Source of the DNA: Leucoraja ocellata
Lineage: Eukaryota
Assembly (NCBI GenBank): GCA_036785375.1
Contig: JAWMAR010000384.1
Span: forward strand, 868,001 to 932,000
DNA: 64,000 bases
Reading direction: 5' to 3'
In this document: piece by piece, positions 1-64,000 of the stretch
How the letters are laid out: each line of letters begins with the position of its first letter
How positions within the stretch are numbered: the stretch's first letter is position 1
Position numbers and translations under genes: made by a program
Notes under the pieces: model-generated
What the model was told of the DNA's origin: nothing
What the model saw: the letters and a program-made list of their open reading frames with translations, nothing else
Database searches by the model: none

Positions 1-1439
1 TAAAACTCTGTGGCTGGCTGCTGGTTGGCTGTGTTTCTGCCTGACTTGTGGTTCCCAGCCTGTGGGAGCCAGCCTTTGATTCGTTGCTACGCCAACACCA
101 GACCCACAAATGCCCAGAATGTTTCCATTTCGGTAGAGATTTCATTTTTCATTCCAAGTATCCACTCCTGATTAAATTTCGTCGTGTTTATGTACAAATT
201 TTAAATGAAATCCTTTTGGGGATTAATGTGTTGTTGGCCAGAAACTGCATCGATTTCCTATCCCTATCTATTGCTCTAATATCCTTAGTGAAGAAAAGTC
301 GCTTTACTTAGGAGTCCAGGGCCGAAGTATTATATAATATAGTTTATCAAAGTAGGCGAGGGGACGTTTGAAGGGGGCACACTTTGCATGCCTTTTTAAA
401 CAGAAAGTGTGCAACGCTTTGCTAGAAGAAGCGGTGTAAGTAGATACCCAGCAAGGTTGCAAGGTTCAAGAGGCATTTAGGCAAACACGTGAACAGATAG
501 GGAATGGAGGGATATAGACATTATATATGGCAGGCAGATGATATTGGCATTAGGTTCGCACAGACATTGTGGGCCATCGTGGATAGATCTGAAGTTATGA
601 CGCTGACATCGTGTTTAACAGCATTCACGCGGATGATGAGCGAGAGAGGCCGACAGCATTTATACATGGCATGAGTGTAAGTCTATGATTTTCTCGCCGG
701 TCCTGGCGCTCACACATAGACATCTTCGAAAGGCAACGGTAAAATATTGTAATGACATTACGAGACAGGAGAAAATGCGCCCTTTTGGGTCAGTACCTGT
801 CACAGAGGGCAGTGGAGGCCAAATCACTGGATGGATTTAAGAGAGTTAGAGCTCTAGAGGCTAGTGGAATCAAGGGATATGGGCAGAAGGCAGGCACGGG
901 TTATTGATTGGGGACGATCAGCCATGATCTCATTGAATGGCGGTGCTGGCTCGAAGGGCCGAACGGCCTCCTTCTGCACCTACTTTCTATGTTTCTATGT
1001 CTCTATGAAAAGATTCAGAACAAATGAGACCCGATATCGATGACCAGGGAAAGGTGGAGCTCACAATGGATAACCAGGACACTACGGGAACAGAAGGAAA
1101 AGGCAAGGCCGGGAAGACTCAAATCTTTGTTTTCGGCTCCTTCATTACGCGCCACAGGAGAAATTGGGAAGAAAATGGGCATGATAATGGCAGCCTGAGA
1201 ATAATGGGAATTGGTCCCTTTGAACAGGGAAGGTATAATGGTGATTTGAATGAGGGGCATAGTCAAGGCGTTTTAATTGACCATTTTTTTCCGAGTGAAA
1301 GTAGGCTCAGTATTTACAGATTTAGAGGCATTGCCAAAATAACTAACCAGCAGGTGAGCAATTGCAGATATGTGACCATTTATTCGAATCCGCAAAAAAT
1401 GCATACAATCCGGATAATTTAGAAAAGATAAGACACATA

Positions 1440-1845
1440 ATGAGATCATGGCTGAAACTTACAAAGTTCTTAGGGGGTTGGACAGGCTAGATGCAGGAAG
1501 ATTGTTCCCGACGTTGGGGAGGTCCAGGACAGGGGGTCACAGTTTAAGGAAAGGGGGGAAATCTTTTGGGACCGAGATGAGGAAAACATGTTTTCACACA
1601 TCTCTGGAATCTCTGAAATTCTTTGCCACAGAAGGTAGTTGAGGCCAGTTCATTGGCTATATGTAAGAGGGAGTTAGATGTGGCCCTTGTGGCTAAAGGG
1701 ATCAGGGGGTATGGAGAGAAGGCTGGTGCAGGATACTGAGTTGGATGATCAGCCATGATCATATTGAATAGCGGTGCAGGCTCGAAGGGCCGAATGGCCT
1801 ACTCCTGCACCTATTTTCTAAGTTTCTATGTTTCTATGTTTCTAT
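1440..1845 (+). mobile_element. CR1-clade LINE 3' end (present in every unit)
   Basis: ETYKVLRGLDRLDAGRLFP...TGGHSL C-terminal motif, 3' UTR, (TTTCTATG)n tail. Confidence 0.8.
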
Positions 1846-1849
1846 AAAG

Positions 1850-2010
1850 CTGGAGTAAATTAGCGGGTCAGCCAGCATCTCTGGAGAAAATGAATAGGTG
1901 ACATTTCGGATCGAGACCTTTCTTCAAACAGTCTGAAGAAGGGTCTCGCCCCAAAACGTCCCCGATTCCTTTTCTCCAGAGATGCTTTCTGACCCGCTGA
2001 TTTACTCCAG
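1850..2010. repeat. ~160-bp imperfect palindrome, probably Penelope-like-element derived (one per unit; related copy ~13688-13832)
   Basis: CTGGAGTAAAT...CATCTCTGGAGAA / TTCTCCAGAGATG...ATTTACTCCAG arms around CTTCAAACAGTCTGAAG. Confidence 0.65.
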
Positions 2011-2897
2011 ATCTTTGTGTCTATCTTTGCTTTAAACCAGCATCTGCAGCTCCTTCCCATTCTTTCAGACTCAAGCACAGGTTGCTCATGTAACGTGAAA
2101 ATAATTGGGAATAAAGCTTGGAATAAGCGAAAAGCGATTTGTGACAGAGGTCAGGGGTTTGTCCGTGACTGGTTGTCCTCTAACTATAGCATATAGTTCC
2201 CTCATTGTTCGCTATTAACCCTGCCCCCGTCCTATTCTCACCCCCCCCCCCCCCCTCTCTCTTTCTGCAGGTGTCTATATGAAGCTGCCGTGCACTCATC
2301 GCATCTTTCTGTAGATATTATCTTGCTTTATTGAGAGTGTTGTTGCCCAGTTCCAGTGTAATACCACCGTGAGACACGTGCACGCCACATACAAACTCAG
2401 TGGCAGTTCCGCTAACGCCAATAATCACCCCGTGTCTTTAAAGCTGACAATCAGAAGAAATAAAGAAGAAATAAGGAATAATGTTTGTAAATATTTAAAT
2501 ACAAACCCCGTCACCGATTAGTGTGAAGGTCACGGCCTTCTGTGATGAAGGAGTTTATGGCGTTTCCAAATTTCCAGATTTCCACGTATGGCCACGTATT
2601 TTATTTAATTATGTAGCGGTACACCTTGTGAACAAAGACATATTTAACAAACCCTGAACGCACGTGGCTGATATGGACGTTTTTGATTTTTTTTAAACAG
2701 CCTGAAATGTCTAATCTATTTCTCACTTCCCACATACCGCCCGACTTACTGAGTATGAACAGTATTTTCTGTTTATTTCTGTGATAATTTGGGGTTTAAG
2801 ACCACCTTTGCCCTGCTAGGTTTGTACGGTTCTATGGTTCGGGTCAGAAATAAACCAGAGGGAATCAACAATGCATTTGAAATGCGTTTTTTTAAAC

Positions 2898-2903
2898 TTT
2901 ATT
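2898..2903 (-). terminator. Polyadenylation signal AATAAA of cluster 1 (copies at 16891, 28565, 42080, 53755)
   Basis: AATAAA on the minus strand about 265 nt after the C stop, kept in all five units. Confidence 0.7.
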
Positions 2904-3166
2904 GAACGGCTACAAAGATACCATGGGTACAATAACAACATCCATGCTGTTGGATAACGCAATTGAATCTACTTGATGCTTCATTCAAGAACGACATTAT
3001 TTCGAAAGAACTACATTTAAAGTGAACGTCATAAAAATCGAAGTTTCAACTACAAATGGCATTTCTGAACGAAAACACTGAAGTCCAATACATTACTAAC
3101 TTTGTCACATGGACGAACCCAATGATGATAAACTAACTTAGTCAGGTCAGGCTCACGTTTCCAACA

Positions 3167-3489
3167 TCAGATACAGCTGGATCTCATGATATCTGTCTTA
3201 AGTGGGTTTGCCTGAGCCTGGTGTGTAACCACACAGGAGTAAAGGTCGTGTAAGTTCCAGTCTGAGGCTGTCAGAGTCAGGTAACTGCTGAGACTGAACG
3301 TGTTGTCCTTATCCTGCTGGATCGGGCTGGTCTCAACGTCGCTATTTCTTGCACTGCCGTCGACTGTCCATTCAACAGCCACCGAGCCCGGATTAAAGCC
3401 GTTCACCAAACACACCAGGGTGGCGGTGCCCTTTGAGGTAACTTCATCGGCTGAAGGCGGCAGGACCGTCACGATCGGTGCCCGAGGAT
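3167..3489 (-). CDS. IGLC: Ig light chain cluster 1, constant exon (lambda/type II-like)
   Basis: CAG acceptor; DPRAPIVTVLPPS...ATLVCLV..F.P...W...SSYLTL...YSCVVTH...RSSCI*; C1-set domain with penultimate Cys. Confidence 0.95.
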
Positions 3490-4310
3490 CTGTTTAATAA
3501 GAAGTCACATTTAATTGGAGAAATGCTGTCGTTGAGATATCATTATTTACCGAAAATACATCTCATTAAAGCACTCATTTATTCATTTACTAGAAATGCC
3601 GTTTCATTCTCGACCTATTTCAAACCATTATAGTGTGTTTATTTTAATTGGGTGAACAATAAATAAAGTGCGTGAAAGCAACTAAAATAGATCCTGTCTA
3701 CCCTCTGTATGAACACCGGGAAACCATCTGTGATAGATCATGGCTGCAGTATTTTATAAAACTGAATACATTATTATAACTTTTATAATGTTCATTTTCC
3801 TGCACATTTCCGGATTTACATTTATTTAAATATATCAGCAGATATAAACGATTCGCGGTCGCGACATTTATAATAACAGATTTAAACTTATTTAATTGTC
3901 GGCACCATTGAGATGGAGGGTGACGCTACTTAAGTTCGGCAAAAATATATGGAAGGCCACGGTCACCGATTCGCAGATATAGTTCACAAGCAAGAATGAC
4001 ATTGTAGTTCGAATGTCCATTTAAATTTGAAATACACGGCTGCGTCCACGAAAAGCTGCTCTACGTATTAAACACAATTTCTGAAGGAAATGTGCGAAAC
4101 TTTCTCCTTTCGCATTTGGCATTTTGATATCCTTGTTCAACCCGTCAACCGGATTTTTGACAGTGTTGAATATTGACGTTGGCGAAACCCGTTACCCAAG
4201 CAATTTCCTTTGATATGTGGGCAATCACTGCAAATATTTCCGCAATTTATTGAACGAAGCTCAAGACAAAGCATTAGCTCGCTTTCCCAGTCATTTCACT
4301 GAGTTATGGC

Positions 4311-4389
4311 CAAGTGAACTCGGAACATCTGTACAGCAAGATCGCACCATCTGCACTGAAATACAACTGGCCCAATCACGTATCATGTG
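4311..4389. promoter_or_regulatory. Candidate J-C intronic enhancer, cluster of five E-boxes
   Basis: CAAGTG, CATCTG, CATCTG, CAACTG, CATGTG within 79 bp; copies at 17841-17918, 29992-30070, 43507-43585, 55182-55260. Confidence 0.5.
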
Positions 4390-4471
4390 AACTCAGGACA
4401 TTAAATCAAGCAATATCTGCATTAAAACAAAAAGAAAACAGCGCGCTGTTCGAAGAATATATTTTACTTAC

Positions 4472-4816
4472 CGCCAATACTCAGCCTCGTTCCTTTACCG
4501 AAATATAAACCACTATCCCCTTTGGCACAGTAATAGTCAGCAGCATCCACCGATTGAACGCTAGATATTGCGAATGTTACAGAGCTGCCTGACACCGAGA
4601 TGGAAAACCGGTCTGGAATGTCCGTGCCTTTATAAATGCTGCCGCTGTAAGTATGGACGAATAGAAACTTGGGAGTTTTGCCAGGAATCTGTTGGTACCA
4701 CGAGACATAGTTAGCGCCCGAACTGGTACCCGATATGGTGCAGGGTATTTGTATGTTCTGTCCCGTAGAGGTGGACATCGAAGGCGGCTGAGTTACTGTA
4801 ACAGCCGCGCTTATGT
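4472..4816 (-). CDS. IGLV: Ig light chain cluster 1, germline-joined VJ exon
   Basis: Polypyrimidine-CAG acceptor; YISA/AVTVTQPPS...C...WYQQ...DAADYYC-AKGDSGLY-FGKGT; GTAAGT donor; V runs directly into the J FGxG motif. Confidence 0.95.
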
Positions 4817-4937
4817 CTGAGAAAGGAGAAATATCAGAAAAAAAAGAAAATTGTTAAGTTTGTTGAAGTGTGGGAGGTAACCCCAAATTAATGGTGAACA
4901 GAAATAAGTATAATGTCCAGGAAAGTAAAATACTCAC

Positions 4938-4986
4938 AAACTGCGCAAAACACCAACGCACCGACCACACGGATCCAATAAGACAT
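4938..4986 (-). CDS. Ig light chain cluster 1, leader exon (MSYWIRVVGALVFCAV)
   Basis: ATG at 4986, hydrophobic signal peptide, 49 nt then GTGAGT phase-1 donor; 121-nt intron to V exon. Confidence 0.92.
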
Positions 4987-5062
4987 GTTCATTAACCGAC
5001 TGAGCTCCGATGGGGCGGCAGTTTCCAGGACAAGTGGCGTGTAATCTTGCTCTCTGGCTCTC

Positions 5063-5141
5063 TTTATAAATGGAATGACGATATGTCACCGTGTGTTTAA
5101 TTATCCAAACCAATCAAACCGGTATGCTCGTCGAAGCCAAT
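5063..5141 (-). promoter_or_regulatory. Putative IgL promoter: TATA box, CRE half-site, two CCAAT boxes (copies at 18619-18697, 30744-30822, 44250-44328, 55934-56012)
   Basis: TTTATAAA 5063-5070 about 80 nt upstream of ATG; TGACG 5076-5080; AACCAATCA and AGCCAATCA (CCAAT at 5110 and 5137); present in all five copies. Confidence 0.65.
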
Positions 5142-6328
5142 CAGAAATTGCCAGATTCTTCCTCAAAATATTCGCCCCTGTGAAACATGCAGGTCTTATT
5201 TTAGAGACTTGTGTTTCTAAAAAGCTTCATACATCCAGCAGAATGAAAAGGATTGTCACAGTTGTCCCTTCTTTATAAACAAACAATCTATAATGTTCTG
5301 TATGAACCCCCCGCAGATATACACTAAACAGATTGCGAGTTTTAAATATTATATTCAGTAACTGTTTGATCAACAATGAAAACGGAATAGAAATATTTTA
5401 TCTAAACGGACCAACTGAATCCGTATCGCAGATTTCCTTCGCTCCCTCACCCGCTGAGTTTCTCCAACATTTTTGTCTACCTCCGTATCGCTGAACATAA
5501 CATGATCACAGTCGCAGCATCAGCACTGTTTTAGTAAATATCACATTAAATCTATATTTAGATACCTTTGCCATTTTAGAAATGATAAACCCCACAGGCT
5601 GCCCTTCTACTTGTGTATCGGATCATTTAGAAAAGACCTGAGGGGACAGAAGATCATTACAAATGTCAGTAAAGTTGCCGTTTTTGGAGGCTATTTTTGA
5701 CCACCCGACGTGTCTCGTGCTTGTAAAAGTGGTCTGTGATACTATCCTGTTGTAATGCGCAGTAATTCACGACTCAAAGTGTAAATGTTGCCTGTACCAA
5801 ATCAATGCACATATGAGTGAAGTAAAAGGGGTCATATTGGCTCTCGCCGCCTACTTTCAGAGTTCTTTCGACTTTGAAGGAAGACAGGAATTCTATGTAC
5901 AGCACATCCATATTCAATTAAAGTTGAATGGAACACGGGCACTCCAGCACGGGCACGGGCAAAACTGACAAGGGAGAAACTTTGCAACGTGAACACGCGA
6001 AAGATTGCACTGGCTCATGGCTGTTCATTATTACCTCCGCAAATGCCGATCCGCAGATGCTACATGATGCCCCATAGAGTCAAAGAGAGTCAGTCATAGA
6101 GTGTGGAAACAGGCCCTTCGGCCCAACTTTCACACATCGACCACCGACCCATCTACACTCGTCCCACCTGCCCGTATTGGGTCCATATCCCTCCAAATCC
6201 GTCATATCCATTTACCTGTCTAACTGTTTTTTAAACGTTGGGATAGTCCTTGGCACAACTATCTCCTCTGGCTGCTTGTTCCATACTCCCACCACCCTCT
6301 GTGGGAAAAGGTTACCCCTCATATTCCT

Positions 6329-7319
6329 TTCTATCTTAAAAATATATATTTTTATTGTTTTTTTCCAAAAAAAAGCAAAAATAAAACATAAAAAACAGAA
6401 CAAAAAGAATAATGATAAACATAACAATGGTATTGATACATAGGGATCAGGATTACATTAATAACAGATATAACCTGATATGAGACCAATGTCAAAATAC
6501 ACAATGAATATAGACCTCCAGGTCTCTATGTTAATATAGTTAAATCTTTAAAAGGAAACTTATAAATGTAAAAAAAAGCACAAAAAGAAAAAGACCCCCC
6601 CCCCTAAACTAAAGAAAGAAAAAAAAGAGAAAAATTGATAATAATAATAATAATAATAATAAAATACGCATAAAAATAAAATAGTTTAAAAAAAAAACAA
6701 AGCAAAGCAAACCCGAATATGAACTGAGAATTTCAACAATGTAAGTCTGTTTGTCGTCAGGTCTGTTCCACCCTATAGAGATAAAATATTTTTTATAACG
6801 GTTAAAGAGGGAGCAATTTATGTTGTATGAAAATGTTCAATACATTTTACCCAAGTCTTATCAAATTTAACCAAGGGTTCAACAGTGTCACTGCTGATTT
6901 TTTTCAAAATGTAAACATGATATCGTTTCCGAATACCACTGGAGTGTGGTCGGAGGGTTAGGAGTCTTTCCATTTGAATAAAATAGATCTTCTGGCGATT
7001 AATGTGGTAAAAGCAATCAACCGATGAGGGGAGCGGGACAAATGATTAGAATCTAACATTGGCAGCCCAAAATTGCAGTAATTCCAGTTTGTAAACCTAT
7101 GCCTAAGACTACAGAAATAGTAACAAAAAATTATTTCCAATATTTTTCCAAAGAAGGGCAGGACCAAAACATATGGGTCAGTGAGGCCACTTCAGATTTA
7201 CATCTGTCACAGGTAGGATTCATATGACCATAAACACGAGATAACTTATCTTTTGACATATGAGCTATGTGAACCACCTTGAATTGTATCAAAGCGTGTC
7301 TTGCACACATTGAATAGGA
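6329..7319 (-). mobile_element. 5'-truncated L1-clade LINE with 15-bp TSD (also 19891-20878, 32009-32991, 57199-58184; absent in unit 4)
   Basis: CDRC...HMFWSC CCHC motif of L1 ORF2 C-terminus; TSD ACCCCTCA[T/G]ATTCCT at 6314-6328 and 7320-7334; interrupts an older LINE. Confidence 0.8.
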
Positions 7320-7990
7320 ACCCCTCAGATTCCTATTAAATCTTTGCCCGTCACCATGAACCCGATCCTCCTCTGGGCAAGGGACATCAACCCGATCTAT
7401 TCCTCTCACGACCCTATACACCTCTATGAGGTTTCCCTTCAACTTCTGCGCTCCAAAGAATAGAGACCCAGCCTACTCAACCCCTCCCTATACCTCACAC
7501 CATCTAGTCATGGCAACATCCTCGTAAATCTTCTCTGTACCATTTCCAGCTTGTTGAAATCTTTCCTATAACATAGTGCCCAGACTGAACACAATAATCT
7601 AAATGTGACGTCACCAACGTCTTATACATCTGCAACAAGACCTCCCAACCTCGATACTCATTACTCTGGCTGATGAAGGCCAATGTGCCAAAAGCCTTTT
7701 TGACCACCCGATCTACCGTCGACTGCGTAGGTCCTGCCTATGTTAGAATTCCCAAAATGCACCACTTCACATTTCTCTGCATTAAATTCCATCAACCATT
7801 CCTCAGCCTACCTGGCCAATTGATCCAGATCCTGCTGCACTTTTTCACAACCATCTCTGCTATCTGCAAAACCTCCCACGTTTGTATCATCTGCAAACTT
7901 GCTAATCTTACCAAGTATGATCCCATTCAAAGCATTGATATAGATGACAATCATTAACGGGCCCAGAACCGAACCCTGAGGCACACCCTG
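7320..7990 (-). mobile_element. Older CR1-type LINE fragment, host of the L1 insertion (3' part at ~6090-6328)
   Basis: GVPQGSVLGP, FADDT, YKTLV.SHLDYCVQ motifs. Confidence 0.75.
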
Positions 7991-8149
7991 TGTTACTCCA
8001 GCACTTTGTGTTTTATCATGATTCCAGCATCCGCAGTTCCTTGTGTCTCTGTGTTCCCACTTTTGGATGGCGAATAAATACTGCGTTCCCAAAGACTCAA
8101 TCATCATACAAATGAATAACGTTGATGAATTAGATGTGTCCAAGTTAGT

Positions 8150-9262
8150 TAGAAACATAGAGAATATGTGCAGGAGGAGGCCATTTGGCCCTTTGAGCCT
8201 GCACCGCTATTCATTGTGATCATGGCTGATCATCCACAATCAGTAACCCGTGCATGCCTTCTCCCCATAACCCTTGATTCCGCTAGCCCCGAGAGCTCTA
8301 TCTAACTTTTAAATTCGTCCAGTGAATTGGCCTTTACGGCCTTCTGTGGCAGAGTATTCCACACATGCACAACTGGGTGAAAAAATTGTTCTCCTCTCAA
8401 TTTTAAATGGCCTCCACTTTATTCTTAGATTGTGCCCCCTGGTTCTGGGCTCCCCCATCATTGCGAACATTTTTCCTGCGACTAGCTTGTCCAGTTTTTT
8501 TAATAATTTTATACGTTTCTATAAGATGCCCCCTCATCCTTCTAAATACCAGTGAATACAAGACCAATTTTTCCAATCTTTCATCATATGAGATTCGCGC
8601 CATCGCAGGGATTAACCTCTTAAACCTACGCTGCACTGCCTCAATAGCAAGGATGTCTTTCCTCAAATTAGGAGACCAAAACTGCACACAATACTCGAGA
8701 TGTGGTCTCACGAGGGCCTTGTACAACTGCAGAAGGATACCTTTACTCCTCTACTCAAAACCTCTCGTTATGAAGGCCAGCGCCTCATTAGCTTTCTTCA
8801 CTGCCTGCTGTATCTGCATGTTTTCTTTAATTGACTGGTGTACATGGACACTCAGGTCTCGCTGCACTTCCATTTTTCCTAATCTGACACCATTGAGATT
8901 TGATTGAAATTTGCCTCCTTGTTCTTGCCACCAAAATGGACAAACTCACAATTGTTTACATTATACTGCATCTGCCTTGCATCTGCCCACTCACTCAACC
9001 TGTCCAAGTCAACCTGCAACCTCCTAGCATCCTCTTCGCCGTTCACAATGCCACCCAACTTTGTGTCGTCTTTAAATATGCTAGTGTTACTTTTAATCTC
9101 ATCATCTAAATCATTAATATATATATATTGTAAATAGTTGCGGCCCCAACACTGAGCCTTGCGGCACTCCACTCGCCTCTGCCGGCCATTCTGGCAGGGA
9201 CCCGTTTATTCCTACTCTTTGTTTCCTGTTTCCAAACCAATCCTCTACCCATGTCAATGCCA
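8150..9262 (-). mobile_element. 5'-truncated CR1-clade LINE (paralogues ~21700-22810, ~33813-34923, ~59013-60130)
   Basis: YINDLD..F.DDTKL and LYKALVRPHLEYCVQFWSP motifs; CR1 3' UTR and tail. Confidence 0.85.
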
Positions 9263-10419
9263 TGTCAAAGATTGAGCAGAGTGCATTGACGAAGGATTGT
9301 TTAAAGTTGAACAGTCAAGAAAGTGGCCAAGGTGTACGAACAAAACAGCGTTGACCCCGCTGCACTTCCAGTTGTCTATTGGGATATCTTAATTTCATTC
9401 TGAGAGACATCCGAGACTATCTCGGCCCTTGCTTTAATAACTGACTTACTGTTACTTGAGTACAAAGAAGAACAACTAATTTTAAAACTGAGTTTACTTT
9501 TGTTTCGAGATCAGATTTATTCATTGTATAAATGAATGTTTCGATCCAGCTGACGGAACTCATCTTCATGAGATACAGATAAAGACTGCACATTAGATCA
9601 TGACCCAGAAATGTGCAAGGACTTTCGAGTTCTCCAGACTAGCTATAGCAAACAGGAATCTGGAAGAGGAGAAATTCATGTGACTTCTTATTATTAACCG
9701 CCGTCTCTATCAGTTCAGGCTTAACGAGCAGAAGGGAATGAGATTTCCTGGTTTATGAATATTTTCTCGTATTTTCTATAATAAAGATCGTGTTGGAACC
9801 AAAATAATCTATCTCCATTCCATCTCATTCCAGTTCCCCACTCAATATCAAATTCTCAAGACTCTGATAATCCATAAAAAATAGCAAAATGGCTGTGATC
9901 ACATCCTCGCCACATGTCGTGATGACCTCAGCTCCGAAAACGTTCAAGAAGTCCGACATTTTACAGGATTAAGTTTTTATTTTAATGACATAATCCCATC
10001 CTTTGTCTCTCTTTGCCACAAGTGCAACAAGCCCACAGTCTGTGCCGTCAACATAATCCATTCTAATCATATTGTATAGCCTCAACAAAATGGTCTCAAA
10101 GGCATTCAAGAACCAGACGCATAATTCATGTTCATAAATTCATTGTTCTAGGAGCAGAATTAGGCCATTCGGCCCATCAAGGTTGCTCCACCATTCAATA
10201 ATGGCTGATCCAACTTAACCTCTCTACCCCATTCTCATGTCTTATTTCCGTACCCTCTGTCACCCATAACCAATCAAGAATCTGTCAATCCGGAATTTAA
10301 AATTATTAAATTATTAAAGATGTAATTGCAGCGTATTTGGAAAGCAATGAAGGGATCGGACAACGTCAGCGTGGATTTATGAAGGGGAAATCATGCTTGA
10401 CTAATCTTCTGGAAACTTC

Positions 10420-11505
10420 TGGAAATCCATCCAGTGATTTGGCCTCCACTGCCCTCTGTGGCAGGGAATTCCACAAATTCACAACTCTCTGGGTGAAAAA
10501 GTGTTTTCTCACCTCAGTCTTAAATGGCCTCAAAGATTGTGGCCCATGGTTCTGGACTGGCCCAGCATTGGGGACATTTTTCCTGCATCTAGCTTGTGCA
10601 GTCCTTTTTATAATTTTATATGTTTCTATATCCTTCTAAACTCCAGCGAATACAAGCCTAGTATTTTCAATCTTTCCTCATAGGACAGTCCCGCCATCCC
10701 AGGGATCAATCTCGTGAACCTACGCTGCATTGCTTCAATCACAAGGATGTCCTTCCTCAGATTAGGAGACCAAAACTGTACGCAACACTCCAGATGTGGT
10801 CTTACCAGAGCCCTATACAACTGCAGAAGAACCTCTTTACTCCTATACTGAAATTCTCTTCTTATGAAGGCCAACATTAGCTTTCTTCACTACCTGCTGT
10901 ACCTGCACGCTAACTTTCGGTGACTGGTGTACAATGACGCCCAGGTCTCGCTGCACCTCCCCCTTACCTAACCTAACCCCATAGAGATAATAATCTTCTC
11001 CCTTGTTGTTGCCGCCGAAGTGGATAACCTCACATTTATCTATATTATACTGCATCTGCCACGCATTTGCCCACTCACTCAACCTGTCCAGGTCACCCTG
11101 CAACCACCTAACATCCTCTTCACAGTTCACACTGCCACCCAGCTTTGTGTCATTAACAAAGGCTTTCTGAATGTCTAGATATACTAAATCCACTGGCTCC
11201 CCTTCATCCATTTTATTTGTCATATCCTCAAAAAATTCCAGAAGATTAGTCAAGGATGATTTCCCTTTCATACATCCATGTTGACTTGGACTAATCCTTT
11301 TACTGCTATTCAAATGCTCTATTATTACATATTTAATAATTGACTCCAGCATCTTTCCCACCACCGAAGTCAGGCTAACTGGTCTGTAATTCCCCGTTTT
11401 CTCTCTCACTCCTTTCTTGAAAAGTGGGATAACATTAGCTATCCTCCAATCCACAGGAACTGACCCTCAATGTATTGAACATTGGAAAAATGATCACCAG
11501 TGCGC
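10420..11505 (-). mobile_element. CR1-clade LINE RT fragment with internal deletion (paralogues ~23460-24728 and ~61955-62930)
   Basis: RT ORF 10843-11454 jumps from DIQKAF to DTKL. Confidence 0.85.
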
Positions 11506-13095
11506 CCGGATTTTTTCCATTACGTTAGAGATTTCACTTTGCATTCCAAGTATCCATTCCATAAATTTCGTCGTGTTTATGTACACATTTTTAATAAAAT
11601 CCTTCTCCCCCCAACCCACCAAATTAAAAAAAAAACAGCTCTCACCCATAGAATGTTGTTGAACGTTCCATCAATGCCCAATGCTCACAGATGTCCAATC
11701 GGAATGGATCAATTTACATATGCCTTTGCAGCAGCCCCAGCCCCAGCCCCTCCCCCCACCCCCGCAGCCAGTGTCGAAGCGCGTCATCACGTGTGTGGGA
11801 ATAGAGAAAGGGGATTGGGGGTCATAGGGAAAGGGGAACAGATGGACTTCCCTACCCCTCCCCCTTCCACTCTCCGTCCCACTATTTCCCCTCTCTCCCC
11901 CTAACCCTCTCCCCTCACTCCATACTCTCCCCCTCCCTCCCTTACCCCATCTCCCTCGTCCCCTCCCTCCCCAGTCTTACACTTATCTCCCCCACCCACC
12001 CCCCATCCCCCACTTCTCCCCATCTCCCTCCACCACCCCTCTCTCTCCCCCCTCCCTTGTCCCTCCCTCCCCACTCTTCCCCGTCTCTCCGCTCTCCCCC
12101 TCCATCCACATTTCCCCCCTCTCTACCCCCTACCCCTCTCCCCTCCCTCCACACTCTTCCATCTCTCCCTCCTCCCTCCCCTCCATCCTCCCCTCCCTCT
12201 CTCCTCTCTCCGCCTCTCCCATCATCTTCCTCTCCGCCCCACCCTCTCTCTCACCCCCTCCCACACCCATCTCCTCCTCCCTTTCCCCCTCTCTCCCCTC
12301 TCCCTCTCTCCTCACCCCCTCCCTCCTCCCCTCCAACGCCAACCCCCACCCCTCTCTAACCCACCTCTACCCCTACCCACCTCTGCCTCTTCCACCACTC
12401 CCCCTACCCCTCTGCCCATCTTCCGCACTCTTATCCTCCCCCTCCCTCACCACTATTCCCCCTCTCTCCCCCTCCCTCACCACTGTTCCCCCGCCCCCCT
12501 TCCACTCTCCCCCTCCCTCCACACTCTTCCCCCTCTCCCTCCTCCTTCCCCTACCTCCTCCCCCTCCTCCCTCCTCCTCCCTCTCTCCCCTTCCCCCACC
12601 CTTCTCTCCCCCTCCCCCACCCCTCTCTCATCCCCTCCCCCACCCCACCCCACTCTCCTCCTCCCCTTCACCCCTCTCTCCTCACCCTCTCCCTCCTCCC
12701 CTCCCACCCCTTCCTCACTTCTCTTAACCCCCATCTCCCCCCCACCCCCTCTCTCTTGCACCAATCCCCGCTATCCCTCTCCCACCCCCTACCCCCCCCC
12801 CCCCGTCCTGACCTCCCCGCTCTCCTCCCACTCCCCACTCTCCTCCCCCTTCCCATCCCCCTCTCTCTTCCCCTACCCCGCTCTGCTCTCCCTCCCAAAT
12901 CTCTCCCGTTTCCTCCTCCCCCTCTCCCCTCCCTACCCTCCCTCCCCTCTTCTTACCCACCCCCTCTCCCCACCCCGTCTCCCCCTCTCCCCCTCCCCTG
13001 TGTGTTTGGGGGGTGGTTAGTGTGAGTGTGTTGCCCCAGCCCCCCCCCCCCCCCCCTCTTCCCCCGCAAACGCGCGTTGGGGAAACTTGGTCTAG
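11503..13095 (+). mobile_element. 5'-deleted Helitron copy with expanded C-rich tract
   Basis: Homologous to 37980-38728; ends CTAG|T but the hairpin is deleted. Confidence 0.7.
11850..13000. repeat. C/T-rich polypyrimidine low-complexity tract
   Basis: About 1.1 kb of almost only C/T runs; shorter versions near 25095, 38340, 49985, 63300. Confidence 0.9.
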
Positions 13096-13365
13096 TATAA
13101 TATTAAAACTCTGTGGCTGGCTGCTGGCTGGCTGTGTTTCTGCCTGACTTGTGGTTCCAGCCCGTGGCTGCCAGCCTTTGATTCGTTGCTACGCCAACAC
13201 CAGACCCACAAACGCCTAGAATGTTTCCATTTCGGTAGAGATTTCACTTTCATTCCAAGTATCCTCTCCTGATTAAATTTCGTCGTGTTTATGTACACAT
13301 TTTAAATAAAATCCTTCTTCCCCGCCCCCTCCCCCGCCCCCCCAACGGGTCTGCACTTGGTCTAG
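13096..13365 (+). mobile_element. Short internally deleted Helitron copy in tandem (also 63693-63959)
   Basis: Same head sequence (ATTAAAACTCTGTGGCTGG...) and same CCCAACGGGTCTGCACTTGGTCTAG|T end. Confidence 0.7.
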
Positions 13366-16300
13366 TTTAAATTAAAACCACCTGTTCGGCAGTGGCAAAC
13401 CTGCCTGCCAGAATGCTGGTCCCCCGTCTGTTAAAGTGCAATCCGTCCCTTTTGTACAGTTCCCCCTTATTCCAAAACACATCTCAGTGGTCTAAGAATC
13501 TAAATCCCTGCCCCTGCACCTGTTCCTCAGCCATACATTCAGGTCCCGTATCTCCCTGTTCCTGCTCTCGCCAGCACGAGGAACTGGAAGCAAACCGAAG
13601 ATAACCATCCTGGAGGTTTCAGCATTTTCAGCAATTTTCCGAGTTCTCCAAAACGAAACAGACCTTAACCAACATTAGATACAACATGCTGGAGTGACTC
13701 AGCGGGACAGGCAACATCTCTGGACAGAAGGAATTTGTGACCTTTCCGGTCGAGACCCTGCTTCAGACCGGAAACGTCACCCATTCCTTCTATCTAGAGA
13801 CGTTTCCTGTCCCGCTGCGTTACTCGAGCATTTTGTATCGATCTTCGATTTAAACCAGCATCTGCAGTTCCTTCCTACACGTTAACTAACACTGTCGGTT
13901 TATTGAATCCCTATCCATTGATTTATTTTGGGGATTAATGTGTTGTTGGCCAGAAACTGCATCGATTTCCTATCCCTATCTTTTGCTCTAATACCCTTAG
14001 TGAAGATAAGTCGCTTTACTTAGGAGTCCAGGGCCGAAGTATTATATAATATAGTTTATTAAAGTAGGCGAGGGGACGTTTGAAGGGGCACACTTTGCAT
14101 GTCTTTTTTAAACAGAAAGTGTGCAACGCTTTGCTAGAAGAAGCGGTGTAAGTAGATACCCAGCAAGGTTCAAGAGGCATTTAGGCAAACACGTGAACAG
14201 ATAGGGAATGGAGGGATATAAACATTATATATGGCAGGCAGATGACATTGGCATTAGGTTCGCACAGACATTGTGGGCCATCGTGGATAGATCTGAAGTT
14301 ATGACACTGACATCGTGTTTAACAGCATTCACGCGGATGATGAGCGAGAGAGGGCCGACAGCATTTATACATGGCATGAGCGTAAGTTCATGATTTTCTC
14401 GCCGGTCCAGGCGCTCACACATAGACATCTTCGAAAGGCAACGGTAAAATATTGTAATGACATTACGAGACAGGAGAAAATGCGGCCTTTTGGGTCAGTA
14501 CCTGCCACAGAGGGCAGTGGAGGCCAAATCACTGGATGGATTTCAGAGAGAGTTAGAGCTCTAGAGGCTAGTGGAATTCAGGGAAGGCAGGCACGGGTTA
14601 TTGTTTGGGGCCGATCAGCCATGCTCTCATTGAATGGCGGTGCTGGCTCGAAGGGCCGAATGGCCTCCTTCTGCACCTATTTTCTATGTTTCTATGTTTC
14701 TATGAAAAGATTCAGAACAAATGTGACCCGATATCGATGACCAGGCAAAGGTGGAGCTCACAATGGATAACCAGGACACTACTGGAACGGAAGGAAAAGG
14801 CAAGGCCGGGAAGACTCAAATCTTTGTTTTTGGCTCCTTCATAAAAATTACAAGCCGCAGAAGAAATTGGGAAGAAAATGGGCATGATAATGGCAGCTCG
14901 AGAGTTATCGGAATTGTTTCCTTTGAACAGGGAATGTATAGTGGTGATTTGAATGAGGGGCATAGTCAAGGCGTTTGAATTGACCATTTTTTCCCGAGTG
15001 AAAGTAGGCTCAGTATTTACAGATTTAGAGGAATTGCCAAAATAACTAACGATCAGGTGAGCAATTGCAGATATGTGACCATTTATTCGAATCAGCAAAA
15101 AATGCATACAATCCGGATCATTTAGAAAAGATAAGACAAATAATGAGATCATGGCTGAAATTTACAAAGTTCTTAGGGGGTTGGACAGGCTAGATGCAGG
15201 AAGATTGTTCCCGACGTTGGGGAGGTCCAGGATAGGGAGTCACAGTTTAAGGAAAGGAGGGAAATCTTTTGGGACCGAGATGAGGAAAACATGTTTTCAC
15301 ACATCTCTGGAATCTCTGGAACTCTCTGCCACATAAGGTAGTTGAGGCCAGTTCATTGGCTATATGTAAGAGGGAGTTAGATGTGGCCCTTGTGGCTAAA
15401 GGGATCAGGGGGTATGGAGAGAAGGCAGGTACAGGGTACTGAGTTGGATGATCAGCCATGATCATATTGAAAGGCGGTGCAGGCTCGAAGGGCCGAATGG
15501 CCCACTTCTGCACCTATTTTCTATGTTTTTATGTTTCTATAAAGCTGGAGTAAATTAACGGGTCAGACAGCATCTCTGGAAAAAAATGAATAGATGACAT
15601 TTCGGATCGAGACCTTTCTTCAAACAGGCTGAAGAAGGGTCTCGCCCCAAAACGTCACCGATTCCTTTTCTCCAGAGATGCTTTCTGACCCGCTGATTTA
15701 CTCCAGATGTTTGTGTCTATCTTTGCTTTAAACCAGTATCTGCAACTCCTTCCCATTCATTAAGACTTAAGCCCAGGTTGCTCATGTAACGTGAAAATAA
15801 TTGGGAATAAAGCTTGGAATAAGTGAAAAGCGATTTGTGGCAGAGGTCAGGGGTTTGTCCGTGACTGATTGTCCTCTAACTATAGCATATAGTTACCTCA
15901 TTGTTCACTATTAACCCCGCCCCCGTCCTATTCTCACTCCCCCCCCCCCCCCCCCCTCTCTCTCTCTCTCTCTCCCACCCCTCGCTCTCTTTCTGCTCGT
16001 GTCTATATGAAGCTGCCGTGCACTCATCGCATCTTTCTGTAGATATTATCTTGCATTATTGAGAGTGTTGTTACCCAGTTCCAGTGTAATACCACCGTGA
16101 GACACGTACACGCCACATACAAACTCAGTGGCAGTTCTGCTAACGCCAATAATCACCCCGTTTCTTTAAAGCTGACAGTATTTAAAATCAGAAGAAATAA
16201 AGAAGAAATAAGGTGTAATGTTTGTAAATATTTAAATACAAACCCCGTCACCGATTAGTGTGAAGGTCACGGTCTTCTGTGATGAAGGATGGAGGTGCCA

Positions 16301-17034
16301 TGCTTAGTGCGAGGGGTGTAAAGTGCAGGTGCGAACAACCCATCAGTTTACAGAAACCTGCTGATATGTTGGGAATTAATGGCGTTTCCAAATTTCCAGA
16401 TTTCCACGTATGCACACGTATTTTATTTAATTATGTAGCGGTGCACCTTGTGAACAAAGACACATTTAACAAACCTGAACGCACGAGGCTGGTAGGGACG
16501 ATTTTGATTGTTTTTTTTAAACAGCCTGAAACGTCTAATCTATTTCTCACTTCCCACATACCGCCCGACTTACTGAGTATGAACAGTATTTTCTGTTTAT
16601 TTATGTGATAATTTTGGGTTTAAGACCACGTTTGCCCTGCTTGGTTTATACGGTTCTTTGGCTGAATCATGTTGCACAAGAAGTGACAAAGCGCTGTAGA
16701 ACGCGTGGTATAAATGGACGAGTGGCTCACGACTGTTGTACGATTGTAATTAGTGATCGAAATAGAGAACGAAAATCAGTGTTGCTAGCTCAAATCTACG
16801 AGACAACACAACCCGTGTTAAGCCATAATGGTTCGGGTCACAAATAAAACTGAGGGAATCAACAATGCATTTGAAATGCGTTTTTTAAACTTTATTCAAC
16901 GGCTACAAAGATACCATGGGTACAATAACAACATCCATGCTGTTGGATAACGCAATTGAATCTATTTGATGCTTCATTCAAGAACGACATTCTTTCGAAA
17001 AAACTACATTTAAAGTGAACAAGTCATAAAAATG

Positions 17035-17315
17035 TCATAAAGCCGGGTGTTTAACCACACAGGAGTAAAGGTCGTGTAAGTTCCAGTCTGAGGCTGTCAG
17101 AGTCAGGTAACTGCTGAGACTGAACGTGTTGTCCTTATCCTGCTGGATCGGGCTGGTCTCAACGTCGCTATTTCTTGCACTGCCGTCGACTGTCCACTCA
17201 ACGGCCACCGAGCCCGGATTAAAGCCGTTCACCAAACACACCAGGGTGGCTGTGCCCTTTGAGGTAACTTCATCGGCTGAAGGCGGCAGGACCGTCACGA
17301 TCGGTGCCCGAGGAT
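17035..17315 (-). pseudogene. IGLC: Ig light chain cluster 2, 3'-truncated constant exon (probable pseudogene or atypical chain)
   Basis: Ends YSCVVKHPAL*; ~176-bp deletion removes the last beta strand, terminal Cys, native stop and part of the 3' UTR. Confidence 0.8.
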
Positions 17316-18000
17316 CTGTTTAATAAGAAGTCACATTTAATTGGAGAAATGCTGTCGTTGAGATATCATTATTTACCGAAAATACATCTCATTAAAGCAC
17401 TCATTTCTTCATTTATAGAAATGTCGTTTTATTCTCGACCTATTTCAAACCATTATAATGTGTTTATTGTAATTGGGTGAACAATAAATAAAGTGCGTGA
17501 AAGCAACTAAAATAGATCCTGTCTACCCTCTGTATAAACACCGGGAAAACATCTGTGATAGATCATGGCTGCAGTATTTTATAAAACTGAATACATTATT
17601 ATAACTTTTATAATGTTCATTTTACTACACATTTCCGGATTTACATTTATTTAAATATATCAGCAGATATAAACGATTCGCGGTCGCGACATTTATAATA
17701 ACAGATTTAAACTTATTTAATTGTCGGCACCATTGAGATGGAGAGTGACGCTATTTAAGTTCGGCAAAAATATATGGAAACTAGTCTTCGAAGGCCACGG
17801 TCACCGATTCGCTTTCCCAGTCATTTCACTGAGTTATGTCCAAGTGACTCGGAACATCTGTACAGCAAGATCGCACCATCTGCACTGAAATACAACTGGC
17901 TCAATCACGCATCATGTGAACTCAGGACATTAAATCAAGCAATATCTGCATTAAAACAAAAAGAAAACAGCGCGCTGTTCGAAGAATATATTTTACTTAC

Positions 18001-18372
18001 CACCAATACCCAGCCTCGTTCCTTTACCGAAATGGAAACCACTATCCCATTTGGCACAGTAATAGTCAGCAGCATCCACCGATTGAACGCTAGATATTGC
18101 GAATGTTACAGAGCTGCCTGACACCGAGATGGAATAACGGTCTGGAATGTCCGTGCCTTTAGAAATGCTGCCGCTGCTAGAATAGTAGAATAGATACTTG
18201 GGAGTTTTGCCAGGAATCTGTTGGTACCACGAGACATAGTAAGCGCCTGAACTGGTACCCGATATGGTGCAGGGTATTTGAATGTTCTGTCCCGTAGAGG
18301 TGGACATCGAAAGCGGCTGAGTTACTGTAACAGCCGCGCTTATGTGAGTTACTGTAACAGCCGCGGTTATGT
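18001..18372 (-). CDS. IGLV: Ig light chain cluster 2, germline-joined VJ exon with in-frame 27-bp duplication
   Basis: Open frame, splice sites intact; 372 nt = 345+27; CDR3 AKWDSGFH. Confidence 0.9.
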
Positions 18373-18493
18373 CTGAGAAAGGAGAAATATCAGAAAAAAA
18401 AGAAAATTGTTAAGTTTGTTGAAGTGTGGGAGGTAATCCCAAATTAACGGTGAACAGAAATAAGTATAATGTCCAGGAAAGTAAAATACTCAC

Positions 18494-18542
18494 AAACTGC
18501 GCAAAACACCAACGCACCGACCACACGGATCCAATAAGACAT
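18494..18542 (-). CDS. Ig light chain cluster 2, leader exon
   Basis: Same 49-nt leader, ATG and GTGAGT donor intact. Confidence 0.9.
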
Positions 18543-21500
18543 GTTCATTAACCGACTGAGCTCCGATGGGGCGGCAGTTTCCAGGACAAGTGCCGTGTAA
18601 TCTTGCTCTCTGGCTCTCTTTATAAATGGAATGACGATATGTCACCGTGTGTTTAATTATCCAAACCAATCAAACCGGTATGCTCGTCGAAGCCAATCAG
18701 AAATTGCCAGATTCTTCCTCAAAATATTCGCCCCTGTGAAACACGCAGGTCTTATTTTAGAGACTTGTATTTCTAAAAAAGCTTCATACATCCAGCAGAA
18801 TGAAAAGGATTGTCACAGTTGTCCCTTCTTTATAAACAAGCAATCTATAATGTTCTGTATGAACCCTCCGCGTACATATACTAAACAGATTGCGAGTATT
18901 CAATGTTATATTCGGTAACTGTTTGATCCACAATGAAAACGGAATAGAAATATTTTATCTAAACGGACCAACTGAATCCGTATCGCTGATTTCCTTCGCT
19001 CCCTCACCCGCTGAGTTTCTCCAGCATTTTTGTCTACCTCCGTATCGCTGAACATAACATGATCACAGTCACAGCATCAGCACTGTTTTAGTAAATATCA
19101 CATTAAATCTATATTTAGATATCTTTGTCATTTTAGAAATGATAAACCCCACAGGCTGCCCTTCTACTTGTGTATCAGATCATTTAGAAAAGACCTGAGG
19201 GGACAGAACATCACTACAAATGTCAGTAAAGTAGCCGTTTTTGGGGGCTATTTTGACTACCCGACGTGTGTCGTGCTTGTAAAAGTGGTCTGTGATACTA
19301 TCCTGTTGTAATGCGCAGTAATTCACGACTCAAAGTGTAAAGGTTGCCTGTACCAAATCAATGCACATATGAGTGAAGTAAAAGGGGTCATATTGGCTCT
19401 CACCGCCTACTTCCAGAGTTCTTTCGGCTTTGAAGGAAGACAGGAATTCTATATACAGCACATCCATAGTCAATTAAAGTTGAATGGAACACGGGCACTC
19501 CAGCACGGGCACGGGCACGGGCAAAACTGACAAGGGAGAAACTTTGCAACGTGAACACGCGAAAGATTGCACTGGCTCATGGCTGTTCATTATTACCACC
19601 GCAAATGCCCATCCGCAGATGCTACATGATGCCCCATAGAGTCAATGAGAGTCAGTCATAGAGTGTGGAAACAGGCCCTTCGGCCCAACTTTCACACATC
19701 GACCAACGACTCATCTACACTCGTCCTACCTGCCCGTATTGGGTCCATATCCCTCCAAATCTGTCATATCCATTTACCTGTCTAACTGTTTTTTAAACGT
19801 TGGGATAGTCCCTGGCACAACTATCTCCTCTGGCTGCTTGTTCCATACTCCCACCACCCTCTGTGGGAAAAAGTTACCCCTCATATTCCTTTCTATTTAA
19901 AAACAAATCTTTTTATTGTTTTTTTCCCAAAAAGAGCAAAAATAAAACATAAAAAAGAGAACAAAAAGAACAATGATAAACATAACAATGGTATTGATAC
20001 ATAGGGACCAGGATTACATTAATAACAGATATAACCTGATATGGGACCAATGTCAAAATACACAATGAATCTAGACCTCCAGGTCTCTATGTTAATATAG
20101 TTAAATCTTTAAAAGGAAACGTGTAAATGTAAAAAAAAAGCACAAAAAGAAATAGACAAAAAAAGACTAAACTAATGAAAGAAAAAAAAGAGAAAATTTG
20201 ATAATAATAATAATAATAATAATAAAATACGCATAAAATAAAATAGTTTAAAAAAACAAAGCAAAGCAAACCCAAAACTGAACTGAGAATTTCAACAATG
20301 TAAGTCTGTTTGTCGTCATGTCTGTTCCACCCAATAGAGATAAAATATTTTTTATAACGGTTAAAGAGGGAGCAATTTATGTTGTATGAAAATGTTCAAT
20401 ACATTTTACCCAAGTCTTATCAAATTTAACCAAGGGTTCAACAGTGTCACTGCTGATTTTTTCAAAATTTAAACATTATATCGTTTCCGAATACCACTGG
20501 AGTGTGGTCGGAGGGTTGGGAGTCTTTCCATTTGAATAAAATAGATCTTCTGGTGATTAATGTGGTAAAAGCAATCAACCGATGGGCGGAGCGGGGCAAA
20601 TGATTAGAATCTAACATTGGCAGCCCAAAAATTGCAGTAATTCCAGTTTGTAAACCTATGCCTAAGACTACAGAAATAGTAACAAAAAATTATTTCCAAT
20701 ATTTTTCCAAAGAAGGGCAGGACCAAAACATATGGGTCAGTGAGGCCACTTCAGATTTACATCTGTCACAGGTAGGATTCATATGACCATAAAAACGAGT
20801 TAACTTATCTTTTGACATATGAGCTATGTGAACCACCTTGACTTGTATCAAAGCGTGTCTTGCACACATTGAATAGGAACCCCTCAGATTCCTATTAAAT
20901 CTTTGCCCGTCACCATGAACCCGGTCCTCCTCTGGGCAAGGGACTATACATCCACCCGATCTATTCCTCTCACGACCCTATACACCTCTATGAGGTTTCC
21001 CTTCAACTTCTGCGCTCCAAAGAATAGAGACCCAGCCTACTCAACCCCTCCCTATACCTCAGTCATGGCAACATCCTCGTAAATCTTCTCTGTACCATTT
21101 CCAGCTTGTCGAAATCTTTCCTATACGGGTGCCCAGACTGAATTCAATACTCTACATGTGACGTCACCAACGTCTTATACATCTGCAACAAGACCTCCCA
21201 ACCTCGATACTCATTACTCTGGCTGATGAAGGCCAATGTGCCAAAAGCCTTTTTGACCACCCGATCTACCGTCGACTGCGTAGGTCCTGCCTATGTTAGA
21301 TTCCCAAAATGCAACAGTTCACATTTCTCTGCATTAAATTCCATCAACCATTCCTCAGCCTACCTGGCCAATTGATCCAGAACCTGCTGCACTTTTTTTC
21401 ACAACCATCTCAGCTATCTGCAAAACCTCCCACGTTTGTATCATCTGAAAACTTGCTAATCTTACCAAGTATGATCCCATTCAAAGCATTGATATAGATG

Positions 21501-24500
21501 ACAATCATTAACGGGCCCAGAACCGAACCCTGAGGCACACCCCGTGTTACTCCAGCACTTTGTGTTTTATCATGATTCCAGCATCCGCAGTTCCTTGTGT
21601 CTCTGTGTTCCCACTTTGGATGGGCAATAAATACTGCGTTTCCAAAGACTCAATCATCATACAAATGAATAACTTTGATGAATTAGATGTGTCTAAGTTA
21701 GATAGAAACAAAGAAAATAGGTGCAGGAGGAGGCCATTTGGCCCTTTAAGCCTGCATCGCTATTCATTGTGATCATGGCTGATCATCCACAATCAGTAAC
21801 CCGCGCCTGCGTGTTCCCCATAACCCTTGATTCCGCTAGCCCCGAGAGCTCTATCTAACTTTTAAATTCGTCCAGTGAATTGGCCTTTACGGCCTTCTGT
21901 GGCAGAGTATTCCACAAATACACAACTGTCTGGGTGAAAAAACTTTCTCCTCTCAATAAATGGCCTCCACTTTATTCTTAGATTGTGGCCTCTGGTTCTG
22001 GGCTCCCCCATCATTAGGAACATTTTTCCTGCGACTAGCTTGTCAGTTCTTTTATAATTGTATACGTTTCTATAAGATGCCCCCTCATCCTTCTAAATAC
22101 CAGTGAATACAAGCCCTATTTTTCCAATCTTTCCTCATATGAGATTTCCGCCATCCCAGGGATTAACCTCTTAAACCTACGCTGCACTGCCTCAATAGCA
22201 AGGATGTCCTTCCTCAAATTAGGAGACCGAAACTGCACACAATACTCGAGATGTGGTCTCACCAGGGCCTTGTACAACTGCACAAGGATATCTTTACTCC
22301 TCTACTCAAAACCTCTCGTTATGAAGGCCAGCGCCTCATTAGCTTTCTTCACTGCCTGCTGTATCTGCATGTTTTCTTTAATTGACTGGTGTATATGGAC
22401 ATTCAGGTCTCGCTGCACTTCCATTTTTCCTAATCTGACACCATTGAGATTCGATTGAAATTTGCCTCCTTGTTCTTGCTACCAAAATGGATAAACTCAC
22501 AATTGTCTACATTATACTGCATCTGCCTTGCATCTGCCCACTCACTCAACCTGTCCAAGTCACCCTGCAACCTCCTAGCCTCCTCTTCGCCGTTCACAAT
22601 GCCACCCAACTTTGTGTCATCTGCAAATTTGCTAGTGTTACTTTTAATCTCATCATCTAAATCATTAATATATATATTGTAAATAGTTGCGGCCCCAACA
22701 CTGAGCCTTGCGGCACTCCACTCGCCTCTGCCGGCCATTCTGGCAGGGACCCGTTTATTCCTACTCTTTGTTTCCTGTTTCCAAACCAATCCTCTACCCA
22801 TGTCAATGCCATGTCAAAGATTGAGCAGAGTGCATTGACGAAGGATTGTTTAAAGTTGAACAGTCAAGAAAGTGGTCAAGGTGTACGAACAAAACAGCGT
22901 TGACCCCGCTGAACTTCCAGATGTCTATTGGGATATCTCAATTTCATTCTGAGAGACATCCGAGACTATCTCGGCCCTTGCTTTAATAACTGGCTTACTG
23001 TTACTTGAGTACAAAGAAGAACAACTAGTTTTAAAACTGAGTTTACTTTTGTTTCGAGATCAGATGTATTCATTGTATAAATGAATGTTTCGATCCACCT
23101 CATGGAACTCATCTTCATGAGAAGTGGGTGACAGTGTGAGGTGTGAGGAAGGTGGTATGGGGTTGTAGCGTGACTTGGATATAGGTTGGGTGAGCGGACT
23201 ATGTCCCTCATTCAAATCGCCATTATACCTTCCCTGTTCAAAGGGACCAATTCCGTTACTCTCGAGCTGCCATTATCATGCCCAATTTCTTCTCAATTTC
23301 TTCTGCGGCTTGTAATTTTTCTTACGGAGCCAACAGCAGACATTTGAGTCTTCCCGGCCATGCCTTTTTCTCCCGATTCCCTAGTGTCCTGGTTGTTCAT
23401 TGTGAGCTCCACCTTTCCCTGATCGTCGATGTCGGGTCTCATTTGTTCTGAATCTTTTCATAGAAACATAGAAACATAGAAACTATGTGCAGAAGGAGGC
23501 CATTCGGCCCTTCGAGCCAGCACCGCCATTCATTGCGATCTTAGCTGATCGTCCCCAATCAATAACACGTGCCTGCCTTCTCCCCATATCCCTTGATTCC
23601 ACTAGCCTCTAGAGCTCTATCTTACTCTCTCTTAAATCCATCCAGTGATTTGGCCTCCACTGCCCTCTGTGACAGGGAATTTCACAAATTCACAACTCTC
23701 TGGGTGAAAATCTTTTTTTCTCACCTCAGTCTTAAATGGCCTCCAAGACTGTGGCCCCTGGTTCTGGACTGGCCCAGCATTGGGAACATTTTTCCTGCAT
23801 CTAGCTTGTGCAGTCCTTTTTATAATTGTATATGTTTCTATAAGATACCACCTCATCCTTCTAAACTCCAGCGAATACAAGCCTAGTATTTTCAATCTTT
23901 CCTCACAGGACAGTCCCGCCATCCCAGGGATCAATCTCGTGAATCTACGCTGCATTGCTTCAATCACAAGGATGTCCTTCCTCAGATTAGGAGACCAAAA
24001 CTGTACGCAATACTCCAGATGTGGTCTTACCAGAGCCCTATACAACTGCAGAAGAACCTCTTTACTCCTATACTGAAATTCTCTTGTTATGAAGGCCAAC
24101 ATTAGCTTTCTTCACTACCTGCTGTACCTGCACGCTAGCTTTCGGTGACTGGTGTACAAAGACGCCCAGGTCTCGCTGCACCTCCCCCTTAACTAACCTG
24201 ACCCCATAGAGATAATAATCTTCTCCCTTGTTGTTGCCGCCGAAGTGGATAACCTCACATTTATCTATATTATACTGCATCTGCCACGCATCTGCCCACT
24301 CACTCAACCTGTCCAGGTCACCCTGCAACCACCTAACATCCTCTTCACAGTTCACACTGCCAACCAGCTTTGTGTCATTATCAAAGGCTTTCTGAATGTC
24401 TAGATATACTAAATCCACTGGCTCCCCTTCATCCATTTTACTTGTCATATCCTCAAAAAATTCCAGAAGATTAGTCAAGGATGATTTCCCTTTCATAAAT

Positions 24501-24725
24501 CCATGTTGACTTGGACTAATCCCTTTACTGCTATCCAAATGCCCCATTATTACTTATTTAATAATTGACTCCAGCATCTTTCCCACCACCGAAGTCAGGC
24601 TAACTGGTCTGTAATTCCCCGTTTTCTCTCTCACTCCTTTCTTGAAAAGTGGGATAACATTAGCAATCCTCCAATCCACAGGAACTGATCCTCAATCTAT
24701 TGAACATTGGAAAATGATCACCAGT

Positions 24726-25381
24726 GCGCCCAGATTTTTTCCATTTCGGTAGAGAATTCACTTTTCATTCCAAGTATCCACTCCATACATTTCGTCGTGT
24801 TTATGAACACATTTTTAATAAAATCCTTCTCCCCCCCCCCCCCCCCCCCGCCCCGACAATAAAAAAAAACAGCTCTCACCCATAGAATGTTGTTGAACTT
24901 TCCATCGTGTGATGTCACAATTCCCAATGCTCACAAATGTGCAATCGGAATGGATCAATTTACATATGCCTTTGCAGCAGCCCCAGCCCCAGCCCCTCCC
25001 CCCACCCCCGCAGCTTGTGTCGAAGCGCGTCATCACGTGTGTGGGAATAGAAACAGAGGATTGGGGGTGATAGGGAATTGGGAACAGATGGACTTCCCTA
25101 CCCCTCCCCTTTCCACACTCCCTCCCCACTATTTCCCATCTCCCCCCCCCACCCCTCTCCCCCTCACTCCATACTCTCCCCTCCCTCCCCTACCCCATCT
25201 ACCTCCTTCCCTCCCTCCGCAGTCTTACACTTATCTCCCCCCACCCCCCATCCCCCACTCCTCCCCATCTCCCTCCCCCACCCCCCTCTCTACCCCCTAC
25301 CCCTGGTTAGTGGTTAGTGTGAGTGTGATGCCCCAGCCCCCCCCCCCCCCTCTTCCCCCAACGGGTCTGCACTTGGTCTAG
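24726..25381 (+). mobile_element. 5'-deleted Helitron copy
   Basis: Homologous body and C-rich tract, CTAG at 25378-25381. Confidence 0.7.
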
Positions 25382-28300
25382 TATAATATTAAATCTCTGT
25401 GGCTGGCTGCTGGCTGGCTGTGTTTCTGCCTGACTTGTGGTCCCCAGCCTGTGGCTGCCAGCCTTTGATTCGTTGCTACGCCAACACCAGACCCACAAAT
25501 GCCCAGAATGTTTCCATTTCGGTAGAGATTTCATTTTTCATTCCAAGTATCCACTCCTGATTAAATTTCGTCGTGTTTATGTACAAATTATAAATTAAAT
25601 CCTTTTGGGGATTAATGTGTTGTTGGCCAGAAACTGCATCGATTTCCTATCCCTATCTATTGCTCTAATTCCCTTAGTGAAGAAAAGTCACTTTACGTAG
25701 GAGTCCAGGGCCGAAGTATTATATAATATAGTTTATTAAAGTAGGCGAGGGGACGTTTGAAGGGGGCACACTTTGCATGTCTTTTTTAAACAGAAAGTGT
25801 GCAACGCTTTGCTAGAAGAAGCGGTGTAAGTAGATACCCAGCAAGGCTGCAAGGTTCAAGAGGCATTTAGGCAAACACGTGAACAGATAGGGAATGGAGG
25901 GATATAGACATTATATATGGCAGGCAGATGACATTGGCATTAGGTTCGCACAGACATTGTGGGCCATCGTGGATAGATCTGAAGTTATGACACTGACATC
26001 GTGTTTAACAGCATTCACGCGGATGATGAGCGAGATAGGCCGACAGCATTTATACATGGCATGAATGTAAGTGTATGATTTTCTCGCCGGTCCTGGCGCT
26101 CACACATAGACATCTTCGAAAGGCAACGGTAAAATATTGTAATGACATTACGAGACAGGAGAACATGCGGCCTTTTGGGTCAGTACCTGCCACAGAGGGC
26201 AGTGGAGGCCAAATCACTGGATGGATTTAAGAGAGAGAGTTAGAGCTCTAGAAGCTAGTGGAATCAAGGGATATGGGCAGAAGGCAGGCACGGGTTATTG
26301 ATTGGGGACGATCAGCCATGATCTCATTGAATGGCGGTGCTGGCTCGAAGGGCCGAATGGCCTCCTTCTGCACCTATTTTCTATGTTTCTATGTCTCTAT
26401 GAAAATATTCAGAACAAATGAGACCCGATATCGATGACCAGGGAAAGGTGGAGCTCACAATGGATAACCAGGATACTACGGGAACGGAAGGAAAAGGCAA
26501 GGCCGGGAACACAAATCTTTGTTTTTGGCTCCTTCATTACGCCCCACAGGAGAAATTGGGAAGAAAATGGGCATGATAATGGCAGCCTGAGAATAATGGG
26601 AATTGGTCCCTTTGAACAGGGAAGGTATAATGGTGATTTGAATGAGGGGCATAGTCAAGGCGTTTTAATTGACCATTTTTTTCCGAGTGAAAGTAGGCTC
26701 AGTATTTACAGATTTAGAGGCATTGCCAAAATAACTAACCAGCAGGTGAGCAATTGCAGATATGTGACCATTTATTCGAATCCGCAAAAAATGCATACAA
26801 TCCGGATAATTTAGAAAAGATAAGACACATAATGAGATCATGGCTGAAACTTACAAAGTTCTTAGGGGGTTGGACAGGCTAGATGCAGGAAGATTGTTCC
26901 CGACGTTGGGGAGGTCCAGGACAGGGGGTCACAGTTTAAAGAAAGGGGGGAAATCTTTTGGGACCGAGATGAGGAAAACATGTTTTCACACATCTCTGGA
27001 ATCTCTGAAATTCTTTGCCACAGAAGGTAGTTGAGGCCAGTTCATTGGCTATATGTAAGAGGGAGTTAGATGTGGCCCTTGTGGCTAAAGGGATCAGGGG
27101 GCATGGAGAGAAGGCTGGTGCAGGATACTGAGTTGGATGATCAGCCATGATCATATTGAATAGCGGTGCAGGCTCGAAGGGCCGAATGGCCTACTCCTTC
27201 ACCTATTTTCTATGTTTCTATGTTTCTATAAAGCTGGAGTAAATTAGCGGGTCAGACAGCATCTCTGGAGAAAATGAATAGGTGACATTTCGGATCGAGA
27301 CCTTTCTTCAAACAGCCTGAAGAAGGGTCTCGCCCCAAAACGTCACCGATTCCTTTTCTCCAGAGATGCTTTCTGACCCGCTGATTTACTCCTGATGTCT
27401 GTGTCTATCTTTGGTTTAAACCAGCATCTGCAGCTCCTTCCAATTCATTAAGACTTAAGCCCAGGTTGCTCATGTAACGTGAAAATAATTGGGAATAAAG
27501 CTTGGAATAAGTGAAAAGCGATTTGTGACAGAGGTCAGGGGTTTGTCCGGGACTGATTGTCCTCTAACTATAACATATAGTTCCCTCATTGTTCGCTACT
27601 AACCCCGCCCCCGTCCTATTCTCACCCCCTCTCCCCCCCCCCCTCTCTCTCTCTCTCCCACCCCTCGCTCTCTTTCTGCACGTGTCTATATGAAGCTGCC
27701 GTGCATTCATCGCATCTTTCTGTAGATATTATCTTGCTTTATTGAGAGTGTTGTTACCCAGTTCCAGTGTAATACCACCGTGAGACACGTACACGCCACA
27801 TACAAACTCAGTGGCAGTTCTGCTAACGCCAATAATCACCCCGTTTCTTTAAAGCTGACAATCAGAAAAAATAAAGAAGAAATAAGGTGTAATATTTGTA
27901 AATATTTAAATACAAACCCCGTCACCGATTAGTGTGAAAGTCACGGCCTTCTGTGATGAAGGATGGAGGTGCCATGCTTAGTGCGAGGGGTGTAAAGTGC
28001 AGGTGCGAACAACCCATCAGTTTACAGAAACCTGCTGATATGTTGGGAATTAATGGCGTTTCCAAATTTCCAGATTTCCACGTATGCACACGTATTTTAT
28101 TTAAATATGTAGCGGTACACCTTGTGAACAAAGACATATTTAACAAACCCTGAACGCACGAGGCTGGTAGGGACGTTTTTGATTATTTTTTTAAACAGCC
28201 TGAAACGTCTAATCTATTTCTCATTTCTCACATACCGCCCGACTTACTGAGTATGAACAGTATTTTCTGTTTATTTATGTGATAATTTGGGGTTTAAGAC

Positions 28301-28835
28301 CACGTTTGCCCTGCTTGGTTTATACGGTTCTTTGGCTGAATCATGTTGCACAAGAACTGACAAAGCACTGTAGAACGCGTGGTATAAATGGACGAGTGGC
28401 CCACTACTGTTGTACGATTGTAATTAGTGATCGAAATAGAGAAAGAATATCAGTGTTGCTAGCTCAAATCTACGAGACAACGCAACCCGTGTTAAGCCAT
28501 CATGGTTCGGGTCACAAATAAAACTGAGGGAATCAACAATGCATTTGAAATGCGTTTTTTAAACTTTATTGAACGGCTACGAAGATACCATGGGTACAAT
28601 AACAACATCCATGCTGTTGGATAACGCAATTGAATCTATTTGATGCTTCATTCAAGAACGACATTCTTTCGAAAGAACTACATTTAAAGTGAACAAGTCA
28701 TTAAAATCGAAGTTTCAACTACAAATGGCATTTCTGGACGAAAACACTGAAGTCCAATACATTACTAACTTTGTCACATGGACGAACCCAATGATGATAA
28801 GCTAACTTAGTCAGGTCAGCCTCACGTTTCCAACA

Positions 28836-29158
28836 TCAGATACAGCTGGATCTCACGATAGTTGTCTTAAGTGGGTTTGCCTGAGCCTGGTGTGTAACCA
28901 CACAGGAGTAAAGGTCGTGTAAGTTCCAGTCTGAGGCTGTCAGAGTCAGGTAACTGCTGAGACTGAACGTGTTGTCCTTATCCTGCTGGATCGGGCTGGT
29001 CTCAACGTCGCTATTTTTTGCACTGCCGTCGACGCTCCATTCAACGGCCACCGAGCCCGGATTAAAGCCGTTCACCAAACAAACCAGGGTGGCGGTGCCC
29101 TTTGAGGTAACTTCATCGGCTGAAGGCGGCAGGACCGTCACGATCGGTGCCCGAGGAT
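28836..29158 (-). CDS. IGLC: Ig light chain cluster 3, constant exon
   Basis: 323 nt, intact C1-set domain ending RSSCI*. Confidence 0.95.
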
Positions 29159-30152
29159 CTGTTTAATAAGAAGTCACATTTAATTGGAGAAATGCTGTCG
29201 TTGAGATATCATTATTTACCGAAAATACATCTCATTAAAGCACTCATTTATTCATTTATAGAAATGTCGTTTTATTCCCGACCTTTTTCAAACCATTATA
29301 ATGTGTTTATTTTAATTGGGTGAACAATAAATAAAGTGCGTGAAAGCAACTAAAATAGATCCTGTCTACCCTCTGTATAAACACCGGGAAACCATCTGTG
29401 ATAGATCATGGCTGCAGTATTTTATAAAACTGAATACATTATTATAACTTTTATAATGTTCATTTTACTACACATTTCCGGATTTACATTTATTTAAATG
29501 TATCAGCAGATATAAACGATTCGCGGTCGCGACATTTATAATAACAGATTTAAACTTATTTAATTGTCGGCACCATTGAGATGGAGGGTGACGCTATTTA
29601 AGTACGGCAAAAATATATGGAAACTAGTCTTCGAAGGCCACGGTCACCGATTCGCAGATATAGTTCACAAGCAAGAATTACATTGTAGTTCGAATGTTCA
29701 TTTAAATTTGAAATACACGGCTGCGTCCACGAAAAGCTGCTCTACGTATTAAACACAATTTCTGAAGGAAATGTGCGAAACTTTCTCCTTTCGCATTTGG
29801 CATTTTGATATCCTTGTTCAACCCGTCAACCGGATTTTTGACAGTGTTGAATATTGACGTTGGTGAACCCCGTTACCCAAGCAATTTCCTTTCATATTTG
29901 GACAATCACTGTAAATATGTCCGCAATGTATTGAACGAAGCTCAAGACAAAGCATTAGCTCGCTTTCCCAGTCATTTCACTGAGTTATGTCCAAGTGAAC
30001 TCGGAACATCTGTACAGCAAGATCGCACCATCTGCACTGAAATACAACTGGCCCAATCACGTATCATGTGAACTCAGGACATTAAATCAAGCAATATCTG
30101 CATTAAAATAAAAAGAAAACAGCGCGCTGTTCGAAGAATATATTTTACTTAC

Positions 30153-30497
30153 CGCCAATACCCAGCCTCGTTCCTTTACCGAAATATATACCACTATCCC
30201 ATTTGGCACAGTAATAGTCAGCAGCATCCACCGATTGAACGCTAGATATTGCGAATGTTACAGAGCTGCCTGACACCGAGATGGAAAAACGGTCTGGAAT
30301 GTCCGTGCCTTTATAAATGGTGCCGCCGGTATAGTGGGCGAATAGATACTTGGGAGTTTTGCCAGGAATCTGTTGGTACCACGAGACATAGTTAGCGCCT
30401 GAACTGGTACCCGATATGGTGCAGGGTATTTGTATGTTCTGTCCCGTAGAGGTGGACATCGAAGGCGGCTGAGTTACTGTAACAGCCGCGCTTATGT
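30153..30497 (-). CDS. IGLV: Ig light chain cluster 3, germline-joined VJ exon
   Basis: 345-nt open exon; CDR3 AKWDSGIY then FGKGT. Confidence 0.95.
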
Positions 30498-30618
30498 CTG
30501 AGAAAGGAGAAATATCAGAAAAAAAGAGAAAATATTAGGTTTGTTGAAGTGTGGGAGATAATCCCAAATTAATGGTGAACAGAAATAAGTATAATGTCCA
30601 GGGAAGTAAAATACTCAC

Positions 30619-30667
30619 AAACTGCGCAAAACACCAACGCACCGACCACACGGATCCAATAAGACAT
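30619..30667 (-). CDS. Ig light chain cluster 3, leader exon
   Basis: 49-nt leader, ATG and donor intact. Confidence 0.92.
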
Positions 30668-33600
30668 GTTCATTAACCGACTGAGCTCCGATGGGGCGGC
30701 AGTTTCCAGGACAAGTGGCGTGTAATCTTGCTCTCTGGTTCTCTTTATAAATGGAATGACGATATGTCACCGTGTGTTTAATTATCCAAACCAATCAAAC
30801 CGGTATGTTCGTCGAAGCCAATCAGAAATTGCCAGATTCTTCCTCAAAATATTCGCCCCTGTGAAACACGCAGGTCTTATTTTAGAGACTTGTGTTTCTA
30901 AAAAGCTTCATACATCCAGCAGAATGAAAAGGATTGTCACAGTTGTCCCTTCTTTATAAACAAACAATCTATAATGTTCTGTATGAACCCTCCGCATATA
31001 TACACTAAACAGATTGCGAGATTTAAATATTATATTCGGTAATTGTTTAATCAACAATGAAAACGGAATAGAAATATTTTATCTAAACTGACCAACTGAA
31101 TCCGTATCGCAGATTTCCTTCGCTCCCTCACTCGCTGAGTTTCTCCAACATTTTTGTCTACCTCCTTATCGCCGAATATAATATGATCACAGTCGCAGCA
31201 TCAGCACTGTTTTAGTAAATATCACATTAAATCTATATTTAGATATCTTTGTCATTTTAGAAATGATAAACCCCACAGGCTGCCCTTCTACTTGTGTATC
31301 AGATCATTTAGAAAAGACCTGAGGGGACAGAACATCACTAAAAATGTCAGTAAAGTTGCCGGTTTTGGAGGCTATTTTGACTACCCGACGTGTGTCGTGC
31401 GTGTAAAAGTGGTCTGTGATACTATCCTGTTGTAATGCGCAGTAATTCACGACTCAAAGTGTAAAGGTTACCTGTACCAAATTAATGCACATATGAGTGA
31501 AGTAAAAGGGGTCATATTGGCTCTCACCGCCTACTTCCAGAGTTCTTTCGGCTTTGAAGGAAGACAGGAATTCTATATACAGCACATCCATATTCAATTA
31601 AAGTTGAATGGAACACGGGCACTCCAGCACGGGCACGGGCAAAACTGACAAGGGAGAAACTTTGCAACGTGAACACGCGAAAGATTGCACTGGCTCATGG
31701 CTGTTCATTATTACCTCCGCAAATGCCGATCCGCAGATGCTACATGATGCCCCATAGAGTCAAAGAGAGTCAGTCATAGAGTGTGGAAACAGGCCCTACG
31801 GCCCAACTTTCACACATCGACCACCGACCCATCTACACTCGTCCCACCTGCCCGTATTGGGTCCATGTCCCTCCAAATCTGTCACATCCATTTACCTGTC
31901 TAACTGGTTTTTAAACGTTGGGATAGTCCCTGGCACAACTATCTCCTCTGGCTGCTTGTTCCATACTCCCGCCACCCTCTGTGGGAAAAAGTTACCCCTC
32001 ATATTCCTTTCTATTTAAAAACAAATCTTTTTATTGTTTTTTTCCCAAAAAAAGCAAAAATAAAACATAAAAAACAGAACAAAAAGAATAATGATAAACA
32101 TAACAATGGTATTGATACATAGGGATCAGGATTACATTAATAACAGGTATAACCTGATATGAGACCAATGTCAAAATACACAATGAATCTAGACCTCCAG
32201 GTCTCTATGTTAATATAGTTAAATCTTTAAAAGGAAACTTATAAATGTAAAAAAAAGCACAGAAAGAAATAGACAAAAAAAAGACTAAACTAAAGAAAGA
32301 AAAAAAAGGGAAAAATTGACAATAATAATAATAATAAAATACGCATAAAAATAAAATAGTTTAAAAAAACAAAGCAAAGCAAACCCGAATATGAACTGAG
32401 AATTTCAACAATGTAAATGTGTTTGTCGTCATGTCTGTTCCACCCTATAGAGATAAAATATTTTTTATAACGGTTCAAGAGGGAGCAATTTATGTTGTAT
32501 GAAAATGTTCAATACATTTTACCCAAGTCTTATCAAATTTAACCAAGGGTTCAACAGTGTCACTGCTGATTTTTTCAAAATGTAAACATGATATCGTTTC
32601 CGAATACCACTGGAGTGTGGTCGGAGGGTTAGGAGTCTTTCCATTTGAATAAAATAGATCTTCTGGCGATTAATGTGGTAAAAGCAATCAACCGATGGGC
32701 GGAGCGGGACAAATGACTAGAATCTAACATTGGCAGCCCCAAAATTGCAGTAATTCCAGTTTGTAAACCTATGCCTAAGACTACAGAAATAGTAACAAAA
32801 AATAATTTTCAATATTTTTCCAAAGAAGGGCAGGATCAAAACATATGGGTCAGTGAGGCCACTTCAGATTTACATCTGTCACAGGTAGGATTCATATGAC
32901 CATAAAAACGAGTTAACTTATCTTTTGACATATGAGCTCTGTGAACCACCTTGACTTGTATCAAAGCGTGTCTTGCACACATTGAATAGGAACCCCTCAG
33001 ATTCCTATTAAATCTTTGCCCGTCACCATGCACCCGGTCCTCCTCTGGGCAAGGGACTATACATCCACCCGATCTATTCCTCTCACGACCCTATACACCT
33101 CTATGAGGTTTCCCTTCAACTTCTGCTCTCCAAAGAATAGAGTCCAGGCCTACTCAACCCCTCCCTATACCTCAGTCATGGCAACATCCTCGTAAATCTT
33201 CTCTGTACCATTTCCAGCTTGTCGAAATCTTTCCTATACGGGTGCCCAGACTGAATTCAATACTCTACATGTGACGTCACCAACGTCTTATACATCTGCA
33301 ACAAGACCTCCCAACCTCGATACTCATTACTCTGGCTGATGAAGGCCAATGTGCCAAAAGCCTTTTTGACCACCCGATCTACCGTCGACTGCGTAGGTCC
33401 TGCCTATGTTAGATTCCCAAAATGCAACAGTTCACATTTCTCTGCATTAAATTCCATCAACCATTCCTCAGCCTACCTGGCCAATTGATCCAGAACCTGC
33501 TGCACTTTTTTTCACAACCATCTCAGCTATCTGCAAAACCTCCCACGTTTGTATCATCTGAAAACTTGCTAATCTTACCAAGTATGATCCCATTCAAAGC

Positions 33601-35572
33601 ATTGATATAGATGACAATCATTAACGGGCCCAGAACCGAACCCTGAGGCACACCCCGTGTTACTCCAGCACTTTGTGTTTTATCATGATTCCAGCATCCG
33701 CAGTTCCTTGTGTCTCTGTGTTCCCACTTTGGATGGGCAATAAATACTGCGTTTCCAAAGACTCAATCATCATACAAATGAATAACTTTGATGAATTAGA
33801 TGTGTCTAAGTTAGATAGAAACAAAGAAAATAGGTGCAGGAGGAGGCCATTTGGCCCTTTAAGCCTGCATCGCTATTCATTGTGATCATGGCTGATCATC
33901 CACAATCAGTAACCCGCGCCTGCGTGTTCCCCATAACCCTTGATTCCGCTAGCCCCGAGAGCTCTATCTAACTTTTAAATTCGTCCAGTGAATTGGCCTT
34001 TACGGCCTTCTGTGGCAGAGTATTCCACAAATACACAACTGTCTGGGTGAAAAAACTTTCTCCTCTCAATAAATGGCCTCCACTTTATTCTTAGATTGTG
34101 GCCTCTGGTTCTGGGCTCCCCCATCATTAGGAACATTTTTCCTGCGACTAGCTTGTCAGTTCTTTTATAATTGTATACGTTTCTATAAGATGCCCCCTCA
34201 TCCTTCTAAATACCAGTGAATACAAGCCCTATTTTTCCAATCTTTCCTCATATGAGATTTCCGCCATCCCAGGGATTAACCTCTTAAACCTACGCTGCAC
34301 TGCCTCAATAGCAAGGATGTCCTTCCTCAAATTAGGAGACCGAAACTGCACACAATACTCGAGATGTGGTCTCACCAGGGCCTTGTACAACTGCACAAGG
34401 ATATCTTTACTCCTCTACTCAAAACCTCTCGTTATGAAGGCCAGCGCCTCATTAGCTTTCTTCACTGCCTGCTGTATCTGCATGTTTTCTTTAATTGACT
34501 GGTGTATATGGACATTCAGGTCTCGCTGCACTTCCATTTTTCCTAATCTGACACCATTGAGATTCGATTGAAATTTGCCTCCTTGTTCTTGCTACCAAAA
34601 TGGATAAACTCACAATTGTCTACATTATACTGCATCTGCCTTGCATCTGCCCACTCACTCAACCTGTCCAAGTCACCCTGCAACCTCCTAGCCTCCTCTT
34701 CGCCGTTCACAATGCCACCCAACTTTGTGTCATCTGCAAATTTGCTAGTGTTACTTTTAATCTCATCATCTAAATCATTAATATATATATTGTAAATAGT
34801 TGCGGCCCCAACACTGAGCCTTGCGGCACTCCACTCGCCTCTGCCGGCCATTCTGGCAGGGACCCGTTTATTCCTACTCTTTGTTTCCTGTTTCCAAACC
34901 AATCCTCTACCCATGTCAATGCCATGTCAAAGATTGAGCAGAGTGCATTGACGAAGGATTGTTTAAAGTTGAACAGTCAAGAAAGTGGTCAAGGTGTACG
35001 AACAAAACAGCGTTGACCCCGCTGAACTTCCAGATGTCTATTGGGATATCTCAATTTCATTCTGAGAGACATCCGAGACTATCTCGGCCCTTGCTTTAAT
35101 AACTGGCTTACTGTTACTTGAGTACAAAGAAGAACAACTAGTTTTAAAACTGAGTTTACTTTTGTTTCGAGATCAGATGTATTCATTGTATAAATGAATG
35201 TTTCGATCCACCTCATGGAACTCATCTTCATGAGAAGTGGGTGACAGTGTGAGGTGTGAGGAAGGTGGTATGGGGTTGTAGCGTGACTTGGATATAGGTT
35301 GGGTGAGCGGACTATGTCCCTCATTCAAATCGCCATTATACCTTCCCTGTTCAAAGGGACCAATTCCGTTACTCTCGAGCTGCCATTATCATGCCCAATT
35401 TCTTCTCAATTTCTTCTGCGGCTTGTAATTTTTCTTACGGAGCCAACAGCAGACATTTGAGTCTTCCCGGCCATGCCTTTTTCTCCCGATTCCCTAGTGT
35501 CCTGGTTGTTCATTGTGAGCTCCACCTTTCCCTGATCGTCGATGTCGGGTCTCATTTGTTCTGAATCTTTTC

Positions 35573-37846
35573 ATAGAAACATAGAAACATAGAAACTAGG
35601 TGCAGAAGGAGGCCATTCGGCCCTTCGAGCCAGCACCGCCATTCATTGCGATCATGACTGATCGTCCCCAATCAATAACCAGTGCCTGCCTTCTCCCCAT
35701 ATCCCTTGATTCCACTAGCCTCTAGAGCTCTATCTAACTCTCTCTTAAAGCCATCCAGTGATTTGGCCTCCACTGCCCTCTGTGGCAGGGAATTCCACAA
35801 ATTCACAACTCTCTGGGTGAAAACGTTTTTTTCTCACCTCAGTCTTAAATGGCCTCCAAGACTGCGGCCCCTGGTTCTGGACTCGCCCAGCATTGGGAAC
35901 ATTTTTCCTGCATCTAGCTTGTGCAGTCCTTTTTATAATTTTATATGTTTCCATAAGATATCCCCTCATCCTTCTAAACTCCAGCGAATACCTGTCTAGT
36001 ATTTTCAATCTTTCCTCATAGGACAGTCCCGCCATCCCAGGGATCAATCTCGTGAACCTCCGCTGCATTGCTTCAATCACAAGGATGTCCTTCCTCAGGT
36101 TAGGAGACCACAACAGTACGCAATGCTCCAGATGTGGTCTTACGAGAGCCCTATACCACTGCAGAAGAACCTCTTTACTCCTATACTGAAATCCTCTTGT
36201 TATGAAGGCCAACATTAGCTTTCTTCACTGCCTGCTGTACCTGCACGCCAACTTTCAGTGACTGGTGTACAAAGACGCCCAGGTCTCGCTGCACCTCCCC
36301 CTTACCTAACCTAACCCCATTGAGATAATAATCTTCTCCCTTGTTGTTGCCGCCAAAGTGGATAACCTCACATTTATCTATATTATACTGCATCTGCCAC
36401 GCATCTGCCCACTCACTCAACCTGCCCAGGTCACCCTGCAACCACCTAACATCCTCTTCACAGTTCACACTGCCACCCAGCTTTGTGTCATCCACAAACT
36501 TGCTAGTGTTGCTCCTAATTCTCGCTTCCAAATCATTAATATATATGGTAAACAGTTGCGGCCTAAACACCGAGCCTTGCGGCACTCCACTCGCCATTGC
36601 CTGCCATTCTGAAAAGGACCCGTTCACTCCTACTCTTTGTTTCCTGTCTACCAACCAATTTTCTATCCATGTCAACACCCTGTCACCAATACCATGTGCT
36701 CTAATTTTAGTCACCAGTCTCCCGTGCGGGACCTTATCAAAGGCTTTCTGAAAGTCTAGATACACTAAATCCACTGGCTCCCCTACATCCATTTTACTTG
36801 TCATATCCTCAAAAAATTCCAGAAGATTAGTCAAGCATGATTTCCCTTTCATACATCCATGTTTAGTTGGACTAATCCTTTTACTGCTATCCAAATGCTC
36901 CATTATTACATCTTTAATAATTGACTCCAGCATCTTTCCCACCACCGAAGTCAGGCTAACTGGTCTGTAATTCCCCGTGTTCACTCTCACTCCTTTCTTG
37001 AAAAGTGGGATAACATTAGCTATCCTCCAATCCACAGGAACTGATCCTCAATCTATTGAACATTGGAAAATGATCATCAGTGCGTCCACTATTTCTTGAG
37101 CCACCTCCCTGAGGAACCTGGGATGCAGACCTGCTTGGATTCCTTTCCAGTCTACCTTGGCCAGCTCCTCTCTCATGCCTTCATGGTCCCCTTTGTTCAA
37201 CTGCATCACTGACACTTCCAATTTAACCTTCTCCTTCTCAAATTGCAGATTGCAGATTAAAACCAATCATATTATGATTACGACCTCCAAGTGGTTCCAT
37301 TACCTCGAGTTCTCTTATCAAATCTGGTTCATTAGACAACACTAAATCCAGAATTGCCGTTTCTATGGTCGTCTCCATTACAAGAGCTCTTAGAATCCAT
37401 CTCGGAGGCACTCGGAGAGAGTTTGCAGAAACTCTCTTTCTTGGGATCCTGAACCAACCTGATTTCCCCAGTCTACCTGCATATTGAAATCCCCCATCAC
37501 CACAGTGGCATTACCTTTGTTACATGCCAGTTTTAACTCCTGCTGCAACTTACACCTTACATCCGGGCTACTATATGGGGGTCTGTAGATAACATCAATT
37601 AGTGTCTTCTTGCCTTTACAATTCCTCAACTCAATCCACAGTGCCTATGTCTTCCTTCGCAAGGGACTGAATCCCATCCCTCACCAGCAGAGTTACCCCA
37701 TCCCTCCTCTGCCCACGTGCCTGTCCTTTCTTTTCCATAGGATGTATAACCCTGAATATTATTCCCAGACCCGATCCTCCTGCAGCCACATCTCAGTAAT
37801 CCCCACAATGTCATATCTACCAACCTCTAACTGAGCCTCAAGCTCA
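35573..37846 (-). mobile_element. CR1-clade LINE, decayed ORF2 (endonuclease fragments + reverse transcriptase + 3' tail)
   Basis: NYRPVSLTS, YLDFQKAFDKVPH, GVPQGSV, FVDDTKL motifs; VIYRPP and MGDFN endonuclease motifs; (TTTCTATG)n 8-bp tail; frameshifts. Confidence 0.9.
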
Positions 37847-38728
37847 TCTATATCTATATTCTATATCTATATCTATCTATCTATATTAAAACTCTGTGGC
37901 AGGCTGGCTGTGTGTGTTTCTGCCTGACTTGTGGTTGCCAGCCTTTGATTCGTTGCTACGCCAACACCAGACGCAGAAACGCCCAGATGTTTTCCATTTC
38001 GGTAGAGATTTCACTAATCATTCCAAGTATCCACTGCATAAATTTCGTCGTGTTTATGTACACATTATTAATAAAATCCTTCTACCCCCGCCCCCCCCCC
38101 CCCAATTAAAAAAAAAACAGCTCTCACCCATCGAATGTTGTTGAACGTTCACAATGCCCAATTCTCACAGATGTCCAATCGGAATGGATCATTTACATAT
38201 GCCTTTGCAGCAGCCCCAGCCCCAGCCCCTCCCCCCACCCCCCACCCCCCCCCCCAGCCTGTGTCGAAGCGCGTCATCACGTGTGTGGGAATAGACAAAG
38301 AGGATTGGGGGTGATAGGGAATGGGGAAGGGATGGACTGTCCCTACCCCTCCCCCTTCCACTCTCCCTCCCCACTATTTCCCCTCTCACCCCCACCCCTC
38401 TCCCCCTCCCTCCATACTCTTCCCCCTCCCTCCCCTACCCCATCTCCCTCCTCCACAACTCTCTCCCCCTCCCCTCTCTCCTCCCCTCACCACCCTTCTC
38501 TCCTCCTCCCTCTTCATCCCCCTCTCCTCACCCCACCCCCTCTCCCTGCCCTGCACCCACCCCCATCCCTCTCTCCCCCCCACCCCCCTCAATCTCTCCC
38601 CCCGCCCCCTACCCCTGTCCCTCTTCCACCACGCCCCTACCTCCTCTCCCCCCCTGCAGCGCCCCCCCCCCCCCCCCCCGCAAACGCGCGTTGGGGAAAC
38701 AGACCCAACGGGTCTGCACTTGGTCTAG
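37847..38728 (+). mobile_element. Non-autonomous Helitron, full length
   Basis: Follows A37846, starts TC(TATA), ends hairpin CAGACCC-AAC-GGGTCTG (38700-38716) + 8 nt + CTAG, followed by T; no TSD. Confidence 0.8.
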
Positions 38729-41700
38729 TATAATATTAAAACTCTGTGGCTGGCTGCTGGCTGGCTGTATTTCTGCCTGACTTGTGGTTGCCAGCCTTTG
38801 ATTCGTTGCTACGCCAACACCAGACCCACAAACGCCTAGAATGTTTCCATTTCGGTACAGTTTTCACTTTTCATTCCAAGTATCCACTCCTGATTAAATT
38901 TCGTCGTGTTTATGTACATAGATTTAATAAAACCCTTCTCCCCTCCACTAACAGCGACCATAACGGCTGCTGTCGCCCGCATCTCGGCTCAAAGGCGCCA
39001 TTTAAAAACATCCGCACTGCTGAGTCCTGAACGGCTTGAGTTGGAGGACAACGTCTCCCGTGGGGGTCCATTGATTTATTTTTGGGGATTAATGTGTTGT
39101 TGGCCAGACACTGCATCGATTTCCCATCCCTATCTATTGCTCTAATACCCTTAGTGAAGATAAGTCGCTTTACGTAGGAGTAAAGTTTTCTGTCCAGGGC
39201 CGAAGTATTATATAATATAGTTGATTAAAGTAGGCGAGGGGACGTTTGAAGGGGGCACACTTTGCATGTCTTTTTTAAACAGAAAGTGTGCAACGCTTTG
39301 CTAGAAGAAGCAGTGTAAGTAGATACCCAGCAAGGTTCAAGAGACATTTAGGCAAACACGTGAACAGGTAGGGAATGGAGGGATATAGACATTATATATG
39401 GCAGGCAGATGACATTGGCATTAGGTTCGCACAGACATTGTGGGCCATGGTGGATAGATCTGAAGTTATGACACTGATATCGTGTTTAACAGCATTCACG
39501 CGGATGATGAGCGAGAGAGGCCGACAGCATTTATACATGGCATGAGTGTAAGTGCATGATTTTCTCGCCGGTCCTGGCGCTCACACATAGACATCTTCGA
39601 AAGGCAACGGTAAAATATTGTAATGACATTACGAGACAGGAGAAAATGCGGCCTTTTGGGTCAGTCTCAGCTTCTGTCAGATTAGCCCCCCCCCCCCCCC
39701 CCCAGTTCCCAGTGGAGGCCAAATCACTGATGGATTTAAGAGGGAGTTAGAGCACTAGAGGCTAGTGGAATCAAGGGATTTGGGCAGAAGGCAGGCACGG
39801 GTTATTGTTTGGGGACGATCGGGCATGATCTCATTGAATGGCGGTGCTGGCTCGAAGGGCCGAAAGGCCTCCTTCTGCACCTATTTTCTATGTTTCTATG
39901 TTTCTATGTCTCTATGAAAATATTCAGAACAAATGAGACCCGATATCGATGACCAGGGAAAGGTGGAGCTCACAATGAATAACCAGGACACTACGGGAAC
40001 GGAAGGAAAAGGCAAGGCCGGGAAGACTCAAACCTTTGTTTTTGGCTCCTTCATAAAATTACAAGCCGCAGAAGAAATTGGGAAGAAAATGGTATGATAA
40101 TGGCAGCTCGAGAGTTATCGGAATTGGTTCCTTTGAACAGGGAAGGTATAATGGTGATTTGAATGAGGGGCATAGTCAAGGCGTTTGAATTGACCATTTT
40201 TTTCCGAGTGAAAGTAGGCTCAGTATTTACAGATTTAGAGGAATTTCCAAAATAACTAACGATCAGGTGAGCAATTGCAGATATGTGACCATTTATTCGA
40301 ATCAGCAAAAAATGCATACAATCCGGATCATTTAGAAAAGATAAGACACATAATGAGATCATGTCTGAAACTTACAAAATTCTTAGGGGGTTAGACAGGC
40401 TAGATGCAGGAAGATTGTTCCCGACGTTGGGGAGGTCCAGGATAGGGGGTCACAGTTTAAGGAAAGAGGGAACTCTTTTGGGACCGAGATGAGGAAAACA
40501 TTCTCTGCCACAGAAGGTAGTTGAGGCCAGTTCATTGGCTATATTTAAGAGGGGGTTAGATGTGGCCCTTGTGGCTAAAGGGATCAGGGGGTATGGAGAG
40601 AAGGCAGGTGCAGGATACTGGGTTGGATGATCAGCCATGATCATATTGAATGGTGGTGCAGCCTCGAAGGGCCGAATGGCCTACTTCTGCACCTATTTTC
40701 TATGTTTCTATGTTTCTATGTTTCTATAAAGCTGGAGTAAATTAGCGGGTCAGCCAGCATCTCTGGAGAAAATGAATAGGTGACATTTCGGATCGAGACC
40801 TTTCTTCAAACAGTCTGAAGAAGGGTCTCGCCCCAAAACGTCACCGATTCCCTTTCTCCAGAGATGCTTTCTGACCAACTGATTTACTCCAGATGTTTGT
40901 GTCTATCTTTGCTTTAAACCAGCATCTGCAGCTCCTTCCCATTCATTAAGACTTAAGTCCAGGTTGCTCATGTTACGTGAAAATAATTGGGAATAAAGCT
41001 TGGAATAAGGGAAAAGCGATTTGTGACAGAGGTCAGGGGTTTGTCCGTGACTGATTGTCCTCTAACTATAGCATATAGTTCCCTCATTGTTCACTATTAA
41101 CCCCGCCCCCGTCCTATTCTCACCCACCCCCCCCCCCCCTCTCTCTCCCCCCCCCTCTCTCTCTCTCTCTCCCACCCCTCGCTCTCTTTCTGCATGTGTC
41201 TATATGAAGCTGCCGTGCACTGGTCGCATCTTTCTGTAGATATTATCTTGCTTTATTGAGAGTGTTGTTACCCAGTTCCAGTGTATTACCACCGTGAGAC
41301 ACGTACACGCCACATACAAACTCAGTGGCAGTTCTGCTAACGCCAATAATCATCCCGTTTCTTTAAAGCTGACAATCAGAAGAAATAAAGAAGAAATAAG
41401 GTGTAATGTTTGTAAATATTTAAATACAAACCCCGTCACCGATTAGTGTGAAAGTCACGGCCTTCTGTGATGAAGGATGGAGGTGCCATGCTTAGTGCGA
41501 GGGGTGTAAAGGGGAGGTGCGAACAACCCATCAGTTTACATAAACCTGCTGATGTGTTGGGAATTAATGGCGTTTCCAAATTTCCAGATTTCCACGTATG
41601 CACACGTATTTTATTTAATTATGTAGCGGTACACCTTGTGAACAAAGACATATTTAACAAACCCTGAACGCACGAGGCTGGTAGGGACGTTTTTGATTTT

Positions 41701-42350
41701 TTTTTTTAAACAGCCTGAAACGTCTAATCTATTTCTCACTTCCCACATACCGCCGGACTTACTCAGTATGAACAGTATCTTCTGTTTATTTCTGTGATAA
41801 TTTCGGGTTTAAGACCACCTTTGCCCTGCTTGGTTTATACGGTTCTTTCGCTGAATCATGTTGCACAAGAACTGACAAAGCGCTGTAGAACACGTGGTAT
41901 AAATGGACGAGTGGCCCACTACTGCTGTACGATTGTAATTAGTGATTGAAATAGAGAAAGAAAATCAGTGTTGCTAGCTCAAATCTACGAGACAACGCAA
42001 CCCGTGTTAAGCCATCATGGTTCGGGTCATAAATAAAACTGAGGGAATCAACAATGCATTTGAAATGCGTTTTTTAAACTTTATTCAACGGCTACAAAGA
42101 TACCATGGGTACAATAACAACATCCATGCTGTTGGATAACGCAATTAAATCTACTTGATGCTTCATTCAAGAACGACATTCTTTCGAAAGAACTACATTT
42201 AAAGTGAACAAGTCATAAAAATCGAAGTTTCAACTACAAATGGCATTTCTGAACGAAATCACTGAAGTCCAATACATTACTAACTTTGTCACATGGACGA
42301 ACCCAATGATGATAAACTAACTTAGTCAGGTCAGCCTCACGTTTCCAACA

Positions 42351-42673
42351 TCAGATACAGCTGGATCTCTCGATATTTGTCTTAAGTGGGTTTGCCTGAG
42401 CCTGGTGTGTAACCACACAGGAGTAAAGGTCGTGTAAGTTCCAGTCTGAGGCTGTCAGAGTCAGGTAACTGCTGAGACTGAACGTGTTGTCCTTATCCTG
42501 CTGGATCGGGCTGGTCTCAACGTCGCTATTTCTTGCACTGCCGTCGACTGTCCACTCAACGGCGACCGAGCCCGGATTAAAGCCGTTCACCAAACAAACC
42601 AGCGTGGCTGTGCCCTTTGAAATAACTTCATCGGCTGAAGGCGGCAGGACCGTCACGATCGGTGCCCGAGGAT
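42351..42673 (-). CDS. IGLC: Ig light chain cluster 4, constant exon
   Basis: 323 nt, intact, ends RSSCI*. Confidence 0.95.
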
Positions 42674-43659
42674 CTGTTTAATAAGAAGTCACATTTAATT
42701 GGAGAAATGCTGTCGTTGAGATATCATTATTTACCGAAAATACATCTCATTAAAGCACTCATTTATTCATTTATAGAAATGTCGTTTTATTCTTGACCTA
42801 TTTCAAACCATTATAATGTGTTTATTTTAATTGGGTGAACAATAAATAAAGTGCGTGAAAGCAACTAAAATAGATCCTGTCTACCCTCTGTATAAACACC
42901 GGGAAACCATCTGTGATAGATCATGGCTGCAGTATTTTATAAAACTGAATACATTATTATAACTTTTATAATGTTCATTTTACTACACATTTCCGGATTT
43001 ACATTTATTTAAATATATCAGCAGATATAAACGATTCGCGGTCGCGACATTTATAATAACAGATTTAAACTTATTTAATTGTCGGCACCATTGAGATGGA
43101 GGGTGACGCTATTTATGTTCGGCAAAAATATATGGAAACTAGTCTTCGAAGGCCACGGTCGCCGATTCGCAGATATAGTTCGCAAGCAAGAATTACATTG
43201 TAGTTCGAATGTTCATTTAAATTTGAAATACACGGCTGCGTCCACGAAAAGCTGCTCTACGTATTAAACACAATTTCTGAAGGAAATGTGCGAAACTTTC
43301 TCCTTTCGCATTTGGCATTTTGATATCCTTGTTCAACCCGTCAACCGGATTTTTGACAGTGTTGAATATTGACGTTGGTGAACCCCGTTACCCAAGCAAT
43401 TTCCTTTCATATGTGGACAATCACTGCAAATATTTCCACAATTTATTGAACGAAGCTCAAGACAAAGCATTAGCTCGCTTTCCCAGTCATTTCACTGAGT
43501 TATGGCCAAGTGAACTCGGAACATCTGTACAGCAAGATCGCACCATCTGCACTGAAATACAACTGCCCCAATCACGTATCATGTGAACTCAGGACATTAA
43601 ATCAAGCAATATCTGCATTAAAAGAAAAAGAAAACTGCCGATGAATATATTTTACTTAC

Positions 43660-44004
43660 CGCCAATACCCAGCCTCGTTCCTTTACCAAAATGTAAACCA
43701 CTATCCCATTTGGCACAGTAATAGTCAACAGCATCCACCGATTGAACACTAGATATTGCGAATGTTACAGAGCTGCCTGACACCGAGATGGAAAAACGGT
43801 CTGGAATGTCCGTGCCTTTATAAATGGTGCCGCCGGTAGTATGGACGAATAAAAACTTGGGAGTTTTGCCAGGAATTTGTTGGTACCACGAGACATAGTT
43901 AGCGCCCGAACTTGTGCCCGATATGGTGCAGGGTATTTGAATGTTCTGTCCCGTAGAGGTGGACATCGAAGGCGGCTGAGTTACTGTAACAGCCGCGCTT
44001 ATGT
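43660..44004 (-). CDS. IGLV: Ig light chain cluster 4, germline-joined VJ exon
   Basis: 345-nt open exon; CDR3 AKWDSGLH. Confidence 0.95.
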
Positions 44005-44124
44005 CTGAGAAAGGAGAAATATCAGAAAAAAAGAAAATTGTTAAGTTTGTTGGAGTGTGGGAGATAACCCCAAATTAATGGTGAACAGAAATAAGTATAA
44101 TGTCCAGGGAAGTAAAATACTCAC

Positions 44125-44173
44125 AAACTGCGCAAAACACCAACGCACCGACCACACGGATCCAATAAGACAT
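44125..44173 (-). CDS. Ig light chain cluster 4, leader exon
   Basis: 49-nt leader, ATG and donor intact. Confidence 0.92.
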
Positions 44174-45329
44174 GTTCATTAACCGACTGAGCTCCGATGG
44201 GGCGGCAGTTTCCAGGACAAGTGGCGTGTAATCTTGCTCTCTGGCTCTCTTTATAAATGGAATGACGATATGTCACCGTGTGTTTAATTATCCAAACCAA
44301 TCAAACCGGTATGCTCGTCGAAGCCAATCAGAAATTGCCAGATTCTTCCTCAAAATATTCGCCCCTGTGAAACACGCAGGTCTTATTTTAGAGACTTGTG
44401 TTTCTAAAAAGCTTCATACATCCAGCAGAATGAAAAGGGTTGTCACAGTTGTCCCTTCTTTATAAATAAATAATCTATAATGTTCTGTATGAACCCCCCG
44501 CATATATACACTAAACAGATTGCGAGTTTTAAATATTATGTTCGGTAACTGTTTAATCAACAATGAAAACGGAATGGAAATATTTTATCTAAAAGGACCA
44601 ACTGAATCCGTATCGCTGATTTCCTTCGCTCCCTCACCCGCTGAGTTTCTCCAGCATTTTTGTCTACCTCCGTATCGCTGAACATAACATGATAACAGTC
44701 ACAGCATCAGCATTATTTTATTTAAAAAGCACATTAAATCTATATTTAGATATCTTTGTCATTTTAGAAATAATTAACCCCACAGACTGCCCTTCTACTT
44801 GTGTATCAGATCATTTAGAAAGGACCTGGGGAGACAGAACATCACTACAGATGTCAGTAAAGTTGCAGTTTTGGAGGCAACTTAGACTACCCGATGTGTG
44901 TCGCGCTTGGAAAAGCGGTCTGTGATACTCTCGTATTGTAATGCGCAGTAATTCACGAAACTTGCCTCGACTCAAAGTTGAACGGTTGCCTGTAGCAAAT
45001 TAATGCATGTATGAGTGAAGTAAAAGGGGTCATATTGACTCTCACCGACCACTTCCAGAGTTATTTCGACTTTGTAGTACGACTGGACGACAGGAATTCT
45101 ACACACAGCACATCCATATTCAATTAAAGTTGAATAGAACACGAGCACTCCAGCTATCTGGCAAAACTGACAAGGGACAAACGCGAAGAGCGGTTTTCGG
45201 GAAATAGCGGGTGAGAAAAAGAATTACCACGAATAATTGTCCTTAAAGTGTCATTAAACTAGATTAGTTTAGCAGTGAACATGACTGGTCAGCGATCCAT
45301 TAACTTAACCGTTCATCCTTTCACCACTA

Positions 45330-45530
45330 CGTTTTCCCCATGACCTGCCTGGGATTTCCCTGGTAGCTCCGGTTTCCTCCCACACTACAAAGAGAGATTG
45401 GTAGGTTCATTGGCTTGGGCAAATTATATATTGTCCCTAAAGTGTGTAGGATCATGTTAATGTGCGGGGACTGGTGATCAGTGGGTAGAAGGGCCTGTTT
45501 AGGCGCTGTATCTCCAAATTAAACTAAAGT
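45330..45530 (+). mobile_element. V-SINE (HE1-like) fragment, unit 4 only
   Basis: GCTCCGGTTTCCTCCCACA V-domain core and GGGCCTGTTT...CTGTATCTC...AAACTAAA tail. Confidence 0.6.
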
Positions 45531-47229
45531 GACTACAATATGTACCATCTACAGAATGAGCTGTAATTGCGCGCATAAGCCACTCTGAACGTTGGCATGT
45601 CACTACGACTAGCAAGTTTACCTAATGTTTATTTACACTGGTCCCTGCTCTCACCGTTCTCATCCTTCTCTCACTGCTGCACGTCTTAAACTTTGCAACG
45701 TGAACACGCGAAAGATTGCACTGGCTCATGGCTGCTCATTATTACCTCCCCAAACGCCGATCCGCAGAAGCTGCATGATGCCCCATAGAGACAAAGGGGG
45801 TCATAGAATCATAGAGAGTGGAAACAGGCCCTTCGGCCCACCTTTCCCACATCGGCCAACATGTCCCATCTACACTAGTCCCACCTGCCCGTATTGGGTC
45901 CATATCCCTCCAAATCTGTCATATCCATGTACATGTCTAACTGTTTTGTTAAACGTTTGGATAGTCCCTGGCACAACTACCTCCTCTGGCTGCTTGTTCC
46001 ATACACCCACCACCCTCTCTGAGAAAAAGTTACCCCTCAGATTCCTATAGAATCTTTGCCCTGTCACCATAAACCTGGTCCTCGATTCACCTACTCTGGA
46101 CAAGGGACTGTGCATCTACCCGATCTATTCCTCTCACGACCCTATACACCTCTATAAGATTTCCTCTCATCTTCGTGCGCTCCAAGGAATAGAGTCCCAG
46201 CTTATTCAACCCCTCCCAATACCTCAAACCCTCTAGTCACGGCAACATCCTCGAAAATCTTCTCTGTTCCCTTTCCAGCTTGTCGAAATCTTCCCTATAG
46301 GATGGTGCCCAAACTGAACACAATAATCTAAATGTGATGTCACCAACGTCTTATACATCTGCAACAAGACCTCCCAATCTCTATATTCATTACACGGGCT
46401 GATGAAGGCCAATGTGCCAAAAGCCTTTTTGACCACCCGATCTACCTCGACTGCATAGGTCCTACCCATGTTAAGCTTCCCAAAATAAAACACTTCACAT
46501 TCTGTGCATTATATTCCATCAACCATTCCTCAGCCTACCTGGCCAATTGATCCAGATCCTGCTGCACTTTTTCAAAACCATCTCCACTATCTGCAAAACC
46601 TCCCACGTTTGTATCTGTACTTTCAAAAATCCTTTGACAAGGTCCCACACAAGAGATGAGTGTGAACAATTAGAGCACATGGTATTGGGAGTAGGGTATT
46701 GACATGGATAAGGAACTGGTTGGCTGGCAGGAAGCAAAGAGAAGGAATTAATGGGTCCTTTTCAGAATGGCAGTCAGTGACCAGTGGGGTGTCGCAAGGC
46801 TCAGTGCTGGATCCCCAGTTATTTATAATGTATATTAACGATCTTGATTAGGGAATTATAAGTAACATTTCCAAGTTTGCGGGTGACACAAAGCTGGGTG
46901 ACAGTGTGAGGTGCGAGGAAGGTGGTATGGGGTTGTAGGGTGACTTGGATATAGGTTGGGTGAGCGGACTATGTCCCTCATTCAAATCGCCATTATACCT
47001 TCCCTGTTCAAAGGAACCAATTCCGATTACTCTCGAGCAGCCATGATCATGCCCAATTTCTTCTCAATTTCTTCTGCGGCATGTAATTTTTCTGACGGAG
47101 CCAACAGCAAACATTTGAGTCTTCCCGGCCATGCCTTTTTCTCCCGTTCCCCCAGTGTCCTGGTTGTTCATTGTGAGCTCCACCTTTCCCTGATCGTCGA
47201 TGTCGGGTCTCATTTGTTCTGAATCTTTT

Positions 47230-49497
47230 CATAGAAACATAGAAACATAGAAACTAGGTGCAGAAGGAGGCCATTCGGCCCTTCGAGCCAGCACCGCCAT
47301 TCATTGCGATCATGACTGATCGTCCCCAATCAATAACCAGTGCCTGCCTTCTCCCCATATCCCTTGATTCCACTAGCCTCTAGAGCTCTATCTAACTCTC
47401 TCTTAAAGCCATCCAGTGATTTGGCCTCCACTGCCCTCTGTGGCAGGGAATTCCACAAATTCACAACTCTCTGGGTGAAAACGTTTTTTTCTCACCTCAG
47501 TCTTAAATGTCCTCCAAGACTGCGGCACCTGGTTCTGGACTCGCCCAGCATTGGGAACATTTTTCCTGCATCTAGCTTGTGCAGTCCTTTTTATAATTTT
47601 ATATGTTTCCATAAGATATCCCCTCATCCTTCTAAACTCCAGCGAATACATGTCTAGTATTTTCAATCTTTCCTCATAGGACAGTCCCGCCATCCCAGGG
47701 ATCAATCTCGTGAACCTCCGCTGCATTGCTTCAATCACAAGGATGTCCTTCCTCAGGTTAGGAGACCACAACTGTACGCAATGCTCCAGATGTGGTCTTA
47801 CGAGAGCCCTATACCACTGCAGAAGAACCTCTTTACTCCTATACTGAAATCCTCTTGTTATGAAGGCCAACATTAGCTTTCTTCACTGCCTGCTGTACCT
47901 GCACGCCAACTTTCAGTGTACAAAGACGCCCAGGTCTCGCTGCACCTCCCCCTTACCTAACCTAACCCCATTGAGATAATAATCTCCTCCCTTGTTGTTG
48001 CCGCCAAAGTGGATAACCTCACATTTATCTATATTATACTGCATCTGCCACGCATCTGCCCACTCACTCAACATGTCCAGGTCACCCTGCAACCACCTAA
48101 CATCCTCTTCACAGTTCACACTGCCACCCAGCTTTGTGTCATCCACAAACTTGCTAGTGTTGCTCCTAATTCTCGCTTCCAAATCATTAATATATATGGT
48201 AAACAGTTGCGGCCTAAACACCGAGCCTTGCGGCACTCCACTCGCCACTGCCTGCCATTCTGAAAAGGACCCGTTCACTCCTACTCTTTGTTTCCTGTCT
48301 ACCAACCAATTTTCTATCCATGTCAACACCCTGTCACCAATACCATGTGCTCTAATTTTAGTCACCAGTCTCCCGTGCGGGACCTTATCAAAGGCTTTCT
48401 GAAAGTCTAGATACACTAAATCCACTGGCTCCCCTACATCCATTTTACTTGTCATATCCTCAAAAAATTCCAGAAGATTAGTCAAGCATGATTTCCCTTT
48501 CATACATCCATGTTTAGTTGGACTAATCCTTTTACTGCTATCCAAATGCTCCATTATTACATCTTTAATAATTGACTCCAGCATCTTTCCCACCACCGAA
48601 GTCAGGCTAACTGGTCTGTAATTCCCCGTGTTCACTCTCACTCCTTTCTTGAAAAGTGGGATAACATTAGCTATCCTCCAATCCACAGGAACTGATCCTC
48701 AATCTATTGAACATTGGAAAATGATCATCAGTGCGTCCACTATTTCTTGAGCCACCTCCCTGAGGAACCTGGGATGCAGACCTGCTTGGATTCCTTTCCA
48801 GTCTACCTTGGCCAGCTCCTCTCTCATGCCTTCATGGTCCCCTTTGTTCAACTGCATCACTGACACTTCCAATTTAACCTTCTCCTTCTCAAATTGCAGA
48901 TTGCAGATTAAAACCAATCATATTATGATTACGACCTCCAAGTGGTTCCATTACCTCGAGTTCTCTTATCAAATCTGGTTCATTAGACAACACTAAATCC
49001 AGAATTGCCGTTTCTATGGTCGTCTCCATTACAAGAGCTCTTAGAATCCATCTCGGAGGCACTCGGAGAGAGTTTGCAGAAACTCTCTTTCTTGGGATCC
49101 TGAACCAACCTGATTTCCCCAGTCTACCTGCATATTGAAATCCCCCATCACCACAGTGGCATTACCTTTGTTACATGCCAGTTTTAACTCCTGCTGCAAC
49201 TTACACCTTACATCCGGGCTACTATATGGGGGTCCGTAGATAACATCAATTAGTGTCTTCTTGCCTTTACAATTCCTCAACTCAATCCACAGTGCCTATG
49301 TCTTCCTTCGCAAGGGACTGAATCCCATCCCTCACCAGCAGAGTTACCCCACCCCTCCTCTGCCCACGTGCCTGTCCTTTCTTTTCCATAGGATGTATAA
49401 CCCTGAATATTGTTCCCAGACCCGATCCTCCTGCAGCCACATCTCAGTAATCCCCACAATGTCATATCTACCAACCTCTAACTGAGCCTCAAGCTCA
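47230..49497 (-). mobile_element. CR1-clade LINE, paralogous copy of 35573-37846
   Basis: Near-identical RT ORF 47913-48686 and endonuclease fragments. Confidence 0.9.
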
Positions 49498-50372
49498 TCT
49501 ATATCTATATTCTATATCTATATCTATCTATCTATATTTAAAACTCTGTGGCAGGCTGGCTGTGTGTGTTTCTGCCTGACTTGTGGTTGCCAGCCTTTGA
49601 TTCGTTGCTACGCCAACACCAGACGCAGAAACGCCCAGATGTTTTCCATTTCGGTAGAGATTTCACTAATCATTCCAAGTATCCACTGCATAAATTTCGT
49701 CGTGTTTATGTACACATTATTAATAAAATCCTTCTACCCCCGCCCCCCCCCCCCAATTAAAAAAAAAACAGCTCTCACCCATCGAATGTTGTTGAACGTT
49801 CACAATGCCCAATGCTCACAGATGTCCAATTGAATGGATCATTTACATATGCCTTTGCAGCAGCCCCAGCCCCAGCCCCTCCCCCCACCCCCCACCCCCC
49901 CAGCCTGTGTCGAAGCGCGTCATCACGTGTGTGGGAATAGACAAAGAGGATTGGGGGTGATAGGGAATGGGGAAGGGATGGACTGTCCCTACCCCTCCCC
50001 CTTCCACTCTCCCTCCCCACTATTTCCCCTCTCACCCCCACCCCTCTCCCCCTCCCTCCATACTCTTCCCCCTCCCTCCCCTACCCCATCTCCCTCCCCA
50101 CAACTCTCTCCCCCTCCCCTCTCTCCTCCCCTCACCACCCCTCTCTCCTCCTCCCTCTTCATCCCCCTCTCCTCACCCCACCCCCTCTCCCTGCCCTGCA
50201 CCCACCCCCCATCCCTCTCTCCCCCCCACCCCCCTCAATCTCTCCCCCCGCCCCCTACCCCTGTCCCTCTTCCACCACGCCCCTACCTCCTCTCCCCCCC
50301 TGCAGCGCCCCCCCCCCCCCCCCGCAAACGCGCGTTGGGGAAACAGACCCAACGGGTCTGCACTTGGTCTAG
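49498..50372 (+). mobile_element. Non-autonomous Helitron, full length
   Basis: A|TC start, hairpin 50344-50360, CTAG|T end. Confidence 0.8.
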
Positions 50373-53300
50373 TATAATATTAAAACTCTGTGGCTGGCTG
50401 CTGGCTGGCTGTATTTCTGCCTGACTTGTGGTTGCCAGCCTTTGATTCGTTGCTACGCCAACACCAGACCCACAAACGCCCAGAATGTTTCCATTCCGGT
50501 ACAGTTTTCACTTTTCATTCCATGTATCCACTCCTGATTACATTTCGTCGTGTTTATGTACATAGATTTAATAAAACCCTTCTCCCCTCCACTAACAGCG
50601 ACCATAACGGCTGCTGTCGCCCGCATCTCGGCTCAAAGGCGCCATTTAAAAACATCCGCACTGCTGAGTCCTGAACGGCTTGAGTTGGAGGACAACGTCT
50701 CCCGTGGGGGTCCATTGATTTATTTTTGGGGATTAATGTGTTGTTGGCCAGACACTGCATCGATTTCCCACCCCTATCTATTGCTCTAATACCCTTAGTG
50801 AAGATAAGTCGCTTTACTTAGGAGTAAAGTTTTCTGTCCAGGGCCGAAGTATTATATAAATATAGTTTATTAAAGTAGGCGAGGGGACGTTTGAAGGGGG
50901 CACACTTTGCATGTCTTTTTTAAACAGAAAGTGTGCAACGCTTTGCTAGAAGAAGCAGTGTAAGTAGATACCCAGCAAGGTTCAAGAGACATTTAGGCAA
51001 ACACGTGAACAGGTAGGGAATGGACGGATATAGACATTATATATGGCAGGCTGATGACATTGGCATTAGGTTCGCACAGACATTTGTGGGCCATCGTGGA
51101 TAGATCTGAAGTTATGACACTGATATCGTGTTTAACAGCATTCACGCGGATGATGAGCGAGAGAGGCCGACATCATTTATACATGGCATGAGTGTAAGTG
51201 CATGATTTTCTCGCCGGTCCTGGCGCTCACACATAGACATCTTCGAAAGGCAACGGTAAAATATTGTAATGACATTACGAGACAGGAGAAAATGCGGCCT
51301 TTTGGGTCAGTCTCAGCTTCTGTCAGATTAGCCCCCCCCCCCCCCCCCCCAGTTCCCAGTGGAGGCCAAATCACTGGATGGATTTAAGAGAGAGTTAGAG
51401 CTCTGGAGGCTAGTGGAATCAAGGGATTTGGGCAGAAGGCAGTCACGGGTTATTGTTTGGGGACGTTCGGTCATGATCTCATTGAATGGCGGTGCTGGCT
51501 CGAAGGGCCGAAAGGCCTCCTTCTGCACCTATTTTCTATGTTTCTATGTTTCTATGTCTCTATGAAAATATTCAGAACAAATGAGACCCGATATCGATGA
51601 CCAGGGAAAGGTGGAGCTCACAATGGATAACCAGGACACTACGGGAACGGAAGGAAAAGGCAAGGCCGGGAAGACTCAAACCTTTGTTTTTGGCTCCTTC
51701 ATAAAAATTACAAGCCGCAGAAGAAATTGGGAAGAAAATGGGTATGATAATGGCAGCTCGAGAGTTATCGGAATTGGTTCCTTTGAACAGGGAAGGTATA
51801 ATGGTGATTTGAATGAGGGGCATAGTCAAGGCGTTTGAATTGACCATTTTTTCCGAGTGAAAGTAGGCTCAGTATTTACAGATTTATAGGAATTTCCAAA
51901 ATAACTAACGATCAGGTGAGCAATTGCAGATATGTGACCATTTATTCGAATCAGCAAAAAATGCATACAATCCGGATCATTTAGAAAAGATAAGACACAT
52001 AATGAGATCATGTCTGAAACTTACAAAATTCTTAGGGGGTTGGACAGGCTAGATGCAGGAAGATTGTTCCCGACGTTGGGGAGGTCCAGGATAGGGGGTC
52101 ACAGTTTAAGGAAAGAGGGAACTCTTTTGGGACCGAGATGAGGAAAACATTCTCTGCCACAGAAGGTAGTTGAGGCCAGTTCATTGGCTATATTTAAGAG
52201 GGGGTTAGATGTGGCCCTTGTGGCTAAAGGGATCGGGGGTATGGAGAGAAGGCAGGTGCAGGATACTGGGTTGGATGATCAGCCATGATCATATTGAATG
52301 GTGGTGCAGCCTCGAAGGGCCGAATGGCCTACTTCTGCACCTATTTTCTATGTTTCTATGTTTCTATGTTTCTATAAAGCTGGAGTAAATTAGCGGGTCA
52401 GCCAGCATCTCTGGAGAAAATGAATAGGTGACATTTCGGATCGAGACCTTTCTTCAAACAGTCTGAAGAAGGGTCTCGCCCCAAAACGTCACCGATTCCC
52501 TTTCTCCAGAGATGCTTTCTGACCAACTGATTTACTCCAGATGTTTGTGTCTATCTTTGCTTTAAACCAGCATCTGCAGCTCCTTCCCATTCATTAAGAC
52601 TTAAGTCCAGGTTGCTCATGTTACGTGCAAATAATTGGGAATAAAGCTTGGAATAAGGGAAAAGCGATTTGTGACAGAGGTCAGGGGTTTGTCCGTGACT
52701 GATTGTCCTCTAACTATAGCATATAGTTCCCTCATTGTTCACTATTAACCCCGCCCCCGTCCTATTCTCACCCCCCCCCCCCCCCCCTCTCTCCCCCCCC
52801 CCCCCCCCCCCTCTCTCCCCCCCCCCCCCTCTCTCTCTCTCTCTCCCACCCCTCGCTCTCTTTCTGCATGTGTCTATATGAAGCTGCCGTGCACTCGTCG
52901 CATCTTTCTGTAGATATTATCTTGCTTTATTGAGAGTGTTGTTGCCCAGTTCCAGTGTATTACCACCGTGAGACACGTACACGCCACATACAAACTCAGT
53001 GGCAGTTCTGCTAACGCCAATAATCATCCCGTTTCTTTAAAGCTGACAATCAGAAGAAATAAAGAAGAAATAAGGTGTAATGTTTGTAAATATTTAAATA
53101 CAAACCCCGTCACCGATTAGTGTGAAAGTCACGGCCTTCTGTGATGAAGGATGGAGGTGCCATGCTTAGTGCGAGGGGTGTAAAGGGGAGGTGCGAACAA
53201 CCCATCAGTTTACATAAACCTGCTGATGTGTTGGGAATTAATGGCGTTTCCAAATTTCCAGATTTCCACGTATGCACACGTATTTTATTTAGTTATGTAG

Positions 53301-54025
53301 CGGTACACCTTGTGAACAAAGACATATTTAACAAACCCTGAACGCACGAGGCTGGTAGGGACGTTTTTGATTTTTTTTTTTTAAACAGCCTGAAACGTCT
53401 AATCTATTTCTCACTTCCCACATACCGCCCGACTTACTCAGTATGAACAGTATCTTCTGTTTATTTCTGTGATAATTTCGGGTTTAAGACCACCTTTGCC
53501 CTGCTTGGTTTATACGGTTCTTTCGCTGAATCATGTTGCACAAGAACTGACAAAGCGCTATAGAACGCGTGGTATAAATGGACGAGTGGCCCACTACTGC
53601 TGTACGATTGTAATTAGTGATTGAAATAGAGAAAGAAAATCAGTGTTGCTAGCTCAAATCTACGAGACAACGCAACCCGTGTTAAGCCATCATGGTTCGG
53701 GTCATAAATAAAACTGAGGGAATCAACAATGCATTTGAAATGCGTTTTTTAAACTTTATTCAACGGCTACAAAGATACCATGGGTACAATAACACCATCC
53801 ATGCTGTTGGATAACGCAATTAAATCTACTTGATGCTTCATTCAAGAACGACATTCTTTCGAAAGAACTACATTTAAAGTGAACAAGTCATAAAAATCGA
53901 AGTTTCAACTACAAATGGCATTTCTGAACGAAATCACTGAAGTCCAATACATTACTAACTTTGTCACATGGACGAACCCAATGATGATAAACTAACTTAG
54001 GCAGGTCAGCCTCACGTTTCCAACA

Positions 54026-54348
54026 TCAGATACAGCTGGATCTCTCGATAGTTGTCTTAAGTGGGTTTGCCTGAGCCGGGTGTTTAACCACACAGGAGTA
54101 AAGCTGGTGTAAGTTCCAGTCTGAGGCTGTCAGAGTCAGGTAACTGCTGAGACTGAACGTGTTGTCCTTATCCTGCTGGATCGGGCTGGTCTCAACGTCG
54201 CTATTTTTTGCACTGCCGTCAACGTTCCATTCAACGGCCACCGAGCCCGGATTAAAGCCGTTCACCAAACACACCAGGGTGGCGGTGCCCTTTGAAGTAA
54301 CTTCATCGGCTGAAGGCGGCAGGACCGTCACGATCGGTGCCCGAGGAT
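54026..54348 (-). CDS. IGLC: Ig light chain cluster 5, constant exon
   Basis: 323 nt, intact, ends RSSCI*. Confidence 0.95.
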
Positions 54349-55342
54349 CTGTTTAATAAGAAGTCACATTTAATTGGAGAAATGCTGTCATTGAGGTATC
54401 ATTATTTACCGAAAATACATCACATTAAAGCACTCATTTATTCATTTATAGAAATGTCGTTTTATTCTTGACATTTTTCAAACCATTATAGTGTGTTTAT
54501 TGTAATTGGGTGAACAATAAATAAAGTGCGTGAAAGCAACTAAAATAGATCCTGTCTACCCTCTGTATAAACACCGGGAAACCATCTGTGATAGATCATG
54601 GCTGCAGTATTTTATAAAACTGAATACATTGTTATAACTTTTATAATGTTCATTTTACTACACATTTCCGGATTTACATTTATTTAAATATATCAGCAGA
54701 TATAAACGATTCGCGGTCGCGACATTTATAATAACAGATTTAAACTTATTTAATTGTCGGCACCATTGAGATGGAGGGTGACGCTATTTAAGTTCGGCAA
54801 AAATATATGGAAACTAGTCTTCGAAGGCCACGGTCACCGATTCGCAGATATAGTTCACAAGCAAGAATTACATTGTAGTTCGAATGTTCATTTAAATTTG
54901 AAATACACGGCTGCGTCCACGAAAAGCTGCTCTACGTATTAAACACAATTTCTGAAGGAAATGTGCGAAACTTTCTCCTTTCGCATTTGGCATTTTGATA
55001 TCCTTGTTAAACCCGTCAACCGGATTTTTGACAGTGTTGAATATTGACGTTGGTGAACCCCGTTACCCAAGCAATTTCCTTTCATATCTGGACAATCACT
55101 GCAAATATTTCCGCAATTTATTGAACGAAGCTCAAGACAAAGCATTAGCTCGCTTTCCCAGTCATTTCACTGAGTTATGGCCAAGTGAACTCGGAACATC
55201 TGTACAGCAAGATCGCACCATCTACACTGAAATACAACTGGCCCAATCACGTATCATGTGAACTCAGGACATTAAATCAAGCAATATCTGCATTAAAATA
55301 AAAATAAAACAGCGCGCTGTCCGATGAACATATTTTACTTAC

Positions 55343-55687
55343 CGCCAATACCCAGCCTCGTTCCTTTACCGAAATATAAAGCACTATCCCATTTGGCACA
55401 GTAATAGTCAGCAGCATCCACCGATTGAACGCTAGATATTGCGAATGTTACAGAGTTGCCTGACACCGAGATGGAAAAACGGTCTGGAATGTCCGTGCCT
55501 TTATCAATGGTGCCGCCGGTATAATGGACGAATAGATACTTGGGAGTTTTGCCAGGAATCTGTTGGTACCACGAGACATAGTTAGCGCCTGAACTGGTAC
55601 CCGATATGGTGCAGGGTATTTGTATGTTCTGTCCCGTAGAGGTGGACATCGAAGGCGGCTGAGTTACTGTAACAGCCGCGCTTATGT
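55343..55687 (-). CDS. IGLV: Ig light chain cluster 5, germline-joined VJ exon
   Basis: 345-nt open exon; CDR3 AKWDSALY. Confidence 0.95.
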
Positions 55688-55808
55688 CTGAGAAAGGAGA
55701 AATATCAGAAAAAATTAGAAAATATTAAGTTTGTTTAAGTGTGGGAGATAATCCCAAATTAATGGTGAACAGAAATAAGTATAATGTCCAGGGAAGTAAA
55801 ATACTCAC

Positions 55809-55857
55809 AAACTGCGCAAAACACCAACGCACCGACCACACGGATCCAATAAGACAT
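55809..55857 (-). CDS. Ig light chain cluster 5, leader exon
   Basis: 49-nt leader, ATG and donor intact. Confidence 0.92.
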
Positions 55858-58800
55858 GTTCATTAACCGACTGAGCTCCGATGCGGCGGCAGTTTCCAGG
55901 ACAAGTGGCGTGTAATCTTGCTCTCTGGCTCTCTTTATAAATGGAATGACGATATGTCACCGTGTGTTTAATTACCCAAACCAATCAAACCGGTATGCTC
56001 GTCGAAGCCAATCAGAAATTGCCAGATTCTTCCTCAAAATATTCGCCCCAGTGAAACATGCAGGTCTTATTTTAGAGACTTGTGTTTCTAAAAAAGCTTC
56101 ATACATCCAGCAGAATGAAAAGGATTGTCACAGTTGTCCCTTCTTTATAAACAAACAATCTATAATGTTCTGTATGATCCCCCCGCAGATATACACTAAA
56201 CAGATTGCGAGTTTTAAATATTATATTCGGTAACTGTTTAATCAACAATGAAAACGGAATAGAAATATTTTATCTAAGCGGACCAACTGAATCCGTATCG
56301 CTGATTTCCTTCGCTCCCTCACCCGCTGAGTTTCTCCAGCATTTTTGTCTACCTCCGTATCGCTGAACATAACATGATCACAGTCACAGCATCAGCACTG
56401 TTTTATTAAAAAGCACATTAAATCTATATTTAGATATCTTTGTCATTTTAGAAATGATAAACCCCACAGGCTGCCCTTCTACTTGTGTATCAGATCATTT
56501 AGAAAAGACCTGAGGGGACAGAACATCACTACAAATGTCAGTAAAGTAGCCGTTTTAGGGGGCTATTTTGACTACCCGACGTGTGTCATGCTTGTAAAAG
56601 TGGTCTGTAATACTATCCTGTTGTAATGCGCAGTAACTCACGACTCAAAGTGTAAAGGTCGCCTGACCAAATTAATGCACATATGAGTGAAGTAAAAGGG
56701 GTCATATTGGCTCTCACCGCTTACTTCCAGAGTTCTTTCGGCTTTGAAGGAAGACAGGAATTCTATATACAGCACATCCATAGTCAATTAAAGTTGAATG
56801 GAACACGGGCACTCCAGCACGGGCACGGGCAAAACTGACAAGGGAGAAACTTTGCAACGTGAACACGCGAAAGATTGCACTGGCTCGTGGCTGTTCATTA
56901 TTACCACCGCAAATGCCGATCCGCAGATGCTACGTTAACCCCCATAGAGTCAAAGAGAGTCAGTCATAGAGTGTGGAAACAGGCCCTTCGGCCCAACATT
57001 CACACATCGACCACCGACCCATCTACACTCGTCCCACCTGCCCGTATTGGGTCCATATCCCTCCAAATCTGTCATATCCATTTACCTGTCTAACTGGTTT
57101 TTAAACGTCGGGATAGTCCCTGGCACAACTATCTCCTCTGGCTGCTTGTTCCATACTCCCACCAACCTCTGTGGGAAAAAGTTACCCCTCATATTCCTTT
57201 CTATTTAAAAACAAATCTTTTTATTGTTTTTTTCCCCAAAAAGAGCAAAAATAAAACATAAAAATCAGAACAAAAAGAATAATGATAAACATAACAATGG
57301 TATTGATACATAGGGATCAGGATTACATTAATAACAGATATAACCTGATATGAGACCAATGTCAAAATACACAATGAATCTAGACCTCCAGGTCTGTATG
57401 TTAATATAGTTAAATCTTTAAAAGGAAACTTATAAATGTAAAAAAAAGCACAAAAAGAAATAGACAAAAAAAGACCCCCCCTAAACTAAAGAAAGAAAAA
57501 AAAGAGAAAAATTGATAATAATAATAATAAAATACGCATAAAAATAAAATAGTTTAAAAAAACAAAGCAAAGCAAACCCGAATCTGAACTGAGGATTTCA
57601 ACAATGTAAGTCTGTTTGTCGTCATGTCTGTTCCACCCAATAGAGATAAAATCTTTTTTATAACGGTTAAAGAGGGAGCAATTTATGTTGTATGAAAATG
57701 TTCAATACATTTTACCCAAGTCTTATCAAATTTAACCAAGGGTTCAACAGTGTCACTGCTGATTTTTTCAAAATTTAAACATTATATCGTTTCCGAATAC
57801 CACTGGAGTGTGGTCGGAGGGTTAGGAGTCTTTCCATTTGAATAAAATAGATCTTCTGGCGATTAATGTGGTAAAAGCAATCAACCGATGGGCGGAGCGG
57901 GACAAATGATTAGAATCTAACATTGGCAGCCCAAAAATTGCAGTAATTCCAGTTTGTAAACCTATGCCTAAGACTACTGAAATAGTAACAAAAAATTATT
58001 TCCAATATTTTTCCAAAGAAGGGCAGGACCAAAACATATGGGTCATTGAGGCCACTTCAGATTTACATCTGTCACAGGTAGGATTCATATGACCATTAAA
58101 ACGAGTTAACTTATCTTTTGACATATGAGCTCTGTGAACCACCTTGAATTGTATCAAAGCGTGTCTTGCAAACATTGAATAGGAACCCCTCAGATTCCTA
58201 TTAAGTCCGTCACCATGAACCCGGTCCTCCTCTGGGCAAGGGACTATACATCCACCCGATCTATTCCTCTCACGACCCTATACACCTCTATGAGGTTTCC
58301 CTTCAACTTCTGCGCTCCAAAGAATAGAGTCCAGGCCTACTCAACCCCTCCCTATACCTCACACCATCTAGTCATGGCAACATCCTCGTAAATCTTCTCT
58401 GTACCATTTCCAGCTTGTTGAAATATTTCCTATAACATAGTGCCCAGACTGAACACAATAATCTAGATGCGGCGTCACCAACGTCTTATACATCTGCAAC
58501 AAGACCTCCCAACCTCTATACTCATTACACGGGCTGATGAAGGCCAATGTGCCAAAAGCTTTTTTGACCACCCGATCTACCGTCCACTGCGTAGTTCCTG
58601 CCTATGTTAGAATTCCCAAAATGCAACACTTCATATTTCTCTGCATTAAATTCCATCAACCATTCCTCAGCCTACCTGACCAATTGATCCAGATCCTGCT
58701 GCACTTTTTTCACAACCATCTCTACTATCTGCAAAACCTCCCACGTTTGTATCATCTGCAAACTTGCTAATCTTACCAAGTATGATCCCATTCAAATCAT

Positions 58801-61174
58801 TGATATAGATGACAATCATTAACGGGACCAGCACCGAACCCTGAGGCACACCCCGTGTTACTCCAGCACTTTGTGTTTTATCATGATTCCAGCATTCGCA
58901 GTTCCCTGTGTCTCTGTGTTCCCACTTTGGGATGGGCAATAAATACTGCGTTCCCAAAGACTCAATCATCATACAAATGAATAACGTTGATGAATTAGAT
59001 GTGTCCAAGTTAGATAGAAACATAGAAAATAGGTGCAGGAGGAGGCCATTTGGCCCTTTGAGCCTGCACCGCTATTCATTGTGATCATGGCTGATCATCC
59101 ACAATCAGTAACCCGGGCATGTCTTCTCCCCATAACCCTTGATTCCGCTAGCCCCGAGAGCTCTATCTAACTTTTTTAATTCGTCCAGTGAATTGGCCTT
59201 TACGGCCTTCTGTGGCAGAGTATTCCACACATTCACAACTCTCTGAGTGAAAGTTTTTTTCTCCTCTCAATTTTAAATGGCCTCCACTTTATTCTTAGAT
59301 TGTGGCCCCTGGTTCTGGGCACCCCATCATTAGGAACATTTTTCCTGCGACTAGCTTGCCCAGTTCTTTTATAATTTTTATACGTTTCTATAAGAATCCC
59401 CCTCGTCCTTCTAAATATCAGTGAATACAAGCCCAATTTTTCCAATCTTTCCTCATATGAGATTCCCGCCATCCCAGGGATTAACCTCTTAAACCTACGC
59501 TGCACTGCTTCAATAGCAAGGATGTCTTTCCTCAAATTAGGAGACCGAAACTGCACACAATACTCGAGATGTGGTCTCACCAGGGCCTTGTACAACTGCA
59601 GGAGGATCTCTTTACTCCTCTACACAAAACCTCTCGTTATGAAGGCCAACGCCTCATTAGCTTTCTTCACTGCCTGCTGTATCTGCATTTTTTCTTTAAT
59701 TGACTGGTGTACATGGACACTCAGGTCTCACTGCACTTCCATTTTTCCTAATCTGACACCATTGAGATTCGATTGAAATTTGCCTCCTTGTTCTTGCCAC
59801 CAAAATGGATAAACTCACAATTGTCTACATTATGCTGCATCTGCCTTGCATCTGCCCACTCACTCAACCTGCCCAAGTCACCCTGCAACCTCCTAGCCTC
59901 CTCTTCGCCGTTCACAATGCCACCCAACTTTGTGTCATCTGCAAATTTGCTAGTGTTCCTTTTAATCTCATCATCTAAATTATTAATATATATATTGTAA
60001 GTAGTTGCGGCCCCAACACTGAGCCTTGCGGCACTCCACTCGCCTCTGCCGGCCATTCTGGCAGGGACCCGTTTATTCCTACTCTTTGTTTCCTGTTTCC
60101 AAACCAATCCTCTATCCATGTCAATGCCATGTCAAATATTGATCAGAGTGCATTGATGAAGGATTGTTTAACGTTTAACAGTCAAGAAAGTGGACACGGT
60201 GTACGAACAAAACAGCGTTGACCCCGCTGCACTTCCAGATGTCTATTGGGATATCTCACTTTCATTCTGAGTGACATCCGAGATTAGCTCGGCCCTTGCT
60301 TTAATAACTAGCTTACTGTTACTTGAGTACAAAGAAGAACAACTAGTTTTAAAACTGCGTTTACTTTTGTTTCGAGATCAGATTTATTCATTGTATAAAT
60401 GAATGTTTCGATCCACCTCACGGAACTCATCTTCATGAGACACAGAGAAAGACTGCACATTAGATCATGACCCAGAAATGTGCAAGGACATTCGAGTTCT
60501 CCAGACCAGCTATAGCAAACAGGAATCTGGAAGAGGAGAAATTCATGTGACTTCTTATTATTAACCGCCGTCTCTATCAGTTCAGGCTTAACGAGCAGAA
60601 GGGAGTGAGATTTCCTGCTTTGTGAATATCTTCTCATATTTTCTATAATAAAGATCGTGTTGGAACCAAAATAATCTATCTCCATTCCATCTCATTCCAG
60701 TTCCCCACTCAATACCAAATTCTCAAGACTCTGATAATGCATCAAAAATAGCAATATGGCTGTGATCACTTCCTCGCCACATGCCGTGATGACCTCAGCT
60801 CCGAAAACGTTCAAGAAGTCCGAGATTTTACAGGATTAAGTTTTTATTTTAATGACATAATCCCATTCTTTGTCTCTGTTTGCCACAAGTGCAACAAGCC
60901 CACAGTCTGTGCCGTCAACATAATCCATTCTAATCATATTGTATAGCCTCAACAAAATGGTCTCCAAGGCATTCAAGAACCCGACGCATAATACATGTTC
61001 ATAAATTCATTGTTCTAGGAGCAGAATTAGGCCATTCGGCCCATCAAGGTTGCTCCACCATTCAATAATGGCTGATCCAACTTAACCTCTCTACCCCATT
61101 CTCATGTCTTATTTCCGTACCCCCTGTCACCCATAACCAATCAAGAATCTGTCAATCCGGAATTTAAAATTATT

Positions 61175-61690
61175 AAATTATTAAAGATGTAATTGCAGCG
61201 TATTTGGAAAGCAATGAAGGGATCGGACAATGTCAGCGTGGATTTATGAAGGGGAAACCATGCTTGACTAATCTTCTGGAAACATTTGAGGATGTAACAA
61301 GTCGAATGGAAAAGGGAGAGCCAGTTGATGTGTTGTATCTGGACTTTCAAAAATCATTTGACAAGGTCCCACACAAGAGATTAGTGTGCAAAATTAGAGC
61401 ACATGGTATTGGGAGTAGGGTATTAACATGGATAAGGAACTGGTTGGCAGGCAGGAAGCAAAGAGAAGGAATTAATGGATCCTTTTCACAATGGCAGGGC
61501 GTGACTAGTGGGGTGTCGCAAGGCTCAGTGCGGGATCTCCAGTTATTTACAATGTATATTAACGATCTAGATTAGGGAATTCAAAGTAACATTTCCAAGT
61601 TTGCGGATGACACAAAGCTGGGTGACAGTGTGAGGTGTGAGGAAGGTGGTATGGGGTTGTAGGGTGACTTGGATATAGGTTGGGTGAGCG
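61175..61690 (+). mobile_element. CR1-clade LINE RT fragment, plus strand (partial copies ~10315-10413, ~46610-46965)
   Basis: GFMKGKPCLTNLL...YLDFQKSFDKVPH...GVSQGSV. Confidence 0.85.
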
Positions 61691-62927
61691 GACTATGTCC
61701 CTCATTCAAATCGCCATTATACCTTCCCTGTTCAAAGGAACCAATTCCGTTTACTCTCGAGCTGCCATGATCATGCCCAATTTCTTCCCAATTTCTTCTG
61801 CGGCTTGTAATTTTTCGGACGGAGCCAACAGCAGACATTTGACTCTTCCCGGTCATGCCTTTTTCTCCCGATTCCCTAGTGGCCTGGTTATCCATTGTGA
61901 GCTCCACCTTTCCCTGATCGTCGATTTCGGGTCTCATTTGTTCTGAATGCTTTCATAGAAACATAGAAACATAGAAAATAGGTGCAGAAGGAGGCCATTC
62001 GGCCCTTCGAGCCAGCACCGCCATTCATTGCGATCTTAGCTGATCGTCCCCAATCAATAACACGTGCCTGCCTTCTCCCCATATCCCTTGATTCCACTAG
62101 CCTCTAGAGCTCTATCTAACTCTCTCTTAAATCCATCCAGTGATTTGGCCTCCACTGCCCTCTGTGGCAGGGAATTTCACAAATTCACAACTCTCTGGGT
62201 GAAAACGTTTTTTCTCACCTCAGTCTTAAATGACCTCCAAGACTGTGGCCCCTGGTTCTGGACTGGCCCAGCATTGGGAACATTGTTCCTGCATCTAGCT
62301 TGTGCAGTCCTTTTTTATAAATTTATATGTTTCTATAAGATACCCCCTCATCCTTCTAAACTCCAGCGAATACAAGCCTAGTATTTTCAATCTTTCCTCA
62401 TAGGACAGTCCCGCCATCCCAGGGATCAATCTCGTGAACCTACGCTGCATTGCTTCAATCACAAGGATGTCCTTCCTCAGATTAGGAGACCAAAACTGTA
62501 CGTAATACTCCAGATGTGGTCACCCTGCAACCACCTAACATCATCTTCACAGTTCACACTGCCACCCAGCTTTGTGTCATTATCAAAGGCTTTCTGAATG
62601 TCTAGATATACTAAATCCACTGGCTCCCCTTCATCCATTTTACTTGTCATATCCTCAAAAAAATCCAGAAGATTAGTCAAGGATGATTTCCCTTTCATAA
62701 ATCCATGTTGACTTGGACTAATCCTTTTACTGCTATCCAAATGCCCCATTATTACATATTTAATAATTGACTCCAGCATCTTTCCCACCACCGAAGTCAG
62801 GCTAACTGGTCTGTAATTCCCCGTTTTCTCTCTCACTCCTTTCTTGAAAAGTGGGATAACATTAGCAATCCTCCAATCCACAGGAAATGATCCTCAATCT
62901 ATTGAACACTGGAAAATGATCACCAGT

Positions 62928-63692
62928 GCGCCCAGATTTTTTCCATTTCGGGAGAGAATTCACTTTTCATTCCAAGTATCCACTCCATACATTTCGTCGT
63001 GTTTATGAACCCATTTTTAATAAAATCCTTCTCCCCGCCCCCCCCCCCCCCCCCCGCCCGACAATTAAAAAAAACAGCTCTCACCCATAGAATATTGTTG
63101 AACTTTCCATCGTGTGATGTCACAATTCCCAATGCTCACAGATGTCCAATCGGAATGGATCAATTTACATATGCCTTTGCAACAGCCCCCGCCCCAGCCC
63201 CTCCCCCCACCCCCGCAGCTTGTGTCGAAGCGCGTCATCACGTGTGTGGGAATAGAGACAGAGGATTGGGGGTGATAGGGAATGGGGAACAGATGGACTT
63301 CCCTACCCCTCCCCCTTCCACTCTCCGTCCCCACTATTTCCCCTCTCTCCCCCCCACCCCTCTCCCCCTCACTCCATACTCTCCCCCTCCCTCCCCTACC
63401 CCATCTCCCTCCTCCCCTCCCTCAGCAGTCTTACACTTATCTCCCCCACCCCCCATCCCCCACTCCTCCCCCATCTCCCTCCCCCACCCCTCTCTCTCCC
63501 CCTCCCTTCTCTTTCGCTCCCACTCTTCCCCCTCTCTCCGCTCTCCCACTCCCTCCACACTTCCCCCCCCTCTCTACCCCCTACTCCTGGTTTGTGGTTA
63601 GTGTGAGTGTGATGCCCCAGCCCCCCCCCCCCCCTCTTCCCCCGCAAACGCGCGTTGGGGAAACAGACCCAACGGGTCTGCACTTGGTCTAG
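62928..63692 (+). mobile_element. 5'-deleted Helitron copy
   Basis: Hairpin 63664-63680, CTAG 63689-63692. Confidence 0.75.
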
Positions 63693-64000
63693 TATAATAT
63701 TAAAACTATGTGGCTGGCTGCTGGCTGGCTGTGTTTCTGCCTGACTTGTGGTTCCCAGCCTGTGGCTGCCAGCCTTGATTCGTTGCTACGCCAACACCAG
63801 ACCCACAAATGCCCAGAATGTTTCCATTTCGGTAGAGGTTTCATTTTTCATTCCAAGTATCCACTCCTGATTAAATTTCGTCGTGTTTATGTACAAATTT
63901 TAAATAAATTCCTTCTCCACGCCCCCCCCCCCCTCCCAACGGGTCTGCACTTCGTCTAGTTTAATTTACAACCACCTGTTCAGCAGTGGCAAGCCTGCCT

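Follow-up and report, generated by a model that had tools for sequence, protein, structure and literature searches.

The 64,000-nucleotide stretch of Leucoraja ocellata DNA analysed here (the window) very probably carries five tandem skate lambda (type II) light-chain genes in which V is already fused to J, four of them intact and one broken, which derive by amplification from an old join. Joined lambda clusters of cartilaginous fish have been known since the 1990s and are a textbook system, of which we take the window to be a real and ordinary example. The portions available of two papers describe lambda genes as germline-joined in all cartilaginous fish species studied (PMC5192425, PMC4279169). 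The joined state is the normal condition of the lambda isotype in these animals and no surprise.

Organisation of the array

Five leader–VJ–C clusters lie head-to-tail on the minus strand, with first ATG codons at 4992, 18548, 30673, 44179 and 55863 (copies 1-5) and ATG-to-ATG spacings of 11.7, 13.5, 12.1 and 13.6 kb. The first-pass annotation had recognised the five clusters and their head-to-tail order; its spacing of 12-13 kb does not hold strictly, and it missed the truncated C exon of copy 2 and the homology that runs to both window edges. The first ATG is followed 6 nt further on by another in the same frame, which in copy 5 falls at 55857, where the array had previously been taken to end. 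The stop codon of copy 1 ends at 3167. The features are as follows.

1-3166, no strand: spacer downstream of copy 1; its homology with 25390-27963 continues as far as the window edge
3167-3489, minus strand: copy 1 C-lambda exon, coding part
4472-4816, minus strand: copy 1 fused VJ exon, CDR3 AKGDSGLY
4938-4992, minus strand: copy 1 leader exon
17035-17315, minus strand: copy 2 C exon, truncated by deletion, with an early stop and without the terminal Cys
18001-18372, minus strand: copy 2 fused VJ exon, CDR3 AKWDSGFH; starts with a 27-bp in-frame tandem duplication
18494-18548, minus strand: copy 2 leader exon
28836-29158, minus strand: copy 3 C-lambda exon; splice joint 29158/30153 in RNA contigs
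30153-30497, minus strand: copy 3 fused VJ exon, CDR3 AKWDSGIY
30619-30673, minus strand: copy 3 leader exon; splice joint 30497/30619 in RNA contigs
42351-42673, minus strand: copy 4 C-lambda exon
43660-44004, minus strand: copy 4 fused VJ exon, CDR3 AKWDSGLH
44125-44179, minus strand: copy 4 leader exon
54026-54348, minus strand: copy 5 C-lambda exon
55343-55687, minus strand: copy 5 fused VJ exon, CDR3 AKWDSALY
55809-55863, minus strand: copy 5 leader exon
55864-64000, no strand: spacer upstream of copy 5; its homology with the other spacers continues as far as the window edge

In all five copies the leader exon is 55 nt long and is followed by a GT-AG intron of 120-121 nt. The single VJ exon measures 345 nt (372 nt in copy 2) and the GT-AG intron between J and C 982-994 nt (685 nt in copy 2); a C1 exon is present in each cluster, and Pfam V-set and C1-set domains were matched for copy 3. 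Copies 1, 3, 4 and 5 each show the complete anatomy of a minicluster (a split leader, a V-set domain with a J motif, one C1-set exon with a terminal Cys, and phase 1 GT-AG introns), such that four of the five copies are intact. In copy 2, about 176 bp at the end of the C exon and in the 3'UTR are replaced by 7 bp, which introduces an early stop, with loss of the last strand and of the terminal cysteine. This copy also carries the tandem duplication at the start of V and a 308-bp intron deletion, and is probably a pseudogene. Public runs X2 and X4 contain other letters across the copy 2 deletion, and neither confirm nor refute it in the source individual.

The spacers are homologous to one another as far as the window extends: 1-2552 matches 25390-27963 at the left edge and 63594-64000 matches 13013-13406 at the right. 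Because this homology reaches both edges, the array probably comprises more than five copies, and the match at the right edge suggests a sixth copy beyond it, upstream of copy 5.

Junctions, joined state and expression

The five CDR3s (AKGDSGLY, AKWDSGFH, AKWDSGIY, AKWDSGLH and AKWDSALY in copies 1-5) are exactly those first reported, and all five junctions are 24 nt long. Scanning both strands of the window for heptamer/nonamer pairs returned 10 weak matches, compared with a mean of 8.75 (range 4-13) in 20 base shuffles, with none inside the VJ exons or at the V-J junctions. The exon map thus bears out the original description of in-frame V-J fusions that lack recombination signals and keep their leader and J-C introns. 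A processed retrocopy origin was also considered and rejected, as it had been before: both introns are kept in 5/5 copies, whereas a retrocopy would have lost its introns and would carry a poly(A) tail.

In run X15, one 769-nt contig spans leader, VJ and C and lacks the two predicted introns of 121 and 994 nt, and both splice joints recur in run X16, from a separate study; the RNA status of these two runs was itself read from their splice joints. In run X22, the J-C intron is missing from a further 38 raw polyA reads. These RNA matches are 85-99% alike and come from other individuals or species, and are evidence at the level of the family, not of the copy. The joined form was found in four other runs from four studies, in X2, X4 and X8 as contigs that link the J-C intron through J to V, and in X5 as one contig across the V-J junction. 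Together, the spliced family transcripts and the joined form elsewhere support the view that the genes are real, expressed and inherited, with their 'germline' status resting on sharing among copies, individuals and species.

Isotype and relatives

An orthologous family, annotated as 'immunoglobulin lambda-1 light chain-like', is present in L. erinacea (XP_055511137/139/140/141/142) and A. radiata (XP_032899424-433), with AKWD CDR3s and clustered on one chromosome. Seven of these automatic annotations were compared with copy 3, reaching up to 97% identity in V and 95-97% in C; none of the seven matches a window V exactly, the best agreeing at 105/108 residues. The C domain of copy 3 is 97% identical to that of XP_055511140 from L. 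erinacea and 92% to A. radiata. It is 65-67% identical to two sandbar shark lambda proteins; for three members of a more remote clade, which we read as sigma-type, the identity is 48-50%. Classical lambda (type II/NS3) clusters, such as sandbar shark AAA86749 and AAC59643 and L. erinacea AAA59379, share the leader-VJ-C minicluster and the genomic V-J fusion and have C domains 63-67% identical. In a PDB search, the best 60 of 12,854 matches were antibody constructs and name no cartilaginous-fish chain.

The lambda (type II) assignment is made by similarity, and no labelled type I protein was among the matches listed. The skate type I (sigma-2) genes also form many joined, expressed clusters with replacement changes concentrated in the CDRs, as the available part of Anderson et al. 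1995 (PMC2192082) describes. That study, by library screening and PCR, counted at least 89 clusters of what is a different isotype. That the window genes belong among them is very unlikely: their C domains are 63-72% identical to classical lambda proteins, including those of sandbar shark, and interleave with them in a quick C tree, and the close relatives in L. erinacea share a 33.3-Mb contig, judged by its length of 33,294,918, with the classical lambda model XP_055511526. More indirectly, the accession numbers of the sawfish relatives XP_051887740-745 adjoin XP_051887747, which the accessible part of PMC12227049 uses as a lambda reference.

Age and origin of the join

AKWD-type proteins number 19 in a set of 167 (5 Leucoraja, 13 Amblyraja and 1 Rhinoraja), and in 19/19 the CDR3 has 8 residues. 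Together with the window copies they form one V clade (100/99), divided into two subclades that each contain Leucoraja and Amblyraja members. The join would therefore predate the window array, since the junction is common to three skate genera. The AKWD(S) residues are probably V-encoded, which leaves CDR3 length and the last three residues as the main evidence for a shared join. The claim that a single join was amplified into the array thus stands as regards one joined ancestor, but the join was not the array's own event. The array itself may be young, as the five copies are compatible with a single clade in an AU test (p=0.15).

The closeness of the copies (VJ 1.7-6.4%, J-C intron 1.6-2.9%) and the AU result would also suit a recent, local join, in which a single RAG event, in a germ cell of this species' lineage, gave rise by amplification to the window array. 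The 8-residue AKWD-type CDR3s of the 19 proteins, and those in runs from other organisms, largely refute this very improbable account; the duplications may be young, the join not. Neither is it at all likely that the copies were created by the assembly, or that they are somatic rearrangements present in lymphocyte DNA, a reading we practically discount. No contig from the other runs spans a whole stretch, but independent somatic joins could not yield five adjacent clusters that have private indels yet agree in junction length, and copies duplicated falsely would be almost the same, where these differ by 2-7%. Related skate assemblies moreover hold sets of 5 and 13 such models, each on one chromosome, consistent with the earlier view that the array is not artefactual. 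A VJ exon that was never split, as a relic of a single-exon state before the RAG transposon inserted, is highly unlikely. The window scan found no RSS remnants and the lineage may reach chimaeras, but in bony vertebrates lambda genes rearrange by means of RSS, and the CDR3 lengths of classical lambda V genes vary (5, 8, 9, 11 and 12), as expected from several imprecise joins. Elasmobranchs do have the single-exon VJ relatives UrIg and UrIg2, according to the part of PMC12227049 available, whereas the joined kappa genes of nurse shark derive from split ones (PMC2193156).

We thus favour an old join of once-separate V and J. The fusion was likely a single germ-cell event far back in the ancestry, earlier at the least than the separation of Leucoraja, Amblyraja and Rhinoraja, and RAG probably cut and joined the DNA in its ordinary way. 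The case for RAG action in germ cells, to which the first-pass annotation referred, comes from the junctions of nurse shark kappa (NS4) genes, for which Lee et al. 2000 provide the model (PMC2193156), and would extend to the window lambda genes by analogy only. Those kappa genes likewise have in-frame germline joins and have fully lost their RSS. Joined and split kappa genes coexist, and some of the joins date back a few to tens of Myr, whereas the window genes have no split relative in view and a join older than the skate genera compared. A 12-13 kb unit, consisting of gene and repeat-rich spacer, would then have been multiplied by unequal crossing-over.

A lambda V lineage with a long CDR2

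The window V sequences fall not inside the classical type II V clade (96/93; WYWQKP, short CDR2) but in a sister clade with a long CDR2 (97/87). They are 47-51% identical to classical V; their CDR2 is longer by about 4 residues and their CDR3 has only 8-9 residues, and they may be regarded as a second family of V that shares this C. The long-CDR2 lineage spans sharks and rays, and possibly chimaeras, where the ratfish cDNA AAA59369 has the CDR3 GVWESGYV and a J ending RVGIG. With sigma-type outgroups in the tree this sequence falls outside both lambda clades, with a long-branch warning; without them it joins the long-CDR2 clade, with the alternative not rejected (p-AU 0.33). A literature search returned no description of two lambda V lineages or of the window array, and is weak evidence of novelty given that most subscription papers lay outside its scope.

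A tentative reading, which we consider rather unlikely, is that skates, rays, sharks and the ratfish AAA59369 share a second ancient lambda V lineage with a long CDR2 and a CDR3 fixed at 8-9 residues, in which one germline join has been kept. If so, a single V-J join would have been inherited and re-amplified for more than 400 million years and would rank with the oldest V(D)J recombination products still in existence, while inherited change restored diversity in CDR2. On this reading the lineage could even be the cartilaginous-fish counterpart of lambda-2 of ray-finned fish, of which PMC5985310 reports none found in cartilaginous fish. The wider interest for specialists lies in the long-CDR2 lineage and in how old its join may be.

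Implications for the repertoire

The pre-joined genes likely give B cells light chains that need no somatic V-J recombination. Of the RAG-independent repertoire first envisaged, this would hold for the light chain only; heavy chains still largely rearrange. The exclusion problem raised at the same time is real, and has long been recognised for all-joined isotypes. Restriction to one chain per cell would have to be controlled at transcription or by heavy-chain pairing, not by rearrangement. B cells able to skip RAG are discussed in the nurse shark kappa paper (PMC2193156). The additions made here are modest: the array spacing, one dying copy, patchwork exchange and copy-specific CDR2/CDR3 variants. 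The latter would let single-cell RNA sequencing count the pre-joined clusters used per B cell, a number that bears on exclusion without rearrangement.

Likely selection and exchange among the copies

Diversity would come from inherited differences concentrated in CDR2 and CDR3, to which somatic hypermutation presumably adds. Pairwise pN/pS values, from counts that are few and not independent, are 0.228/0.053 for CDR2 and 0.108/0.012 for CDR3, compared with 0.014/0.050 for framework and 0.019/0.065 for C; CDR1 has no replacement excess (0.014/0.131). Of the 18 variable residues, 12 lie in the CDRs, which make up 32 of the 114 codons (Fisher p=0.0002), and CDR2 and CDR3 are likely under diversifying selection.

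The copies, which carry private indels, have likely swapped sequence since duplication, and patches are likely still exchanged by gene conversion. The best five-copy tree explains 10/34 collapsed informative sites, against an expectation of 2-9 from parallel change. Clustering along the gene of sites with the same pattern is weak once neighbours are collapsed (6 versus 2.8 expected, p=0.056). The uncollapsed version of this mosaic test (p=0.0001) is inflated by neighbouring changes and was discarded, as was one that included misaligned DNA upstream of copy 4. The V of the Leucoraja protein P0068 groups with Amblyraja, but its C groups with Leucoraja and the window copies.

Organisation of the array

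By six-frame motif search and self-comparison, a unit of 12-13 kb is repeated five times in the window, and every repeat carries a single light-chain gene on the minus strand. Exon mapping gave the same plan for every copy (copies 1-5, the tandem leader-VJ-C genes): a 55-nt leader, an intron of 120-121 nt, a single VJ exon, a J-C intron and a C exon, with all ten introns across the five copies of the GT-AG type. This mapping, together with a check of the junctions, confirmed the five joined light-chain clusters reported in the first-pass annotation; the CDR3 sequences read there are exact in all copies, and the junctions are equal in length. No RSS was found at the V-J junctions, and the window contains 10 RSS-like pairs versus 8.75 expected by chance. 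Because the spacer of the unit extends up to both window edges, five would be a lower bound on copy number. Copies 1, 3, 4 and 5 encode a chain of 240 residues with the C-terminus SSCI, and copy 3 contains Pfam V-set and C1-set domains. Copy 2 is damaged:

17035-18548, minus strand: copy 2 with three lesions (C-exon/3'UTR deletion, V-start duplication, intron deletion)

The first of these lesions causes a premature stop after HPAL in the C exon; the others are a 27-bp duplication at the start of V and a 308-bp deletion that shortens an intron. The VJ reading frame is still open, and the CDR2 of this copy is the most divergent of the five.

Transcripts and the joined form

Eight of 23 listed public sequencing runs, from other individuals or species and with tissue unstated, were compared with the window. 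In run X15 a 769-nt contig extends from leader through VJ to C and lacks the two predicted introns; both splice joints are also present in X16, from a separate study. Among raw polyA reads of X22, 38 leave out the J-C intron and 10 leave out the leader intron; most first mates align to the plus strand. In X2, X4 and X8, contigs extend through J to connect the J-C intron with V, and one X5 contig crosses the V-J junction. For one set of runs no loose end is listed at this junction, the expected divergence point of a split gene, contigs being evidence of presence and not of absence. In X1 and X5 some J segments lead into a J-C intron that starts differently (loose ends at window 30135-30141); these come from related clusters outside the window.

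A search of the 400 bp preceding each of the five copies found no Ig octamer, with up to one mismatch allowed, and the window as a whole has no exact octamer. The roughly 260 bp preceding each ATG (e.g. window 30674-30933, minus strand) hold a pair of ATTGG (inverted CCAAT) boxes, together with a TATA-like motif about 78 bp before the ATG. The X15 and X16 RNA contigs both lose their match at 30721, some 30 bp downstream of the TATA-like motif, an end that cannot by itself prove a transcription start.

Isotype and age of the join

C-domain identity is 97% with a Leucoraja erinacea model, 92% with Amblyraja radiata and 87% with Rhinoraja longicauda, which marks the window as skate DNA; lambda-named sandbar shark chains reach 65-67%, and a distant clade that we labelled sigma-type from its features reaches 48-50%. 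From these comparisons, made with named lambda chains and our sigma-type clade, the window genes would be filed as lambda (type II). The L. erinacea relatives apparently lie on the same contig as a classical lambda model; cDNA AAA59379 belongs to the cluster of that model.

AKWD proteins make up 19 of the 167 homologues in the comparison set (5 L. erinacea, 13 A. radiata, 1 R. longicauda), all with a CDR3 of 8 residues, and together with the window copies they form one clade (support 100/99). Since both of its subclades contain Leucoraja and Amblyraja members, the join appears to be older than these genera. Monophyly of the five window copies was not rejected (p-AU 0.15). The first-pass interpretation holds in part; one exception is its view of the join as an event of this array, since the AKWD clade would place it before the skate genera.

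Change and probable exchange among copies

Replacement changes exceed silent ones in CDR2 and CDR3 and silent changes exceed replacements in framework and C; CDR1 showed no replacement excess in the five-copy comparison. Of the 34 informative sites, 10 fit the best five-copy tree, against an expectation of 2-9 under parallel change; this result points to sequence exchange between copies, although spatial clustering of the sites is weak (p=0.056). Placements of homologue P0068 in the V tree and the C tree (the latter a quick tree) conflict, as would be expected if C were homogenised within the genus. A 10-kb block (35235-45182 versus 46891-56850) joins copies 4 and 5 and their flanks at 97.3% identity, yet the copy 5 VJ is nearest to that of copy 3, with 1.7% divergence, which is indicative of a patchwork history.

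The spacers contain further repeats:

36181-37047, 47913-48698, 10843-11466 and 24068-24553, minus strand: RVT_1 (reverse-transcriptase) fragments, in 4 of 7 scanned frames
12015-13000, 25235-25310, 38214-38533, 49986-50255 and 63441-63572: C/T-rich low-complexity tract at the equivalent position in each spacer

The RVT_1 fragments are LINE-like by our reading, and the C/T-rich tract varies strongly in length among units. About 450 bp before copy 2 (18998-19040) lies a short repeat of very high copy number, probably a SINE/LINE tail; three runs give it contig depths from hundreds of thousands into the millions.

Proposed origin of the array

The window array belongs to a well-known kind of gene system. 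An old germ-cell join, with a role for RAG proposed by analogy, would have fixed the lambda VJ exon, and unequal crossing-over, possibly aided by the shared reverse-transcriptase-bearing spacer repeats, would have multiplied the unit. Gene conversion and selection on CDR2 and CDR3 may then have built a small inherited repertoire, which B cells would express by transcription and splicing of the joined genes without rearrangement.

A 2017 nurse shark paper reportedly took light-chain isotype exclusion as its subject. Shark heavy-chain exclusion is described in PMC2435157 as based on rearrangement and pairing. Anderson et al. 1995 (PMC2192082) report that skate has at least 89 joined type I clusters, which are expressed and whose replacement changes lie mainly in the CDRs. 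Lee et al. 2000 (PMC2193156) use nurse shark kappa junctions to infer that RAG acts in germ cells, and also discuss receptors independent of RAG; the accompanying commentary (PMC2193153) proposes preset neonatal specificities. PMC5985310, which gives isotype synonyms, reports that no lambda-2 was found in cartilaginous fish. A sawfish lambda accession and the UrIg genes were taken from PMC12227049.

Two lambda V lineages

Two V lineages occur on lambda C. CDRs were examined in 154 lambda-type proteins, 13 others being excluded as mammalian or outgroup. CDR2 is long (about 4 residues longer than in classical lambda V) in 75 of these, with a CDR3 of 8 residues (47) or 9 (28), and short in 66, with a CDR3 of 5, 8, 9, 11 or 12; CDRs of the remaining 13 were unparsable. 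The long-CDR2 lineage, to which the window copies belong, has members in skates, rays, sawfish, sawshark and sevengill, horn, basking, white, bamboo and cat sharks, the joined state outside skates being taken from gene models, not DNA. In a V tree of 38 rows, with CDR3 and J left out, it forms one clade with ratfish cDNA AAA59369 (97/87), a long branch for which the alternative was not rejected. We consider a join of great age in this lineage rather unlikely; the lineage itself, and how old its join may be, are the one lead worth pursuing.

At CDR3 position 3, copy 1 has Gly (window 4519-4521, minus strand) and all 75 parsed long-CDR2 relatives have Trp. In classical lambda genes a 5-residue CDR3 (YAART, FAART, FTAKT, KASDT etc.) recurs from chimaera to sharks and rays (homologues P0010, P0022, P0043, P0114, P0115, P0128, P0142 and P0150), a pattern that may likewise go back to a single, very old join.

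Follow-up and report, generated by a model that had tools for sequence, protein, structure and literature searches.

Cartilaginous-fish lambda light-chain genes are described as all germline-joined (PMC4279169, PMC5192425), and the elasmobranch lambda (type II, NS3) clusters each contain one leader, one pre-joined VJ and one C exon, encoding chains reported to have a long CDR1 and a short CDR2 (PMC5192425). Many pre-joined clusters also make up the type I (sigma-2) family of the skate Raja (Leucoraja) erinacea, in which, according to Anderson et al. 1995, differences are focused on the CDRs and replacements exceed neutral changes (PMC2192082); for further related literature see PMC2193156, PMC5985310 and PMC2435157. 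Light chains joined in the germline have no V-J joining diversity, hence how their inherited repertoire is kept up is a fair question. Non-allelic conversion and concerted evolution acting together with diversifying selection are known from the MHC and from mammalian V genes, where the families consist of mosaic paralogues with homogenised frameworks and retained binding-site variants. Non-allelic gene conversion has also been described at immunoglobulin loci (PMC3308330). We found no conversion analysis of a skate lambda array in the literature searched, which took in few subscription papers. The advance reported here is incremental, since replacement focused on the CDRs was published for joined skate genes in 1995 and conversion is established in Ig families.

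Self-comparison of the window (the whole 64-kb stretch of DNA analysed) revealed a repeat of ~12 kb in five tandem copies, c1 to c5, each made up of leader, fused VJ and C exons, all on the minus strand (5/5 clusters; Table 1). V and J are fused in frame in the genomic DNA of all five clusters; the VJ frame is open in 5/5 copies and the V and C frames together in 4/5. A search of the minus strand for exact recombination signal (RSS) heptamers and nonamers found none inside any gene and four heptamer-like matches in the spacers. The five clusters are tandem germline-joined VJ-C light-chain genes, lambda-like in type and presumably from a Leucoraja-like skate. One copy, c2, has an in-frame 27-nt duplication at the start of V and lacks 308 nt of the J-C intron through one deletion and, through another of 104 nt, the end of the C exon including the terminal Cys; it is likely defective, with a truncated C exon.

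Table 1 Coordinates of the array, its CDR2 loops and the regions discussed in the text.
Feature	Positions	Strand	Remarks
Cluster c1	3167..4986	-	leader 4938-4986, joined VJ 4472-4816, C 3167-3489; open frames
Cluster c2	17038..18542	-	leader 18494-18542, joined VJ ends 18001, C exon starts 17315
Cluster c3	28836..30667	-	leader 30619-30667, VJ 30153-30497, C 28836-29158; open frames
Cluster c4	42351..44173	-	leader 44125-44173, VJ 43660-44004, C 42351-42673; open frames
Cluster c5	54026..55857	-	leader 55809-55857, VJ 55343-55687, C 54026-54348; open frames
c1 CDR2 VHTYSGSIY	4632..4658	-	probably the best candidate for a 5'/3' mosaic
c2 CDR2 YYSSSGSIS	18161..18187	-	begins Tyr-Tyr, as is usual in relatives
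c3 CDR2 AHYTGGTIY	30313..30339	-	
c4 CDR2 VHTTGGTIY	43820..43846	-	loop plus one flanking codon each side
c5 CDR2 VHYTGGTID	55503..55529	-	
c3-c4 spacer	35500..42350	.	mostly 98-100% identical to c4-c5 spacer; one 500-bp tile 94%
Perfect match, 2,451 bp	21035..23485 vs 33148..35598	.	upstream of c2 and c3
Perfect match, 265 bp	c4 44110..44374 vs c1 4923-5187	.	promoter and leader
Promoter-upstream zone (c4 coordinates)	44314..44715	-	9 private C>T at WRC, 7 at AAC; unexplained residual

Four of 22 sequencing runs and 40 of 171 difference rows were covered in a comparison with run data. A contig from run X17 is spliced leader-VJ-C with joins at 44125/44004 and 43660/42673, the predicted junctions of c4, although it represents a paralogue and not c4 itself (its VJ departs from that of c4 by 17 letters and 3 gap letters). 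The end of this contig places the start site probably near 44227. The promoter, at ~44250-44335, has two ATTGG (CCAAT-like) boxes, a TATA-like box and a palindrome-like TGACA..GTCA element; a search of the minus strand for the exact octamer motif, in both orientations, found none.

The nearest record is the L. erinacea protein XP_055511140.1 (V 96%, C 94% identical), whose 90% cluster comprises four Leucoraja and seven Amblyraja proteins; no V domain of the window is an exact match to any of its four L. erinacea members. In a tree built from frameworks and C, the window copies intermingle with the Leucoraja proteins. Most of 67 C-domain matches are auto-named 'lambda-1-like' and one 'kappa-like', so that the isotype label is that of automatic record names. 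A search of solved structures gave generic antibody matches only. CDR1 has 8 residues, as in relatives. The clusters share their organisation with the elasmobranch lambda genes and differ from them in CDR2, which at 7 residues exceeds that of the human lambda match, and that of most shark relatives, by four; most of the shark and chimaera relatives compared have 2-3 residues, and the 7-residue form is common to a mostly batoid subset plus Hemiscyllium and Hydrolagus records. With the L. erinacea type I family they have in common the pre-joined clusters and the concentration of replacements in the CDRs (PMC2192082). They differ in being probably of another isotype and in forming a tight tandem array with flanks, in which exchange is directly testable.

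The loop was compared over nine codons, which we take to be the 7-residue CDR2 with one residue on each side (IMGT-style numbering), and the five codon strings that the earlier note had quoted for it proved exact in c1-c5. The alignment of all five copies has 5173 ungapped columns, 411 of them variable; 12/27 columns vary in CDR2 against 13/263 in the frameworks, 45/780 in the introns and 211/2761 in the 3' flank, a background of ~5-8% (Fisher p 3e-7 or lower for CDR2 against each). CDR2 is the most variable of 4063 27-column windows, bearing in mind that this window was chosen post hoc. The second most variable 27-bp window, at 39666-39679, has nine differences packed together, common to c4 and c5, beside a 30-nt indel.

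The changes in the loop fall almost only at amino-acid-changing positions, the main driver, which the earlier note had overlooked. Codon positions 1-2 vary at 11/18 sites and position 3 at 1/9 (p=0.019); pN is 0.28 and pS 0.064 in CDR2, with pN of 0.008-0.021 in the frameworks. In the TAC and AGC codons, the C at the third position is a WRC target at which a mutation would be silent, yet all five copies keep it unchanged. We consider it probable that the loop owes its diversity to diversifying selection on the long CDR2, combined with ordinary non-allelic conversion or unequal crossover between near-identical clusters.

Exchange between the clusters is seen in the conflict among informative sites. 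The 3' flank is tree-like, with 61/69 informative sites fitting one tree, while only 6/34 informative sites of the gene body lie on that tree (p=1.6e-12). Outside the CDRs, 20/28 informative gene-body sites are off the best tree, as are 12/18 when non-coding sites are taken alone; no-recombination simulations (3 x 1000) gave means of 1-3 off-tree sites and a maximum of 9. The signal is alike in promoter, introns, V, C exon and spacers, and identical tracts of 0.15-2.5 kb join varying pairs, with perfect ones of 2451, 986, 396 and 265 bp between different pairs of copies. A GENECONV-like longest-run check was nominally significant for 4/10 pairs (c1/c3, c4/c5, c1/c4, c2/c5), and none of these runs lies in CDR2. 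Short conversion tracts had been proposed by the earlier note to shuffle CDR2 between clusters; germline exchange is supported, and targeting of CDR2 is not. Gene-body tract lengths are undefined because a test for clustering of recombination within the gene body alone was not significant (p 0.12-0.19).

The history of c4 illustrates such replacement. The spacers on both of its sides, mostly 98-100% identical, mark c4 out as a recent duplicate lying between c3 and c5. Its gene body is sister to neither neighbour: from c5 it differs at 62/1914 gene-body sites against 23/2761 flank sites, and from c3 at 58/1914 gene-body sites. As the body is far more divergent than the c4/c5 flank, it was probably replaced from other donors. 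Upstream of c4, at 44716-46900, the DNA is shorter and ~10% divergent from the other four copies, with an unmatched stretch at ~45180-45690; this region likely derives from another subfamily.

The longest perfect match, between c2 and c3, is either a very recent long exchange or conversion, or an artefact of assembly. More generally, much of the mosaicism could come from the mixing of haplotypes or paralogues in a tandem array that is 93-99% identical, and perfect matches of 2,451 and 986 bp amid 3-7% divergence are what such mixing might leave behind. We regard this as very unlikely, given that the CDR2 of c4 is found intact in the L. erinacea protein P0021 and in a contig from run X1, that similar shuffling of residues is seen in independent annotations, those of L. 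erinacea and Amblyraja, and that misassembly cannot produce a replacement bias. The X1 contig carries the c4 loop, and its five differences, among the rows listed, are all outside the loop. P0021 could be an allele, as its species may be that of the window.

Within CDR2 the conflict is small. There are four informative sites, one grouping c1/c4, one c3/c5 and two c1/c2, for which the best tree needs one extra step. The earlier note had read c4 as the 5' half of c1 joined to the 3' half of c3, with c5 switching one codon earlier. In favour of a mosaic, the c1/c4 grouping at 43907, 43854 and 43840 on the 5' side conflicts with the c1/c2 grouping at 43834 and 43827 on the 3' side. However, the match of c4 to the 3' half of c3 is the majority state, and c4 is only one base off the five-copy majority. 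A fresh c1/c3 hybrid is thus unneeded for c4, whose loop is also present in P0021, to which it is identical, and in the X1 contig. No switch is needed for c5 either: its first two codons are the majority ones, the two differences of c3 there are private to c3, and c5 as a recombinant was rejected since the states it shares are majority states.

Val at position 1 and Thr at position 3 are confined to the window and Leucoraja, whereas the Ser-Gly-Ser ending is also found in Amblyraja, which makes c1 probably the better candidate for a mosaic. It is best read as putatively joining a 5' part of Leucoraja type to an older 3' part ending in Ser-Gly-Ser; a single parallel substitution would account for the CDR2 conflict equally well. 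The loop of relatives mostly begins Tyr-Tyr, and the apparent doublet of c2 is likely an old state. As to a bounded tract, there is one incompatibility, no donor in the window, and no demonstrated two-breakpoint tract confined to CDR2. Further upstream in V, c4 has four private synonymous changes within 65 bp (43852-43916, CDR1-FR2), which suggests a donor outside the window.

The loop might never have been converted, its patchwork being parallel single substitutions among Ser, Thr, Tyr and Gly under selection, with exchange only elsewhere. One parallel change would be unremarkable with 12/27 sites variable, the single extra step of CDR2 requires no more, a single base separates most of the residues that toggle, and the within-gene clustering test is non-significant. 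Against this, the c1/c4 grouping extends 5' of the loop to the synonymous site 43907, to 44068 in the intron and to the 265-bp perfect match; homoplasy at non-coding sites is too high for recurrence, so tracts across CDR2 are to be expected; and a loop shorter by one codon occurs on two framework types. We hold parallel substitution alone to be unlikely.

The comparison across genera comprised 16 proteins (5 from the window, 4 from L. erinacea and 7 from Amblyraja) and protein sequences only. Frameworks and C are genus-specific (Fst-like 0.44, p=1e-4), whereas CDR2 residues are common to the genera (Fst-like 0.09, p=0.10). CDR2 is not alone in this, since CDR3 does not separate by genus either (Fst-like -0.12). 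The genus-specific frameworks could stem from separate expansions (support 81/75, unstarred). The four-gamete test fails for 12/36 pairs of loop positions (13 nine-residue loops, with 4 eight-residue loops left out). The one-codon-shorter, 8-residue loop is carried on two framework subfamilies, both present in Leucoraja and Amblyraja (proteins P0018, P0016, P0020 and P0022 versus P0007 and P0024-P0029).

Selection combined with ordinary exchange could account for these patterns as follows. CDR2 would carry most of the inherited diversity, as no V-J joining varies CDR3. Exchange would be homology-driven and meiotic, with conserved FR2 and FR3 serving as homology arms. Conversion would homogenise the frameworks while selection keeps loop variants, such that new loop residues are retained by selection and may then be recombined by exchange between copies. 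The array shares mosaic paralogues, homogenised frameworks and kept binding-site variants with known conversion families and differs in that the unit exchanged is a complete expressed-type VJ-C gene; each exchange therefore makes a new inherited light chain. AID-dependent somatic conversion of the chicken type also yields patchwork V regions, but it operates in somatic cells and copies from pseudogene donors into a single recipient; in the window, 4/5 copies keep open V and C frames and the mosaics are genomic. This array, a clean test bed, points to upkeep of the repertoire by selection on the lengthened CDR2 together with ordinary exchange between tandem clusters.

A further possibility, of the kind put forward in the earlier note, is that AID or an AID-like deaminase acting in the germline on accessible pre-joined genes seeds lesions that lead to tandem substitutions and conversion. 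Our benchmark was shark somatic hypermutation, with values from TCR-alpha: in nurse shark, G:C changes are reported to be 4.3-fold commoner in DGYW/WRCH, and 38-51% of mutated bases to be in tandem (PMC5931798). A share of 'nearly 60%' tandem changes is also given for sharks (PMC8781386). The germline differences of the window resemble that process in their CDR-focused replacement and in two CDR2 doublets; they differ from it in that hypermutation is somatic, 4.3-fold biased and 38-60% tandem. Lee et al. reportedly described shark somatic hypermutation with tandem substitutions in 2002.

Inside the gene, neither mark was recovered. In the V exon and nearby intron, WRC sites vary at 7/70 against 20/228 elsewhere, a relative risk (RR) of 1.14 (CI 0.41-2.8) which differs from the benchmark of 4.3 (p=0.001); among the 14 G/C sites of the CDR2 consensus, 1/2 vary at WRC and 5/12 elsewhere. 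The adjacent 2-base changes noted in CDR2 come to two same-lineage doublets where 0.96 are expected at that density. They make up 4/14 of the CDR2 changes (CDR2 vs flanks p=0.084), and that of c2 is the Tyr state common in relatives. Outside CDR2, the rest of V together with leader and introns has no doublet in 64 changes, where the benchmark has 38-51% of mutated bases in tandem, and C has none in 17; the 18/489 of the flanks (6.1 expected) resemble a background of multinucleotide mutation. The introns within the 150-1500 bp window show no raised divergence over the 3' flank (the intron and flank counts given above). A nominal excess is found at WGCW from the leader to the J-C intron (3/23 vs 7/247 vary; p=0.044, uncorrected, one of 15 contexts), and the Ser/Thr toggle at 43827 would fall on the G of a WGCW if Ser were ancestral. 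The genes thus show no significant AID mark and the idea that AID seeded the CDR2 lesions is unsupported inside the gene, both the WRC and the doublet test being null. Power is low because there are only five copies, and a modest AID contribution, up to RR 2.8, is possible.

Enrichment at WRC in the flanks generally (40/282 vs 63/843, p=0.001) was tried and rejected: it is gone among 3' flank singletons (OR 1.18) and likewise in the 4 kb upstream (OR 0.84). The flank signal was traced to two patches, 44174-44715 and 40351-41350, and without the former it falls to 65/720 vs 153/2133 (p=0.11). In the 40351-41350 patch, in the 3' flank, differences are WRC-biased (12/65 vs 11/201, nominal p=0.004) and not specific to private C>T.

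The other patch contains a cluster of private C>T changes upstream of the promoter (44314-44715, including the homologous zones of c2 and c3), at 9/48 WRC sites against 3/127 others (scan-wide p about 0.002-0.003). Seven of the nine lie on the antisense strand. By context, AAC is changed at 7/20 and AGC at 0/8. Once same-copy changes within 6 bp are merged, p is 0.027 if WRC is taken by itself and 0.09 if four classes are considered, and when 108 motifs are considered 77% of null runs match the cluster. The zone lies 90-490 bp upstream of the promoter, unlike the known hypermutation window, which is 150-1500 bp downstream of the start site. A link between off-target AID activity and divergent transcription upstream of promoters has been described (bioRxiv 2021.09.16.460442). 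In mouse, AID expression is reported in germline tissue, and loss of AID is said to leave meiotic recombination unaltered, including around Ig loci (PMC3618351). The gonad has a lymphoid tissue, the epigonal organ, associated with it (PMC4279169). A soma-to-germline hypothesis, unsupported here, has been used to argue for signatures of hypermutation in germline V genes (PMC12941027).

Taken with the RR of 1.14 and the missing doublets, these results make germline AID seeding of the gene body highly improbable to us, the CDR2 doublets, the WGCW excess and the upstream cluster being the points in its favour. It would be equally a long shot that a WRC-preferring deaminase acts on pre-joined antibody genes in skate germ cells, leaving heritable C>T changes upstream and setting off repair by which whole gene bodies are converted between clusters. 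If that were true, AID would be a germline diversifier of innate-like antibodies, and the antisense bias is such as divergent transcription would give; Pefanis 2014 is cited for AID off-target activity at divergent transcription. The one surprise would be a confirmed germline AID footprint.

Some single-copy and spacer features were also observed. At the otherwise constant start of CDR3, c1 has Gly in place of Trp, and in FR3 of c4 (43728) Ala is replaced by Val directly before the DYYC motif. An element of ~480 bp is present in both orientations in each unit (e.g. 796-1264 vs 23197-23676); a frame at 23635-24111 that overlaps it resembles what we take to be a LINE 3' fragment.
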